Assembly (NCBI GenBank): GCA_963717145.1
Contig: OY970325.1
Coordinates: 1,376,001 to 1,440,000 of the forward strand
Reading direction: 5' to 3'
DNA length: 64,000 nucleotides
Origin: an uncultured Armatimonadetes bacterium
Lineage (GTDB): Bacteria; Armatimonadota; UBA5829; DTJY01
Shown here: positions 1-64,000 of the stretch, in pieces
Numbering within the stretch: the first letter of the stretch is position 1
How the letters are laid out: each line of letters opens with the position of its first letter
Notes under the pieces: generated by a model
The model's input: the letters and a program-made list of their open reading frames with translations, nothing else
Told to the model about the DNA's origin: nothing
Database searches by the model: none
Translations under genes and position numbers: made by a program

Positions 1-12
1 CGCGGCCCCGAT

Positions 13-927
13 ATGCCGAGCGCCCATGACTACCTCGGGTGCGGAGTGATGGACGGCCTCTTCGTCGTCGCGGGCGGGGCCTACTGGGAGCACGATCAGA
101 AGCATTACGGCCGGGGGACGATCGCATACTCGCCGATCCAGGGCCGATGGATCACGCTCCCCGACCTCCCGAAGTCGGGCGCATACGGGGCGTCCGCGGT
201 GATCGATGGCCAACTCGTGATCGCGGGCGGCGCGGATTCGACAGGCGCCCTCAAGTCGTGCTTCCGGCTCAGGCGCGTCGACGGACGGCTGAGATGGGAT
301 TCGCTCCCCGATCTCCCCCGACCGATCTGGGGCGCATCGGGGGCGGCGCTCGGTAAGCGATTCTACGTCGTTGGCGGCGCGCCGGGAATGGACCCACAGG
401 CTCTCAAGGGCGCTCATCCGAGCCTCCTTATGCTCGATCTCTCGGCGGTCCGGCCCGAATGGGTCGAGTTCGTCGGCCCCACCCTGCCCGCGGGTCGAGT
501 CGGCGCGGCATCGGCAGTCGTCGGCACGAAGCTCTTCGTCTTCGGGGGATATGGGCTTCAGGCGGACCGCGCGCTCGGCAACTTTGCGGATGCGCACATG
601 ACCGATCTGGGTGAGAATCCGCGGACTTGGATGCGGATCAAGGCCATGCCGCTCACCATGAGATGGTCGTCCGCGCGAGCGATCGACGATCGGTACGTAA
701 TGATTGCCGGCGGATATGCCGAGAGTCAAAGCAGCGGGTTCCTTGATAAGGTCTGGTTCTATGACACGACGGACGACCAGTACTTGCCCTGTGATCCCCT
801 ACCCCTGCCGGTCGCCACAATGGCCTCGTGTGTGGGCGGCGATGGAACGATCTACCTCGCAGGTGGAGAAGATGCCTTGCGCCGCCGCTCGTCGGCGTTC
901 TTCGTCGGCCGGCTCGGAGACCGGTAG
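13..927 (+). CDS. Kelch-repeat beta-propeller protein (start may lie upstream of the window)
   Basis: Repeated hhhhGG...W..L.DLP Kelch motifs (LFVVAGG, LVIAGG, FYVVGG, LFVFGG, IYLAGG). Confidence 0.85.
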   Translation: MPSAHDYLGCGVMDGLFVVAGGAYWEHDQKHYGRGTIAYSPIQGRWITLPDLPKSGAYGASAVIDGQLVIAGGADSTGALKSCFRLRRVDGRLRWDSLPDLPRPIWGASGAALGKRFYVVGGAPGMDPQALKGAHPSLLMLDLSAVRPEWVEFVGPTLPAGRVGAASAVVGTKLFVFGGYGLQADRALGNFADAHMTDLGENPRTWMRIKAMPLTMRWSSARAIDDRYVMIAGGYAESQSSGFLDKVWFYDTTDDQYLPCDPLPLPVATMASCVGGDGTIYLAGGEDALRRRSSAFFVGRLGDR

Positions 928-975
928 CCTGCGATCGGCGGGCCTGTCCCCAGCGAAGTTCGAGGAGTTATCGAA

Positions 976-1206
976 GTGATGACCCGTGAATATACAGTAG
1001 TGCTGACTCCGGAGCCTGAGGGAGGGTTCACGATCACCGTACCGGCACTGCCCTGCTATGTCGGACATGCGGAGACGGAGGAAGAAGCCCTCACGCTTGC
1101 CGAAGAAGGCATCAAGTTCCACATAGACTCGCTTATCGCAGAGGGACAGCCGGTGCCGGAGGAAGTCAACGCGCTTCGCGTCCTCAGACTCAGAGTGGCC
1201 GCGTAG
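976..1206 (+). CDS. hicB: HicB-family antitoxin
   Basis: YTVVLTPEPEGGFTITVPALPCYVGHAETEEEAL...EGQPVP pattern; GAGGAG RBS. Confidence 0.85.
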   Translation: MMTREYTVVLTPEPEGGFTITVPALPCYVGHAETEEEALTLAEEGIKFHIDSLIAEGQPVPEEVNALRVLRLRVAA

Positions 1207-1266
1207 CCCAGCGTCTTCGCTCCTTGATCTCGATCGAGGTGATGAACATTGAGTAGGCCAGCACGC

Positions 1267-1704
1267 TCAAGGTGTCTTCGCGTAATACATCCCAAAGTCA
1301 GGGTTTCGGATGAGACGCACCTCTCCTCTCGCCACCGTCACTGGCAATCCAATACTGGTAAGCTTTTCAAGCGGATATCGCATCGACGCGTCGGGGTCCG
1401 GCACGTATAAGTAGCCGAACAGTTCTAAGCGCGGGAGCGCATCCTGGTTGTCCACGAACGCCCATGTGCCCTTATTCCTGACTTTCGCATGCTTGCCCTT
1501 GGGACTGAACTCCTGTACGTACGTGCCGTTCGCCAGCAACTGAAGCGTTTCCGTCCCATGATTCCGGCCATTATATGCGTGCGAGATTGCGTAGTTACCG
1601 ACCACCATGCTCTTGGTGGCTCTGGGTCCACAACTGGTACAGATGACTGCCATCACTGTCACCACGACCGCCATGAACGTGATGCCTGTGCTCCGTCTAA
1701 TCAC
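1267..1704 (-). CDS. Hypothetical lipoprotein
   Basis: Hydrophobic N-terminus ending in lipobox-like ICTSC. Confidence 0.6.
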   Translation of the reverse strand: MIRRSTGITFMAVVVTVMAVICTSCGPRATKSMVVGNYAISHAYNGRNHGTETLQLLANGTYVQEFSPKGKHAKVRNKGTWAFVDNQDALPRLELFGYLYVPDPDASMRYPLEKLTSIGLPVTVARGEVRLIRNPDFGMYYAKTP

Positions 1705-1743
1705 CTTGATCCTCCATCGATCTGATCGACACCGAACCCCTGG

Positions 1744-3138
1744 CTAGCGGAACCTCACCGAGTACAGGTCCGCGTCCTTCATCTTCACACGCAAGCGCAC
1801 GGGCTCGCCGGCGAGGGATGAGAGGTCGCTGCCACCCTTCCACTTCACCACCCGCTCGATCTCGTCGCCGTAGATCGGCGGGCAGTCGTCCATCGTGAAG
1901 CCCGGGATCGGCTCACTGGCAGCGTCCTGGATCTCGACGACGACCCCGCCGGGAGCGGAGGTCGAGTAGTTGATCACCAACTCCTTGCCCGCGAACGTGA
2001 GCGGCTTCGTGACGAACTCCCCTCCCCCATAGCCCGCGTTGATCGAGACGAAGCCATCGGTGCGGACGGTCGTGCGGACCATGTGCGCGCTCGTATGGCG
2101 ATAGTGCTGAGAGTAGTAGATGGAGATCTCGCCCGGCTTCAGCTCGAGGATCCCCCAGGCGGCCATCACATTGCGATCGGTCCAGTTCATCGGATCGAGG
2201 CCGGGGCGCATGAAGGCTTCGGGCCAACGATGGAAGGTCATGCCGTCCCGGCTGCTCATGAACACACCGTCGGAGACGCCATCGATGGGATGAGACTCGA
2301 TCGCCTTCCGCCCGAGGACGATGCGCTTCGGGAAGCCGAGGTATATGTGCGGCGCGCGGAAGTATGGGGTAATCGCGTTCGTGTAAAGCTGCTCGGGGGG
2401 CGCTCCCGTGTACTCCACCCATACGGGCGCGGACCAGTGCACGAAGTCCTTCGAGGTAGAGCACTTGATCTCGCGGAGGTGGTTCCGATAGCCCCTGAAG
2501 TAGCAGACGTACTCCCCGCGCCTGGCGTCCCAGAAGGCCAGGTTGTGCGAGTCGAAGTTGCCGTCGGTGATGACGGGCTGATCACCGATCTGCTTCCATC
2601 GGTATCCATCGGGGGATGTGTAAGCGAAAAGCGCGTTCCCTGTGCCCTCGGCGTTCATCGGGGCGACGGCCTTATACTGCTCCTCAGGCTTGGCGCCGGG
2701 ATTGGAATCCTTGAACGGTGAAAACGCGTGACCGCCCGCGACCATCCAGACGATGTTGTTCTCCTTCGAGCCGTCGAAGTCGAAGAGCCCGAGCTTCGGC
2801 CGCGTGAAGTGGATTCCGTCAACACTCTCAGCGACACAGGTGAATTCGGGATGCTTGACCGTGCCCGATGAGCCGCGGTAGTACATGCGGTACTTGCTGC
2901 CATCATGGAACACGGTCACGTAGGCGCTCGTATCGCCCTCCCAGGGTGCGTCGAAACGGAATACCTCCTCTTGCGGGACGGGATGATGGAGCATCAACTC
3001 AACGCCATCCATCTTCTCGATCAGGTGGTCGTCCCACAGCGGCTCGAGGTGCGATCCGATGTCGATGGCGAGCTGGGCTTGGACCGCCGATACCAACATG
3101 GCGAGCGATATCATGAGCAGAACCCTCCCGGTGTGCAT
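1744..3138 (-). CDS. Secreted beta-propeller glycoside hydrolase-like protein
   Basis: Signal peptide; YRMYYRG, AESVDG, SPDG..W, SKDF..W, SRDG..F repeats; GGAGG RBS before ATG at 3138. Confidence 0.75.
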   Translation of the reverse strand: MHTGRVLLMISLAMLVSAVQAQLAIDIGSHLEPLWDDHLIEKMDGVELMLHHPVPQEEVFRFDAPWEGDTSAYVTVFHDGSKYRMYYRGSSGTVKHPEFTCVAESVDGIHFTRPKLGLFDFDGSKENNIVWMVAGGHAFSPFKDSNPGAKPEEQYKAVAPMNAEGTGNALFAYTSPDGYRWKQIGDQPVITDGNFDSHNLAFWDARRGEYVCYFRGYRNHLREIKCSTSKDFVHWSAPVWVEYTGAPPEQLYTNAITPYFRAPHIYLGFPKRIVLGRKAIESHPIDGVSDGVFMSSRDGMTFHRWPEAFMRPGLDPMNWTDRNVMAAWGILELKPGEISIYYSQHYRHTSAHMVRTTVRTDGFVSINAGYGGGEFVTKPLTFAGKELVINYSTSAPGGVVVEIQDAASEPIPGFTMDDCPPIYGDEIERVVKWKGGSDLSSLAGEPVRLRVKMKDADLYSVRFR

Positions 3139-3227
3139 GAGTGCCTCCATGGAAATGGCGAATTGCCGCTGGGATTCTACCACTGGAAGGGCAGGTACGG
3201 CAAATGGCAGGACCCCTGCCGGCGTCC

Positions 3228-5237
3228 CTACGGCCAGGGGAATGCCGGGGTTGGCGCGCCGGTCAGCATCCCGATCACCGCCCAGACCACAGCCATCCCG
3301 AACTCGCCGATGACCATCCCGAGGAACCACGGCCGCGCCTTCATATAGAGGCTCATCCCGCCGTATCGCAGGATCAGCGATTTGACCAGCCATGCGACGA
3401 GGCAGGAGAACCAGAAGACCGACGTCGTCCACGAGATGCAAAGCGCGTATCCGAGCGGGTGGAACGGCCACCAGAAGAACATCGCCCGCATGTAGGACAG
3501 GAAGATGGTGACGATTATCCCCACGGCGAAGAAGACCGGCGCCTGCCACGTGAGCGCAGTCGTGCCGGCCATGTGCGTCTGGTATTCGCTGAAAGCCCAG
3601 ACCGGGTTGCCCTGATACGTGTACCAGTACATCGTGATCGCACCCTTGTGATACGGCAGCCACAATTGCAGGAAGCCCGCGACCCCGAGCGCGGCGATAA
3701 TGGCGATACCGAAGACCGGGAGGAATGCCCTCCGCCGGACGTTGCTCCCATCGGCGATCTTCAGGCCGTCGAGGAATCCCGTCAGCAGCAGGCCTCTCTG
3801 GTCGCGCAGGAATGCACCGTCGAAGAAAGTCAGCATCATGATGTTCGACGAGCCGAGCGTATGGACCGGCGCGAACATGCGATAGAAGTCGATCGGCCGG
3901 AAGCTGGTCTCCGTCATCAGCATCCCCGCCTCAGCCGTGCTCCTGGCCATCACGAGCGCGATGATGAAGATGAAGACGCCGAACTCCAGCAGCGCGACCC
4001 AGAGCGACATACCTGCCAGGAGGCACCATCCCATGATGAGCGCGAGACTGAGGAAGAGCCCCCAGAAGGCGACGCTGTATGGCATCATCTCCTGGCTGTC
4101 GTCGACCTTCTCCTGCCCGAGCGCGGCACGAACGACGCTCTTCAGGTGCGGACGTGATACATAGACCAGGTAGGCCGCCAGGACGACATATGCACCGACG
4201 ACCTGATAGCCGATGAAGAGCGGGGTGCCGTACATCGGCATGACCTGCGGCTCCATGTTGAATGATGTGGCGACGACGTCCTGCACTCGCGCAAGGATCG
4301 CAAAGAACCAGAGAGCGAACAGCAGGTCCGATGGCAGCAGGAAGAAGAACCCGATCGCCGCGAAAGAAAGGTATGCTGTCGTGAAGTACATGGTATCCCA
4401 CGGTGGATTCACCAGGTATTCATTGATGCTCCGGCTCAGCAGTATCTGGGGAATGTTCGGATACCAGTTGTGAAGCCCGTTGAACGCGAATATCACCGCC
4501 GGAAGGGCCACTCCGCCCCAGAAGAGCTTGCTGCCAAAGAGAGATGTACCCGAGCCTTCGCGGACTAGTTCCAGCGGCGGCTGAACGAGCGGGAAGGCCA
4601 GCTTCTCGTTGTCTACCCACTGACGCCGGAGGATGCTCGCCAGGCAGAGGAACGCGAAGATGATCAGCAGGACCAGAATGCCCCACGCAACGAGAGGTAC
4701 CAGCCACGCGCCCCACGGGATGCTCTCACCGCCCCGCAGGCCCTCGTAGAACCTCTGTGCGGTAAGCTGCGGCTCCGTGCTCTGCGGGTCGAAGGGGACC
4801 ATCCACTTCTTCATATGTGGGAAGAAGAGTTCCTGCCAGCGATTGGCGACGTTGGAGAAGTAGCTCGGCGTAACCAGCAGCGGGATGATCTTCTCCATCA
4901 CGCCTCGCGAGGAGACCATCGATGCCACCAGCATCATGCAGTAGATCATCATCAACTCGCCCGCGCTGAGGCCGAATGCCCGGCGCAGGCGCTGCATGCC
5001 CTTGTTCAGAAGCATCAGGAAGAAGAATATGCCGATCACGGCAGGCGGCATCTGGAGGAAGCCGATCTGGATGCTCATGATGACCAGTTCGGCATACGAG
5101 ACTACGAAGCACACGAGGGCGACGAGCATCAGGCCGATGATGATCGCCCGCAGGGAGATACCAGTGCGACCGCCGGCGCTCTCCGGCGGTATGGATACGG
5201 GTACTGGTGCTTTCTGGTCCGGGCCGGAAGCTGGCAT
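3228..5237 (-). CDS. Polytopic membrane protein, DUF6785/DUF6784-like
   Basis: Many TM helices; LRRQWVDNEKLAFPL and WWPFHPLGY...LILRYGG motifs. Confidence 0.75.
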   Translation of the reverse strand: MPASGPDQKAPVPVSIPPESAGGRTGISLRAIIIGLMLVALVCFVVSYAELVIMSIQIGFLQMPPAVIGIFFFLMLLNKGMQRLRRAFGLSAGELMMIYCMMLVASMVSSRGVMEKIIPLLVTPSYFSNVANRWQELFFPHMKKWMVPFDPQSTEPQLTAQRFYEGLRGGESIPWGAWLVPLVAWGILVLLIIFAFLCLASILRRQWVDNEKLAFPLVQPPLELVREGSGTSLFGSKLFWGGVALPAVIFAFNGLHNWYPNIPQILLSRSINEYLVNPPWDTMYFTTAYLSFAAIGFFFLLPSDLLFALWFFAILARVQDVVATSFNMEPQVMPMYGTPLFIGYQVVGAYVVLAAYLVYVSRPHLKSVVRAALGQEKVDDSQEMMPYSVAFWGLFLSLALIMGWCLLAGMSLWVALLEFGVFIFIIALVMARSTAEAGMLMTETSFRPIDFYRMFAPVHTLGSSNIMMLTFFDGAFLRDQRGLLLTGFLDGLKIADGSNVRRRAFLPVFGIAIIAALGVAGFLQLWLPYHKGAITMYWYTYQGNPVWAFSEYQTHMAGTTALTWQAPVFFAVGIIVTIFLSYMRAMFFWWPFHPLGYALCISWTTSVFWFSCLVAWLVKSLILRYGGMSLYMKARPWFLGMVIGEFGMAVVWAVIGMLTGAPTPAFPWP

Positions 5238-5385
5238 GTCGTCTTTCTATCTGTCATTAGAGCGCAGAAGGGGGATTGCGCTGCTGGTCATTACGCTGAG
5301 GACACACGCAGAGTATAGCCGGACGAGACGCGTCTGTCAAACACACGCGCGATGTTGGGTCTGGAGTTGGACTCCAGACCCAACA

Positions 5386-6711
5386 TCAGTCCAGAGGGCG
5401 AAGGTCGAAGGAATCGCGGAGACGGAGTGCGGGAAGGTAGGTGCTGCCATTCAGGAAGAAAGTGTTAATTCCGATCACTTGCACCCATCTTTCGACTGCT
5501 GGAGGAGTCAGTCCGTCGCACAACACCCGCAGCCCGATGCTGCCCGTACCATCCCTCACTCCGGAGCCATCATCCACGTAGAAGAAGCCGGTCCCACGAT
5601 CCGTCACTCTTCCCCAGGTCCCGACCAACATCGCGGAGGTGCACAGGCCGGTCGTTCCGAGGGTGTGCGTCACACCCGTGTCCGGCCCATAGAGCGCAAT
5701 GGACTTGGCCGTCATCCCGAGTGGCTTAACCGTCCCGGGATCTACCTCCGTGAACGTCGACACTCGGATCGCTTTCTCTCCGTCCGACATCTCTATCGTC
5801 CCCGACAGGTTGACGATCCAGTCGCGAGGTGGCAATGGGCTTCCGATGAGCTTGATTCCGCTCGACCGCTCCGCGGACTCGATGCGACCACGATCGCCCG
5901 CCGAAGCGGTCACGATCGCCAACTCTACCGATATCTCTGTCCCGGGTGAGGCCTGCCTGGCCGTCGAAATCGTCACCACGGGCGGCGTCGGCGCATCCCC
6001 GTCATAGGCCATGCATCTAATCGCCCAGCCGCTTCCGAACACGATATTGCCCACAATAGAGCCTGTAACGGGGTCCACCTTGGATACGGTGCTACTGCCT
6101 GCGATCCCTGCCACCCACAGATGCCCGGCGCCGTACGTCAATGCGCGGATGCAGTTTGTATCTGATAATACGAACGACTGCGCGATCGTGCCGTCCGCGG
6201 GATTCACCTTCCTGACCCGGGCACAATGAGAACCGTCCACGACCCACAGGAAGCCGCCACCGTATGCGACGTGGAGGATCCCGGACGAGCCGACCGGACC
6301 GACGGAACTGATGAGGTCGCCGGTTGATGGATCGATCTTCGCGATCGTCGAGTTGTCCCTGGCGACCCAGAGGAAGCCGTCACCGTATGCGATCTCGACT
6401 CCGCAGTTGCTGCCCTGGAGGCCAATAACATTCACATCACCGGTCGTGGGATCGGTCCGGGAGACGGAATTGCAGCTGAAGGGGCCAAGGACCCAGAGCC
6501 GGCCTGCTCCGGCCGCGACTCCAAGCGTGCAAAGCTCGCCGCCTACGATGCTAAAGGTCTGGTCGGAGGTCCCGCCGGTCACCGGGTACCGATACAGCGA
6601 GCGGCACGACGACAGGTCCATCACCCATATGGTATCCGCGCTCGCCATGCATGAGCTGAGGACAAGCAGCAGTAAGGTTAGGGGAATGAGGCGTCTACGC
6701 AGGATGACCAT
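5386..6711 (-). CDS. Secreted beta-propeller protein with conserved C-terminal domain
   Basis: Signal peptide; repeated AYG.G.LWV...KxDP.TG blades; C-terminal TWGRVT...FYVDDGSG domain. Confidence 0.75.
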   Translation of the reverse strand: MVILRRRLIPLTLLLLVLSSCMASADTIWVMDLSSCRSLYRYPVTGGTSDQTFSIVGGELCTLGVAAGAGRLWVLGPFSCNSVSRTDPTTGDVNVIGLQGSNCGVEIAYGDGFLWVARDNSTIAKIDPSTGDLISSVGPVGSSGILHVAYGGGFLWVVDGSHCARVRKVNPADGTIAQSFVLSDTNCIRALTYGAGHLWVAGIAGSSTVSKVDPVTGSIVGNIVFGSGWAIRCMAYDGDAPTPPVVTISTARQASPGTEISVELAIVTASAGDRGRIESAERSSGIKLIGSPLPPRDWIVNLSGTIEMSDGEKAIRVSTFTEVDPGTVKPLGMTAKSIALYGPDTGVTHTLGTTGLCTSAMLVGTWGRVTDRGTGFFYVDDGSGVRDGTGSIGLRVLCDGLTPPAVERWVQVIGINTFFLNGSTYLPALRLRDSFDLRPLD

Positions 6712-6795
6712 CTCTTAGACCACTGACGGCGGCGTAAGGACTGTGCTACTGAAAGAAAAGCGATTATCACCAAGTGATAGGCCGGAGACATTATA

Positions 6796-7893
6796 CTAAG
6801 CCGACGCCTTCTTGTCAAGTGCCTGTGCCGCGATATACGCCTGAGTGGATTCGAGAGGCACTCCGTTGAGGTCGGCGCATTCATTGGCGATGCGCATCGA
6901 TTCCTCGACGGCAAGGCCGCAGTCGAGCGCCTTTGGATGCGGGCTGACGAGCGACTCGAAGTTGGCGCGGTAGATACGGGTCAGCACGTCGGGCGGCAGG
7001 GCGATCCCCCGCATGATGCCATCCTCCGGCGGGCCGAGCACGAAGTCCGCTCCCTCGGGGACACGGTATTGGTCCGAGGTCTCGAGCCAGCGCGTGATAA
7101 TGCCGAGCCGCAAACGCGCCTCCTCGTCTGTATGGTTGCTCGATATGTCGGTCCCGAGTATCAACCGGTGTTGATACTTGATGAAGAATTCTTGCGATGC
7201 CTGTACATCTCTGGACATATTGTAGAACATCTCGATCCCCGGGCAGACGTCGAGCTTGACGTTAGGGAACCGGTCGAGAAGCCGTGACGCGCGAGGGAGA
7301 TCCGCCGAGAGGAAGTAGAAGTGCGCGAAGACGATGTTCAGCTTCGGGTGACGCTCCAGGACGTTGCGGACCTCCGAGTAGAGCTGCTCCTTGGGTATCC
7401 AGGTCTCGTCATAGCCCCACCCTCGCTCCGTGGCCCATCCCGGCGTCAGCTCGGGGTACCAGAACTCCTCCGGGTCGTTGACGTGCCAGACGATCGGGAC
7501 GCCGAGCGCCTCGACATGGGCAAAGTAGTCGGCGAAATATGGGCCGTCGATCGGGATGTCGACCATGCGGCGATGCGTCGGCTTGTTCTCGAGCATCTTG
7601 ATCCCGTCACAGCCGATCGCGAGCAGGCGGTCCACCTGCTCCACCAGCGAGGGCGTCACTATCCTGCCGCCGCTCCAGTATGAGGCGTGATCGAGGCTGC
7701 CGAAGACGTAGAACCTGTCGGGGTACTCCGCCTTGGTCGCGAACGCGGGCGGGTTGTGATTGATCACCTCACGCCCGTAGATGCAGACGATGTTCATCCG
7801 CTCGACGCCGACGTGCCGGCGGATGCGCTCCAGGGCGGCCCGCTCGTTCACGTGGCGCAGGTGGACATGGCTGTCGATGATGGTCGAGTTCAT
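6796..7893 (-). CDS. Amidohydrolase family protein
   Basis: IIDSHVH, FAHF and LGTD motifs; start placed downstream of the REP doublet. Confidence 0.85.
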   Translation of the reverse strand: MNSTIIDSHVHLRHVNERAALERIRRHVGVERMNIVCIYGREVINHNPPAFATKAEYPDRFYVFGSLDHASYWSGGRIVTPSLVEQVDRLLAIGCDGIKMLENKPTHRRMVDIPIDGPYFADYFAHVEALGVPIVWHVNDPEEFWYPELTPGWATERGWGYDETWIPKEQLYSEVRNVLERHPKLNIVFAHFYFLSADLPRASRLLDRFPNVKLDVCPGIEMFYNMSRDVQASQEFFIKYQHRLILGTDISSNHTDEEARLRLGIITRWLETSDQYRVPEGADFVLGPPEDGIMRGIALPPDVLTRIYRANFESLVSPHPKALDCGLAVEESMRIANECADLNGVPLESTQAYIAAQALDKKASA

Positions 7894-7908
7894 GGTTTTC
7901 CTGGTCTC

Positions 7909-8004
7909 ACGTAGTGGCCGTGCCTCCGTGCCGGCCTGCACTGTGATACGTCTCCGCCACGCCATGATACGGTGCAGGCCGGCACGGAGGCACGGCCACT
8001 ACGT
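7909..8004. repeat. REP doublet (GTAGTGGCCGTGCCTCCGTGCCGGCC class)
   Basis: Inverted pair GTAG...CTAC in intergenic space; near-identical copy at 23700-23796. Confidence 0.85.
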
Positions 8005-8010
8005 AGATAG

Positions 8011-10446
8011 CTACCGCGCGCTGAACGTGTGCCTTCCTGCTTCTTTGATGGTAACCGGCGGTTGGCCGGGAAGCGAGACATCGGCGGCCATGCCCTCGGG
8101 GATCGTGACGACCATGCTGAACGCCTTGCCGATGATCTTCCACTCCGCCTTGATGTCGCCAAGGGGGGTCGGAACGATTCCCCTCGCCCATCGCAGATCG
8201 GCGGTGTTCGGGGCGATCGTCACGCGCTTGAATCCCGGCTCGGCGGGTCGGACGCCGAGGATGTACCCCGGCAGGTAGGCTGTCGGCGCGGAGGCCCATC
8301 CGTGGCAGAGCGAGTTGTTCGTGTTCCACTGCTCCCAGAAGGTCGTCGCGCCCCAGTCCAGCATCACGCCCCAATTCGTCCGCATGTAGTCGAGCGATTC
8401 CTGCACCATCCCGTGCCGCAGGAGGGCCTGAAGCCAGTAGTAGGCGAAGTACGAGCCCCCCGGGATAACGCCCTTCGATGTGTCCATGCAGTACCCGAGG
8501 ATCTCCATCCGGCGTTCCAGTGGGGCAATGTCATACGCCGCGACCAGGGCGTTCGGCATCTGGCTCGTCTTCGGGGAGAATGCCTGCTTCTCCTCGGACC
8601 ACCATTCCGGATATGCGCCCCTCGCCGGATCGTAGAGCCGGGCGTTGATCGCCTCCTGAAGTGCCGATGCCATCGCCGCGTACTTCTCGACGCCCTCGGA
8701 GTCCCCCGCAAGACGCGCCATGTTCGACGCATGAGTGAGCGTCTCGTAGTAGAAGCAGTTCATCACCGAGACCGCGCCCTCATACTCCGTCTGCGTCCAC
8801 TCGATGAACATCCAGCCGGGGATGTTGCTTATCAGGCCGTTCTTGTCCCTGAACTGTTCGAAGAAGCCGATGAGCTTCTCGACCTTCGGGTACATCTCCT
8901 TCACAAGCTCCGTGTCGCCAGTATAGGTGTAGTAGTCCCAGATCGAACCGACCCAGATCAGCATGAACGACGGGATGTACTGGTCGAACACGCCGGGATA
9001 GAAGCAGGCGGTCGAGCCGTCCTCCTTCTGCGACTGGCCGATCTGTACGATCCCCTGGCGGATGAGCTTGTAGTCGCCGAACGCGTAGTAATTGCTCATC
9101 GCCTCAAGCCGCGCGTCGCCCCACCACTGAGTGCGCTCCCTCCACGGGCAGTCGGTGTACGCATCCTCCATGTTGAGCTGAACGGTGTACGCCCCGATCC
9201 GCCATATGTCGTTCAGCCGCTTGTCGGAGCACTGGAACTCGCCGTTCCACTGCACGGGATATGTGTTGAAGTTGACGCTCACCGACTCGACGGTCACCGG
9301 CTCGGTGATGTCGCGGAAGTCGATCTGCATGTACCGGAACCCCCGGCGATCGAAGACCTCCCATTCCTGCCGGCCCGGCTTGATGACGTACCGGTCGGCA
9401 TAGTTGACGCCGTGCCGATTCGGATCGACCTTGCCGTCGGTGAGAAGCTCCCCATATCCGAGGTCGACGGTCCCGGTACCCTTCGTCGAGATCTTAATCC
9501 TCGGCATCCCGGCGACCTCCCAGCCGAAGTCGAGGACGAGATATACCGCCTTCCCAGCGGCGCGTTCCTCCGGCGGGAGAGGGTAGAACGTGCACACACC
9601 CCTGCCCTCGTTCGCCTTCTCCCAGGTCTTACGGGCAACGGACTCCTTCGGCCCGCCCGGGTCGATCGGCTGGGCCTTGAAGATGTCCTCCACGTTCGGG
9701 CGCTTGAAGAGGGCCGACGTGTTCGATGCGACCTTGTCGGACGGCGTCTTCTTCTCGCGCGACATCAGCGGCGAGACGTGGTTCTTCGGCACATCGACCC
9801 CGGTCGGATCGGCGACTCCGACCTCCACGACGCCAACTGGATGGATCTCCCTATCATAGAGGAAAGGGATCGACCGCTCCGTCAGGTTACTCCAGGGCAA
9901 GTCGCCTTTGATGACGGTTGCGCGCTCCCACTTCGAGTCGTCGAAGCCCACGTCGGTCCATCCCTCAGGAGCCTTGTTTGCGTCGTATACCTCGTAGAAC
10001 TCCTGCTGGATCGAGATGCGCGGGATATCGCTGACGAACGCCTCCGCCCGCTTCACACGCCATGAGCCATCCGAGACGACGGAGAGCAGCTTCGACTCAG
10101 GATACGTGACCAGTCCGTCGAAGAGGAATCCCCCACGCCCGAGGATATATGTGAATGTGTTGATGCCGTAGTGATGGACGAGCGCGGCGATCGAGTTCTT
10201 GCCCTTGTGGAGGCTCTTCGTGAGATCGTAGGTGTCGTACTGCTGCCATCGGGGATCGGAGCGCACCGGTCCGCGTCCGACGAGCTTGCCGTTGACGTAG
10301 AGCTTGTACCGGCTGTCGGCGGAGACGTGGACGACCACCTTCATCGGCTCGGTAGGAAGGTCCACGACCTTGCGCATATACATGTAGGAGTTGACCGGCT
10401 GCTGAGCGCCGGAGTCCCAGATCCAGTTGACGTCTGCGGTTATCAT
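8011..10446 (-). CDS. Alpha-L-rhamnosidase, GH78
   Basis: SADSRYKLYVNG, DCPWRERTQWWGD, GATTFWE and SLCHGW motifs. Confidence 0.92.
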   Translation of the reverse strand: MITADVNWIWDSGAQQPVNSYMYMRKVVDLPTEPMKVVVHVSADSRYKLYVNGKLVGRGPVRSDPRWQQYDTYDLTKSLHKGKNSIAALVHHYGINTFTYILGRGGFLFDGLVTYPESKLLSVVSDGSWRVKRAEAFVSDIPRISIQQEFYEVYDANKAPEGWTDVGFDDSKWERATVIKGDLPWSNLTERSIPFLYDREIHPVGVVEVGVADPTGVDVPKNHVSPLMSREKKTPSDKVASNTSALFKRPNVEDIFKAQPIDPGGPKESVARKTWEKANEGRGVCTFYPLPPEERAAGKAVYLVLDFGWEVAGMPRIKISTKGTGTVDLGYGELLTDGKVDPNRHGVNYADRYVIKPGRQEWEVFDRRGFRYMQIDFRDITEPVTVESVSVNFNTYPVQWNGEFQCSDKRLNDIWRIGAYTVQLNMEDAYTDCPWRERTQWWGDARLEAMSNYYAFGDYKLIRQGIVQIGQSQKEDGSTACFYPGVFDQYIPSFMLIWVGSIWDYYTYTGDTELVKEMYPKVEKLIGFFEQFRDKNGLISNIPGWMFIEWTQTEYEGAVSVMNCFYYETLTHASNMARLAGDSEGVEKYAAMASALQEAINARLYDPARGAYPEWWSEEKQAFSPKTSQMPNALVAAYDIAPLERRMEILGYCMDTSKGVIPGGSYFAYYWLQALLRHGMVQESLDYMRTNWGVMLDWGATTFWEQWNTNNSLCHGWASAPTAYLPGYILGVRPAEPGFKRVTIAPNTADLRWARGIVPTPLGDIKAEWKIIGKAFSMVVTIPEGMAADVSLPGQPPVTIKEAGRHTFSAR

Positions 10447-10697
10447 CGTCACCTCACGTGGAGTTCTCCCTGAGGTGTTCAGCGGGCAGCGGGCGGTTTC
10501 CTCTGCTCCCGCTCTCTCGCCAATGGTGATCCGGGATTCCGCGTTCACAATTCCACATTCGGACCGGTTGCCCGGGTGACGCAGGCCGCGTCAGGGTAAA
10601 AAGGGACGTGGTGGAACAATAGGTCGCCGTCAAGCAGTCAAAGCCAGTGACTGGGGCGGAGCCCTGGGATCCGTCAGACATTAGTGGAGGTGTCGAA

Positions 10698-11708
10698 GTG
10701 TACTACCGGGAACTCATAAGAGGATTTGCGACGATTGGTGCGATATGCCTCATCTCTCTCCTAAGCTGGAGCATGTCGATGGCGGCTACGCCAGAGGAAA
10801 CGATCGAGTTGGCCAAGGCGGGCACGAAGAACGCCGTATCCGTCATACAAAACGGGAAGGGTAAGATCACTCAGAGCGTTACCAGACATAGGCAGGACGG
10901 AAGCATCGTGGAGACGGAGGCCGTCGCGGACATGGCGTTCAGGGGAGATAAGTTCAGGATCAATGAGCTGGTCACCGAACTCAGGAATGATGTGCCTGCC
11001 GGAGTAACCGAGGAAGGCGCCAAGAAAACGTACCCTCCTGACCACAAGGCGGTTTCTTTCGATGGTGAAGAACTGACGTACTTTGAGGCGCGCACCAGGT
11101 TCCCCAGAGCTGTGGTGGGCACTGTTGAGGGTAGCGGGGGGATCATCAAGAATTACTATCAGCGAAAGAAGCTGGACTATGGCGTTCTAGAGAACCACGG
11201 CGTGTTTGACATAGGTGTCGCCATGGCCACACCCTCTTTTCCTCAGGTGGATGAAGGACTGCGGTTCGTTCGAAATGAGACGATAGACGGCAGAGACTGC
11301 ATCGTTATCGAGCACACGATCCTTACAATGTCGAAAGAATGCGATCCTCTACCCTTACGTAGCACTATCCTCGAATGGAGTATAGACACTGGTAGGGGAT
11401 TCACGATTCCACGTTATCGACTCTGGGTAGGGGATAAGGATGGGAACAACAGAATCCTGGCCGAGGAGAGGAATAACGTGGTCAGGGACTATGGCGACGG
11501 CGTATGGGGCCCATCCAAGTCCGTGGTAGTCGGGTATGCCATTGATGAGAAGGGGGAGAGGTACGAGGATACCAGGATAGTCACGCAATATGCTTCGGAT
11601 TTCGTTTTGAATGGAAATGTGACCGATAGCGACCTGACTATCAAACTACCGACTAAGACTCGGATTTGGAACTCGATAACGGGCGAAGAATCGTCCGTAG
11701 CGCCGTGA
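10698..11708 (+). CDS. Hypothetical secreted protein
   Basis: Long ORF, GGAGG RBS, signal peptide, more AT-rich than flanks. Confidence 0.7.
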   Translation: MYYRELIRGFATIGAICLISLLSWSMSMAATPEETIELAKAGTKNAVSVIQNGKGKITQSVTRHRQDGSIVETEAVADMAFRGDKFRINELVTELRNDVPAGVTEEGAKKTYPPDHKAVSFDGEELTYFEARTRFPRAVVGTVEGSGGIIKNYYQRKKLDYGVLENHGVFDIGVAMATPSFPQVDEGLRFVRNETIDGRDCIVIEHTILTMSKECDPLPLRSTILEWSIDTGRGFTIPRYRLWVGDKDGNNRILAEERNNVVRDYGDGVWGPSKSVVVGYAIDEKGERYEDTRIVTQYASDFVLNGNVTDSDLTIKLPTKTRIWNSITGEESSVAP

Positions 11709-11717
11709 ACGATGCGC

Positions 11718-13454
11718 TCAGTGAGGGCTGACGGTGTGGTGTGCGGGAGGGCGTTGAAGCCCTCCCCTACGGTTCGAGGACGACGCGCTTGATGAGGAAC
11801 CGCACACCAGATCCCCGCACGGGTCGATGCGCAGGCTGAGGAGCGGCGTCCCGGTCTTCTCCCAGCAGATGATGTCCGCGATGTCGATGCTCGGGTTCCC
11901 TTCACGCGGCCAGGAGACCACCGTGGAGGCGAACCCGCTGTGCACGGGCATCAGGCCGGTCGCCCAGAAGACCTCCATGTCCCGCTGCCCGATGCCCTCC
12001 TTCATCCCACTGATGACCTTCCCTTCGATCGTGATGTGCTTGATCTGCCCCATTGGGACCTGCATCTCCGAGAACACGATCTTCGGATCGCCTCCGGTGG
12101 TTTCGAACAGCATCCCCTCAGCGGTCCGATCCTTGATCGAGATCGCATCGAGCCCGATCTGGTCGGTCGGAATCCCGCCCTCGGTGAGGTCGATGACGTA
12201 GGGCATCTTCACATCCGGGACATCGAAGCTCTTGCCCACAGGAGCCAGCTTCGGCGTCTTGAGCGGCCAGGGCTTCGACTCGTTCTCCTCCGCGACCTTC
12301 AGCTCGTCCGGAGTGAGGACGCTCCACGACGCGATCTCCTCCGCGCTCGGAAGCTTCTCGTTCGGCGACTTCTTCCCCAACACATCCGCCATCGCCCTCA
12401 GGAATCCGAAGCCGAACTGCTTCGACGGCTCGATGCACGCTCCCTCGCCCCACTCGTTCCATGCCTCGACCATTACGACCGGCGACGCGGGGTTCGTGTT
12501 CCTGATCGCGCCCCTGAGCATCTTCGCGAAGTCCGCCGGGCTGTTGTCCGTATTGATGAACGCCTTCTCGACCCCCGCGCGGGGCCGATCGTCCCAGCCG
12601 GAGAAGGTGCTCGGCCAGTATGGAATCCCCGCCTTGATCGCCGCGCGCTGGATGTTCGGGTAGAGGCAGTCGGCGATCATCGGCGCGAGGTCGGGATACG
12701 GAACGGCCTCCGTGTCCCACGTGACGCTCGGCGGGCGCATCCAGCAGTAGGTGTAGGCGCAGAATGCGTCGAACCCGAGGCCCTTGAGCATCGACATGTA
12801 CTCCGAGGAGGCGCTGGGATAGACCGCGACGAGGTAGACGCCGGGGAGGCCGTTCTCCTTCGCACGCTGACGCATCGACGCGAGGGCATCCCGTGCGGCA
12901 TCCTCACCGCCGAAGCTCGTGAGTTGGCTGATGTCGTAGATCATGAACACCGGCCGCCCGTCGATGCGCAGGTAGTTCGGCCGATGGAAGTACCGCGCGC
13001 AGAGGAGGTCGGTCATCTCGAGGACGGCGGACTTGCCCTGATCGAGCGGCTTGAGCCACCACGGTCCGCCGTGATTGCACCAGTGCACGCAGAACTTCAC
13101 GTCGCCGGCATTCTTCGCCTGCAGAAAGCCGCGGTCGAGCGACTCGTAGAGGAACTCCTGCCCGGCGTTGTAGTACCAGTCGAACGCGATGAAGTCGATG
13201 CCGTGGGTCGCCATCCAGGGGATATAGTAGCCCCACAAGCGAGCGTCGGCATCGTTGTAGAAGCCGCATGAGGCGCGCGGGACGGCGGCCTTCATGATCG
13301 CCGACCGCCACTCGCTCGACTCGCCGCCGGGATTCCCGGGGGCGCGATACCACCCGGGGAAGTAGTAGACCCCGACCATTGGCTTGACCTCGGCGGCGTG
13401 CGATGCGACCATGACGGCGCATGTGGCGATGATAACCAGTAGCAGTCTGTGCAT
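11718..13454 (-). CDS. GH99-like/WbsX-type glycoside hydrolase; probable frameshift near the 3' end (repaired stop 11767-11769)
   Basis: VYYFPGW, FDWYY, GWDDRPR and AWNEWGEG motifs; signal peptide. Confidence 0.8.
   Translation of the reverse strand: MHRLLLVIIATCAVMVASHAAEVKPMVGVYYFPGWYRAPGNPGGESSEWRSAIMKAAVPRASCGFYNDADARLWGYYIPWMATHGIDFIAFDWYYNAGQEFLYESLDRGFLQAKNAGDVKFCVHWCNHGGPWWLKPLDQGKSAVLEMTDLLCARYFHRPNYLRIDGRPVFMIYDISQLTSFGGEDAARDALASMRQRAKENGLPGVYLVAVYPSASSEYMSMLKGLGFDAFCAYTYCWMRPPSVTWDTEAVPYPDLAPMIADCLYPNIQRAAIKAGIPYWPSTFSGWDDRPRAGVEKAFINTDNSPADFAKMLRGAIRNTNPASPVVMVEAWNEWGEGACIEPSKQFGFGFLRAMADVLGKKSPNEKLPSAEEIASWSVLTPDELKVAEENESKPWPLKTPKLAPVGKSFDVPDVKMPYVIDLTEGGIPTDQIGLDAISIKDRTAEGMLFETTGGDPKIVFSEMQVPMGQIKHITIEGKVISGMKEGIGQRDMEVFWATGLMPVHSGFASTVVSWPREGNPSIDIADIICWEKTGTPLLSLRIDPCGDLVCGSSSSASSSNRRGGLQRPPAHHTVSPH
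11745..11770. repeat. Single GTAG-type REP
   Basis: Reverse complement GTAGGGGAGGGCTTCAACGCCCTCCC, a variant of the REP inside the GH38 gene. Confidence 0.8.
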
Positions 13455-13601
13455 GGAATCCCTCCCTGTGCCGTCTCCGGCATCACACACCATATTCCAT
13501 GCCCCCCGCCCCCGATTCCTCCAGGACCGGCACGGGAAGGAACAGACACGTCTTTGTCGAAGGAGATAGCAAGTCCAATACTGACGCGAGGGGGCGGCGA
13601 T

Positions 13602-14076
13602 ATGAATGGGGAATCTGACGGCGAGGGCATTCGGTCCGAGCAGGTTCGCGCTTCACTGCGCAGTGCCTTCGCGGAGGTGGCATGTCCTTACGAGAGCTGC
13701 GACTTACCGGATGGCTACTGGCGAGATATGCGGGAGCATCTGTGGGATCTGCTTGAGCCGGAGCTCAGATGGGAACTGCCCAGGATATTGGCGAGTCTTC
13801 TTGACGATCCCGAAAGAGAGAACATCCTGGATGTCATCTCGTTCCTCGATGTGCATGGACCTCCGCCTCAGGTCCTGAGTGAGCACGTGCGAGCGGCATC
13901 GGGGCACCTGCGCGAGCACCGAGCCTCAGGCATTTGACGAGATCACACCTGAGCAGGCCGGCGCAATACTCAAGTGGCTCGAGTTCATCTGGACTCTGTA
14001 TCCGGATGGGTTCTTCTACGAGCCCTGGCTACGACGTGGCATGGACTACTGGGCAGCACGTTCTCGCAAGCCGTAG
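13602..14076 (+). pseudogene. Hypothetical gene split by a frameshift near 13924 (pseudogene or sequence error)
   Basis: Removing one C at 13924-13925 joins the two ORFs as ...HLREHRAQAFDEITPEQA... Confidence 0.6.
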
Positions 14077-14133
14077 CATGCCGAAGATCGCTCGGCTGAT
14101 TCTCCGAACCTGGGGGCGCTTGAGGGGATACGC

Positions 14134-14631
14134 GTGATGACATCGAGTCAGAAGGCTGACGATACTGCAAGTACCGTGCACATTCCTGCGCGAGTCAGGG
14201 CAGTGGTGATAGACTCGGCATCGGTCCTCGGATTGGCGTGGCTATGTAGCCGGTACCTGCACGTTCTTTGGTTTCCTGTGTCTGGAAGTGATGTGCTGGC
14301 TGTTGCCGGCTTTGCTGCATGCTGCCTCGGAACGTTCAAGGCAATCGGTGACGTGTTGGGCATCTCAGTCGTGAAAGACTTTCGCGCATCACACGGTACT
14401 GCCGCACGCGCCGCCTCTGCGCTCATCGGGCCGCTGATGATAGGATTACTCTGTCTGAGCCTGGTGTTGGGAATGGCGGTCCTCTTGATGCTGCCCAGCA
14501 GGTGGGGAAGGCCGCCTTATGCGCTCGACCGTTGGGTTGTCGCGCTTATACTCTCGACCGGTTTCTGGGTGATAACCTTCTGGCGACTCTCCAAACGTCG
14601 ACACCGCAAAGAGCCGGACGATGATGAGTAG
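14134..14631 (+). CDS. Hypothetical 4-TM membrane protein
   Basis: Four hydrophobic segments, charged tail. Confidence 0.55.
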   Translation: MMTSSQKADDTASTVHIPARVRAVVIDSASVLGLAWLCSRYLHVLWFPVSGSDVLAVAGFAACCLGTFKAIGDVLGISVVKDFRASHGTAARAASALIGPLMIGLLCLSLVLGMAVLLMLPSRWGRPPYALDRWVVALILSTGFWVITFWRLSKRRHRKEPDDDE

Positions 14632-14672
14632 GCAGGACTATCGAGTATAGAGAAAAGGGCGGGAACACGGAA

Positions 14673-15005
14673 ATGGACACAGACCACAACAAAGAGCAGC
14701 AAACCGCGCCACATTCCGGCCTGGGCACGATCTCCCTGGTCATCGCGGCCGTCAGTTTCCTCCTGTTCGCCACGTCGATCTCCCTGCCGCTCTTCGGGTC
14801 GCTGAAACACTCCGATGCCGCCCTTATACGCCTGCTTATCCTACCCTGGCTCGCCCTCAGCGCTATGGGGGTTCTCGTGGGAGTGGCGGCACGGCTGCAG
14901 AACGGCGCCAACCGCACCTTCGCCAGGATCGGTGTGATCGCCAATATCCTGCTCATTGCCGCAATCATCATCATTGTTGCACAGCTGTACGCGCCCTGCA
15001 GGTAG
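14673..15005 (+). CDS. Small 3-TM membrane protein, paralog of 31192-31518
   Basis: Shared S.LG..S..IAAV and LQ.....TFARIGV..N.LL motifs. Confidence 0.75.
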   Translation: MDTDHNKEQQTAPHSGLGTISLVIAAVSFLLFATSISLPLFGSLKHSDAALIRLLILPWLALSAMGVLVGVAARLQNGANRTFARIGVIANILLIAAIIIIVAQLYAPCR

Positions 15006-15083
15006 CCCCCGCCACCCCACGCGATTGAAATCGCCCCTACGAACGGCACGAAGTCGACCTCCGTCGACTGGCAGACGAAAGCA

Positions 15084-15142
15084 GGGCGGGGACATCATCG
15101 TCCCCGCCCATTCCGCATTCCGCATTCCCCAATCCGCATTCC
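15084..15142. terminator. GC-rich hairpin plus CATTCCG heptamer repeats between convergent genes
   Basis: GGGCGGGGAC...GTCCCCGCCC stem; related hairpin at 31530-31563. Confidence 0.6.
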
Positions 15143-15805
15143 CTACGCCGCCAGCTCACCCCTGGCCGCGGTCGTCGCCTCAGCGGACGAGGAACTCAGC
15201 TCGGTCGCCTTCGTTCCCCGGTAGCGGGCCACGTACTGATAGTCCGCCGCCGATCCGACGATCGTATCGGTGTAGGGCGAAGAGGTAGCGAAGTTGACCA
15301 ACTGATATTGGGTCTCGCCGCTCTTCTTTCGGTAGATGTTGCAGCCCAGGACACCTGCGGGCTTGCCGTTCGTGCGCTCGTTCTGCGGCGTCGGGCCGAA
15401 ATGAACGATCACCGAGCCGACCATCGACTCCAGATACAGCGAGGGCGGAGTCAGCAGCTCGATCGGTGTGGGCGACTGCACCGTGTCGTCGCGTCCCAGG
15501 CCGAGCAGTCCGCGAAGCTGATCCGTCATGCCGGGATGCTTGCAGATGCGCTGGATCAGAGGGCGCAGGATGGCCAGCGCCTCCTGGCGGTCTGTGTTCT
15601 TCAGCGCAATTGCAGAGGTTGCAAGCGCCTTCTGAAGCTGGTAGTTGGTGAGTGAATCGATGAACGCACCGCTCGCAGTGGTGATTGGGGTGAGGTTGGC
15701 GGGAATCAGGCCGACCATGCCTGCGTTGGTCGTCAGGTTGCTGACGAACGCCTGCAGCCATACGTTGAAATCGTTATCGCTTGTGGGTAGAACGTTTCTT
15801 GCCAA
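15143..15805 (-). CDS. Array-associated hypothetical protein, copy 1 (helical N-terminus, FN3-like C-terminus)
   Basis: TTG start with GGAGG RBS; clear similarity to 31605-32264 and 60734-61417. Confidence 0.85.
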   Translation of the reverse strand: MARNVLPTSDNDFNVWLQAFVSNLTTNAGMVGLIPANLTPITTASGAFIDSLTNYQLQKALATSAIALKNTDRQEALAILRPLIQRICKHPGMTDQLRGLLGLGRDDTVQSPTPIELLTPPSLYLESMVGSVIVHFGPTPQNERTNGKPAGVLGCNIYRKKSGETQYQLVNFATSSPYTDTIVGSAADYQYVARYRGTKATELSSSSAEATTAARGELAA

Positions 15806-15885
15806 GGGAATACCTCCCCAATTATGGTGTACCCGTGCGGCAGTCCGGGTCGACGATCGGTGACGGAATCCAAGTTTTTGAGGCG

Positions 15886-16051
15886 TTATTCCCGCGGAAT
15901 GACGTCCACTTCACGCGGAAGTACGACCACTTCCCGCGGAAGTGAGACCACTCCACGCGGAGGTTCGCCTTAAAAACATTTTTAAGCGCCACTTCCGGCG
16001 GAGGTTCGCCTTAAAAACGTTTTTGAGGGCCACTCCACGCGGAGGTCCGCC
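15886..16051. repeat. ~21-bp periodic array of two palindromic unit types
   Basis: Six CACTTCCCGCGGAAGT-like units and two TTAAAAAC(A/G)TTTTT(A/G)AG units. Confidence 0.9.
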
Positions 16052-16381
16052 TCATACGCTTGTTTCCTCGGGCTACACAGGCGTTTTGCTCTTGCCTCGA
16101 AGCGTCTGCTCCGAACGCGCGACTGCGCCCTTCTTCACCGAACTTGTGGCCTCTGAACTGCCTACGGTGAGATCGCCGAACTGCGCGCTCCACCGCCGAG
16201 CCACTGGTTCTATTCCATACTGGTAGGAATACTTGGGAAGGTTTTTTGAGGTTCTTTCGTGAGGGTGTTGGAGGAACAAATACATCTACGTCGAATGAGA
16301 GACTGTGCCGAATCGGCGTATGCTTTGCTTGACTGCGGTCGGTGTGCTGCGAGAATAACACGGTGTGGGAGGGGCTCCAGA

Positions 16382-17917
16382 GTGGCGCATAAGAACAGCC
16401 TAGTAGCGACTTTGCTCAGAAGCTTGGATCTTGGGAGCTCTGTTGCTGAATCAGACGGATTGCTCGAAGTGGCGCGGGTGGAGACGTCGGCATTTGCGGA
16501 TCTTATAAGTGATCGCGTCGATCTCATACCCGGCACCAAGGGGTCGGGCAAGAGCGCTCTGTTCCGTATCTTCGTGGACTTTCTACCGGACTATTTGCTC
16601 ACTCAGCGAAAAGTCGTCGTCGCCCATGGTGTACAGACGCCAGGCGATCCTGTCTTCCATACCTTTACTGAGCGGTTCCAAAAACTGACTGAAGATGAGT
16701 TTATGAGCTTCTGGTGTATCTATCTTGTGTCGCTCGCTCATGAGCAGTTTGTCAAGGGCGACCGATATAAGGCTATACTCAAGACGGCCGGGGCTGAGGT
16801 GGATGCGTTTCGGCAGGCGTGCTTGGATGCAAGGATTCCGGAGATCACTGCGAAGAAGTCGCTTCGAGCGATTCTTGAGTGGTCTTTGAATGCACTTCGT
16901 CTATGGCGCCCGAAGCTCAGATACACTCCACCTGGCGAAGTGGGAGAGATGGAGCTTGATCTATTCGGTTCTGCGGAGGACACTGCAGACCATGCGGCAG
17001 TAGTACCCAACCATCCGGTACAGCCGGAGTATGTCAGCGCGATTAGAGAGGCCTTGGATGCTCTGCTTGCCAAGACTGATTACACTCTGTGGCTTATGGT
17101 CGACAGGCTGGATGAAGTATTCCCAAGGCGTTCCGAGCTTGAAAGAACTGCGCTCCGGGCGCTACTCCGTGCAATGCGCCAGTTCTCCACTCCGAGGATT
17201 CGTGTCAAGATCTTCCTGCGCGATGATATGCTAGATCATATTGTTCGTGGTGAGAATGGGTTTACCGCCCTAACGCATGTTACAGCGAGACAATCCGATA
17301 CTCTTCGCTGGACCTCCGAGCAGCTTCTAACGATGCTTGTGAAGCGGATATTTGCCAACGACTTGCTTCCACTTCGTCTAGGTGTCAACCGAGCACAGAT
17401 TGATGCGAGCGCCAAGTACCGGGAGGAGTGCTTTTACAAAGTTTTCCCCCCAACCGTATTCCACGGAGCCAAACAGAGTCCTACGCTACGCTGGATCTGT
17501 AACCGGTGCGCTGACGGACGCGGCGTTGTGACCCCGCGGGACGTGCTCGATCTCGTGATTCGCGCGAGACAGAAGCAAGAGGACACATGTTCCCATGATC
17601 CTGAAGGTAGCATGGACTATATAATAGACTCTCCGGCGATTCAGTATGGATATGAGGAGCTCTCGAAGCGCAAGCGCCAGACTTACCTTGAGGCTGAGTT
17701 CCCCCATCTCTGGAAGCACATCGAGAAGTTCATTGACGGGAAGGCTGAGTATGACGGGGAAGCTTTGCAGGTCATCTTGGGGTCGGATTGGCGGTCGATC
17801 GCTGATGACCTGGTGGCGATAGGATTTCTATCCAAGGCTACGAAGAGCGGACGGAACATGTACTCGATCCCATTCCTCTATCGGCATAGCCTAAACGTCA
17901 CACAAGGTAAGGCCTAG
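16382..17917 (+). CDS. P-loop ATPase, FunZ/Sll1717-like
   Basis: LDLGSSVAE, Walker A GTKGSGKS, Walker B LMVDRLDE, KIFLRDD and TPRD motifs. Confidence 0.8.
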   Translation: MAHKNSLVATLLRSLDLGSSVAESDGLLEVARVETSAFADLISDRVDLIPGTKGSGKSALFRIFVDFLPDYLLTQRKVVVAHGVQTPGDPVFHTFTERFQKLTEDEFMSFWCIYLVSLAHEQFVKGDRYKAILKTAGAEVDAFRQACLDARIPEITAKKSLRAILEWSLNALRLWRPKLRYTPPGEVGEMELDLFGSAEDTADHAAVVPNHPVQPEYVSAIREALDALLAKTDYTLWLMVDRLDEVFPRRSELERTALRALLRAMRQFSTPRIRVKIFLRDDMLDHIVRGENGFTALTHVTARQSDTLRWTSEQLLTMLVKRIFANDLLPLRLGVNRAQIDASAKYREECFYKVFPPTVFHGAKQSPTLRWICNRCADGRGVVTPRDVLDLVIRARQKQEDTCSHDPEGSMDYIIDSPAIQYGYEELSKRKRQTYLEAEFPHLWKHIEKFIDGKAEYDGEALQVILGSDWRSIADDLVAIGFLSKATKSGRNMYSIPFLYRHSLNVTQGKA

Positions 17918-18094
17918 CTGTGCAGTAGCAATCGAAGCTCACAGATCTCAAGGTGGCCCTGGCGCAGGAAAACGGGAACGGGGAATATTTGCCAAACAGC
18001 CAATGGTCTGGACCGGATATCGTCATGCCGTCCCACAAGAGAACGAACGCCTGCATCCAGGTCGCATGAACGAGAATGCCCAGAAGCGCTTGGG

Positions 18095-18778
18095 TCATAC
18101 CGGCGGTTCGAGCTTGGGAGGCTCGGGGGCGGGGGCGGGCTTCTTCGTCGTCTTGCCGGCGGTGACGAGTGCGTCCGCCAGGCCGTAGATGTACGCCAGG
18201 AAGAAGACGACTCCCGTCACCAGCACCGCCGGGCTCGTGACGTAGACGAACATCTGGAGCGTATTGACGTTCCTCGGGTACGGGGGCTGCAGGAACGCCC
18301 AACTCAGCAGGAAGATAACGAACGTGCCGAAGATGAGGGCCGCCTTCGTCAGCTCGCCGTTGTAGAGCTGCCCCAGACCGGGGACGAGCGCGCTGACAAA
18401 CGCAACCACCTGGCTTCTCTCCCGCGTCACTTGGTACTTCCCAGGGTTCTGCAGCATGTCCTGGGCCATCACCTTCGCCCGCTCGGCCTCGGCGATGTCG
18501 AGCGTTGTCCTGGCGAACTTCTTCTCCAGCGAGTCCTTCCCCGGAGCGTAGTCGAGCGCGGTCCGATACTCCGCAAGCGCGGCCTGGAGCTTCCCGGCGT
18601 CATAGAGCGAATCGCCGAGCATCTCCCGAATGAGCACGTCCTTCGGGTTGAGTTCGAGCGCCCGGCGGCACGTATCCTGGGCCTCCAGTGGCTGACCTCG
18701 CAGGCGGTGTAAGTTGGCCTTCGCGAGCAGGAGTTCCAGTTCGCGCTCGCGATCGATTCCGGGATTCTCTGTCGACAT
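18095..18778 (-). CDS. TPR protein with C-terminal membrane segment
   Basis: TPR helices (ALELNPKD); SALVPGLGQLYNG membrane motif. Confidence 0.8.
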   Translation of the reverse strand: MSTENPGIDRERELELLLAKANLHRLRGQPLEAQDTCRRALELNPKDVLIREMLGDSLYDAGKLQAALAEYRTALDYAPGKDSLEKKFARTTLDIAEAERAKVMAQDMLQNPGKYQVTRERSQVVAFVSALVPGLGQLYNGELTKAALIFGTFVIFLLSWAFLQPPYPRNVNTLQMFVYVTSPAVLVTGVVFFLAYIYGLADALVTAGKTTKKPAPAPEPPKLEPPV

Positions 18779-19153
18779 CTACGCCTCTGCCTGCACTTCC
18801 TCGGGGGACATCGGCGGGGGGCTGCCTTTCTCTGCGCCGCTCCAGTAGGCTTCGAGGCGGTAGAACTCCCGCTCCTCCGGCGCGAATATGTGGACGATCA
18901 CATCGCCGTAGTCGAGGAGCACCCAGGTGGCATGTTCGTAACCCTCCAGGCGCTTGCTCTTGATGCCGTTGTCGCGCAGTTTCTCGATGACGGCGTCGGC
19001 GATGCTTCGGATATGGACGTTGGAACTGCCGCTCGCGATGACGAGGACATCCGCCATGACGGTCCTGTTGCGAACCTCGACCTTTGCGGGGTCAAGGGCC
19101 TTCTTTTCGTCCATTGCTTCGAGTACCAGACTGGTCTTTTCCTCTGATGTCAT
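18779..19153 (-). CDS. rsfS: Ribosome silencing factor
   Basis: WVLLDYGDVIVHIF...REFYRLE.YW signature. Confidence 0.97.
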   Translation of the reverse strand: MTSEEKTSLVLEAMDEKKALDPAKVEVRNRTVMADVLVIASGSSNVHIRSIADAVIEKLRDNGIKSKRLEGYEHATWVLLDYGDVIVHIFAPEEREFYRLEAYWSGAEKGSPPPMSPEEVQAEA

Positions 19154-19168
19154 ACGTTTCCTTTCTTG

Positions 19169-19278
19169 CCAGCCAACTTCCCTGGGCACCGTAGGGGCGA
19201 TCCTTCAACGGTCGCCCGTTCGTTCAGGGGGGCGACCGTTGAAGGATCGCCCCTACGGTGCCCAGGGAAGCTGGCTGG
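19169..19278. repeat. REP doublet (GTAGGGGCGATCCTTCAACGGTCGCCC) with extended outer stem
   Basis: About 49-bp near-perfect inverted arms. Confidence 0.9.
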
Positions 19279-20514
19279 TCATGTCCCCGAGGCCAGGGCG
19301 GCGAAATCCTTGCCGACGATGACGGTCACATCGGCGGGCGCGGCCTTATCCTGCTCCTGCTTGACGATCTGCGAGTTGAGCAGGAGCGCAATCTGTTGAG
19401 CGCCCTCATCGCTGCCCTTATGGTTGATCACCTCGCTGGAATCATAGTCGAACTTCGGGGCATTGCCTACGGACTTGACCTCGTACCCCTTCTTCTTCAG
19501 CATCTCGGCGGCACTCGCGCCCGCTCCGACGACTCCGCTGCCATTGAGCACTTCGATCGTCGGCAATGCGACGACCGTCTGCGGGAAGAACAGCTCCTGC
19601 ACGACCTCCGCAGTCTTGTTCGCATCCGGAATCCAGTAGCTGATACCGTGGAGCGTCTCCGGCACACCGGGCAGGGTCGCCATCTTTACCCCGGCCATGT
19701 CCAGCTTGGAGACGAACTTGGCGAGATACAGCAAGTCCTTCGGGCTCATGTCGGTCCGGACGTTCTTCGCAACGGCATCCATCGTCCGCGGAAGTTTCGG
19801 AAGGTTGGCGGGCTCCAGAGCTTTCTTCGCCAGCGCCTTCAGGAACTTCTGCTGGCGCTCGATGCGGGTGATATCACCCATCACGTCGTGCCGGAAGCGG
19901 ACGTACTGCATCGCCTTGTCACCGTCGAGCACCTGGCGACCCTTCTTCAGGTTGATGTACAAGCCGCCCCACCGGTCCGTGTAGCGCATGTTCTTGTCGA
20001 CGTCGATCTCCACTCCACCGACCGCGTCCACCGTACCCTTGAATCCCTCGACGTTCGTGACGACATAGTAGTCGGGCTGAACGCCGGTCAACTCGAACAC
20101 GATGCGAGCCGTCTCGACCGGGCCGCCCTGCGAGAAGGCGGCGTTGATCTTGGATGACTTGCCGTAGCCGTTCGCGTCGACCCGTGTGTCGCGCGGGATC
20201 GAGATCGCGGCGACGTGCTTCTTCTCCAGGTCGATCGAGGCGATGATAATCGTGTCGGAGAGTCCGCGCTGGCCCTTCATCCTCTTGCCGGTGTTGTCCT
20301 CGCCGAGCACCAGGATGTGGACCACCGGTCTTCCGTCAAACGGCTTCTCGAACACCTCTCTGACGTTCCACTTCATGCCGGTTCGGGAGATGTAGTACCC
20401 CAGGAACGAGCCCATGCCGCCCGCCGCGAGCAGACCCGCGGCCACCAGTACGACCATTCCGACGCGACTCATGCCGCGCGTATTACCGAGGCTCCGGGCT
20501 ATCCATTTCCTCAT
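19279..20514 (-). CDS. LCP (LytR-CpsA-Psr) protein with LytR C-terminal domain
   Basis: SDTII, SIPRDTRV, RFRHD..GD..RIERQQ and EVLNGSG motifs. Confidence 0.95.
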   Translation of the reverse strand: MRKWIARSLGNTRGMSRVGMVVLVAAGLLAAGGMGSFLGYYISRTGMKWNVREVFEKPFDGRPVVHILVLGEDNTGKRMKGQRGLSDTIIIASIDLEKKHVAAISIPRDTRVDANGYGKSSKINAAFSQGGPVETARIVFELTGVQPDYYVVTNVEGFKGTVDAVGGVEIDVDKNMRYTDRWGGLYINLKKGRQVLDGDKAMQYVRFRHDVMGDITRIERQQKFLKALAKKALEPANLPKLPRTMDAVAKNVRTDMSPKDLLYLAKFVSKLDMAGVKMATLPGVPETLHGISYWIPDANKTAEVVQELFFPQTVVALPTIEVLNGSGVVGAGASAAEMLKKKGYEVKSVGNAPKFDYDSSEVINHKGSDEGAQQIALLLNSQIVKQEQDKAAPADVTVIVGKDFAALASGT

Positions 20515-20516
20515 GT

Positions 20517-21128
20517 TCAATCTTCTGCGTACAATCCGTTCTTGCGTATGTATGCCTCGACGCTCGACGGCACGAGGTACCGTATCGACTTGCCGGCTGC
20601 CACTCTCCGCCGGATCTCGGTCGCGGAGATGTCGATCTCGGGCATTCGGAGCACGTCGATGCTCGACAGGAACTTCGGCGGGAGACGCCTCTCCAGTTCG
20701 AGGAGATCGAATCCCGGCCTCGGTACGGCGATGAACCGCGCCAGTTCGGGGAGGGCATCCGACTCCCGCCAGCTCTCGATCTCGAGAATCTCGTCAGCGC
20801 CGGCGATGAAGTACAATTCCACTTCCGCCCCCGTCACACCTTGCAGGGCTCGAATGGTGTCCACCGAGTAGGAAGGGCCCGGCCGTTCGATCTCGATGCG
20901 CGACACCTCGAAATGCGGGTTATCGTCGGTTCCGAGCAGAGTCATAGCGTACCGATGCTCCGCGTCCGAGATCCGATACTGCGCCTTGTGAGGCGGCTCA
21001 CCGGCGGGCACGAATACGACCCGTTCGAGGTCGAACGCGGTCCGTGCCTCCTCCGCCGCGATCAGGTGCGCCATGTGCAGGGGATCAAATGTTCCCCCCA
21101 TTATGCCGATGCGGGTCTTGTTCGTCAT
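20517..21128 (-). CDS. nadD: Nicotinate-nucleotide adenylyltransferase
   Basis: GGTFDPLH.AH and ISATEIR motifs. Confidence 0.97.
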   Translation of the reverse strand: MTNKTRIGIMGGTFDPLHMAHLIAAEEARTAFDLERVVFVPAGEPPHKAQYRISDAEHRYAMTLLGTDDNPHFEVSRIEIERPGPSYSVDTIRALQGVTGAEVELYFIAGADEILEIESWRESDALPELARFIAVPRPGFDLLELERRLPPKFLSSIDVLRMPEIDISATEIRRRVAAGKSIRYLVPSSVEAYIRKNGLYAED

Positions 21129-22237
21129 ATGCCCAGTACGAGATTGTCTCTATGGATGGCCTCGTCAAAGTCCTTATGTCCAAGGATATCCACTATGTCC
21201 GAACTGCGCTTGCCCTTGATCTTTTCGATTTCATCCGCACTATAGTTGACGAGTCCGCGGGCGAATTGGTTTCCTTGTTGGTCCAAAACCTTCACCAGAT
21301 CGCCGCTCGAGAAGCCGCCCGATACGTCGGTGATCCCCGCCGCGAGCAGGCTCTTGCCGCCCCCACAGATCATCTCCCTCGCGCCGTCGTTCACCGTGAT
21401 ACTGCCGCGCACACTTGCACCGAATGCGATCCAGCGCTTCCTGCTCCGAAGGCGCTCGGCCACCGGCAGGAACTTCGTGCCGATCTGCTTCCCCGCCACG
21501 ATATCGGCAAGGACGTTCGGACGCCTTCCGTCGGCGATCACCATGGTGACGCCCGAGTTCACCGCAACCTCCGCCGCCTCGATCTTCGTCCGCATGCCGC
21601 CGGTCCCGGTCACTCCGTGCGTCCCGCCTGCCAATTCCCGGATCGCGGACGTCATCTTCTTGACGACAGGGATGACATTCGCCGACTCGCAGTGTTCCGG
21701 ATCGGCGTCGCACAGGCCCGGTACGTCCGAGAGAATGATGAGCCAGCCCGACTGCAGGGATGACGCAACCAGCGCCGCGAGGTTATCGTTGTCCCCCACC
21801 CTGATCTCATCGACGGCCACCGTGTCGTTCTCGTTGACGATCGGCACGGCGCCGTGATGCAGGAGGGTGAGCATGGTGTTCCGGGCGTTGAGGTAGCGCT
21901 TGCGATGGCCGAAGTCTTCCTTGGTCAGCAGTACCTGGCCTACGGTGATCTTGTGGCCGGCGAAAAGATCGGCGTACATCTGCATCAGGAGTCCCTGGCC
22001 GATGGCGGCGGCGGCCTGCTTCTCGGGGATGGTGCGCGGACGGGACTTCATCTCCATGCGCTCCATCCCTGCGCGGATGGAGCCGGAACTGACGAGCACG
22101 ACCTCGTAGTCCTTCGCCTTCAGATCGGCGATCTGCTACGTAAGTGACGCGAAGTACGCTGGGTCGAGGCATCCGTTACTGTCGGTCAAGGTGCTCGACC
22201 CGACCTTAATGACTATTCGTCTGAGTCGTCTAGGCAT
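21125..22237 (-). pseudogene. proB: Glutamate 5-kinase with an in-frame TAG at codon 34
   Basis: IVIKVGSS N-terminus in frame with VLVSSG, NENDTV, GDNDNL and PUA domain; TAG at 22136-22138. Confidence 0.85.
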
Positions 22238-22252
22238 GTGGATAGGGTGTCA

Positions 22253-22352
22253 GGTGTCACCCCTCGCCGCGTTCGTGCAGGAGTTGAACTCCTGCACGCT
22301 GTACTGACATGCAGGAGTTCAACTCCTGCACGAACGCGGCGGGGGGGACACC
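22253..22352. repeat. Nested palindrome with two TGCAGGAGTT(G/C)AACTCCTGCA units
   Basis: Inverted arms between obgE and proB; related to 56510-56613. Confidence 0.85.
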
Positions 22353-22372
22353 AAATACCCTTAAACCTCAGG

Positions 22373-23674
22373 TCATTCTACCTCATCCTCAGACGCGTAG
22401 TCAAACTCGGTCGCTCCTATCGTCACCGTGTCACCGTTCTCCACGCCCAGTTCCTCGAGCTTCTTCAGGACGCCCAGGCGCTCGAGCTTCCGGTGAAGAC
22501 GGCGGACAGCCTCGTCATTGTCGAGTTTCGACATCGCCACGGTCCGAGCGATGCCTTTGCCCTCCACGACGAATTCGTGATCGCCCGCCTTCTTCACCTC
22601 GAACTTGCCTTCATCGAGCTTCTCCGGCGTGATCAGAACGACTTCATCCGCCTCGGCGGGTTCCGGTGCGAGCGCGTCGAGTCGAAGCAGTTCTTCGCCG
22701 AGGAAGTTGATCAGCGGCTGCACACCTTCACCGGTCGCTGCCGAGATCCGGAAGACCTTCAGTCCGCGATCCTCGAGAGCCTTCTTGAGGGGCTCAGCGA
22801 TCTCCAGTGCCCCGGACACATCGATCTTGTTGAGAGCCCCGACCTGCGGGAGTCTCGACAGTTTCGCGCTGTAGAGATCGAGTTCGCGGTTGATGGCATC
22901 GAAATCGTCGGCCGCATCGCGATTCGTGAATCCGGAGACATCGATGATGTGGACCAGAAGCCGCGTGCGCTCGATGTGGCGAAGGAAACGGTCACCGAGG
23001 CCCGCACCGGCATGCGCTCCCTCGATCAGCCCGGGGATGTCGGCCATGACGAACGAACGGTACTCACCGAGCCGCACGACTCCGAGGTTCGGCACGAGGG
23101 TCGTGAACGGGTAGTCGGCAATCTTGGGGCGGGCGGCGGATACCTGGGCGATCAGCGTGGACTTGCCCACATTGGGGAAGCCGATAAGTCCTACGTCAGC
23201 GAGAAGCTTCAACTCGAGTCGCAGGTTGCGCTCTTCTCCCGGCTCACCATTCTCGGCAATCCGGGGAGTCTGCGCCGTAGGGGTCGCGAAGTGTTGATTC
23301 CCTCGTCCACCTCGGCCTCCCTTCGCGATGACAAAGGGCTGATCCGCGGCCATCAGATCGGCGATCAGTTCGCCGTCATCGGCGTCGTAGACCTGCGTCC
23401 CGACCGGAACTCTGAGGACGAGGTCCTCGCCGTTCCTGCCGCTCATGTTCTTGATGCCGCCGTCGACGCCCTTTTCCGCTTTGTAGTTGCGCTTGTACCG
23501 GAAGTCGATGAGCGTCGTCAGGCGGGCGTCAGGAAGCAGCACAACGTCGCCGCCCTTGCCCCCGTCGCCGCCGGAAGGGCCGCCTCGGGGGACGAACTTC
23601 TCCCGTCGGAAGGCGATGATGCCGTTTCCTCCCGATCCTGACTTGACGCTGATTTCGACTTCGTCGACGAACAT
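22373..23674 (-). CDS. obgE: GTPase ObgE/CgtA
   Basis: FRREKFVPRGGP, GFPNVGKS, DYPFTT and DIPG motifs. Confidence 0.98.
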   Translation of the reverse strand: MFVDEVEISVKSGSGGNGIIAFRREKFVPRGGPSGGDGGKGGDVVLLPDARLTTLIDFRYKRNYKAEKGVDGGIKNMSGRNGEDLVLRVPVGTQVYDADDGELIADLMAADQPFVIAKGGRGGRGNQHFATPTAQTPRIAENGEPGEERNLRLELKLLADVGLIGFPNVGKSTLIAQVSAARPKIADYPFTTLVPNLGVVRLGEYRSFVMADIPGLIEGAHAGAGLGDRFLRHIERTRLLVHIIDVSGFTNRDAADDFDAINRELDLYSAKLSRLPQVGALNKIDVSGALEIAEPLKKALEDRGLKVFRISAATGEGVQPLINFLGEELLRLDALAPEPAEADEVVLITPEKLDEGKFEVKKAGDHEFVVEGKGIARTVAMSKLDNDEAVRRLHRKLERLGVLKKLEELGVENGDTVTIGATEFDYASEDEVE

Positions 23675-23699
23675 GGCTACCTCGGAGTGCGGGTCATCG

Positions 23700-23796
23700 C
23701 ATGTAGTGGCCGTGCCTCTGTGCCGGCCTTGGGCCGTCCGACGGGTCGATCTGCTCGGCAGGCGGATGGCCGGCGCAGAGGCACGGCCACTACATG
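23700..23796. repeat. REP doublet (GTAGTGGCCGTGCC class)
   Basis: Inverted pair; same class as 7909-8004. Confidence 0.85.
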
Positions 23797-23865
23797 ATCA
23801 ACCCCAGAAACACGAAGGGCTCGATCATCGCAACGGACAATCGAGCCCCGGTGGAAAAGTAATAC

Positions 23866-24120
23866 TCACTCAGCAGCCGGATAAACGCTGCATTTCCTGA
23901 TCTTCTTGCCCTCGAACTTCACAACGCCGGCGATGAGCGAATAGAGAGTGTCATCATTGCCTCTACCCACATTGTTGCCCGGATGGATCGGGGTGCCGCG
24001 CTGTCGGACGAGAATGCTCCCAGCCTTGACGGTCTCGCCGCCGTACTCCTTGACTCCGAGTCTCTGCGCATTGCTGTCTCGTCCGTTGCGAGAGCTTCCT
24101 ACACCTTTTTTATGTGCCAA
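23866..24120 (-). CDS. rpmA: 50S ribosomal protein L27
   Basis: [16 protein letters not shown] signature. Confidence 0.99.
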
Positions 24121-24144
24121 TCTGATTCACCTCCAGAAAAACTG

Positions 24145-24462
24145 CTAAGCCGCGTACTCGATCTTCTCGATCTGAAGCTTCGTGAGCGGCTGTCGATGTC
24201 CATAGCGCCCACGGACATTCTTCTTCGCCTTGTACGTGAAGCCGATTATCTTCTTCCCGAGATCGTGGCGGAGCACCTTGGCCGTTACCTTGGCGCCTTC
24301 GACGATCGGAGCACCGATCACGGCGCCTTTGTCACTGCTGATGAACAACACGCTCGCCAGCTCGACCTGGTCGCCCGCCGGGACGTCGAGTTTCTCGACC
24401 TCGAGGACATCGTTCTCTCGAACGGTATACTGCTTTCCGCCGGTTTTGATGATGGCATACAT
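24145..24462 (-). CDS. rplU: 50S ribosomal protein L21
   Basis: [12 protein letters not shown]...GHRQ signature. Confidence 0.99.
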
Positions 24463-24577
24463 TCTATGGAGTTCCTTTCAAGGGCCGGACGACCGGCGAC
24501 AGACATTCATGATCCTTCTGAAAAACCTACGCATGTTACCACTGTTCGGAGCACTTTGTCAAGCTTTCGATGCGCCG

Positions 24578-26077
24578 GAAAGAGTTCACGATCGTTGATA
24601 GTGAAGTTTGTCAGGCTGGATCGGTCGCGGGTGTCTGAGGAACGCCCATGAGCATCCGCCGGCATGACTCCATCGCATCTTCACCACGCAAGTGCCAGGT
24701 CCCGAATAGACTCATCAGCGCCATGCGGGTCTCAGATCCCTTGGCCGACCGTGTGCCGCCGCTGATCTTGCGAGCCGTTACCGCAGGCCGGATCGCTCGC
24801 TCGGCCGCGTTGTTCTCGCTTGGTACTTCCGGACATTCTACGAAGACAAACAGCTCCGGCAGGAATCTCTCGATCCGCTCAGCGAGTATCCTCTGCGGAA
24901 CATCCCGCTTCACATATGGTCTGGCGAGTCGAAGCAACTCTTCCTCGAATGCGATCCGCTGCTCGTGCCGAGCCTTCGACTCCTCGTTCGAATATCTCTT
25001 CGCGCGTCTGTAAACGGCCTTGACCTTGCCGACCCAGACTGCTACCCCTCTCTTGTCAGGGTTCGCCTCGACGAGCGTTCGCAAGTCCCGCAGGTAGTGC
25101 ACCCAGCACCGCTGATGCCGCCCCAAGAGCACGTTGTAACCGCAGTAGAAGTCGCTTACGACTACACCGCCGTAGTCCTCTCCCAGCACATCCTTTGCGA
25201 CCTCTCCGCTCCGACTCTTGTCTCGGATGAAGTAGCGCACGCGTGGCGTCGAGAAGCTCCAGATGTATCCGTTCCTCCCGTCTTCCCGCCAGCCGGTCTC
25301 ATCCGCGTTCACCGCAGGGCTTCCCCGCACCGCATGAAGAAGCTTCTCTACCTCCGACTTCCCCATGGATGCTACCGTATGTAGTATCTTTGTGATCTCT
25401 CCGCGCCCGAGATGCAGACCGTAGAGTGATTCCAGAAGCTTCTGCACACGCTCGACCGGCATTCTACCGACCGTGTGGAGATAGCTCACCAGGCTCATCA
25501 GCCGGATGCCCACCCGGTGTGTCCCGACCACCTCTTCGGAGAGGTCGAGCTTCGGCACGTGTATCTTGTGGCAGACTCCGCAGTACCGTCCGATCACCAG
25601 GTGCTCGATGATCCTGACCGGCATCACCGGTATCTCGATCACCTGCCGGCTGTGATGCATCGTGCCGCCGGAGAGCTTCCTGCCGCAGTCGGGACAGGTG
25701 TCGAGCGCGTGCTCCACGATCTCCGTGGGGGTCTCCCTCAAGCGGGCAAACGACTTCTGCCGCTTCTTGCGATCCTTCTTCTTGCGCTCGGGCCGGTTTG
25801 CCTTCACAAAGGCAGGTATCGTCCTGCCGCCGCCACCGAGCTTGGACCGGAGTTCTTCATTCTCCTTCTCAAGCGCTCGGACGCGTTCGGTCAGGGTGTC
25901 TACACCTTCACGCAACTCCAGGACGGCCTGATGCTGCTCTCGGATCGCCTGGTGCTGCTCCAAGACGATGCCGATCAGTTCTTCTCTTGATAGGTTGCCG
26001 AGATCGTTCACAACCTACCATTCGACAGCCGATCCTGGGGTACCTTCCTCAGATTATCAATGATCGTGAACTCTTAC
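24578..26077 (-). mobile_element. IS66-family insertion sequence, single-ORF type, 1500 bp
   Basis: Terminal IRs GAAAGAGTTCACGATCGTTGATA / GTAAGAGTTCACGATCATTGATA (21/23); 8-bp flanks ATGCGCCG/CTGCGCCG. Confidence 0.92.
24611..26011 (-). CDS. IS66 DDE transposase
   Basis: Leucine zipper, CPDCG zinc finger, ADETGW, SDFY, QRCWVH and NNAAER motifs. Confidence 0.95.
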   Translation of the reverse strand: MNDLGNLSREELIGIVLEQHQAIREQHQAVLELREGVDTLTERVRALEKENEELRSKLGGGGRTIPAFVKANRPERKKKDRKKRQKSFARLRETPTEIVEHALDTCPDCGRKLSGGTMHHSRQVIEIPVMPVRIIEHLVIGRYCGVCHKIHVPKLDLSEEVVGTHRVGIRLMSLVSYLHTVGRMPVERVQKLLESLYGLHLGRGEITKILHTVASMGKSEVEKLLHAVRGSPAVNADETGWREDGRNGYIWSFSTPRVRYFIRDKSRSGEVAKDVLGEDYGGVVVSDFYCGYNVLLGRHQRCWVHYLRDLRTLVEANPDKRGVAVWVGKVKAVYRRAKRYSNEESKARHEQRIAFEEELLRLARPYVKRDVPQRILAERIERFLPELFVFVECPEVPSENNAAERAIRPAVTARKISGGTRSAKGSETRMALMSLFGTWHLRGEDAMESCRRMLMGVPQTPATDPA

Positions 26078-26356
26078 CTGCGCCGACTGCCCGCATACGC
26101 CGAAAGACGCCTTGGTTCTACCCGCTAACATGTCATTGTACCACAAATTCCATCGCTCAATGAGTTTCCATTCTGGCTTGCTGGGTATATACCATTGAAG
26201 GAAAACGGAAAGTCGTCTACCCCACTGTCGGATGGCACATGCTCGTCATCCGACATGGCGATAACCGACTGTTTCCTGACGCGTTCGCGTCAGGATTCCG
26301 GAGCACCCCACGGACGGGCCGCAAGACTCATCGCTGAATCACTTCAGGAGTCGCTG

Positions 26357-27652
26357 GTGGCATCCGTGAGGATATCTGCAATCATCCATGGAGCGATACT
26401 CGTGCTGGCAGCAATGTGTCTGCCGGTTTCGGCCGTATATTCCGCTCCTGACTCAGTTCCGCCCTCATACGCCGCCATCGACCGACACGCACTCAAGGCG
26501 CCGGCATCGGCCGAATCCTCGGTCGAGAGCCTCGCCGCCTACCTCACTTCCGACGCGAAGACCGACATCGAGAAAGCCCGCGCGATCTTCCGCTGGATCA
26601 CCGCGAGGATTCACTTCGACCCATCCGCTCTGGAGGACGCCGCCGTGCAGGAGATCGATGCCGATCAGGTGCTGAAGACGAGGCGGACGGCGTGCATGGG
26701 CTACTCCGAGATCTTTTACGTCCTCGGTCGGGCAGCGGGACTGGAGGTCGAGAGGATCGCCGGACTTGCGAGGGGCTGCAGTATCACGAACAACTCCCTC
26801 TGCAACAGCCCGCCGAACCACGAATGGAATGCGGTCAAGATCGACGGTAAGTGGATGCTGCTCGACTGCACCTGGAGCACCGGATACATGGAGTCGAGCA
26901 CCAGGTTCGTCAAGCGGTACGACGATTTCTACTTCTGCACGCCGCCCGAGCAGTTCATCTTCGACCACTTCCCCATCGACCCGGACTGGCAGTTCCTCCC
27001 GAAGCCGATATCGTGCCGGGAGTACGATCAACTCGTCACCCTGCAGCCGGAGTTCTTCAAGCGTGGTCTCGAACTCGACACGCATCGACAATCGAGCATC
27101 GACGCGACCGGTCCGATCGAGATCGATCTGACCGCTCACCGGGATGTAGTCATGCTGGCGCGGCTGACTTGCGGCAAGGAGCAGGTCGCCGGTTCATACA
27201 CATTCGTAGAAAAGGATGGCGACCGGATGAAAGTGGCGGTGGCCTTCCCTCATCCGGGCACTTACACGCTGCGGCTGTACGCGAGACTCGCGAATGTGGG
27301 CGAGAACCTCAAGTGGGTGGCCGACTACCAGGTGAACGTCACTTCGCTCAGCAAGCCGTGCCAATGCTTCCCGGAGAGCCTCGAGGCGTTCATCCAACAC
27401 GACGCCCGGTTGATGTCTCCTCGAGCCGGGAAACTCGAGCGAGGCACCAGTCAGCAGTTCAGGCTGATGGTACCCGGCGCGAAGGTGGTCGCGGTGATCG
27501 CCGGCAAGAAGTGGTCGTACCTGCAGCGGGACGGCGACATCTTCGAGGGAACGGTCGAAGTGACGGATGAGCCGATGCAGGTCTGCGTGAACTTCGGCAA
27601 CTCCCGCGAATACCAGGTCCTCCTCACCTACAACAAGTCGGCGACCCCGTAA
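26357..27652 (+). CDS. Secreted transglutaminase-like (KY/Cyk3-type) protein
   Basis: ARAIFRWI, CMGYS, HEWNAV...LLDCTW catalytic triad; AGGAG RBS before GTG. Confidence 0.85.
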   Translation: MASVRISAIIHGAILVLAAMCLPVSAVYSAPDSVPPSYAAIDRHALKAPASAESSVESLAAYLTSDAKTDIEKARAIFRWITARIHFDPSALEDAAVQEIDADQVLKTRRTACMGYSEIFYVLGRAAGLEVERIAGLARGCSITNNSLCNSPPNHEWNAVKIDGKWMLLDCTWSTGYMESSTRFVKRYDDFYFCTPPEQFIFDHFPIDPDWQFLPKPISCREYDQLVTLQPEFFKRGLELDTHRQSSIDATGPIEIDLTAHRDVVMLARLTCGKEQVAGSYTFVEKDGDRMKVAVAFPHPGTYTLRLYARLANVGENLKWVADYQVNVTSLSKPCQCFPESLEAFIQHDARLMSPRAGKLERGTSQQFRLMVPGAKVVAVIAGKKWSYLQRDGDIFEGTVEVTDEPMQVCVNFGNSREYQVLLTYNKSATP

Positions 27653-27733
27653 GGTTAACACGAAGGACACTCCCCCACTCACGGCTAAGAGTTATGCGGT
27701 GTAACTCATCCAGACATATATTAGGGAGAAGCC

Positions 27734-30700
27734 GTGAGTAAAGACAACCCCATGCTTCACGAAAAGACCGAAGACCTGCTGCTCCAGAAGTGCAAGCAGC
27801 GACACAACGAGTTCGGTCAGTACCGTTACTGGTCTCCGCGCACGATCCCCGGCATCCGATACCGCGAGACGACCGCCTACGAGAAGATCGACGACGCACT
27901 GAAGGCTCAGGGCTGGCAGGACATCGCGATCGGCGACGAATGGGCCGGCGACGGTCAGTTCGCCTGGTTCCGCCTCCAGTTCGCCGTCCCGAAGGAATTC
28001 GACGGCAAGACGCTGGTCGCGATCCTCAAGTTCGGCCAGGGTGGATGGAACGGCGGCGAGGGCTGCCTCTTCATCGACGGCGTCCCGTACCAGGGGATCG
28101 ACGCCAATCACACCGATGTCGTGCTCGCGAAGAAGGCGAAGGCGGGCCAGAGGTACGACCTCGTGGTCGAGTGCGTCTCGACGCCGGTCTGGCAGAACCA
28201 GCGCCACAAGATCAAGCTCGAGCAGGCCGACATCGCCGCGCTGAACTACGACGTCCAGGACTACTGGTACGACCTCGGATTCATGACGAACATCGCCGAG
28301 CACCTCCCCTGGGGTAACCGACGCCGCGCGACGATCATCCGGACCGCCAACAAGAGCGTCGATGCCTTCGACTTCGAGGCCGCCGGCTTCGATGGTCTGG
28401 CATCAACGGCGAAGAACGCCCGAAAGATCATCGCCCCGCTCTATAAGAAGCCCGCCGACGCCAGCGCGATGGAGTTCGCGTGCGGCGGCCACTCCCACAT
28501 CGATGTCGCATGGTTGTGGCCCTACGCCGAGTCCGTGCGGAAGTGTTCCCGCACCTTCTCGACGGTCGATCGCCTGATGGACGAGTATCCCGACTACCTG
28601 TTCACGCAGAGCCAGGCGCAGCTTTACGAGTTCACGCAGGAGCACTACCCCGACCTCTACGAGCGCATCAAGAAGCGCGTGAAGGAGCGCCGCTTCGAGC
28701 CCCAGGGGAGCATGTGGGTCGAGGCCGACTGCAACGTCACCTCGGGCGAGTCGCTTGTCCGGCAGATCCTCCTCGGCAAAACACTGTTCATGGATGAGTT
28801 CGGTATCGAGACCGACATCCTCTGGCTGCCGGACGTATTCGGGTACAGCGCGGCTCTCCCCCAAATCCTGAAGAAGTCGGGCGTCGACTACTTCACGACG
28901 ATCAAGATAAGCTGGAGCCAGTTCAACAAGTTCCCATACTCCAGCTTCTGGTGGGAGGGCATCGACGGAACGCGCGTGCTCGCCCACTTCCCGCCGAGCA
29001 ACGATTACAACGCGCGCATCAACGCGAATCAACTCCTCCCCGCCGCCGAGAACTACCGCGAGAAGGACCGCTCGGACATCGCGCTTTACTCCTACGGCTA
29101 CGGCGATGGAGGCGGAGGACCGACCAGAGAGCATCTCGAGCACCTGAAGCGGGCCCGGGACCTGGAGGGCATCCCCAAGTGCACGCCGATGTGGGCCGCC
29201 GACTTCTTCAAGCAGCTCGTCAAGCGGTCTGAGGACCTGCCATCCTGGGTCGGCGAGCTCTACCTCGAATACCATCGGGGCACGTACACCACTCAGTCGC
29301 GGAACAAGCGCGCGAACCGGAAGTCGGAGCTGCTCCTCCGGGACGCTGAGATGGCGGCCGGCCTCGCGTGGATGACGAAAGGGTTGAAGTACCCGCACGA
29401 CAGCATCACACGCGCGTGGAAGCTCGTCTGCAAGAACCAGTTCCACGATGTCATCCCCGGCACGTCGGTCACCGATGTCTACAAGGACACGGCGCTCGAC
29501 TACAAGGAGATCGCAGGGATCGGGGCGGCGGCTCGAACCGCCGGGCTCGATAAGCTCGCGTCGCCCGTAGGGGAGGCCTTCAACGGCCTCCCGCATGGGC
29601 GGGTGTCCGTAGGGGAGGCCTTCAACGGCCTCCCGCCGGAAGGATTGGGCGTCGCAGACGGGAGGCCGTTGAAGGCCTCCCCTACGGGCGCTCCGTCGGA
29701 CGGCCAGACCATCATGCTGTTCAACAGCCTCTCGTGGGACCGCATCGATCCCGCCAAGGTATCGCTTCCCGGCAAGGCATCCGGCTGGCACGTCGAGACT
29801 CACGACGGAGAGCCCGTGCCGTCGCAGGCATCGAAGAAGGACCCCTCCGTCCTCTGGTTCGAGCCGCAAGTCCCCGGCATCGGCATCGGCGCACTCAAGC
29901 TGGTGAAGGGCGCAGGGAAGGCCGTGTCAGAGATCAAGGTGTCGGAGAGCGGCATCGAGAACTCGTTCTACAAGATCAAGCTCGACAAGAGCGGCCTCAT
30001 CACCTCGATCCTCGATAAACGATCGAAGCGCGAGGTCCTCCCTCAGGGTGAGAAGGCCAACAAGCTCCAGCTCTTCGAGGACAAGCCCATATCGTGGGAT
30101 GCGTGGGACATCGAGTTCTACTACCGCGACAAGGGCCGCGACCTCACCGACGTGCCCGTAGGGGAGGCCTTCAACGGCCTCCCATCCTCCGGGGGGATCG
30201 ATGCTCGCGCGTCCGGGAGGCCGTTGAAGGCCTCCCCTACGGAGATCAAGGTCGAGGACGCCGGGCCGGTGCGCGGCTCGCTCAAGATCAGGCGCAAGTT
30301 CGGCTCGTCCGAGATCGAGCAGCGGATCGTCCTCTGGGCGGCAAGCCCGCGCATCGACTTCGAGACCCGCGTCGATTGGCACGAGACGAAGAAGATGCTC
30401 AAGGTGGCGTTCCCCGTAGACGTGCATGCGAGCCATGCGCGATTCGACATCCAGTTCGGAAGCGTCGACCGCCCGACCCACTGGAACACGAGTTGGGACT
30501 TCGCGCGGCTGGAGGTCGCCGCCCAGAAATGGGTCGATATGTCGCAGGCCGACCATGGCGTCAGCCTCCTGAACGACTGCAAGTACGGCCACGACGTGCA
30601 CGAGAACGTCATGCGCCTGACGCTCCTCCGCTCGCCGAAGGAGCCCGACCCGACCGCGGACATGGGCGAGCACTTCTTCACCTACTCCCTGCTCCCCCAC

Positions 30701-31180
30701 GAGGGCGACTGGCGCGACTCCGAGACCGTCCGCCGCGCCTACGAGCTGAACGTCCCGACCGTGGCCTGGCTTTCGGACGTAACCCCCCCCAGCCCCCCCG
30801 CAACGGAGGGGAGTGGAGAGGGATCCGGAGCGAGAGTGGGCGCGTCAGGGAGCAAAGGTCAGGCGTCGGCACGAGGTAAACTCCCCTCCGTTGCGGGGGG
30901 GCTGGGGGGGGTTACGGGCAACCGCCTCCTCAGCGTGGATGCGCCGAACGTGATCATCGAGACCGTGAAGAAGGCCGAGAAGGAGGACGCGCTCGTCGTG
31001 CGCATGTACGAGTGCGCGGGGATGGATGCCGCCTTCCGCCTCGAAGCGGGGTTCAAGGTCGCACACGCCGTCGAGTGCGATCTCCTGGAGCGCGACCTGG
31101 CAGCCCTGAAGCTCGAGGGGAACTGCCTCCCGCTCTCGATGAAGCCGTTCGAGATCAAGACAGTGAAGCTGAGAGCATAG
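27734..31180 (+). CDS. Alpha-mannosidase, GH38, with three in-frame palindromic insertions
   Basis: HSHIDVAWLW, WLPDVFGY, GYGDGGGGP, ELYLEYHRGTYT and NQFHD motifs. Confidence 0.95.
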   Translation: MSKDNPMLHEKTEDLLLQKCKQRHNEFGQYRYWSPRTIPGIRYRETTAYEKIDDALKAQGWQDIAIGDEWAGDGQFAWFRLQFAVPKEFDGKTLVAILKFGQGGWNGGEGCLFIDGVPYQGIDANHTDVVLAKKAKAGQRYDLVVECVSTPVWQNQRHKIKLEQADIAALNYDVQDYWYDLGFMTNIAEHLPWGNRRRATIIRTANKSVDAFDFEAAGFDGLASTAKNARKIIAPLYKKPADASAMEFACGGHSHIDVAWLWPYAESVRKCSRTFSTVDRLMDEYPDYLFTQSQAQLYEFTQEHYPDLYERIKKRVKERRFEPQGSMWVEADCNVTSGESLVRQILLGKTLFMDEFGIETDILWLPDVFGYSAALPQILKKSGVDYFTTIKISWSQFNKFPYSSFWWEGIDGTRVLAHFPPSNDYNARINANQLLPAAENYREKDRSDIALYSYGYGDGGGGPTREHLEHLKRARDLEGIPKCTPMWAADFFKQLVKRSEDLPSWVGELYLEYHRGTYTTQSRNKRANRKSELLLRDAEMAAGLAWMTKGLKYPHDSITRAWKLVCKNQFHDVIPGTSVTDVYKDTALDYKEIAGIGAAARTAGLDKLASPVGEAFNGLPHGRVSVGEAFNGLPPEGLGVADGRPLKASPTGAPSDGQTIMLFNSLSWDRIDPAKVSLPGKASGWHVETHDGEPVPSQASKKDPSVLWFEPQVPGIGIGALKLVKGAGKAVSEIKVSESGIENSFYKIKLDKSGLITSILDKRSKREVLPQGEKANKLQLFEDKPISWDAWDIEFYYRDKGRDLTDVPVGEAFNGLPSSGGIDARASGRPLKASPTEIKVEDAGPVRGSLKIRRKFGSSEIEQRIVLWAASPRIDFETRVDWHETKKMLKVAFPVDVHASHARFDIQFGSVDRPTHWNTSWDFARLEVAAQKWVDMSQADHGVSLLNDCKYGHDVHENVMRLTLLRSPKEPDPTADMGEHFFTYSLLPHEGDWRDSETVRRAYELNVPTVAWLSDVTPPSPPATEGSGEGSGARVGASGSKGQASARGKLPSVAGGLGGVTGNRLLSVDAPNVIIETVKKAEKEDALVVRMYECAGMDAAFRLEAGFKVAHAVECDLLERDLAALKLEGNCLPLSMKPFEIKTVKLRA
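29562..29690. repeat. Intragenic REP triplet (two direct, one inverted GTAGGGGAGGCCTTCAACGGCCTCCC)
   Basis: Identical 26-mers at 29567, 29609 and inverted at 29660. Confidence 0.95.
30156..30242. repeat. Intragenic REP doublet
   Basis: Same 26-mer at 30158 and inverted at 30215. Confidence 0.95.
30778..30916. repeat. Intragenic inverted repeat with C-run/G-run arms
   Basis: About 37-bp inverted arms at 30778-30814 and 30880-30916. Confidence 0.9.
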
Positions 31181-31191
31181 GAGGGTAGCAG

Positions 31192-31518
31192 ATGGGGATG
31201 AAGACTCATGATTCCCGCCTCGGCATCGCGTCCACGATCATCGCGGCGGTCGTGTCCCTTTGCATTGCCGGACTGATGGTGTTCGCGAGTCACTTCGCCG
31301 TAACGACAAGTGACCCGTCTTACGACCCTGAGCCCTATTTCCGGTTTCTGCACAGGATGCTCAACGGCATGTTCTTTCTTTCGGCCGTCGGGATAGGCGT
31401 GGGGATCGTCGGGCTGCTGCAGAAGGACACTGACCATACCTTCGCCCGAATCGGTGTTCTCGTGAATGTGTTACTCACCGGCACACTCTGGCCAACCGGT
31501 TCTAGCTGGCTCTACTAA
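31192..31518 (+). CDS. Small membrane protein, paralog of 14673-15005
   Basis: Shared motifs; GGAGGG RBS. Confidence 0.75.
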   Translation: MGMKTHDSRLGIASTIIAAVVSLCIAGLMVFASHFAVTTSDPSYDPEPYFRFLHRMLNGMFFLSAVGIGVGIVGLLQKDTDHTFARIGVLVNVLLTGTLWPTGSSWLY

Positions 31519-31529
31519 CAAGAATGCGG

Positions 31530-31592
31530 AATGGGCGGGGACACCATGCGTCCCCGCCCCATTTCGGATTTCGAGTTTCGATATTCGAGTTT
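31530..31592. terminator. GC-rich hairpin plus TTTCGAG-like heptamers between convergent genes
   Basis: GGGCGGGGAC...GTCCCCGCCC stem as at 15084. Confidence 0.6.
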
Positions 31593-31604
31593 TCCCTGGG
31601 CGGA

Positions 31605-32264
31605 CTACGCCACAAGCGCGCCGCGCGCCGCAATCGTGCTCGGAGCGGACGACTGACCGGTGTCCTTCGCGTTGTTACCGCGATACTGCACCACGTAAGT
31701 GTAGTCCGACCCGTTGCCGGCAATCGTGTCCTCGTAGGGCGATGCCGTCTGATAGGCGACGAGCGAATAGCTCGTCTCCCCGGCCTTCTGCCGCCAGACG
31801 TTGCATCCCTTGACGCCCGCAGGCTTGCCGTTGATCTTCTCGTTCCCCGGCTCGGTGCCGAAATGCACCCACACAGTGCCCGGCTCGGTCTCCAGATAGA
31901 TCTTCGGCACATCCGGCGGCATCGCGCCCGCAGTGTGCATGGTGGTCGAGCGGACCGGCAGCCCGAGTTCGCCGCGAAGCGCGTCGGTCATGCCCGGCGC
32001 ATGCTGGACACGCTGCACGAGCGGACGAATCGCCTCTCCCGCCGCGACCTTCTTGGCCTTCTTGTCATTCATCGCCGAGTTGAACGCCGTGCGCTTGTCG
32101 CCGAGATTCGTGAAGCTCCCGTTGTAAGCGGTGTACGCAGTCTGCAGCGGCAGGATATCTGCCGGGTCGAGCCCGAGTTCCACCAAATGGGTATCCAGAC
32201 CCGAGACGAGATTGTACATCCACGATGCAAGTTCCGCATCGTTCGAAGGTAAGTAATCCGACAT
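31605..32264 (-). CDS. Array-associated hypothetical protein, copy 2
   Basis: AGGAGGA RBS; NGKPAGV.GCN...SPY.DTI.G...DY.YV..YRG shared with copy 1. Confidence 0.87.
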   Translation of the reverse strand: MSDYLPSNDAELASWMYNLVSGLDTHLVELGLDPADILPLQTAYTAYNGSFTNLGDKRTAFNSAMNDKKAKKVAAGEAIRPLVQRVQHAPGMTDALRGELGLPVRSTTMHTAGAMPPDVPKIYLETEPGTVWVHFGTEPGNEKINGKPAGVKGCNVWRQKAGETSYSLVAYQTASPYEDTIAGNGSDYTYVVQYRGNNAKDTGQSSAPSTIAARGALVA

Positions 32265-32333
32265 ATCAATGTCCTCCTGAAATGAGATTTCGCCCCTGCA
32301 CGCAGAGCATTTCCACGCCAGGTCCGAGCCCGG

Positions 32334-32501
32334 TTACACCCGGTGTAAGCCCTCCTACACCCGGTGCAAGGCTTCCTACACCCGGTGTAAGGCTGCCTAC
32401 ACCCGGTGTAGGACGAGTTACACCGGGTGTAGGAAAAGCTACACGCGGTGCAAGCCCGGCTACACCCGATGCAGGACGAGCTACACCCGGTGCAAGGCCC
32501 C
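32334..32501. repeat. 8 x 21-bp array with palindromic core (C/T)TACACCCGGTGTA
   Basis: Units start at 32334, 32355, 32376, 32397, 32418, 32439, 32460 and 32481. Confidence 0.95.
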
Positions 32502-32828
32502 TGAGTTCAGGCTCAGGCGCGGATCATGCGGTTGCGAGGACAGCAGTTGTGGCCGGGTCTGAGGTCGAACTTCCTGAGAGACACCGGGAAACTGCCCACC
32601 GAGGGCTCGCCACCCGATCGCCCGCCACTCCACCATCCGCAATCTGAGTTGTGCAAGGTACGACCTACACTATTATTGTAGGCACGAGGCACGGATTTCT
32701 TCAGGTATTTGTTGCAGGTATTTTCGGTTTACACCGCGAGCGTAATGCGCTATAGTATGACCGGTTGAGAAGTCTCCGACCGGTAGACCAGCGGCTCTCC
32801 GACCGACGAGGGCTGAAAGGTGCGCGCC

Positions 32829-34994
32829 ATGACTGAGTCAGACAACTTCGATTTCCGGTCCATCCGCCTCATCGATGACCAGCCGATCGATGAACTGGAG
32901 CGAGATCACCTCGGGCTGATGCCGTGGGCCAAGATGATCGCGGGGACGGCGGTCGGAACGCAGGGGCCGTTCACCATCGGCGTGCACGCGAAGTGGGGAC
33001 TCGGCAAGACTACCCTCCTCCGGCTGACCCAGCGTCTGATAGAACGCCAGAACCCCGAAGTCGTCACCGTGTGGTTCAACGCCTGGCAGTTCGAGCGCGA
33101 GGAGCATCCGCTCTTCCCACTCATCGCGGCCATTGCGGATGAGATCGAGCGGAAGGCGCCCTTGTCAGAGGTCACTACAGGCTCGAAACGACTGCGGAGC
33201 ATCGGGCGGTCTCTGCGGGCGCTCTGCCGAGGCATGAAGTTCAAGGCCGAGGTCGGGATTCCAGGCGTGGGAAGTTTCTCAGGCGAGCTGGATTGCGAGA
33301 AGGCGCTCGAGGCCGAGGAGCAGTTCAATGAGGAGGCCAACCCGCTCCTGGCCGAGTCGATGTACCACTCGGCGTTCGGCGCGCTGGAGGCGGCCACCAG
33401 GCGCGAGGACGAAGACGACGGGCTGAAGATCGTTGTCTTCGTGGACGACCTGGATCGCTGCCAGCCGGACAAGGCGGTCCACCTCCTGGAGAACGTCAAG
33501 CTCATCCTGGCGCAACGGGGGTTCGTCTTCGTGCTTGCGGTTGACTGCGACGTGCTGGAGGGCTACCTGGAAAAGCGCTACGTCGATTCATGCGGCGACG
33601 GCGCTCGCGGGCGGGGGCGCTTCTACATGGAGAAGATCATCCAGCTCCCCGTCCACATCCCCTCCCACCGCTCCCGGTTCGCCAGGTTCGTCGAGAGGAT
33701 TGTGAATGATCTGGGCGACAAGGAGAGTCCTGAGATTCAGGCGCTCACGGACATCCAGCAAGTGCTTGTCACCGGCGCGGGACTGAACCCACGCAGCCTC
33801 ATCCGCCTCGTGAACAACTTCCTGCTCGACTGCAAACTCTGGCCGATGATCCCGCACGTCGAGAACTACGAAGCGTTGACCAAGGACTTGGCGGCTGCAC
33901 TTGCCTTCAACCGCATTCTCGATCACGACCTGGACGGCTTGTTCACGGCTCTGATAAGCGACCAGGAACTGTGTGAAACCATACGATCGAGAGATGAGAC
34001 GACGCTACTGGGGTATATGGACGAAGTGTCAAGAAAGGACCGTGCTGAGGAGCGTTCGCTGGAGCATCACTCCTTGGAACAGGTAGAAGCTCAACGATCT
34101 CAGGTAGTCCGAGAGCTTCTGCGCCGCCCGGAGCTTCTGGCCGCGCTTGCAGAGCATGGGAAGGCTTGGCTGCGGGACGGAGAGCTTCGGCGAGTGGTGA
34201 ACGAGTTCGCACAGACTGATCGGGCTACCGGATCAGTCGAGTTCCCGGAGCCGATCGCAGAGGCCATCAGAAAGGAGCTTGGTCTGCAGGCCGACGAGCC
34301 GATCCCCTTTGGGCGGCTCACCGAGGTCAAGAATTTGAACCTGGGGCCGAGCAACGTGGGGGACGCCGACCTTGCGCATCTCCACAGACTCTCCGGACTG
34401 CGGAGCCTCGGGCTTTGGGACACCGAAGTGACCGATGCTGGGCTCGCGCATCTCAAGGGATTCTCCGCACTGCAAAGCCTCAGCCTGACGCGCACCAGGG
34501 TCACGGATGAAGGACTCGCCTTTCTAGAGAGGCTCTCTGGACTGCAGAGGCTCTACCTGGGGGACCTTCAGGTGACGGATGCCGGGCTCGCACATCTCAA
34601 GGGGCTGTCCGCACTGCAAGAACTCCACCTGTGGGAGACCAGCGTGAGGGGCTGGGGGCTTGTGCATATCAAGGACTTGTCGGGACTTCGTGAGCTTCAC
34701 CTGCAAGGCAGCCAGGTAGCGAATGGGGGGCTCATGCATCTTAGGAGCCTCTATGGACTGCGGGTCCTCAACATGGCGAGCACTAACATGACAGATGCCG
34801 GACTCGCACATCTCAAAGGACTCTCCGGGCTGCAAGAACTCTACCTGTCGGGCACGCAGGTGACGGACGTCGGGCTCGCCCATCTCAAGGGACTCCAAGA
34901 GCTGCGGTGGCTGTACCTGTCGGGCACGCAGGTGACGGATGCCGGTGTGCGCGAACTCGAGAAGGCGATTCCCGGCCTCAATGTCGACCGATGA
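32829..34994 (+). CDS. KAP-family P-loop NTPase fused to leucine-rich repeats
   Basis: WGLGKT, WFNAWQF, VFVDDLDRC, YMEKIIQLP and NPR motifs; nine 24-aa LRRs. Confidence 0.9.
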   Translation: MTESDNFDFRSIRLIDDQPIDELERDHLGLMPWAKMIAGTAVGTQGPFTIGVHAKWGLGKTTLLRLTQRLIERQNPEVVTVWFNAWQFEREEHPLFPLIAAIADEIERKAPLSEVTTGSKRLRSIGRSLRALCRGMKFKAEVGIPGVGSFSGELDCEKALEAEEQFNEEANPLLAESMYHSAFGALEAATRREDEDDGLKIVVFVDDLDRCQPDKAVHLLENVKLILAQRGFVFVLAVDCDVLEGYLEKRYVDSCGDGARGRGRFYMEKIIQLPVHIPSHRSRFARFVERIVNDLGDKESPEIQALTDIQQVLVTGAGLNPRSLIRLVNNFLLDCKLWPMIPHVENYEALTKDLAAALAFNRILDHDLDGLFTALISDQELCETIRSRDETTLLGYMDEVSRKDRAEERSLEHHSLEQVEAQRSQVVRELLRRPELLAALAEHGKAWLRDGELRRVVNEFAQTDRATGSVEFPEPIAEAIRKELGLQADEPIPFGRLTEVKNLNLGPSNVGDADLAHLHRLSGLRSLGLWDTEVTDAGLAHLKGFSALQSLSLTRTRVTDEGLAFLERLSGLQRLYLGDLQVTDAGLAHLKGLSALQELHLWETSVRGWGLVHIKDLSGLRELHLQGSQVANGGLMHLRSLYGLRVLNMASTNMTDAGLAHLKGLSGLQELYLSGTQVTDVGLAHLKGLQELRWLYLSGTQVTDAGVRELEKAIPGLNVDR

Positions 34995-35105
34995 TTCGGT
35001 TTCCCTCTGCCTGTCTTCCTCTCGGTCCCTCTCCCGCCGTGGAAGGATTCGGCGGGGCGGCGCGGGAATGTAGGGGGTGTGACTTTTGATCCGAGGAGGC
35101 AGCGC

Positions 35106-36323
35106 ATGAGACTCATATTGTTTGTGGCAGCGATCGTTATCCTGGCGGCGGGCGCGGATGCTCGGGACACGGGCCGGTTCGTGCAGGACCGGTTCGTGAT
35201 CAGCTTCTGGGTCGATCCGCCGGCGGGGGAGATCACGGACGCCCGGTACAAGGAGATCGCCGACGCGAACTTCACGGTCGTGCACGGCGCGTTCGGGCCG
35301 GCGACCGATGCGGACCTGAAAAAGCAGCTCGAACTGTGCAAGAAGTATGGACTGAAGCTGATCGCGAAGAGCAGCCTCACGACCCTCGGGAAGCTGGCGG
35401 ACGACCCGGTCGTCTGGGGCTATCACCTCATCGACGAGCCCGGCGCGGCGGGCCTGCCGGACGTGAAGGCGAAGATCGAGCAGAACCGGAAGGACCATCC
35501 CGGCAAGCTGGCATACTTCAACCTGCTGCCGGACTATGCGCCTCTGACGTGGCTCGGCACGAAGTCCTACGACGAGTACATCGAGCGGTTCGCTAAGGAG
35601 ACCGGCTGCGACGTGCTCTGCATGGACTATTACCCGCAGATGACCCCGACGGCGGACGGTCGGGAGGGATACTGCAATAACCTGGCCGTGATGCGGAAGT
35701 ACTCCGTCGAGATGGGGATCCCGCACTGGAACTTCTTCAACACGATGCCGTTCGGCCCGCACCACGACCCGACCGAGTCGCACCTCCGCTGGCAGATCTA
35801 CACGTCGCTGGCATACGGGTCGAAGGGCGTGCTCTACTTCTGCTACTGGACTCCCGGCAAGGGCGCGGCGGGCGGCGGCGAGTTCCCCAAGGGCGGCGCG
35901 ATCATCACGGCGGAGGGAATCAAGACGCGCCACTACGAGCAGGCCAAGCGCATCAACTTCGCGCTCAAGAACATGGGCCCGACGCTCATGAAGCTCACCT
36001 CGACCGACGTGATCCGCATCAAGCCGGCCGACGACCCCACCCCATTGCTCGCGGATTCGCCCCTGAAGAGCTTATCGACGGGGGGAGACTACCTGATCGG
36101 CATGTTCAGGGACAAGTACGGGAAGCGCGCGGTGTTGATCAACAACTACGACCACAACTACACGTCCTGGCCGACGGTGGAGTTCGCGGTCCCGGTCGAG
36201 AAGGTCGTCGAGGTCGATCAGGCGACGGGCAAGCGCGTGCCGGTCCGGGATGACTCGCCCGAGATGGCAGGCCTCCAACTCTCGCTCGACGCGGGCGCGG
36301 GGCGGCTCTTCGTTCTCAAGTGA
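35106..36323 (+). CDS. Secreted glycoside hydrolase-like TIM-barrel protein
   Basis: Signal peptide; GYHLIDEP, MDYYP and LAYGSKGVLYF motifs. Confidence 0.7.
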   Translation: MRLILFVAAIVILAAGADARDTGRFVQDRFVISFWVDPPAGEITDARYKEIADANFTVVHGAFGPATDADLKKQLELCKKYGLKLIAKSSLTTLGKLADDPVVWGYHLIDEPGAAGLPDVKAKIEQNRKDHPGKLAYFNLLPDYAPLTWLGTKSYDEYIERFAKETGCDVLCMDYYPQMTPTADGREGYCNNLAVMRKYSVEMGIPHWNFFNTMPFGPHHDPTESHLRWQIYTSLAYGSKGVLYFCYWTPGKGAAGGGEFPKGGAIITAEGIKTRHYEQAKRINFALKNMGPTLMKLTSTDVIRIKPADDPTPLLADSPLKSLSTGGDYLIGMFRDKYGKRAVLINNYDHNYTSWPTVEFAVPVEKVVEVDQATGKRVPVRDDSPEMAGLQLSLDAGAGRLFVLK

Positions 36324-36362
36324 TGATGGAACCACGGAGGCACGGAGGACACGGAGAAAGAC

Positions 36363-37880
36363 CTAAGGCCCGGCGGTGTGGAGCACTGCCGGGCCGTTCC
36401 ATCCCTCGGGCGTCGTGATCTCGTGCTTGCCGTTGCCGAACGTGCCGGCAGGGACCCGCTTGCCGGTGAGGGGATGAAACCACTCCGACGCGAGCGATGA
36501 CTCCGCGCCGGAGACTTCGACGGTGAAGTGGCCGGGATCCTGCTGGTAGACGACGTACTCACGGCCCGGGTTGGCGAGGCAGTATCCCCGGCTCACCAAT
36601 CCGTCGTTCGGCTGGAGACGCCAGTACTGTGTGCCCTCGAAGAACCGGCGCAGGTTGTGGAAATGGGCGTATCCCGGCGGGTTGTGCTCCGGATGGATCA
36701 CGTCCCACGCGGTATAGGTGTAGTAGTACGCGCCGTATCCACCGGCCATGTAGATCTCCCACGCCCGGCGCACGACCTCCTCCGGCGACTGGGAATGCGG
36801 ATAGGTGTGATCGCCCTCGCCCTTCGGCCCTCGCTCGTAGCCGAACTCGACGTTGACCACCGGCCACTCTCGCATACCCCGCTGACGGAGGATCGTCGCG
36901 TGCCAGTCACCATGATGCTGGTCCGACCGGTAGTCGAGCAGCCCGGAATACGCGCCTCGGTCGTATGCCTCCTCATCGTGGTGGACGGTGATCGGATGCT
37001 TATAGGCATCGCTCGCCCGGATGAACCGCAGCTTGTCGGCCTTGTAGTCGAAGTCGGTCTCGTAGTGAGCCTCCTTCGAGAAGTCCCAGACGACGTTCGG
37101 ATAGGCGGAGTACCGCGCGACGAGCGTCCGGTAGTAGAGTTCCTCCGCCGGACTGCGCTTCGCGGGCCAGTTCACGCTCTTGTTGTAGACCTTTGTCATG
37201 ATGTGAGCGATGATCCCGCGCTTATGCATCGCCTCGATCACGCGGTCGTAGTGCCGCCAGAAGTCGGGGTTCAGGCGCTCGTGATCCGGCTGATCGTTCG
37301 TGCCCAGCCAGGGATAGGTTGGCGGAGGGCCGTAGTCGTTCTTCTCACTCTTGCCGGTGCGCCATGAGGTGTCGTGGGCGTAGACGTTGAGGATGATGTA
37401 GTTGAACCCGTGCTCGGCCAGCTTGTCGAGGAACGGATTCAGGTCGTTCTCATCGAGCGCCCAGAGCCAGTCGCACTCGTAGCCCATCAAAAAGAACCGG
37501 CTGCCGTCCTCGAAGACGAAATGTTGGCGGTGCTCCGGATCGACCTTCAGGATGCCGTGGACCTCGGCGTTCGGCTGCGCAACACATTGGATGCCGGCGA
37601 CCGCCTTGCCGCTGAGCTTCGCATCATCGGACGACGTGGTGAGCGACCACTCACCCTTCATCGTCGGCGAGAAGCGGATCTTCCACACGCCGCCTCCATC
37701 GTAGAAGCCGGTGACGACCATCTTCCTGCCGTCAGGGCCGGTGAAGTGACCGTCGATCCGCACGAGGAACGGGTTCTCGTGCAGGGTGTCGCTCCGGAAC
37801 TCGAAGTCGTGCGGCTGCCACTGAGGGATCTCGACCGGCATGGACATGATCAACGGCAAGAGAATCAGCGTGGGGTTCAT
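36363..37880 (-). CDS. DUF5060/DUF4038 apiosidase-like protein
   Basis: GFYDG..WKIRFSP, HFVFEDG..FF and NVEFGYE motifs; ATGA overlap with the MFS gene. Confidence 0.75.
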   Translation of the reverse strand: MNPTLILLPLIMSMPVEIPQWQPHDFEFRSDTLHENPFLVRIDGHFTGPDGRKMVVTGFYDGGGVWKIRFSPTMKGEWSLTTSSDDAKLSGKAVAGIQCVAQPNAEVHGILKVDPEHRQHFVFEDGSRFFLMGYECDWLWALDENDLNPFLDKLAEHGFNYIILNVYAHDTSWRTGKSEKNDYGPPPTYPWLGTNDQPDHERLNPDFWRHYDRVIEAMHKRGIIAHIMTKVYNKSVNWPAKRSPAEELYYRTLVARYSAYPNVVWDFSKEAHYETDFDYKADKLRFIRASDAYKHPITVHHDEEAYDRGAYSGLLDYRSDQHHGDWHATILRQRGMREWPVVNVEFGYERGPKGEGDHTYPHSQSPEEVVRRAWEIYMAGGYGAYYYTYTAWDVIHPEHNPPGYAHFHNLRRFFEGTQYWRLQPNDGLVSRGYCLANPGREYVVYQQDPGHFTVEVSGAESSLASEWFHPLTGKRVPAGTFGNGKHEITTPEGWNGPAVLHTAGP

Positions 37881-39040
37881 GATGTCGCTCCCTTTCCTGC
37901 TCTGCTCAGCGGAGACGCGAAGAAGATGACGGCGAAGGCCCCCATCACGACTGCACCGAAGAGCATCGGGTAGGACAGGTTGATCTCCGCCAGGCGTCCG
38001 CTTGCGAGGGAACAGAAGGCGAATCCGATCTGGGTCGAGAAGACCGCCGCGCCGCCCATCATCCCCAGGTGCTCGGGGAAGACGTGGCTCAGATGCGCGA
38101 AGTAGCTCGGCCACGTCGCGGAGAACGCGAGGCCGAAGAGGAAGAAAGAGGCCGCGCAGGCCCAGTAGGTCTCCAGGGCGACCGACGGCCAGACGAACAT
38201 GAGAGAGATCGCACAGAGCGCCATCGCCTGCCTCGAGTTCAACCGATCGGAGAGCGCGCTCGAGGCGAACCGGCCTGAGATCATTCCCAGGAGGAAGATC
38301 GAGAGCAGGATGTTGCCCTGTGCGGCCGTGAACCCCCGAACCTTCTGCCCGAAGGCGGGAATCCACAGTGCGACCGCGATCTCGCTCCCGGCGATCAGTG
38401 CGAACCCGGCGACCGCCGCCCAGAATGCCGCGCCGGGGTGAGCGTCGCCATGCTTCCTCCGACCTACGTGCCCGTTTCCGCCTGCGCGGTAGGCCGTCAG
38501 GGTCGTGAAGATCAGGACCACCGGCAACACTGCCGCCGCGAGGAAGCTGCTTCTCCATGCGCCGTATAGGAAGAGTGACGCCAGGATGGGACCGGCCAGC
38601 TTGCCGATCGCGTTGACTCCGTGCAGGAGAGCGACACCGCGCTGCCGATTGGGGAGCATATGGGTCGCGAGCGCGTTCGAGGATCCCATGAATCCCGATG
38701 CGAGGAAGTAGCCGGTCAGACCGACGAACGTGGCGTTCTTGTGCGGGATAAGGCCCATCACCATGAGCGCGATGATGACCATGCCGAGCGACAGGAGCAT
38801 GTTTCGCAGCGCCCCGATCCGCCCGCAGACCAATCCCCCCAGCAGTCCGCCGATCGTGCCGCCGCATACCATGCACAGCCCGACCATACGGCCGACCTCG
38901 GCATGAGACATCCCATAGGCCTGCTCGATGTTGAGGACATTCGCCGGCAGCAGACCCGCGGGGATGATTCCGGTCGTGAACCCTGCGCCGAGGACCGAGA
39001 CAACGAGCGGTATGCTCGTGCGCGTTCTATGGGTATTCAT
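37877..39040 (-). CDS. MFS transporter
   Basis: About 12 TM helices with MFS-like loop motifs. Confidence 0.85.
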   Translation of the reverse strand: MNTHRTRTSIPLVVSVLGAGFTTGIIPAGLLPANVLNIEQAYGMSHAEVGRMVGLCMVCGGTIGGLLGGLVCGRIGALRNMLLSLGMVIIALMVMGLIPHKNATFVGLTGYFLASGFMGSSNALATHMLPNRQRGVALLHGVNAIGKLAGPILASLFLYGAWRSSFLAAAVLPVVLIFTTLTAYRAGGNGHVGRRKHGDAHPGAAFWAAVAGFALIAGSEIAVALWIPAFGQKVRGFTAAQGNILLSIFLLGMISGRFASSALSDRLNSRQAMALCAISLMFVWPSVALETYWACAASFFLFGLAFSATWPSYFAHLSHVFPEHLGMMGGAAVFSTQIGFAFCSLASGRLAEINLSYPMLFGAVVMGAFAVIFFASPLSRAGKGATS

Positions 39041-39698
39041 TGCACCTCACGAAGCGAATCGGCTCATCCTCGTCTACGAACGGGAAGCGCTCATGGCGGT
39101 CGAGGAAGTAGTTGTCGGTCTTGTCGTCGCAGACACTCGACACCTCGCCGCTGACCGACGAGCCGGAGACTTCCTCGCCCCAGAACTGGTGGAACGTCCT
39201 CGGCGGGAGGCAGATGCTCTCCCCCGGTTCGATGCGGACGGTCTCACCGGGAGCGACTTCGCGCCTGATGCCACTGACTGAGAGCGAAAATCTCTTGTCC
39301 GCCGGCTGGTTGTCATCCCCTGCTCTCCAGACGGTGATCAGAACGTTCCCGCCGCCTCGGTTGATGATATCCTCCATCTTGGAGACGTGGAAGTGCAGAG
39401 GCGCGCGCTGGCCCTCGGGGTTGAAGATGAGCTTCTCGGCGTATGTCTTCGGGTAGCGAGGATCGTTGTGCCGCCCGTTTCGGAGGGTGAATAGCGTCCG
39501 GCCGATGTGCGGGAAGTCGCCGCTCCCGAAGTCCGTGACATCCCAGCCGAGCATGCAGTCGCGGATCTCATCGCACTCCGGGCCGGCGTGCCCCCACTGC
39601 TCGGGCGTCCAGAATGCATATGACGGGAGCAGGATGCCCACCTTGCCGAAGAACTCCATCGCCCGCTCGATCGCCGCATTCATCTCGGAACGTTTCAT
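39027..39698 (-). CDS. D-lyxose/D-mannose family sugar isomerase
   Basis: MKRSE.N, LGWDVTDFG, YAEKL, HFH..K.EDIINRGGG and GEVS motifs. Confidence 0.92.
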   Translation of the reverse strand: MKRSEMNAAIERAMEFFGKVGILLPSYAFWTPEQWGHAGPECDEIRDCMLGWDVTDFGSGDFPHIGRTLFTLRNGRHNDPRYPKTYAEKLIFNPEGQRAPLHFHVSKMEDIINRGGGNVLITVWRAGDDNQPADKRFSLSVSGIRREVAPGETVRIEPGESICLPPRTFHQFWGEEVSGSSVSGEVSSVCDDKTDNYFLDRHERFPFVDEDEPIRFVRCNEYP

Positions 39699-40915
39699 GG
39701 ACGCCTCCTGGAAGCGTCACTGCCCGACGCGGCCACCACGTCCTTGTACACGGGGTCCGTCTCCAGCATCACCCGGAGGACCTCGCGGCGCATCGCGTAC
39801 TCGCCGCCTTTGTCGTCGGGGAACACGCGATTGGTCAGGAAGACAAGGAACGTCCCGGAGAGCCGGTCGAAGCGGATATACGTCCCTGTGTAGCCGGAGT
39901 GAGTCATCACGGCCTTGGCGAATCCCCGATTGAGCTTCGTCGCGGTCGGAGGGTTCAGCGCGCGACCCCACCCCGTGCCGTGCATGCTGTGCACCCTGAG
40001 CGGCACCTTGTTCGTCGCCATCAGGTCGACCGTCTCCGGCTTGAAGTACTCGCGGCCATCCCATGATCCGTTCGAGAGGATCATGCGGCAGAAGGTCGAG
40101 AGATCGTTCGCCGTCGAGAAGAGCCCGGCATTCCCGCCGCAGAAGACACCATCGGTGATATACGCCGCAAGCGGATCGTGCACCGATCCCTGCAGGAGCG
40201 TCTTCCCGCCGACGGTCGGCGCGCTGTACGTCTTCTCATCGGGCGTCGGATAGTAGCCCGTGTGCGTCATCCCCAAAGGGCCGAAGAGCCGCTCCCTGAG
40301 GAACTCGCCCTGTGACTTGCCGGCAAGATCGTGGTCGATCCGTGCGAGCGTCAGGAAGTTGAGGCACGAGTAGACGTAGTCCTCCTCCGTCTTGTACTTC
40401 AGCGGGAGCGACGCAATCAGGCGGATCAGCGCGTCGTACTTCGGCTCGCCCTCTTTCCGCATCTCCTCCGCCTTCGACGCGCTGGTATACGATGGCAGGC
40501 CCGAGATGTGCGAGATCAGATGCCTGAGCCTGATCTCGCGCTTGTCGTCGGTATCGAATGCGGGGAGGTACTTGCTCACCGGATCGTCGAGGCTCAGCTT
40601 CCCGTCCTGCACGAGGAGCAGAGTCGCCGATGTCGTCCCGACCGCTTTCGAGACGGACGCGAGGTCGAACAGCGTGTTCAAGGTGGTCGGCGGCGAGTTC
40701 GGATCATAGGTGAGGTGACCATATGCCTTGGCATAGAGTATCTCGTCCTTCGTGCCGATCACGAGAGCGACGGCCGGCGCAAGGTGACGCTCGATCCCCC
40801 GCTCGATGGCGGCGTCTATCTGCGCCTTTGCGGCGTCATCCAGGACCGGTGCTCCGAATGCCAGAGAGCAGACGATGAGTGTAAGAGTGACTGCAAAGAG
40901 GCTTGTTCTACGCAT
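39695..40915 (-). CDS. Serine hydrolase (beta-lactamase class C-like)
   Basis: FDLASVSK, HISGLP, YSCLN, VHDP and HSGYTG motifs. Confidence 0.9.
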   Translation of the reverse strand: MRRTSLFAVTLTLIVCSLAFGAPVLDDAAKAQIDAAIERGIERHLAPAVALVIGTKDEILYAKAYGHLTYDPNSPPTTLNTLFDLASVSKAVGTTSATLLLVQDGKLSLDDPVSKYLPAFDTDDKREIRLRHLISHISGLPSYTSASKAEEMRKEGEPKYDALIRLIASLPLKYKTEEDYVYSCLNFLTLARIDHDLAGKSQGEFLRERLFGPLGMTHTGYYPTPDEKTYSAPTVGGKTLLQGSVHDPLAAYITDGVFCGGNAGLFSTANDLSTFCRMILSNGSWDGREYFKPETVDLMATNKVPLRVHSMHGTGWGRALNPPTATKLNRGFAKAVMTHSGYTGTYIRFDRLSGTFLVFLTNRVFPDDKGGEYAMRREVLRVMLETDPVYKDVVAASGSDASRRRP

Positions 40916-41011
40916 GATACTTCTCCACCTCCGCCCGAAGGATCGGCGTGGCTGCACGGACGGCACTAGAGGTATTCGCCGCGAGCTATGCAGAATCCTA
41001 CGCTGATGGGT

Positions 41012-42280
41012 CTACACCGTGATGATCTTGCCGAGGAGGAAGTGCTTGCGGTCGGGGTACCAGAAGATGCGGACTCCCGCGTGCTGGGTGATCGAGCCGT
41101 AGGAGCCGACCTCGGTCCGGCCGGTGGGTCCGTATGGGACGCCGTCGCTCGACATGAACGGGTGAGGAGTGCCGAACTGGATCGGCTGTTTCGCCATGCC
41201 ATCGTACACGCCGACCGCAACGAAAAGCTCCTGGCGGTTCACGGTATAGTCGGTCGGACCGCGACCCCCATATCCCGACCCATCGTTGTTGTAGAAGAAC
41301 AGGATGTACCGACCGTCCTTCAGCCGGAAGATCGGACATGGCGCGATCGGGTTCTTCACCATCTCGCCGTAGTCATGATAGTGCAGCGGCTGAGGATCGC
41401 TCCAGGTCCGGCCGTTGTCGTGCGATTGCGACCATGCCACGTAACCGTTGAGCGTGCGCAGCGTGCAGAACATCCCCCGCTCAGGGAGGAGCACCACTGA
41501 GGGCTCCTGAGCGACGGAGATCTCCGGCTTGTCGGAACGCGGAACCCGAAGGCCCACCCCGTGGGGCATGATCGTCTCGACCACGAAGCTCTTCGGATCC
41601 GGCTCTGTCAGCCAGTTGGTGAACCGGAAGAAGTTGATCACCGAGTCGATCTCGAAGAGCGCCGGCCCCTGTCCGCCGGCCCACCGAGTGAACCCGGCGA
41701 ACGGGACGCCATCGTGGTCGATCTTGACCGGATGATAGAGTATCCAGTTCGGCGGCATGGAGGGATCAGGGCTGTTGAGCGGTGACCCTGCGAATAGCAC
41801 TTCAACCGGCCTCGACCAGGTCTGGCCCTCGTTGTCGGAGACCCGCACGTACATCAGCCCAGTGGTGTCCTCCCGGGCATCCGTCACACCAACGTTCTTG
41901 TTGTAGCCGACGATGATCCGTCCGGTCGCCGGAACCACTATCGGGAACGACCAGCTTGCGAGGCCGGTTCCAGGTGAGTCACCTGGCTTTGCCTCATCGA
42001 GCACGTTGGGTGACGTCCACGTCGTCCCCTCATCGTCGCTGGTCGAATAGACGATCCGCTGGTCGGGGTGGTTCTCGTGAGTCGCCATCGTCCAGGCGGC
42101 AAAGAGCCTCCCGCTCGGCAGAACGACGACATGCAGATGCTGATTCTCGGCATCCGGTGTGTCCGTCCCCGAGGGGATATACAGGACGTGCGAGGGATAT
42201 GTGCGCTCCTGTTCACTGTCTGTGATCTGCTCTGCGAATCCCATGGGCGAACTCCAGGATACGGCTGCTCGGTCATTCAT
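41012..42280 (-). CDS. Sialidase-like/BNR-repeat protein
   Basis: Asp-boxes SDDEGTTW, SDNEGQTW and SHDNGRTW. Confidence 0.85.
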   Translation of the reverse strand: MNDRAAVSWSSPMGFAEQITDSEQERTYPSHVLYIPSGTDTPDAENQHLHVVVLPSGRLFAAWTMATHENHPDQRIVYSTSDDEGTTWTSPNVLDEAKPGDSPGTGLASWSFPIVVPATGRIIVGYNKNVGVTDAREDTTGLMYVRVSDNEGQTWSRPVEVLFAGSPLNSPDPSMPPNWILYHPVKIDHDGVPFAGFTRWAGGQGPALFEIDSVINFFRFTNWLTEPDPKSFVVETIMPHGVGLRVPRSDKPEISVAQEPSVVLLPERGMFCTLRTLNGYVAWSQSHDNGRTWSDPQPLHYHDYGEMVKNPIAPCPIFRLKDGRYILFFYNNDGSGYGGRGPTDYTVNRQELFVAVGVYDGMAKQPIQFGTPHPFMSSDGVPYGPTGRTEVGSYGSITQHAGVRIFWYPDRKHFLLGKIITV

Positions 42281-42384
42281 TCCCTATACATCGTCCTTCT
42301 CAATCCATCGCGAAGCGTGCATGAGTAACTCCATCGGAACGCGGGAACACTTAGTCTGATACCCCCGACCGAAAGGAGTACCGA

Positions 42385-42642
42385 ATGGACCTCAAGACCA
42401 AGGAGTTGCTGGCAATATCGGCGGCCTATGCAGGGAACTGCGAGCGGTGTCTGAGCTATCATGTCCGACATGGATTGGAAGCCGGACTGACGCAGAAGGA
42501 GATTCTGATAGCCGTCCGCATCGCGGACAGGGTGCGGGAGGCCTCGATATCGTTCCTCGACGACATCGTGACTCATGCCACGAAGGAATCACGTCAGCAG
42601 GAGGCCAATTCAGACGGGAAAGGTGACATCGATGGCAGATGA
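42385..42642 (+). CDS. Carboxymuconolactone decarboxylase/AhpD-like protein
   Basis: KTKELLAI...CERCLSYH motif. Confidence 0.85.
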   Translation: MDLKTKELLAISAAYAGNCERCLSYHVRHGLEAGLTQKEILIAVRIADRVREASISFLDDIVTHATKESRQQEANSDGKGDIDGR

Positions 42643-43297
42643 CACAAGGGACCGCGTGAGGAACATCATCACCGAGTTGAAGAAGGCATACCCACATGCC
42701 AAGGTAACGCTGGATTTCACCACTCCTCACGAGCTTCTGGTCGCCACAATCCTGGCCGCTCAATCGACCGACATCAACGTCAACCATGTGACCAAAAGCC
42801 TGTTCAAGAAGTACCGCTCGGTCGAGGAGTTCGCCAATGCGGACCCGGCGGAACTCGAGCAGGATATTCACTCGACCGGCTTCTTCAGGCAGAAGACCAA
42901 GTCGATCATGGAGTCATCCCAGGATATAGTCAACCTCTACGGCGGGAACGTGCCGGACACGATGGAGGAGTTGACTGAGCTTCGTGGCGTGGGCCGGAAG
43001 ACTGCCAACGTGATCCTCAGTGCGGCGTTCGGGAAGCCGGGCCTCATCGTGGACACGCACGTCCTGCGTGTCTCCGGTCGCCTCGGCCTCTCGGATCCCG
43101 ATCACGTCAAGAAGAAGGACGCCGTGAAGGTCGAGCAGGAGTTGATGGAGGTCGTTCCGCACGAGGATTGGTCCTGCTTCAGTCACGTCCTGGTCGCCCT
43201 CGGACGGACGATCTGCACGGCCCGCAATCCCCGGCACGAGGAGTGCCCGATCCTCCATCTCTGCCCCACCGGCCGAAAAGCGCTGGGTGGGGACTGA
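42632..43297 (+). CDS. nth: Endonuclease III
   Basis: LLVATILAAQSTD, HhH GVGRKTANV and VDTHV motifs. Confidence 0.95.
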   Translation: MADDTRDRVRNIITELKKAYPHAKVTLDFTTPHELLVATILAAQSTDINVNHVTKSLFKKYRSVEEFANADPAELEQDIHSTGFFRQKTKSIMESSQDIVNLYGGNVPDTMEELTELRGVGRKTANVILSAAFGKPGLIVDTHVLRVSGRLGLSDPDHVKKKDAVKVEQELMEVVPHEDWSCFSHVLVALGRTICTARNPRHEECPILHLCPTGRKALGGD

Positions 43298-43303
43298 GGA
43301 ACG

Positions 43304-43312
43304 TGCTATAAT
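43304..43312 (+). promoter_or_regulatory. Extended -10 promoter element
   Basis: TGCTATAAT just upstream of AGGAGGT RBS. Confidence 0.55.
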
Positions 43313-43332
43313 ACGCCCAGGAGGTGGTCGCA

Positions 43333-43536
43333 ATGGTTATGGCAAGAGTTACCCTGGCAGGTCGGATTACGATACCTGCAGCAATCCGCAAGCAGCTTGG
43401 TCTAGAGCCTGGGACGGAGGTGAAGATCCAAGTGCGAGAGAACGATATCCTGATTCGTCCCTCTAGGATGGTTGGGGAGACTTGTGGAGCCTCGGAGGAT
43501 TCGCTGGGCGAACAGGACGTTCGACTCGGGGACTAG
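43333..43536 (+). CDS. AbrB/MazE/SpoVT-family DNA-binding protein
   Basis: GRITIPAAIRKQLGLEPG motif. Confidence 0.85.
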   Translation: MVMARVTLAGRITIPAAIRKQLGLEPGTEVKIQVRENDILIRPSRMVGETCGASEDSLGEQDVRLGD

Positions 43537-43732
43537 ACGTGCCGAGACGGAAAGGATCGTGGCAGAGGAGGTAGCTAACCAGGACAGACCCTAGAATACA
43601 CACCCACACTCTTCCTGCTGAGCTTTCCGCTCCTCCCGGCCAATGATCACGGTAACAGCCTCCGCGCTTCAGACCGGTCTTCTGCCGGGCTGCCGCCATG
43701 ATCCCAAGGGGGTCACTCGTACATGCAAGCGA

Positions 43733-45394
43733 TCATACTGGCCGGCGGCAAGGGCCTCTCTGCAAGACAGCGTGAAGGGCAGTCCGACTCAGCAAACTCC
43801 GCGTAACCGGGCAAAGGTCGAACTTGTTTGCGTTCGAATTGTCATATTGCTGTAGTGCTTGCTCAGACATGTACGGCTTGATCTCCTGAAGCCACTTGCC
43901 AATCACGTTCTCCAGTGTATCGCTCTGCTCGACCCCGTTCCAAAAGAAGATGTCCGGACGGAAGTCAACCGAGCCCTTCTTGAATTCCGCATTCATCATG
44001 TCCAACTCAAAAAGCCCAATCGGCGCATTGGTGACGGTTGTCGGCAGCGATCTGCCGTCTCGTACCCACCCTGCCAAGAGTTCACCATCCAGGAGACAGG
44101 CGTCTGCGTCCACGGCCAGCCTGATGACCTGATCAATCTCAATACCGAAGTCAAGCGCATTGATATTAAGGAAGCAGCCGGAGGTGGTAAACTCCATAGG
44201 AACAGAGAGGAGTTCGACCGTTAGGGAATCGGGGCCCGTCAGAGGCTCCATCCCGATCGTGACGACCTCAAGGCTATCCAGATCGCCCCATTCCGGATGC
44301 CGCAGTTCCCAGAACCTGCGGGCAACGGCAAACTCAGGCCTCTCAAGTGACTTCCCGACTTCCGCCTCAAAGACATACCGTTTCTTCCGCTTATCCGGAT
44401 CGATGATGACGAGTTCTTCGCGCAGCTCACGTTCCACCGCTTCAATCGGACTCAGAAGCTCGACCTTCGAGTCGCAGCCGCCATTGGCAATGTTCCAGCC
44501 AATAGGGAAGACCTGCCGGTAGATCAGACAGTAGTATTCCTTGCCGCGATAAGAGAGCACCGGGAGCGTTCCGCCGCTCGCATAACGGAAAGGGAATTCA
44601 GGGTCATCAAACCTGTACATCTTGCGCTGATCAGGGAGCAAGAAGGCGTTTATCTCTGCCTGATACTGATCGGCTTTTTGTTCGAAGTTGGGTATGCGGC
44701 TGCGGACCTCTTCCTTGCCCCGGTTATTCCATACGGTGTAGGTCCTTTCATCGAACTCAACTCGTAGTTCAGCTCCGCCGTTCTGGGTTCTGACAAGCTT
44801 GAAGCCTGTGACCAAAGGTTCTAAGAATCGATTCTCTGCAAAACAGAGCCCTCTCACGAAGTCACATTTTGTGTAATCTATGCCCCTGTCGCGGCTTTGT
44901 CCCCCGTTATCCAACGGCCCCGCCTCAACATCACTGACAGGTGCGGTTCCTACGGATACGTTTTCTGGCCACTCACCCAGCCATACAAGACCCGCGACAA
45001 TTTTCGGTAGGATCTTGGGGATACCAGCGACGGATTCAAGCTCAACTCCCGAGGCGGCTCTCATATAGGCGACCCAATTGGGCTTCAAGGCCGCAAATCG
45101 CTCATAACTCAGGGCAAAAAGAACAGGTATGCACGGCTTGTTATGCTCATGAGCGATAACCAACTCACTCTCCACTTGATGAGACCGCACGGACTGCTCT
45201 GAAAGCAATACGAGAACTGCCGTAGCGGTCCTAATAACCTCCGAGGTCTCATCGACATGGAATCTGCCAGCAACCCCGTTGCGTCCGTAATACCAGGCGG
45301 TGTAACCTTCTTCCTCAATGGACTTGGCAAGTGCTTCCACAATTGCCGAATCTTCCTCCGCGTAGCTGATCATTATCTGTGCTGGCTTGTGCAT
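43733..45394 (-). CDS. TIR domain fused to a Nudix-like domain
   Basis: MISYAEED, VLLSEQSVRSHQVESEL, CIPV; GGCDSKVE...RELREEL. Confidence 0.75.
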   Translation of the reverse strand: MHKPAQIMISYAEEDSAIVEALAKSIEEEGYTAWYYGRNGVAGRFHVDETSEVIRTATAVLVLLSEQSVRSHQVESELVIAHEHNKPCIPVLFALSYERFAALKPNWVAYMRAASGVELESVAGIPKILPKIVAGLVWLGEWPENVSVGTAPVSDVEAGPLDNGGQSRDRGIDYTKCDFVRGLCFAENRFLEPLVTGFKLVRTQNGGAELRVEFDERTYTVWNNRGKEEVRSRIPNFEQKADQYQAEINAFLLPDQRKMYRFDDPEFPFRYASGGTLPVLSYRGKEYYCLIYRQVFPIGWNIANGGCDSKVELLSPIEAVERELREELVIIDPDKRKKRYVFEAEVGKSLERPEFAVARRFWELRHPEWGDLDSLEVVTIGMEPLTGPDSLTVELLSVPMEFTTSGCFLNINALDFGIEIDQVIRLAVDADACLLDGELLAGWVRDGRSLPTTVTNAPIGLFELDMMNAEFKKGSVDFRPDIFFWNGVEQSDTLENVIGKWLQEIKPYMSEQALQQYDNSNANKFDLCPVTRSLLSRTALHAVLQRGPCRRPV

Positions 45395-45553
45395 TCTGCA
45401 CCTCCGGGCAAGAGTCAGTCCGCTTTCGCACTCTTGTGATAATATAACCTAGTGCTACAATCGCCGTCAAGGTCTGCATCGCCGCTGGTCTCGACGAGCG
45501 CTGCTGAGGCGACGGATCCGAGATGATACAAGGGCAGGAGTACAAGTCCTGCC

Positions 45554-45766
45554 CTATTCGGCCTTCTCCTGCCAGCACTCGATGGTGGTGGCAATACACT
45601 TATCGATGGCCTCATCGCCTTCTACGTCGTGGCTGCGCTCGCACTCATACCGAAGAAACACCCGCTCCGGGAATGGCGACTTACTCCCCCGCGACTCGAG
45701 CTTATGCCGCTCGCGGAGATGTCTGCACGCACCCGGTACCGGCTTGATCTCTGTCTGTCCTGACAT
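45554..45766 (-). CDS. Small Cys-containing hypothetical protein
   Basis: GGAGGAG RBS; 70 aa with four Cys. Confidence 0.6.
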   Translation of the reverse strand: MSGQTEIKPVPGACRHLRERHKLESRGSKSPFPERVFLRYECERSHDVEGDEAIDKCIATTIECWQEKAE

Positions 45767-45778
45767 GGTTGCTCTCCT

Positions 45779-45851
45779 CCTCGGAGTGCGGTGGCTTGAC
45801 ACCGCTTTGAAGACCTGGGCGAAAGCGGTGTCAAGCCACCGCACTCCGAGG
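45779..45851. repeat. REP doublet, GGAG class (GGAGTGCGGTGGCTTGACACCGC)
   Basis: 30-bp perfect inverted arms. Confidence 0.9.
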
Positions 45852-45853
45852 CG

Positions 45854-48031
45854 CTAGAACCGAACCCCGAGATTCGCCTGGGCTTCGTATGCCGTCTTGC
45901 CTTCCATGTACATCTGGTTTTCCTCGTAGGTCGTCAAGGTTCCCCCGATGTAGAGATCGAGATCAGACCCGACCTGATGCCTGTAGCCCAGAGCGTAAAT
46001 GTTCGTGGCAAGAACTGACTGCTCCCGATACTGGTCAAGCTTGTAGCTCGTCGTCAACAGACCGTGGGCCGAAAGCTTGACATCGATACCGACCTCCGTC
46101 ACCTCGCTGCGCTTGCCTGCCAGGTAACTGTCCTTCTGAGTATAACCGCCCTTGAGCTTCAGGCTGCCGAAGTCCGTCAGCAAGCCAACCTTCTGGTTGT
46201 TCTCGCGCTGGACGATTCCCTTCTTGTCTTCCGGGTTGCTCGAAAACTCGCCCGTGACCTTGATGAAACCGCTCGGGTTGAGCACCACTGCGGCGTTCAT
46301 GGTGTTCAGGTCTTCCTCGCCGGTCTTCTGTCGCTGCTTATAGTCGCCGGATAGCTGGATGAAGTTGCCCGGATTGGTGGAAGCGCTGACGTCATTCGTT
46401 CTCGCGACCACCGTGCCGTCGCTCTCCAACTCACTGTATCCGCCCGAGATGGTCGTATTGCCAAACGGATTGAGCGCCAGCCTTGCCTCCCTGGTAATGT
46501 CGTGCGCAGCATCGGTACCATGAAGCCCGATCGCGGCCGAGACGCTTAGCAGTTTCGACGGCGTGGCCTCGAGTCGGAACTTCCCGACCTGCTCGTCGCC
46601 ACGAATCTCGGAATCCCTGGCCGACCAGTCCATGGTCACGTTCAGGTAGGACAGCGGTGACGAGACAACCTTCATCGAATGCCCGAACTCACTGCCCTCC
46701 CCTTCGAGGTCCCTGTGCGCCAGGTTCATCTCGATGTTCAACTTCGCTGACGGATTGGCTGTGAGCTCGAGGGTCTCCGACGCGTCGCTCCCGTCGGCAT
46801 CGGTCTTCCTATGGGTGACCGCCGCTTTGACGCTGAGGGTCTTCGACGGACTGGCGTCGATATCGAACTTCATCTTCGTGTCGTCGCCGGTGTCGCTCGA
46901 ATTCTTCTGCGTAAGGCTGCTCTTGACACCCACGTTCTCACTTATCTTCGCATTCATGGAAATCTGGTCCGTCGTCAGGCGCGACTGCCCATCGTCGTCC
47001 TGGGTCAGGACGTTCTCGTGCGTGGCGACGGCATTGACGCTGCCGAGCTGATGCTCGATCTTGACCTGATCGGTAGTGGTCTTCTGTGCGCCCTCATCCG
47101 GGCGGTCCTTCTCGACCTCCGTGCGCGATACGTTCATCTTGGGCGCACCGTCGTCGGCATAGGACATCGCGTAGGTGTTGGTGGTCGTGACCTCGCCTTC
47201 CTTCGCGCCGGCGAGCTGCTCGGTCCGATTGGTGGATGCGCTGAGATTGAGAACGTCACTGGGAGCAAACGCAGCCGCGAAGTCCATCGCTTCCACGCCC
47301 GGTTTCAGCTTGTACTCCTTCGCGCCGGCGAAGCTCTCACCGATGCGGCTGTAGGAAGTCGTGAGCTTGAGGCCGCCGATCCCGGTGCTCCCACCGAACT
47401 GCATCGCCGATCGATCTACGAACGATGCATCCTTCGCATCCTGGCCCTCGGTCTCGGGGGTGAACAGGAACATGGAGGAGATCTGGCCGCTCTTGAACTT
47501 CGTGTCGCCGCTGAGCCCGAGGATCATCAGGTCAGAGGTCTGCTTCGGGTCCGCACCCGCCTGCCTGTAGAGCGCCGTGAACTGCAGGCTTCGGTTGTCG
47601 CGCTTGAGCAGATCGAGGGTCAGAGGCATATTGATGGCCGACACGTTGCGCGTGGCGGTCTTCGGATCGAACTTGTACGCGACCTTGATGACCGCGCCGC
47701 TGGGAACCGGCGAAGTGAACGCCAGAATGCCCGAGGCGTAGTCGATCTGATAGTCGGCATTGCGCTGAACCATGTGGCTGTTCACGGTGACCGACTCGCT
47801 GTTACGATCGATCGGCTTCCATGAGAGCGAATAGGGACCCTTGGTGTTCTTGCCGAAGAGGACGTCCTGGCTGCCGTCGAACAGGTTCTGAGGCGTTGTC
47901 ATCTGCGAGACACCGGTCATACCGGTGTTGGCGACCCGCCCGGGAAGCTCCTGAGCGCTTGCTCCCGGCACGATGAGACTTAGTATGCAGATGTAGGCGA
48001 GGATTCGCGCTATCGCCCGAGCATTACTCAT
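45854..48031 (-). CDS. Large secreted beta-rich protein, probable outer-membrane barrel
   Basis: Signal peptide, DYQIDYASG motif, amphipathic strands, terminal ...LGVRF. Confidence 0.7.
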   Translation of the reverse strand: MSNARAIARILAYICILSLIVPGASAQELPGRVANTGMTGVSQMTTPQNLFDGSQDVLFGKNTKGPYSLSWKPIDRNSESVTVNSHMVQRNADYQIDYASGILAFTSPVPSGAVIKVAYKFDPKTATRNVSAINMPLTLDLLKRDNRSLQFTALYRQAGADPKQTSDLMILGLSGDTKFKSGQISSMFLFTPETEGQDAKDASFVDRSAMQFGGSTGIGGLKLTTSYSRIGESFAGAKEYKLKPGVEAMDFAAAFAPSDVLNLSASTNRTEQLAGAKEGEVTTTNTYAMSYADDGAPKMNVSRTEVEKDRPDEGAQKTTTDQVKIEHQLGSVNAVATHENVLTQDDDGQSRLTTDQISMNAKISENVGVKSSLTQKNSSDTGDDTKMKFDIDASPSKTLSVKAAVTHRKTDADGSDASETLELTANPSAKLNIEMNLAHRDLEGEGSEFGHSMKVVSSPLSYLNVTMDWSARDSEIRGDEQVGKFRLEATPSKLLSVSAAIGLHGTDAAHDITREARLALNPFGNTTISGGYSELESDGTVVARTNDVSASTNPGNFIQLSGDYKQRQKTGEEDLNTMNAAVVLNPSGFIKVTGEFSSNPEDKKGIVQRENNQKVGLLTDFGSLKLKGGYTQKDSYLAGKRSEVTEVGIDVKLSAHGLLTTSYKLDQYREQSVLATNIYALGYRHQVGSDLDLYIGGTLTTYEENQMYMEGKTAYEAQANLGVRF

Positions 48032-48172
48032 AACGCGATCTGCTCCTTGAAATACTGTCTTGCCGTAGTATTTGACGTTCATCCGAGCGTGAAGGTTTCA
48101 CGAAGTGACCTACCCTCGCTCGTTCACCAAGCTATTAGTACTTTACCACAATTGCCGCTCGAACTCAAGCAC

Positions 48173-49534
48173 CGTGTTGCCTCATTTAACTTTGTTACCG
48201 AAACGCCATTCGTTGCGTCATTGATAATGTTACCAAGTAGTGTGTTCAAGTATGTCAGATCGGCTCTTGATCGCCGCTCAGGGCCGCGCCTTGCTCGCTT
48301 TCGATCTGTCTTTATTCGGCATCCTGTCAAGCTTTGATGATAGCCTGTGGATGCGTCTTAGTAGCTCCACCGGGTTCGTCGCTCTACGTTCTTTATCGAG
48401 GCGATCCTTTGCTTCATCGTCAAGCCATCCTTCAACACTTATCAGCTTGCGGTACGGCGTCATCGCAGGCTCATAGCGTTTGATCACTTTACTCCCAATC
48501 CGCTCCTTTTCTTTAAGACGCATCATGGGCTGACAGAAGTTGTGATACGCCACGATCAGCGGATATATCGCCTTTAGTACCGCAAGCTGCTCGTCCGTCT
48601 CGAATCGCCGGTAACCTATAAACTGCCGGACTACGCTCCAGTTCTTCTGCTCTACATGACATTGATCGTTCTTCTTGTAAGGCCGACTGCGCGTAAACGT
48701 GATCCTGTGCGCTCGACAGTACTTGTTCATGTGATGGTTGATGAACTCGCCGCCGTTGTCGGTATCTATGCCTCTGACTGCAAACGGTGCGCTCTTGGAC
48801 GCGGACTGCACCGCAAGCACGGTTCCGTGCTCCCCTCGGCCTTTCATTCCATCAAGCGCTACCCATCCGGTCGCTACATCAGTCATAGTCAAAGTATACA
48901 GGAACTCTCCGCTCCCGTCACCTCCGCAATGACCCACCAAGTCCATCTCGAAGAACCCAGGCTCAGCTTCATCCCAGTCGGCAAACGTCCTCACCGGGAT
49001 CTGAGACCGAAGCAGTGTCCCCGGCTTTGTTAAGGTCCTCCCTGTTAGCGATAGGGCAGACCGCTCCTTCTTCATCAACCTGTCGATGCTCGACGCGCTG
49101 ATCGAGTTAAGCAGCCTCTCTTCTTCTGGTGTAACCGTTATCTCCCCGAATGACTCCAGTATGGGTAGAAACTCAGTCAGAAACGGCTGCAGACGCTTAC
49201 CGCACGCGTAGAAACTCGCAGCCCAGAGTGTCTTCAGCTTGTGGGCTATCGGCTCGTATTTCGACTTCCTTGCGCGTCTCACTGGACTCCTCGCTGGTGG
49301 AACTCCTTTCGCGAACAGCCTCACCAGCGACTTCCTGTGGTAACCGGTCAATCCCTGGACTTCACTCAATACCAGCTTCTTCTCCGATTTGGTGGCTTTG
49401 CCATATTCTTTGCGTTTGCGCCTCACGACTTCTCTTACGGATGCAGTTGTCATCTTCTCCATGCCTCAGTTTCGGTAACATTCTTATCTGAGGCAACGTT
49501 TCCGTTTCGGTAACATCGTTCGTGAAGCAATTCG
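48173..49534 (-). mobile_element. Insertion sequence with integrase-core DDE transposase (ISNCY/IS481-like)
   Basis: Each end has two copies of TTGCCTCA-N-TGTTACCGAAA, inverted relative to the other end. Confidence 0.8.
48278..49462 (-). CDS. DDE integrase-core transposase
   Basis: PGFFEMDLVGH, DTDNGGEF and RSRPYKKNDQCHVEQKN motifs. Confidence 0.92.
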   Translation of the reverse strand: MEKMTTASVREVVRRKRKEYGKATKSEKKLVLSEVQGLTGYHRKSLVRLFAKGVPPARSPVRRARKSKYEPIAHKLKTLWAASFYACGKRLQPFLTEFLPILESFGEITVTPEEERLLNSISASSIDRLMKKERSALSLTGRTLTKPGTLLRSQIPVRTFADWDEAEPGFFEMDLVGHCGGDGSGEFLYTLTMTDVATGWVALDGMKGRGEHGTVLAVQSASKSAPFAVRGIDTDNGGEFINHHMNKYCRAHRITFTRSRPYKKNDQCHVEQKNWSVVRQFIGYRRFETDEQLAVLKAIYPLIVAYHNFCQPMMRLKEKERIGSKVIKRYEPAMTPYRKLISVEGWLDDEAKDRLDKERRATNPVELLRRIHRLSSKLDRMPNKDRSKASKARP

Positions 49535-49607
49535 CTGAGTTGCCAAGAGCGGCCCGGATACTGTAACATGTACGGGTTATGGGTAGAAATCCACGCGGGA
49601 GGCAGCA

Positions 49608-50846
49608 ATGGAAGGACTCAAGGCAGTACTCGTTATCTGCGACGGGATGGCGGACCGGCCAGTGCCCGAACTGGGGAACAGGACTCCGCTCGAAGCCGCT
49701 GATAACCCTAATATGAATACCCTCGCGCTCCAGGGCCAGTGCGGCATCATGGATCCGATCGCCCCGGGCATCAGGGCCGGAAGCGATACGTCCCACCTCG
49801 CAATCCTCGGATTCGATCCGTTCAAGTACTACACCGGGCGCGGCCCCTTCGAGGCCGCGGGCATCGGCATGGACGTCAAGCACGGTGACATCGCCTTCCG
49901 GTGCAACTTCTCGACCGTCGACTCAGACATGGTGATCACCGATCGGCGAGCGGGCCGGATCGAGACGGGCACCGATCAACTCGCGGCGGCGGTCAACGGC
50001 ATGAAGATCGAGGACATCACCTGCTTCTTCAAGGAGTCGGTCGCCCATCGAGGCGCGCTCGTCCTGCGAGGTCCGGGACTCGGCGCCGCAGTCACCGATG
50101 CCGACCCGCATGAGGTCGGTGAGAAGATCCACGAAGCCCATGCGACCGATCCATCCGATGCCGCAAGCGCCAAGGCCGCTCGCATCGTCAACGTGTTCGT
50201 TCGCAAGTCATACGAACTGCTCAGAGACCATCCCGTGAACAAGGCGCGCGAGGCGGAGGGCAAAGCACCCGCGAATATCATCCTCCCGCGCGGGGCCGGA
50301 CTGGCCCCTCAGCTTGGCAGCTTCGAGGAGAAGTACCACCTCAGGCCGGCAGCGGTCGTCGAAACGGGTCTGATCGCCGGGATCGCGTGTTACCTCGGCA
50401 TGGACATCATCGAGGTCCCTGGCGCGAACGGCGGGCTCGATTCCGATATCATGGCGATGGGCGACGCGATCGTGAAGGCGCTCGACGATCACAACTTCAT
50501 CCTCTGCAACATCAAGGGCGGCGACATCGCGGGTCACGACGGCGATCCCGAGGCCAAGAAGCAGTTCATCGAGCGGACAGACAAGGTCGTCGGCATGCTC
50601 ATGGAGAAGCTCGACCACCAGACGTACATCATCCTGACCGCAGACCACGCGACCCCCGTGGCGATCATGGACCATTCCGGCGATCCCGTCCCCATCGTCA
50701 TCCGCGGGCCGGGAGTACTCGTCGATTCCGTTCAGGCGCTCGATGAGCGATCGGTCATAGGAGGAGGATTGGTACGGGTGCGTGGAATAGACATTATGAA
50801 CATTCTCACCAATCTGATGAACGTTCAGGAGAAGTTCGGAGCGTAA
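49608..50846 (+). CDS. apgM: 2,3-BPG-independent phosphoglycerate mutase, ApgM type
   Basis: DGMAD, TPLEAA, GSDTSH, GRGPFEA and TADHATP motifs. Confidence 0.95.
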
Positions 50847-50849
50847 CAT

Positions 50850-51983
50850 ATGACTTTAGCCGACGTATCCCAGCAGGGAAAGAGGAGCTTCTTCACACCG
50901 GAAGACCTCGCGCGCGAGCAGGGCCAGGGAATAGTTGCCCCCAGGGGTCGCCTTCTGATCGCGGGGTGCCGCTCCGGGTCGAATCTGTCTACCCGAGTCG
51001 TCCAGCGTTACAGAGACTTACTCAGCGAAGCGGGCAGCGGCGAAGATGTGCAGCACCTCGAGAATATCGACAAGCGGTTCTCGGATTCTGAAACCACCAC
51101 TCGCCTCGAGATGCACGTCAGCGGCTGCGATGTCTTCCTCTTCCAGGCGCTGTTCGATCCGACATCCGATCTGACCATCGACCAGAATTACATGGCATTC
51201 ATGGTGGCCGTCCGAGCATTCAAGGAACACGGCGCCGAGCACGTGACCGGAGTGCTCCCATATCTCGCGTATGCGCGCCAGGACAAGCCGACCAAGTTCA
51301 CCCGTGAGGCGACCTCGGCCAGACTGATGGCCGATCTCACCATCTCGGCAGGGATCGACAGACTGATTGTCTGGGATCCGCATTGCGATCAGATCAAGGG
51401 TTTCTACGGCAGCATTCCCGTGAGCACGCTCGACTCCCTTTCGCTGTTCATCGAGGAGTTCAAGCGTTACAAGAACCGTGACGATGTCATCGCCGTCGCC
51501 CCGGATGCGGGCGCATCGAAGTTCGTCACGCACTTCGGCCGGGCCCTCGGGATCAAGTGCGCGATCGCATCGAAATATCGGCCAAGCCCGGAGGAAGTCG
51601 TCCTCGCGGAGATCATCGGCGACCTCGAGGGGAAGAAGATTGCCATCCTGCTCGATGATATGATCAGCAACGGCGGGACGATGCACGCGCTAGTCCGCAA
51701 GCTCGTCGAAGAGAAAGGCATCGAGGAGGTCTATCTCGGCGTGTCGCACAACCTCTGCGTCGGAAAGGCTCGCGAGCGGCTGATCGATCTCAATGCAAAC
51801 TACGGATTGAAGGAAGCGGTCGTCACGAATACAATTCCGCAGACGACCGAGTTTGGCAGCCTGCCATTCGTGACCGTTCGATGCCTCTCGGACACTCTCG
51901 CTCGCACGATCAACCGGGTCCATTACAACCGGTCCGTGAGCGAAGTGTTCTACAGACCGGAGACCGGTGACGGGAAGATGTAG
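50850..51983 (+). CDS. prs: Ribose-phosphate pyrophosphokinase
   Basis: FSDSE, PYLAYARQDK, APDAG and DDMISNGGT motifs. Confidence 0.92.
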   Translation: MTLADVSQQGKRSFFTPEDLAREQGQGIVAPRGRLLIAGCRSGSNLSTRVVQRYRDLLSEAGSGEDVQHLENIDKRFSDSETTTRLEMHVSGCDVFLFQALFDPTSDLTIDQNYMAFMVAVRAFKEHGAEHVTGVLPYLAYARQDKPTKFTREATSARLMADLTISAGIDRLIVWDPHCDQIKGFYGSIPVSTLDSLSLFIEEFKRYKNRDDVIAVAPDAGASKFVTHFGRALGIKCAIASKYRPSPEEVVLAEIIGDLEGKKIAILLDDMISNGGTMHALVRKLVEEKGIEEVYLGVSHNLCVGKARERLIDLNANYGLKEAVVTNTIPQTTEFGSLPFVTVRCLSDTLARTINRVHYNRSVSEVFYRPETGDGKM

Positions 51984-52951
51984 ACCGGCTGGGTCCAAGC
52001 GACGGTCCCATCGCTGCAGATGACCTTGCAGCGGACGTAGTCGTTCCTCTCGCGAGCGCTTGGTATCTTGTAGCTCGTGGACGTGCCGTCGGTCTCCTGC
52101 AGGATTCGTCCGTACTTGCCGACGAACCGGATTCGGTACGTCTGAGCTTCCTTCGACACTACTTTGACCTTCATCGTCTTGCCGTCGAAAGCGTATGCAG
52201 CAAGCTCCACCCCAGTCGACGCGTAGAATCTGCCGTTCGCCAGGGCATCGAGCACCTTGGCGGGCGTCAGATCGGCAACCCGAACGACCACCCATCCGCG
52301 TCCGGGATTGATATTCGCCGGCTTGAACTCCTTGTAGTGATGCGCGTCGTCGGTCGCCGCGGCATAGACGGTCTTCCCCTCGGATAGCAGGACGTCCCAC
52401 GTCTGCTCGAGGGACAAATGCGCCGCGTCACCCTCGTTGAAGCAGTCGCCGCCCATGTTCGCCATCTCCAGTAGCCATGGGCCTTCGATCTGCAGCAGCT
52501 CCCGGTGGCTCAACGAGTAATACCAACTCGGATGGTTCACCATCGGGATCGCGCCGGCCTTGCGAATGTAGTCCACCATGCTGGCCACGCTTTTCCCCCG
52601 GGATACCAGCGGACCGGGTGAACGAACCGTCTTCGCGAGCCCGATGGCATTGGCGTGGATCGGCAGCCCCCTCCAGTTGAGGGCCATCTCCTCGCCGGGA
52701 ATGACGATGAACTGGTCGTTCGGATCTTTGTCGAGGGCGGCAACATCCGTCACCTTCTCATGATCGGTCAGCACCACGAACTGGTAGCCGTGATCCTTAT
52801 ACCAATCGGCAACCGCCTGAGGCGGAATGTCCCCATCGCTCTCCGTCGAGTGGCAGTGAAGGATGCCCTTCGCCCACATGTCGGCCGCCGAAATGGACGC
52901 GGCACAGAGCAGAAGAACGGCGAGTGCAAGGCAAGTGAGCCTCAGCTTCAT
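51950..52951 (-). CDS. PHP-domain (CehA/McbA-like) metallohydrolase
   Basis: HCHSTESDG, TDH, NHP and DDAH motifs. Confidence 0.85.
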   Translation of the reverse strand: MKLRLTCLALAVLLLCAASISAADMWAKGILHCHSTESDGDIPPQAVADWYKDHGYQFVVLTDHEKVTDVAALDKDPNDQFIVIPGEEMALNWRGLPIHANAIGLAKTVRSPGPLVSRGKSVASMVDYIRKAGAIPMVNHPSWYYSLSHRELLQIEGPWLLEMANMGGDCFNEGDAAHLSLEQTWDVLLSEGKTVYAAATDDAHHYKEFKPANINPGRGWVVVRVADLTPAKVLDALANGRFYASTGVELAAYAFDGKTMKVKVVSKEAQTYRIRFVGKYGRILQETDGTSTSYKIPSARERNDYVRCKVICSDGTVAWTQPVYIFPSPVSGL

Positions 52952-52957
52952 GTCAAA

Positions 52958-53941
52958 CTACCTTCCTATCCTGAATGCCTGCGTCCATGCGACCGTGCCA
53001 TTGTCGGCGATGACCTTGCAGCGGACATAGTCATTCGCCTCAGCCCTCCCGGTGACGTATGAAGCCGACGTGCCCGACGTCTCCTGCAGGATGCGTCCCC
53101 ACTTCCCGACGAACCTGATCCAGTATGTCCGACCCTCCGTTGCGGCCACGCGAACACTGAACGTATTGCCATCATAGCCGTAGTCCGCGAGTTCAACGCC
53201 CGTTGACGCGTAGAAGTCGCCCTCTCTCAGCGCTGAGAGTATGCGATCGGGGGTTAGGGCGGTCACGCGCGCGTGTATCCATCCCCGACCCGGGTTCGAC
53301 TTGGCCACCGACATCTCTTTGAAGTTGTGCGCATCGTCGGTCGCCGTCGCATAGACCGTGATGCCGTCGGAGAGGAGCAGGTCCCACGTCTGTTCCACAG
53401 GCATATACGCCTCGCTGCCGAAGTTGTGCACGGCGGGGTGGCCGTTCAGGATCTCCAACAGAAACGGCCCCTTAACCGCCTTCATGTCCGCGTATGTGAG
53501 CGACCAGACGAAGTTCGGGTGGTTGATCTGCGGGATGCCTCCGGCCTTCCGAATGTCGGCCACCATCCGCTCCAAGCTCTTCGCGGGCGTGGCCGCGAGG
53601 TCGGAGTACGGGATCGTCTCCGTGATGCCGAGCGCGCATCCGTGGATCGGCTTCTTCGCACCCTTGACGGCGGTCTCTTCGCCGGGGATGAGGATGAAGC
53701 CGGGGTACTGCTTGAGCGTCGCCGGGTCGGTCACCTTCGCGTGGTCGGTGATGAACAGGAAATCGTAGCCGTGATCCTTATACCAATCAGCGACGACCTG
53801 TGGTGCGCTGTCACCGTCGCTGTTCGTCGTGTGTGTGTGCATGTTTCCCCTGGCCCACAGTATCTGAGCCGAGGTAGCTCCGGCGAGCAGCAGAGTGAGT
53901 ATGACCGCCGCTGCACAGAGCCTGATGATCTTTGCCTTCAT
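52958..53941 (-). CDS. PHP-domain (CehA/McbA-like) metallohydrolase, tandem paralog
   Basis: HTHTTNSDG, TDH, NHP and DDAH motifs. Confidence 0.85.
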   Translation of the reverse strand: MKAKIIRLCAAAVILTLLLAGATSAQILWARGNMHTHTTNSDGDSAPQVVADWYKDHGYDFLFITDHAKVTDPATLKQYPGFILIPGEETAVKGAKKPIHGCALGITETIPYSDLAATPAKSLERMVADIRKAGGIPQINHPNFVWSLTYADMKAVKGPFLLEILNGHPAVHNFGSEAYMPVEQTWDLLLSDGITVYATATDDAHNFKEMSVAKSNPGRGWIHARVTALTPDRILSALREGDFYASTGVELADYGYDGNTFSVRVAATEGRTYWIRFVGKWGRILQETSGTSASYVTGRAEANDYVRCKVIADNGTVAWTQAFRIGR

Positions 53942-54005
53942 GTGCCGCCTCCTCTTCCGATACCCTTACTCTTCGGCCACTCCCACCAGCACTCCTCCCC
54001 CACCC

Positions 54006-54034
54006 TTGCCGCATGGACGGCCGATCGGTATAAT
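54006..54034 (+). promoter_or_regulatory. Sigma70-type promoter
   Basis: TTGCCG-N17-TATAAT. Confidence 0.55.
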
Positions 54035-54060
54035 GGTGCCGGATAACCGAGGTAGGTTGG

Positions 54061-54194
54061 ATAGGAGTTCACGATTGTTGATGGTAGCGCTTCGCGCATG
54101 TCATTCTGAACGCAGTGAAGAATCTGTCTGCGCACGGCCAGATTCTTCACTGCGTTCAGAATGACATGCGCTACCCTTGATCGTGAACTCCTGG
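54061..54194. mobile_element. MITE with IS66-type ends
   Basis: GAGTTCACGAT terminal IRs, flanks TAGGTTGG/GAGGTTGG, internal 30-bp palindrome. Confidence 0.8.
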
Positions 54195-54204
54195 GAGGTT
54201 GGAC

Positions 54205-55359
54205 ATGCCGGAGATCGACTTCAAGGCGCATAACGAAGAAGTGAAGGCCGTGTGGGATGCATACCATGCCGGGACACCGATTCGCGTGCCCGTGGTGCTC
54301 GGCCTCAACGTTCGGTACTACCTCTTCAGTCCGTGGCTCAATCCTCATGGGATCACATTCGCCGCATACAGCGAAGACCCCGATCTGATGCTGGAGACGC
54401 AGCTCGAGTTCCAGCACTACGTCCGGCACAACCTCCTCTGCGATGCGGAGATGGGAATGCCCAGCGATGCGTGGCCGGGCGTGCACGTCGATCTCCAGAA
54501 TTACTACGAGGCTGCGTGGTTCGGCTGCCCGGTTCACTACCGCGAGGGACAGGTCCCGGACACGTCCCCGATCCTGGGGGACGACAACAAGCGCATGCTC
54601 TTCGATGCGGGCGTCCCCGATCCGTTCACGGATGGCATCATGGCGAAGAACGTCCGCTTTTTGGAGTACCTGACCGAGCGCATCAAGGACTATTCATTCA
54701 TGGGTCTCCCGGTCCATGGAGTCAGCCCGTCCGGCATGGGGACCGACGGGCCGTTCACCGCCGCCGCCAACATCAGGGGCGCGACGGAGATATGCCTCGA
54801 CATCTACGAGGACCCGGACTTCGTGCGCGAACTGCTCGACTTCATCACCGAGGCGACTATCGCGCGGATCAAGGCGTGGCGATCGAAGCTCGGGTACGAC
54901 ATGAGGCCACAATGCTGGGGCTTCGCGGACGACAGCATCCAACTCCTCTCCACCGAGACTTACCGCGAGTTCGTGCTGCCCTGCCACAAGCGCCTCGTGT
55001 CGGAGCTTGCAGGGTCCGGGCCGCACAGCATCCACCTCTGCGGCGATGCGACCCGGCACTTCAAGACGATCAGGGACGAGTTGAACATCAACGGCTTCGA
55101 TACCGGCTACCCGGTCGACTTCGCCTGGCTGAGGAAGGAACTCGGGCCGAATATACACATCAATGGCGGCCCGACGGTCGGCTTCCTCCTGCGGGCGACC
55201 CCATCTGAGGTGCGCGAGGAGGTCCGGCGGATTCTCTCGACCGGGGTCACGGAGGGCGGCAAGTTCGTCCTGAGGGAAGCGAACAACATGTCCCCGGGGA
55301 TCCCCGAGGAGAACATCGCGGCGATGTACCATGCCTCCCAGGAGTTCGGGCGATACTAG
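54205..55359 (+). CDS. Uroporphyrinogen decarboxylase-family protein
   Basis: DGPFT.A..IRG, ADDS, HLCG and PEENI.AM motifs. Confidence 0.85.
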   Translation: MPEIDFKAHNEEVKAVWDAYHAGTPIRVPVVLGLNVRYYLFSPWLNPHGITFAAYSEDPDLMLETQLEFQHYVRHNLLCDAEMGMPSDAWPGVHVDLQNYYEAAWFGCPVHYREGQVPDTSPILGDDNKRMLFDAGVPDPFTDGIMAKNVRFLEYLTERIKDYSFMGLPVHGVSPSGMGTDGPFTAAANIRGATEICLDIYEDPDFVRELLDFITEATIARIKAWRSKLGYDMRPQCWGFADDSIQLLSTETYREFVLPCHKRLVSELAGSGPHSIHLCGDATRHFKTIRDELNINGFDTGYPVDFAWLRKELGPNIHINGGPTVGFLLRATPSEVREEVRRILSTGVTEGGKFVLREANNMSPGIPEENIAAMYHASQEFGRY

Positions 55360-55464
55360 ATCACTTGCATGGTCACATCGTAGGGGACGGCGGCCGTTCC
55401 CTACGAAGCTGCTCTCCCGCTGTTTGCTTTCCCTCCCCCGTCATGGTAATATACTCCCGAACTA

Positions 55465-55558
55465 TCCGCTGGGGGTGCTGCGAAAGCGGCTGAGACTCCG
55501 AAGTCATCGGAGATCCCTTAGAACCTGATCCGGTTAATACCGGCGTAGGGAACGCGGT
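55465..55558 (+). promoter_or_regulatory. TPP riboswitch
   Basis: GGGGTGC...GCTGAGA...CCCTTAGAACCTGATCCGGTTAATACCGGCGTAGGGAA upstream of thi4. Confidence 0.97.
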
Positions 55559-55660
55559 TGCCATCCTGAACTTGATTCAGGACGTGAGATCGAAGACCAC
55601 ATCTTCACCCCTCATGCGCCCGGCATCCTCCAGCGAGATCAACTACTGGAGGCTATCCAA

Positions 55661-56488
55661 ATGTCTGAGCGAGAGAACATCTTTTCCCCCTCGAGCGAGA
55701 AGAACGTCACCCGTGCACTCGTGCGCGAGTTCGCGGCCCAGTTCGATGATTATGTCGAGACCGACGTACTCATCGCCGGCGCCGGTCCCAGCGGACTGAT
55801 GTGCGGCAAGGTCCTTGCCGAGCACGGCGTCAAGGTCATGATCGTCGAGCGGAACAACTACCTCGGCGGCGGGTTCTGGATCGGCGGCTACCTGATGAAC
55901 AAAGTCGTCGTCCGCGAGCCTGCCAACAAGACCCTGGAGGAACTCGGAGTCCCGCACAAGGAGGTCGAGCCGGGCCTGTTCGTGGCGGACGGCCCTCATG
56001 CGTGCTCGAAGCTGATCGCGGCGGCATGCGATGCGGGCGTGAAGGTGCTGAACATGACGAGCGTCGATGATGTCGTCCTGAGGGAGGAGAACCGAGTCGC
56101 CGGGCTCGTGATCAACTGGACTCCGATCCAGTCGCTCCCCCGCCAGATCACCTGCGTCGACCCCGTTGCGATCGAGACGAAGCTCGTAGTCGATGCGACT
56201 GGCCACGATGCCGCCGTCGTCAAGCACCTGGCGGACAGAGGGCTCGCAAAGGTCCCGGGCTGCAGTCCGATGTGGGTCGACCGCTCCGAGGACGACGTTG
56301 TCCGGCACACGGGGATCGTGCATCCGGGGCTGCTGGCGATCGGGATGTCGGTGTCGTCGGTCTACGGGCTCACGAGGATGGGGCCGTCGTTTGGTGCGAT
56401 GCTGATCTCCGGCATTCGAGGAGCGGAGATCGCGCTCGAGTTCCTGGGCAGGCCGGTGAGTCATCAGGAAGCGGCAACCATCGCGTAG
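55661..56488 (+). CDS. thi4: Thiazole synthase Thi4
   Basis: GAGPSGL, LGGGFW.GG, DATGHD and RMGP.FGAML.SG motifs. Confidence 0.95.
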
Positions 56489-56509
56489 ACTGGCCGCCAC
56501 ATGTCAAAC

Positions 56510-56613
56510 GGGGCAGGAGTCCAACTCCTGCCCCAACGTATCTGTGTCGGGGCAGGAGTCCAACTCCTGCCCCAACGTATCGTGTGTTGGGGCAGGAGTT
56601 GGACTCCTGCCCC
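56510..56613. repeat. REP-like triplet GGGGCAGGAGTCCAACTCCTGCCCC (two direct, one inverted)
   Basis: Visible repeats between convergent thi4 and htpX, followed by TTCACCG heptamers. Confidence 0.88.
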
Positions 56614-56640
56614 AACTACTCACCGTTCACCGTTCACCGA

Positions 56641-57489
56641 TCACTGCCCCATCTGCCCGGCCATCTCACGAAGCCGCCTGACCCGCTCCGGGATCGCCGG
56701 GTGCGTGCTGAAAAGGCTGCCGATCCCGCCGTGGAGCGGGTTGACGATCATCATGTGCGCCGTCGCCGGGCTTGCCTGCGACGGAATGACCTTCGATGCG
56801 CCCTCCAGCTTAAGGAGCGCGTTCGCCAGTCCGAGCGGCTTCCCGCTGATCTCCGCGCCGCTGGCATCGGCCTGATACTCGCGCGACCGGGAGATCGCCA
56901 TCTGAATCACCACCGCTGCCAATGGCGCCAGGATTGCCAGTACGATCATCCCTATCACCCCGCCGCCGTCATCGTCATCCCTGCTACCGCCGAAGATCAT
57001 CGCCCAGCGAGCCATGCTGCCGAGCATCATGATCGCACCCGCGAATGTGGCCGCGATCGTCCCGATCAGGATATCGCGGTTCTTGACGTGCGCCAACTCG
57101 TGGGCCAGGACACCTTCGACCTCATCCCTGTCGAGGATACGCATCAGGCCCTCAGTCACGGCTACGGCGGCGTGCTGGGGATTCCGTCCCGTCGCGAATG
57201 CATTCGGCGATTCGCCGGGCACGATGTAGAGCTTAGGCATCGGGAGGCCCGCCTGCTGGGTCAATCGGCTGACGATCGAGTACAGGCCCGGCGAGTCGGC
57301 TTCCTCGATCGGCTTGGCCCGATACATCGCCAGTACAATCTTGTCGCTGAACCAGTAGCTGCCGACGTTCATCACGATCGCGAAACCGAACGCGATGACC
57401 ATGCCGCCCGAGCCACCGAACCAGTTCCCGATCCCCAGCGCGATCGCCGTCAGTAACGTCAGCAGTAATCCTGTCTTGAGCGTGTTCAT
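56641..57489 (-). CDS. htpX: Zinc metalloprotease HtpX
   Basis: [21 protein letters not shown] and STHP motifs. Confidence 0.97.
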
Positions 57490-57661
57490 TGTCCCCTCCT
57501 GGTGTCCTCATATTGTCCTACGACCGTTCGCCCCGCTTGGTTCCCTGCTTGAATGCAGGTCGGCTGTGAAGGTTTCTCCTGTGGAGACCGTCTAATAGTA
57601 GCAGAGAGCCCGCGGCCGGATGAGATCGAGCCGCGCTCAACTGACACTGGGGAGGGAAACC

Positions 57662-59341
57662 ATGCTGAGAAGACCCGCTATCTGCTCGTTCGTACTGCTC
57701 ATGCTCGTCATAACGCCGGTGCTGTCGGCGACCGCCGTCTCGGTCCAGACGAAGACGACATCGGTCGCCGCGTTCAAGAACGGCCTCGGGTTCTTCGTCC
57801 GAGAGGGGACAGCCACGTTGAAGGATGGATGGGCGACCTCGGACGAGGTCCCGACCGCCGCGCTCGGGACGTTCTGGGTGGGATCGCCGAAAGCCGGCGT
57901 CTCCGTCGAGCGACTGCTCGCCCTGCAGGAGGACAATACGCTATCCGTCCCGGCGATCACCGTCGCGGAGATTCTCGAATCGAACGTCGGCAAGCAGGTG
58001 AAGATCACCTATGGCGACAAGGTGATCACGGGCAAGCTGCTCGCGGTGCCTCAGGACAGAGCGCCAACGGGCCCGGTTCAGCCGCTCTATCCGGCTTCAT
58101 CCTATATTCCGCCCACCTCTCAGTCTCAGTTGGTGCTCGTCGAGACCGCGACCGGCACAGTGGCGATCACGAAATCCTCGATCTCGATGGTGGAGTTCGA
58201 AGGCAAGGTGAACTCCGACCGTGAGATCAAAGAGAAGGTCAAGCGGCTGAAGTTCAAGCTCGCCGGCGCGAAGGAAAGCGCTCCTATCACCATCGGGTAT
58301 CTCCAGAAAGGAGTCTCCTGGTCGCCCGCATATCTTCTCGAACTACTCGACGATAAGACCGCCCGCATCACGATGCAGGGCCTGTTGGTAAACGATGTGG
58401 AGGATATCGAGGGAGCAGATGTCAGCTTCGTCGTCGGCTACCCTAACTTCATGTTCTCCGACATGGTGTCGCCGCTGTCCCTCACTCAGTCTATCAGCCA
58501 GTTCATCGACAACCTGGCCAACCCGAGTTCCCGATCGAGAAGCGGAGCGGGCGGATACGGCGGGATCATGGCCCAGTCGATCGCCTACAACACTGCCGAG
58601 TATGACTACAGCGGATCGCCCGCGCCCGATTTCGGCTACTCCAGCATGAAGGAGACGCCGGGCGCTCAGGAGGAGGACCTCTTCCTCTACCACATGACGG
58701 ACGTCTCGCTCAGGAAGGGCGAGCGGGCATACTACACGGTCTTCTCCGCCGAAGTGCCGTTCGAGCACGTCTACAAGTGGACCGTCAACGACACCTCAGG
58801 GATACAACCTAACGGCTACGTCTCCTCGAACCGTAATGACACCGCGCCGCCCCCGGAGGACCAGGTGTGGCACGCGCTCAAGCTTACCAACAGCTCGAAG
58901 TTCCCGTGGACGACCGCGCCTGCGATGGCGATGTCGAAGGGTAAACCGCTCGCTCAGGACACCCTCTCATACACGCCGAAAGGCGCTGAGGGTGACCTGA
59001 AGCTGACGATTGCCACCGACATCAGGGCAAAGACGTCGGAACTCGAGAAGTCCCGAGAGAACGCCAGTGGAGTTCCATTCAGCAGCAGCAGCAGCTTCAA
59101 TAAGGTCACTTCAGAAGGCACGCTTACCCTCAAGAGCTTCAAGTCGAGGCCGGTCACGGTGCAGGTGACGAAGACGATCATCGGCGAGGTGACTTCCACG
59201 GGCTTGAATGGGAAGGTCGAGAAGATGGGCGTCAAGATACGGGCGGTCAACCCGACTTCCGTCGTGACCTGGGACGTGCCGCTCGATCCCGGCGAGGAGA
59301 AGACGCTCGATTATGCCTACTTCACGTACATCAGGTACTAG
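57662..59341 (+). CDS. Secreted DUF4139-like protein
   Basis: Signal peptide; V..FKNG, YL..GVSW.P.Y and DLFLY motifs. Confidence 0.7.
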   Translation: MLRRPAICSFVLLMLVITPVLSATAVSVQTKTTSVAAFKNGLGFFVREGTATLKDGWATSDEVPTAALGTFWVGSPKAGVSVERLLALQEDNTLSVPAITVAEILESNVGKQVKITYGDKVITGKLLAVPQDRAPTGPVQPLYPASSYIPPTSQSQLVLVETATGTVAITKSSISMVEFEGKVNSDREIKEKVKRLKFKLAGAKESAPITIGYLQKGVSWSPAYLLELLDDKTARITMQGLLVNDVEDIEGADVSFVVGYPNFMFSDMVSPLSLTQSISQFIDNLANPSSRSRSGAGGYGGIMAQSIAYNTAEYDYSGSPAPDFGYSSMKETPGAQEEDLFLYHMTDVSLRKGERAYYTVFSAEVPFEHVYKWTVNDTSGIQPNGYVSSNRNDTAPPPEDQVWHALKLTNSSKFPWTTAPAMAMSKGKPLAQDTLSYTPKGAEGDLKLTIATDIRAKTSELEKSRENASGVPFSSSSSFNKVTSEGTLTLKSFKSRPVTVQVTKTIIGEVTSTGLNGKVEKMGVKIRAVNPTSVVTWDVPLDPGEEKTLDYAYFTYIRY

Positions 59342-59391
59342 GGCAGAATGGCTGATTTCCCCGGTCCACGGAGGTGGACTCAGACGTGGAA

Positions 59392-59503
59392 AAGGGCGGG
59401 GCCATCACTTCGGCCCCGCCCTTCAGGTATCACGGTACTTCATCTTGCTCTGTATTACTCTCCCCCCCCCGACATCCGCGTTCATCTGCGTCTATCGGCG
59501 GTT
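59392..59503. repeat. Hairpin plus nonamer-repeat block, left direct repeat
   Basis: Matches 60586-60673. Confidence 0.85.
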
Positions 59504-59644
59504 GCTATCTGGCCACCTGCTTGCCGACATCGTTTGGCGCGGACCTTATTGACAGACTGTTGACACTGTGATATTGTGCCCTTGGCTTCAAGAGGTGATG
59601 GCTGTCTTGGTATCGGGAATACTTTTTGAGGAAAGGAACAAGAA

Positions 59645-60529
59645 ATGAAGACCAGATCGCTGATCTCGGAAACGGCACTGAGGAGACTGTGGGTGGGAAT
59701 GCTAACCAAGGACAGAAAGGACGCTGGGACACCGGATGAGATCGTCCTGATCGTCAACCAATCCGGCGCGGATAGACTACATCACACCTTTCTTCATCCA
59801 CCGGCACCGGTAAACACATATAATGTCCCTGCAGGGCCACCTTTGGGACAGAATAGAGGACGAGCTGATCTTTACTCGTTAGACGTCCTAGGTAACGGAA
59901 TCGATTCTAACCTCGATGATACCTACATCCGCATTGGCATCAGGGGAAGAAATGCGTGGCTTCCAGAGCATCTTGTGCTTTGGGGAGAGACAGTAGCGAA
60001 TGAAGTTGTTCCTTTTGGCATTGAAACAGACCTGAATACATGGCTGAGCACGGACAAGGATGAGGGACCAACCTCCCTTCCCATAAGGCGCATTCCGCTA
60101 GGTAACCCAATGATGCCAATTGACAGGATATTGGTCGTGATGGAGACAGATGCAAACAAGAAGTCTGGCACTGAGGATGTGATCACTGTGCAGATCTTCG
60201 GCCCTTCTCCGGATTACTGGGTTAATGATTGGATACCTCGTACGCCGCAGCTCGATCAGGATAGGGGCAAAGCCAATCTGTATTTTCTTGACTCCATGGC
60301 ACCATTCAACAGGGCTAACCTCGCGCCCAATTCGATTCGCATCGGAATCATGGGCGAGGATAACTGGGAGCCAAAGCGCTTTTTCATCTTTGGTATTGAC
60401 ACTGCTCAAGGACGTCCGGGCGCTCTTGTTCCCTTGCTCTACATTGATGATTGGGATAAAGGTCCCTTGAGTACAAAACCTTCACTTGGGAAGCCTTATA
60501 TCGATTTCTCGCCCTTCACATCGCTATAG
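59645..60529 (+). CDS. Hypothetical protein with two tandem PLAT/LH2-like domains
   Basis: Internal duplication T.....(A/S)GT.D.I...Q.RG.A.LY.LD...IRIGI.G...W.P...LST; AT-richer than flanks. Confidence 0.7.
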   Translation: MKTRSLISETALRRLWVGMLTKDRKDAGTPDEIVLIVNQSGADRLHHTFLHPPAPVNTYNVPAGPPLGQNRGRADLYSLDVLGNGIDSNLDDTYIRIGIRGRNAWLPEHLVLWGETVANEVVPFGIETDLNTWLSTDKDEGPTSLPIRRIPLGNPMMPIDRILVVMETDANKKSGTEDVITVQIFGPSPDYWVNDWIPRTPQLDQDRGKANLYFLDSMAPFNRANLAPNSIRIGIMGEDNWEPKRFFIFGIDTAQGRPGALVPLLYIDDWDKGPLSTKPSLGKPYIDFSPFTSL

Positions 60530-60585
60530 GCAGACAAGCCGTGGGTAGCTCCACATGCTTCGATGGAATGACACACTGAAACCTG

Positions 60586-60673
60586 AAGGGCGAGGCCATC
60601 ACATCGGCCCCGCCCTTCAGGTATTACGTACTACTCCCCCGACATCCGCGTTCATCTGCGTCCATCGGCGGTT
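60586..60673. repeat. Hairpin plus nonamer-repeat block, right direct repeat
   Basis: Matches 59392-59503. Confidence 0.85.
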
Positions 60674-60733
60674 ACTGCTTCCGGTCTGCAGCCTGCGGTT
60701 TTCCACTCCGCATTCCGCATTCCGCATTCCGCA

Positions 60734-61417
60734 TTACGCTGCAATCGTCGCGCTCTGGGTCTCGGACCAACCGCCCTTCAGACCACTGGAATAGACCCAC
60801 CGCAGCTTATAATGCGCCTGCTTGTTTCCATCGCCCGGCGGGAACGGCACCGAGACCGTGTTCCGAGTCGACATGTTTACGTACCGCATGACCAGCTCGG
60901 GAACATCCGTGTCCACGGGCGGCTCGCCGACCTTCACCCAGACCTCGACCGCCTTCACACCCTCCGGCTTGCCCAGGGATACGACGCCCTGGTTGTCGTT
61001 CTGGATGCGGAGCGTATGCCTGCCGATCTGCGCGATGTTGATACCCGCGAGCGGCCTGTCTGCCAGAAGCTCGACATCCTGCGGGACAGGCGCAGTCTCG
61101 CCGCGCCTCGGAATCCCGAGGGCATCGCGATCCTGGTTAGTGGTCGCGGGGCATGACTGTACCCGGGCGGCAACTGTTCTGATCTCATCGACCAGAGTCC
61201 CACGCTTCACCTTCTTGTTCGACACCTCGCCCCTATAGGTAGCACGAGCGGCGTTAGTATCGTTGCGAGCCGTGTTGAACTCCGGCTCGGCAGCATTAAG
61301 AGCGGCAACATCCGCCGCCACCAACCCGAACTTCGCAAGGTTGGCCGCAAGATAAGTTGTAAACGTGGACGTCCACACCTGCAGATCGACGTCACTTTTA
61401 GGGACAAAATCCCCCAT
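60734..61417 (-). CDS. Array-associated hypothetical protein, copy 3
   Basis: AGGAGG RBS; DFVP.SD..L..W, GL..AD, T...R..LGIP and GKPEGV motifs shared with copies 1 and 2. Confidence 0.85.
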   Translation of the reverse strand: MGDFVPKSDVDLQVWTSTFTTYLAANLAKFGLVAADVAALNAAEPEFNTARNDTNAARATYRGEVSNKKVKRGTLVDEIRTVAARVQSCPATTNQDRDALGIPRRGETAPVPQDVELLADRPLAGINIAQIGRHTLRIQNDNQGVVSLGKPEGVKAVEVWVKVGEPPVDTDVPELVMRYVNMSTRNTVSVPFPPGDGNKQAHYKLRWVYSSGLKGGWSETQSATIAA

Positions 61418-61440
61418 ACTTCCCCTCCTTGATTCGTGGG

Positions 61441-61572
61441 ATAAGAGTTCACGGATCATGGCCGGCAGATGTCATTCCTACCGCAGTGAAGAATCCGGCC
61501 TGCAAACAGATTCTTCACTGCGGTAGGAATGACATCCGCGAAGCGCTACTATCAACGATCCTGAACTCTTAC
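61441..61572. mobile_element. MITE with IS66-type ends
   Basis: ATAAGAGTTCACG...TGAACTCTTAC ends, flanks TTCGTGGG/TTGGTGGG, internal palindrome. Confidence 0.82.
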
Positions 61573-61708
61573 TTGGTGGGTACTTCGGCGGCATTTAGAT
61601 TTACCGTCATTTACCATTATCGGAGGGATAAGCTGGTAACTCTACCAGTGTTTCAATATTTCTTGCGATTGCATGTGGAGTCTGATGCAGGGAGGTCGGG
61701 CGCCCGTG

Positions 61709-61984
61709 GGAACCATGCCTGGTGTCAACGGAAAGCATACCTGGTTTCAGCCGAACTCACACGTGGTTTCAACTGAAAGCATGTCCACTTTCAGCAGAAC
61801 TCACACATGGTTTCAGCAGAACTCACACGTGGTTTCAGCAGAACCCATACATGGTTTCAGCAGAACCCACACAGGGTTTCTGCAGAACTCACACGTGGTA
61901 ATCGCAGAAAACATGCATGGTTTCTGCAGAACTCACACAGGGTTTCCATAGAAACCATGCCTGTCTTCTGTAGAAAGCACACCT
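61709..61984. repeat. 12.5 x 22-bp array, consensus GAA(A/C)(C/T)CA(C/T)(A/G)C(A/G)TGGTTTC(A/T)GCA
   Basis: Units every 22 bp from 61709 to 61973 without indels. Confidence 0.95.
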
Positions 61985-62190
61985 CGCGCCAACTCCCGGA
62001 GGCCTTCCGGCGATCCCCCCGAGGCCTGACTTGGAGTGCGAGAGGCGCTTCGGGGCGCACCGCGCGCCTCCGCCTTCCGCCGAATCGGGTCGGGATGGAG
62101 CAGTTTGCTCCTCCACACCATGCTTCCTGCGAGGTTGATTCTGTCTTCTCTACCAGGGGATTGCATACGAGGCGCTCGAGGTCGAGGGAT

Positions 62191-63225
62191 TCAGTCAGTC
62201 AGTCCGATCACCTTGTCAGCCAGGGACCCTTGTCCGTCCGAGGGCCCCTTGATGGCCGACTGCCGCTTTGGTGAGGCAAAAAGGCTTCTTACCAACTCGG
62301 GCATGATCTCTCCGCGGTGGTCATCCATTACTCGGTTGGTCAGCAATTCTAGCGCAGTAAGGAGGTCGTACGATCTCTGCTTCCTGTCATAATAGTCTGC
62401 CGCCATGTGACTGGCTGCCCGATGGAATACGATCAAACCGCCGCCAACGACGTTGAACAGAATACCGGAGATCGGAGCAATGTAACCAAGGGTGCGTGCG
62501 TCCTGCTTACCTGTCATCACAAGCACTGCCCCAGTGGCTATGATTGCCAAACCTGCTGCGACCACAAACAGACCACCGAACTGGAACAGAGAAGTTCTCT
62601 TGACTGCCATTTTTTGCAGTTGCTCGGCCTTGTCTGCCTGGTCAGCTAGCCTCTCCCGTATGCTCACCGTCGCCAGATAGGGAACACTGCTATCCTCAAG
62701 CTGCTTCTGCATCAACGCGACCTCGTCCTTGAGCTTGGAGTCACGGTGTGCCACCTGCTTGAGCTTATCTTCGATTACTTTACGAATCTTATCCGATTCT
62801 CCACCAGAAGCAATCTGATGGGTGCTGCTCTTCCTGGGTACCTGGGTAAGCTCATCGACCAAGGTCATTATCTCCGTGACGGAGAGCGAGCCAAGATAGT
62901 CATCAGTTGCCCATTCTGAGCTTGGGGTGTCGGCGTCTTTCTCGGCCTTCCTCTCTGCTAGCGAGTAGACATAACACCACAACGTATAGCCGCTTAGGAC
63001 TATCCCTGCACCGAGAGCACCATGCAATGGGACTGCCAATAGGCTAGGCGCTCCCCACCAGAATATCCAAGAGGCAAGCAGCAGACTCACCAACAAGCTG
63101 ACCACCCACACTCTCTGATCTGTTGATGTTGTAATTCCAAAGAGCAGCAGGGAAACGCTGACCATGCCCGATAAGCAGAGAAAAGCCCCAAGGATGAACT
63201 GAGCGACGGTCCATACTATATGCAT
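62191..63225 (-). CDS. Membrane protein (3 TM, coiled coil, 2 TM)
   Basis: GGAGG RBS; hydrophobicity pattern; AT-richer codons. Confidence 0.7.
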   Translation of the reverse strand: MHIVWTVAQFILGAFLCLSGMVSVSLLLFGITTSTDQRVWVVSLLVSLLLASWIFWWGAPSLLAVPLHGALGAGIVLSGYTLWCYVYSLAERKAEKDADTPSSEWATDDYLGSLSVTEIMTLVDELTQVPRKSSTHQIASGGESDKIRKVIEDKLKQVAHRDSKLKDEVALMQKQLEDSSVPYLATVSIRERLADQADKAEQLQKMAVKRTSLFQFGGLFVVAAGLAIIATGAVLVMTGKQDARTLGYIAPISGILFNVVGGGLIVFHRAASHMAADYYDRKQRSYDLLTALELLTNRVMDDHRGEIMPELVRSLFASPKRQSAIKGPSDGQGSLADKVIGLTD

Positions 63226-63573
63226 GGAATAACCTCCTTAGCTACCAACTGCTTGGACACAAGATCCGTGTCCATTATAGCCTTTCCAATGTCCTTTTTC
63301 AAGCCCTCAACTCCCGTGCAACCTCCTGTCCTTGCAGTAACGTCTTCGCTGAGCTAGGAGTGCGCCTAGCAGTGGAAGGATTGACGAGCGGTGGAGCAGC
63401 CGGTGATCGAGGGCGGGACAGGGAAGACCGCGCCGAGTGTACATATGTTTCCCGGCGGGATGGAGTTAGACTGAGTGCGGAGTGCCCGGTTCTCGCTGCA
63501 TTCCTAAGGGCGTCCGGATGACCCCTCCCCTTTTACAGGTGGCGCAGTGAAACTGGGTGCATCTGATGCGTAA

Positions 63574-63621
63574 CAGAAGTGGTCGGGGCCAACCGGTCTC
63601 CGGTAACCCCGACCACTTCTG
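63574..63621. terminator. Stem-loop after the last minus-strand gene
   Basis: CAGAAGTGGTCGGGG...CCCCGACCACTTCTG. Confidence 0.65.
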
Positions 63622-63626
63622 CCAGA

Positions 63627-64000
63627 CTACAACTCGCTGATCGACACGGGCCTGATCAGCCTCTTGATCGGACCGCCGTCGGTGAAGCACGAACTGATTC
63701 CGATCACAGTCATGATACCAGCCGGCGTGTAACCTCTGCCGTCGCCGAGAACTCTCACGCCGACATTCGCCGCCTCGCCGGTCATCGTCCCGTCGGTTAG
63801 GTTGCAGCCGTCATCTATGTAGAAGTAGTTTCCGCTCGGGTCTACCTTGCCGAGCTTGCCGGTCGTTGCTACTAATAGGCCGATGTTGTTCGTGCCTACA
63901 CCGTCTAAGACTCCGCGCTGACCTTCGCCGGTGCTTGGCACGTAGCGAAAGTCCTGGCCGCCGAGGTATCTGTTGATGAGTAGCACAGGTCCTACCGTTC
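63627..64000 (-). CDS. C-terminal part of a protein extending beyond the window, with the same C-terminal domain as 5386-6711
   Basis: GTNNIGLLVATTGK...FYIDDG...GVRV motif. Confidence 0.7.
   Translation of the reverse strand, partial: TVGPVLLINRYLGGQDFRYVPSTGEGQRGVLDGVGTNNIGLLVATTGKLGKVDPSGNYFYIDDGCNLTDGTMTGEAANVGVRVLGDGRGYTPAGIMTVIGISSCFTDGGPIKRLIRPVSISEL

Follow-up and report, generated by a model that had tools for sequence, protein, structure and literature searches.

Tandem arrays phased at two helical turns precede a dispersed family of helical/FN3 protein genes in an Armatimonadota chromosome: what looks like an undescribed gene-control module

The window, by which we mean the whole 64,000-nt stretch of DNA analysed here, belongs to an Armatimonadota chromosome assembled as a single 5.37-Mb contig. 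On its minus strand lie three paralogous genes, all of which had been predicted originally and are present in the list of open reading frames (ORFs). The gene of module 1 (15143..15805) encodes 220 amino acids from a TTG start codon, that of module 2 (31605..32264) 219 amino acids, and that of module 3 (60734..61417) a protein of 227 amino acids ending in ATIAA; the first two belong to clade B of the family and the third to clade A, as judged by alignment and a family HMM. The module 2 protein is 45% identical to that of module 1 and the module 3 protein 24%, and a GGAGG-type ribosome site precedes the start codon in all three genes. The family HMM collects 25 paralogs in the chromosome, the three window genes included; they are dispersed over it and look monocistronic. 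Homologs fall into 4323 clusters at 50% identity, the family protein has no match in Pfam, NCBIfam, PHROG or PADLOC, and a family of more than 4000 clusters has no name, domain model or proposed role. A tblastn search of 72,556 plasmids returned no match, and no conserved partner gene was found beside the family loci.

Tandem Repeats Finder (TRF), run over the whole window, places an array upstream of each of the three genes. Array 1 (15886..16052) is called as 15889-15961 (21 bp, 3.5 copies) and 15948-16052 (41 bp, 2.6 copies), and consists of a 17-bp conserved dyad core set apart by 4-bp or 24-bp spacers, so that its period is 21 and then 41; it ends 84 bp upstream of the start codon. Array 2 (32334..32501; TRF 32335-32496, 21 bp, 7.7 copies) comprises eight units of 21 bp. 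Each unit joins a conserved 15-bp palindrome to a variable 6-bp spacer, in which mismatches concentrate (p 0.001), and the array ends 71 bp upstream of the start of its gene. Array 3 (61709..61984; TRF 61714-61982, 22 bp, 9.3 copies, also 44 and 66) holds about twelve 22-bp units with a higher order of 44/66, and lies 297-565 bp upstream of its gene. Autocorrelation peaks at 0.76 for a shift of 21 (module 2), 0.70 for 22 (module 3) and 0.54 for 41 (module 1), in agreement with TRF and with the claim of a period near two helical turns upstream of each gene. As read from the loci, the unit sequences do differ among the three. The only other TRF array in the window with a period above 15 is a REP-like one of 39 bp at 56509-56616, in keeping with the original remark that no such arrays were seen elsewhere in this stretch. 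Dyad symmetry, which had been ascribed to all three arrays, was examined by counting perfect inverted repeats with 5-bp arms against 500 shuffles of each array. It stands for array 1 (14 against a shuffle mean of 1.5, maximum 9) and array 2 (16 against 1.6, maximum 8), and not for array 3, whose seven inverted repeats are within the range of chance (mean 2.4, maximum 12). An isolated palindrome at 32664..32682, read directly, lies between array 2 and the divergent gene beyond it; its outer half-sites are those of the array 2 unit and enclose a 7-bp, AT-rich centre.

The pairing of gene and array extends well beyond the window. TRF finds an upstream tandem array at 24 of the 25 paralogs, the exception being the member at 3015715, with periods of 21, 22 or 24 bp, or of 42, 43, 63 or 85 bp. 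In a uniform test across the genome, arrays precede 17 of 22 family ORFs and 54 of 4001 other proxy ORFs, an odds ratio of 249; arrays are enriched at homologs and rare before other genes, and neither of the outcomes named originally as refutations is borne out. Among 18 other Armatimonadota genomes, which span several families of the phylum, an array lies upstream at 25 of 42 family loci and downstream at two, and metagenomes provide three arrays at four usable loci; the 17 foreign loci that have no array count against the scheme proposed below. Nearly each paralog array has its own unit sequence, and the nucleotide similarity of paralogous loci ends at the start codon, save for one recent duplicate pair that is 90.7% identical over 1.2 kb and has kept its array. 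The architecture is therefore kept while the sequence turns over, as originally proposed, across paralogs, foreign genomes and metagenomes alike. The suggestion of a self-dispersing module finds no support, since only the coding part is common to the copies.

Complete turnover of units between paralogs is also what would be expected if the arrays were hypermutable minisatellites, arising from slippage at palindromic operators or promoter regions, either as neutral by-products or as contingency switches in which copy number alters expression. The arrays of the recent duplicate pair differ by about one 42-bp unit (207 versus 173 bp), copy number spans 2 to 18, and the family is itself multi-copy, dispersed and monocistronic. 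On the other hand, old arrays hold a conserved core while their spacers diverge, which indicates selection on the units and not recent expansion; the association recurs in at least 18 further genomes of several families, which is hard to square with a by-product; and a change of one unit preserves helical phase, making for a poor on/off switch. We consider this explanation improbable.

The period is held with some precision. If any period is admitted, an upstream array is found at 26 of the 42 foreign loci; the smallest period is 21 at 18 of these, 42 at five, 23 at two and 17 at one. Across all 52 family-linked arrays, the period expressed as its 21-equivalent is 21.24 (sd 0.61), and the 43- and 85-bp units likewise hold to multiples of about 21. 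This fits a helical ruler, which a function in RNA would not need. Within the units, conserved cores, often dyads, alternate with spacers that vary. Four arrays are short (2.4-3.6 copies) and four (481841, 2835623, 4541368 and 4664445) display neither dyad symmetry nor excess folding; both observations count against a reading as rows of binding sites.

Do the arrays act as DNA or as RNA? Their placement relative to the promoter bears on this. The only 8-mer common to many of the family upstream regions is CCGATAAT, found at 10 of 25 loci where 0.2 are expected; it has 108 copies in the genome, 43% of them intergenic, and from its motif we take it as a putative -10 box. At module 3 it lies between array and gene, at 61616..61623 on the minus strand, and at eleven clade-A loci, this one included, 78-165 bp separate the -10-like motif from an array farther upstream. 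At six clade-B loci and four foreign ones (L028, L045, L055, L058), the array instead lies downstream of the motif, ahead of the start codon. Arrays on either side of the motif suit an element that acts at the level of DNA, which tolerates both layouts. For the clade that includes modules 1 and 2, both with arrays that end close to the gene, a live rival is an array transcribed within the mRNA leader, where a row of small hairpins would control stability or translation, or would offer RNA sites to the encoded protein or to another factor. Array 2 folds at -104.7 kcal/mol on the strand of the gene versus -82.4 kcal/mol (z -11), and the sense strand is the more stable in 16 of 24 arrays. In array 2, seven unit variants are G.T and one is A.C, so that nearly all can keep G.U pairing on the strand of the gene; the numbers for clade B overall are 18 and 7. 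These counts overstate the evidence, given that units of one array are not independent. The eleven clade-A arrays upstream of the -10-like motif would be outside its transcript, and clade A has no strand bias (8 versus 6 arrays; 17 G.T versus 13 A.C). Moreover, an RNA function leaves the multiples of 21 bp unexplained, and no Rfam family reaches its gathering score. A transcribed leader is on the whole unlikely to account for the arrays, and we lean towards their acting as DNA, a reading to which we give slightly less than even credence.

The protein was described originally as helical and FN3-like, and structure prediction and fold searches concur. The AF2 model of the module 1 protein (mean pLDDT 89) predicts three helices (residues 10-26, 35-88 and 95-101) and, C-terminal to them, an FN3 sandwich (122-214). 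Foldseek, whose matches, like those of VIA-align, cover residues ~111-220 of the model, returns at least 241 PDB matches at E <= 1e-3, and all of those listed are FN3 domains; the best listed is 8ot5_E (E 1.1e-5 over 102 columns). VIA-align gives Z scores of 11.6-9.9 and an rmsd of ~2-3 A over ~90 residues (model range 111-220). By sequence, the sole approach to Pfam fn3 is one foreign member at E 0.1. The modelled C-terminal half is a true FN3 domain, a beta sandwich of seven strands that can be superposed on FN3 domains of solved structure. Variation in the protein is greatest in the exposed central part of the long helix, which the nearly invariant K68, R80 and R97 flank. Several features count against a protein that binds its own array: FN3 domains usually bind proteins; family members are mostly acidic (median pI 6.4, with an N-domain near 5 in most copies); and no known DNA-binding domain is detected by Pfam, NCBIfam, PHROG, PADLOC or PDB sequence profiles, Pfam recognising neither a ribbon-helix-helix nor a helix-turn-helix domain.

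About a dozen similar arrays precede unrelated genes in this genome. By all-against-all blastn, five of them have units in common with a family array: the array at 895089 matches that of module 2, those at 546374 and 1805383 match the family arrays 460274 and 2876927, and those at 4716195 and 1292442 match the family array 524337. None of the five has a family pseudogene beside it, and together with the family arrays they look like a small regulon. The other seven or so share no unit with a family array, which counts against the control scheme proposed below. The genes that flank the family loci are often of conflict or defence type. Divergent from module 1 is a STAND-like P-loop NTPase (16259..17917, plus strand; Pfam nSTAND1 at E 3.1e-5, below the cut-off, and PADLOC PDC-M28C at E 2.6e-16), and divergent from module 2 a KAP-family NTPase with leucine-rich repeats (32820..34994, plus strand; Pfam KAP_NTPase at E 4.2e-38 with LRR, and PADLOC QatA/PifA models at E ~1e-29). 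Among 23 neighbour ORFs scanned with Pfam, a subset of the neighbours of the 25 loci, nine are of this type (KAP, STAND-like, two TIR, HD-CE/AAA/TPR, DUF4365, AAA_13 and two methylases), a raw count for this subset. The frequency of STAND, KAP, TIR and restriction-modification-type neighbours raises the question whether the module takes part in the control of immune islands.

Genes of conflict and defence are typical targets of silencing in other bacteria, and the neighbours thereby lend some weight to an explanation in which the arrays act with no sequence recognition at all. In-phase bends would yield curved or superhelical DNA that draws a general nucleoid protein, for silencing or insulation, or that alters promoter strength, and the unit sequence would drift freely. 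A constant period with free sequence is consistent with it, and so are arrays located upstream of the promoter-like motif at some loci and downstream at others, or before unrelated genes. Curvature does not, however, require dyad cores to be conserved amid varying spacers, and it leaves unexplained the strong preference of the arrays for one protein family, while the five arrays that repeat family units elsewhere argue for recognition of sequence. We regard bending alone as decidedly unlikely.

The original statement that no characterised system like these modules is known needs some qualification: the architecture of the arrays is common to plasmid iterons and partition centromeres. Iterons bound by Rep initiators (R6K, RK2, P1, F) are repeats of ~17-22 bp at ~22-bp spacing, specific to each system and located beside the gene of the binding, autoregulating protein. 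The family arrays are likewise direct repeats phased at two helical turns, locus-specific in sequence and beside a gene; they differ in that the family has no Rep-type Pfam domain, no plasmid context and many copies per genome, and in that the loci show no sign of origin function. Partition centromeres (type Ib parS/parH, type II parC-ParR, type III tubC-TubR, and sopC-SopB) are described (PMC3177203, PMC5016525) as tandem direct repeats, often with an inverted repeat, directly upstream of the genes they control, with one protein dimer per unit, a binder that represses its own promoter and a repeat sequence specific to the system; in sopC of the F plasmid, a 43-bp repeat containing a 16-bp inverted repeat occurs 12 times. 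The family arrays resemble them as tandem repeats in a single upstream locus, and two have 43-bp units like those of sopC. Unlike partition loci, they have no ParA, ParM or TubZ family among the 23 scanned neighbours, and 25 dispersed chromosomal copies encode a protein of long helices and FN3 in which Pfam recognises neither the ribbon-helix-helix nor the helix-turn-helix domain of partition binders. The Omega repressor of pSM19035 acts at heptad iterons that overlap several promoters, its own included, and the number of repeats sets its affinity (PMC5016525). The occurrence of family units at other genes recalls Omega, whereas units of 21 bp or more and an apparently different fold set the family apart from its 7-bp units and ribbon-helix-helix protein. 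Two further candidates were rejected. Dispersed palindromes of the REP/REPIN type do not fit, given that the family arrays are unique save for the duplicate pair and the five unit-sharing arrays, and REP-type arrays of 41-44 bp form separate large clusters in the all-against-all blastn; nor does a CRISPR array, in which a constant repeat alternates with unique spacers of about its own length at a period of ~55-75 bp, against the 21-22 bp seen here, where the variable part is 4-6 bp.

We tentatively propose that a module consists of one independent gene, served by a promoter of its own and by a private row of DNA sites, bound sequence-specifically, that recur every two helical turns (21-22 bp, or compound units of 42, 43, 63, 84 or 85 bp). 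Proteins bound to such a row would all sit on the same side of the helix and would bind cooperatively, as on iterons and centromeres, and the occupancy of the array would determine how far the adjacent gene is transcribed. The binder would be specific to the locus, and since the family gene is the sole locus-specific gene present, its product is the candidate: it would recognise its own array, as a dimer on dyad units, through the long, paralog-variable helix 35-88, and would act at the few other genes that have the same units. The scheme as such, with phased sites controlling the adjacent gene, is plausible and somewhat short of probable; that the product of the gene is the binder is possible yet doubtful. 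It is more speculative still, and rather unlikely, that the family forms a new class of sequence-specific nucleic-acid-binding proteins, with a long recognition helix and FN3 domain, that diversify with their private arrays into ~25 orthogonal protein/array pairs per genome, each controlling itself and a few genes, many of them beside immune-type genes. Were that true, nature would have provided a collection of regulatory switches insulated from one another, represented in several phyla by thousands of homolog clusters. Regardless, an unnamed family of more than 4000 clusters now has an associated cis element that is readily spotted and tested. If the proteins bind their arrays, they offer a new scaffold for the recognition of DNA or RNA, with dozens of natural specificities per genome that do not cross-react, of use both as orthogonal parts and for studying the co-evolution of specificity. 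Without such binding, the arrays still clearly exemplify selection in bacterial promoter regions that bears on helical phase and not on sequence, and they would give a little-studied phylum a new marker of its regulatory architecture.

Heptamer repeats, said originally to follow each gene, are called by TRF after gene 1, where a GC hairpin (15084-15109) leads into a run at 15109-15142 (together 15084..15142), and at the end of gene 3 (60707..60739); after gene 2 only degenerate heptamers, with no TRF call, can be read by eye. Heptamers are a generic feature of this genome and no part of the module: TRF lists 115 rows of period 7 across the chromosome, and they occur behind many unrelated genes. 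As tandem 7-nt units in intergenic gaps they resemble cyanobacterial-type STRR.

The three minus-strand genes named in the original prediction are real open reading frames, at 15143-15805, 31605-32264 and 60734-61417 (with their upstream arrays, modules 1, 2 and 3), each with a GGAGG-type ribosome site immediately 5' of its start codon. They are paralogs, the genes of modules 2 and 3 showing 45% and 24% identity, respectively, to that of module 1. Tandem Repeats Finder (TRF), run over the whole window, bears out a periodic array upstream of all three: 15889-16052, with a period of 21 bp and then 41 bp; 32335-32496, with 7.7 copies of 21 bp; and 61714-61982, with 9.3 copies of 22 bp. Arrays of such period are found nowhere else in the 64 kb. 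The cleanest is that of module 2, in which eight units follow one another in exact 21-bp register, each a 15-bp palindrome and then a 6-bp spacer that varies between units. Dyad symmetry, claimed for all three arrays, holds for modules 1 and 2, whose inverted repeats lie above all 500 shuffles, and fails for module 3, whose repeats do not. The heptamer runs said to follow each gene are real after genes 1 and 3, and are of a kind found throughout the genome (TRF reports 115 rows with period 7).

A single contig of 5.37 Mb and 60.6% G+C contains the window, and a protein search of this host genome gives 24 matches. An iterated profile, run on 30,801 six-frame ORFs, converges on a family of 25 members; a profile of the N-domain alone adds none in the host genome. 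The members fall into two clades, B with 10 members including modules 1 and 2, and A with 15 including module 3, all 15 of which carry a C-terminal ATIAA. An upstream array (TRF period of at least 15, within 700 bp of the start) precedes 24 of the 25 members, 3015715 being the sole host member that lacks one. The periods are 21, 22, 24, 42, 43, 63, 66, 72, 84 or 85, and four members have short arrays of 2.4-3.6 copies. As predicted, the units differ between loci; among family arrays they are shared by one recent duplicate pair alone, and no motif is common to the array interiors of the 25 upstream regions. At the nucleotide level, paralogous loci cease to be alike at the start codon, except in the duplicate pair, where 90.7% identity runs from -309 to +897 and array lengths differ by about one 42-bp unit. 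Given that the copies have the coding region alone in common, we reject the self-dispersing element that had been offered as one option. Translation of the arrays into heptad-repeat peptides was also set aside, because periods of 22, 43 and 85 bp break the reading frame and a separate ribosome site follows each array.

Are such arrays simply common in this genome? A non-heptamer array of the 21-family (period about 21-22 bp or multiples) and at least 50 bp lies near the 5' end of 17 of 22 family ORFs vs 54 of 4001 other ORFs in a proxy gene set (odds ratio 249, Fisher p 5e-27), the 54 including REP-type arrays of 41-44 bp and genes lying across a common intergenic region from a family gene. 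The predicted enrichment over background is thus present. Non-heptamer arrays of period 21-22 and at least 60 bp are family-linked in 16 cases, lie inside long ORFs in 13 and are intergenic elsewhere in 8; therefore the family is not alone in having them. Roughly a dozen arrays precede unrelated genes (MFS transporter, YcxB-like, UPF0236, GH99-like, beta-helix, SSF/Kelch, TIR-NB-ARC-TPR), and five of these reuse the units of a family array. The units of array 895089 resemble those of module 2, those of 4716195 and 1292442 resemble those of family locus 524337, and arrays 546374 and 1805383 carry the 43-bp unit of family locus 460274, the former having in addition the 22-bp unit of locus 2876927. 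The latter two arrays (546374-546997 and 1805383-1805672, outside the window) are compound, joining units of 2876927 and 460274 with no adjoining family gene. No degraded family gene was detected beside the unlinked arrays that share units, tblastn at E < 1 returning noise only.

The association extends beyond the host. Of 201 genomes sampled from the phylum, 19 (host included) gave a match to the family profile, and the foreign sample comprises all 42 loci, from 18 genomes, that could be fetched. In these homologs a 21-family array lies within 600 bp upstream at 25 of the 42 loci vs within 600 bp downstream at two, in accordance with the predicted upstream enrichment. When no period filter is applied, some upstream array is present at 26 of the 42, with smallest periods of 21 (18 loci), 42 (5), 23 (2) and 17 (1), and downstream arrays are present at four, with periods of 10, 18, 21 and 64. 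Expressed per 21-equivalent, the period of the 52 family-linked arrays taken together is 21.24 (sd 0.61), a figure whose foreign part was gathered under the period filter and for which the unfiltered smallest periods of the 42 loci serve as the check. A metagenome scan yielded five loci, one of which, with only 30 bases upstream, was left out; 21-bp arrays lie just upstream in three of the four usable loci (L104, L106 and L107), and there is none at L105. Searches of genome contigs with single proteins found no relative of the module-2 protein, and three loci when a foreign family member was the query. No relative was found in viral contigs searched with a family protein, and the phage and plasmid collections gave no tblastn match to the family.

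We find that CCGATAAT is the only 8-mer common to at least 10 of the 25 upstream regions. It is exact at 10 loci, where 0.2 are expected, and is present with at most one mismatch at 18 of 25; two one-base-shifted overlaps of it and one unrelated 8-mer reach 6-7 loci. Its 108 copies genome-wide are 43% intergenic (46% for TATAAT), intergenic sequence being by proxy 13% of the genome. In three members it stands 42-54 nt before the start codon, and CCTATAAT occupies the equivalent place in one foreign locus. We take it to be a putative -10 box. The arrays are placed on either side of it. Eleven loci, module 3 among them and all from clade A, have an array whose end lies 78-165 bp upstream of the motif; at six clade-B loci, and also at four foreign loci, it lies between the motif and the start codon. 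Modules 1 and 2 have no clear motif, but with 84 and 71 bp between array and start codon they resemble the second layout.

This placement bears on the view that the arrays are transcribed as hairpin leaders. Folding of the gene strand is better than that of the opposite strand in 16 of 24 arrays, which is not decisive, and four arrays show no excess folding. Non-Watson-Crick positions in the best hairpins, read on the gene's strand, number 18 G.T vs 7 A.C in clade B (module 2 contributing 7 and 1) and 17 vs 13 in clade A, counts that overstate independence because an array consists of copies of one unit. The asymmetry is suggestive, not decisive, and points to RNA for clade B only, where the RNA reading is therefore alive. 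However, transcribed leaders are a misfit for arrays upstream of the promoter-like motif and leave the quantised period unexplained, and we consider them unlikely. As a separate observation, four clade-A members (module 3 at about 61575-61605, minus strand, and loci 460274, 2876927 and 5282690) have a hairpin just after CCGATAAT, with a GC stem and a conserved loop starting CTAATCTG, which may be a family-specific leader RNA element.

Five facts have to be explained: the strict link between one family and an upstream array; a period of two helical turns and multiples; unit sequence that is free, with cores kept within each array; placement on either side of the motif; and reuse of family units elsewhere. 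Phased sites on DNA explain all five. We give a little under an even chance to the arrays acting as DNA, and we tentatively favor, with slightly less confidence, rows of sequence-specific protein-binding sites phased on one helix face. The units would then be candidate sites for sequence-specific proteins lined up on one face of the DNA helix. Two other readings, phased DNA that acts independently of its sequence and hypermutable minisatellites, are each improbable. Who would bind the phased sites? The only candidate specific to each locus is the product of the gene itself, and it is a rather doubtful one. Counting against self-binding are the acidic character of the protein (the proteins are mostly acidic, median pI 6.4, with an N-domain of about pI 5 and an FN3 part that is basic in clade A) and a domain type, FN3, better known for protein contacts.

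The family matched nothing usable in Pfam, NCBIfam, PHROG or PADLOC, and PDB sequence profiles gave coiled-coil noise and one weak Ig/FN3 match only. It is large: 4323 cluster representatives (50% identity) match at E <= 1e-3, of which 1702 reach 1e-10 or better and 91 reach 1e-30 or better, and almost all have 210-230 residues. Among ten representatives looked up none has a functional name (nine blank, one 'hypothetical protein'), the Atlas neighbours are unnamed clusters, in one of which 13-32% of members carry fn3, and no longer fused forms were found, which is weak evidence. The AlphaFold model of the module-1 protein (mean pLDDT 89.0, pTM 0.50) has helices at 10-26, 35-88 and 95-101 together with a linker rich in proline and a sandwich of seven strands. 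That the sandwich, predicted as FN3-like, is a genuine FN3 domain is shown by Foldseek, in which FN3 domains of titin and receptors match at E values as low as 1.1e-5, and by VIA-align, with Z of 11.6-9.9 across some 90 residues. All fold matches are confined to residues ~111-220 of the model, and the viral ones are FN3 parts of tail and fibre proteins. Hydrophobic positions of the N-domain recur every 3.5 residues; the stretch most variable among paralogs is the middle of the long helix, flanked by the nearly invariant K68, R80 and R97. We dropped the idea that a C-terminal '-AA' is a degradation tag: what is conserved there is the last FN3 strand, and an AA ending is seen in only 41 of 117 diverse members.

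Among characterised systems, the family arrays come closest to plasmid iterons and to partition centromeres of the kind found upstream of the operon. According to PMC5016525, such centromeres take one dimer per unit and the binder also represses the promoter; sopC consists of 43-bp repeats, 12 in all, and within each is a 16-bp inverted repeat (PMC3177203). Unlike these systems, the family loci are chromosomal and multi-copy, show no motor gene among the neighbour ORFs scanned and no Rep gene, and encode a protein in which no known DNA-binding fold was recognised. On the tested features the family arrays belong to neither system. Word searches of the literature, a weak basis, returned nothing relevant on 21-bp tandem repeats before paralogs or on tandem repeats in Armatimonadota.

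No neighbour gene is conserved, and the genes of the family seem to be monocistronic. Among 23 neighbour ORFs scanned across the genome, 9 are of conflict or defence type, a count made without a base rate and thus a lead only: a KAP NTPase with LRR (PADLOC QatA/PifA models), a STAND-like NTPase, TIR-WD40-Ras, TIR-NB-ARC-TPR, HD-CE/AAA/TPR, DUF4365, AAA_13, an Eco57I/MmeI-type methylase and an N6_N4 methylase with NA-iREase1. In the window, the STAND-like NTPase (16259-17917) neighbours module 1, the KAP NTPase with leucine-rich repeats that matches the QatA/PifA models (32820-34994) neighbours module 2, and next to module 3 is a membrane protein (62191-63225) weakly matching a TRADD-N-associated transmembrane domain.

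Several further elements accompany the modules in the window. A TPP riboswitch at 55461-55569 on the plus strand (RF00059, 79.5 bits) is the sole Rfam match at gathering score. A 39-bp tandem array of 2.7 copies at 56509-56616, built of a GC-rich palindrome and with a related array at genome position 3300287, is REP-like and unconnected with the module. The presumed module-3 leader contains a near-perfect long inverted repeat with arms of about 28 bp (61466-61540), which has relatives near other loci, e.g. beside array 4716195 (78-84% identity), and is probably a MITE or REP-type insertion. The peptide VGEAFNGLP is repeated, three times and in frame, within an ORF of 1148 aa (27734-31180, plus strand) immediately downstream of module 2; the DNA word encoding it also occurs in the genome's REP-type arrays of 41-44 bp, and the copies look like palindromic repeats inserted in frame. 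Finally, small convergent ORFs for membrane proteins of about 110 aa follow module 1 (14673-15005, plus strand) and module 2 (31192-31518, plus strand); they share '...TFARIGV..N.LL...', so the duplicated unit may once have held that gene.
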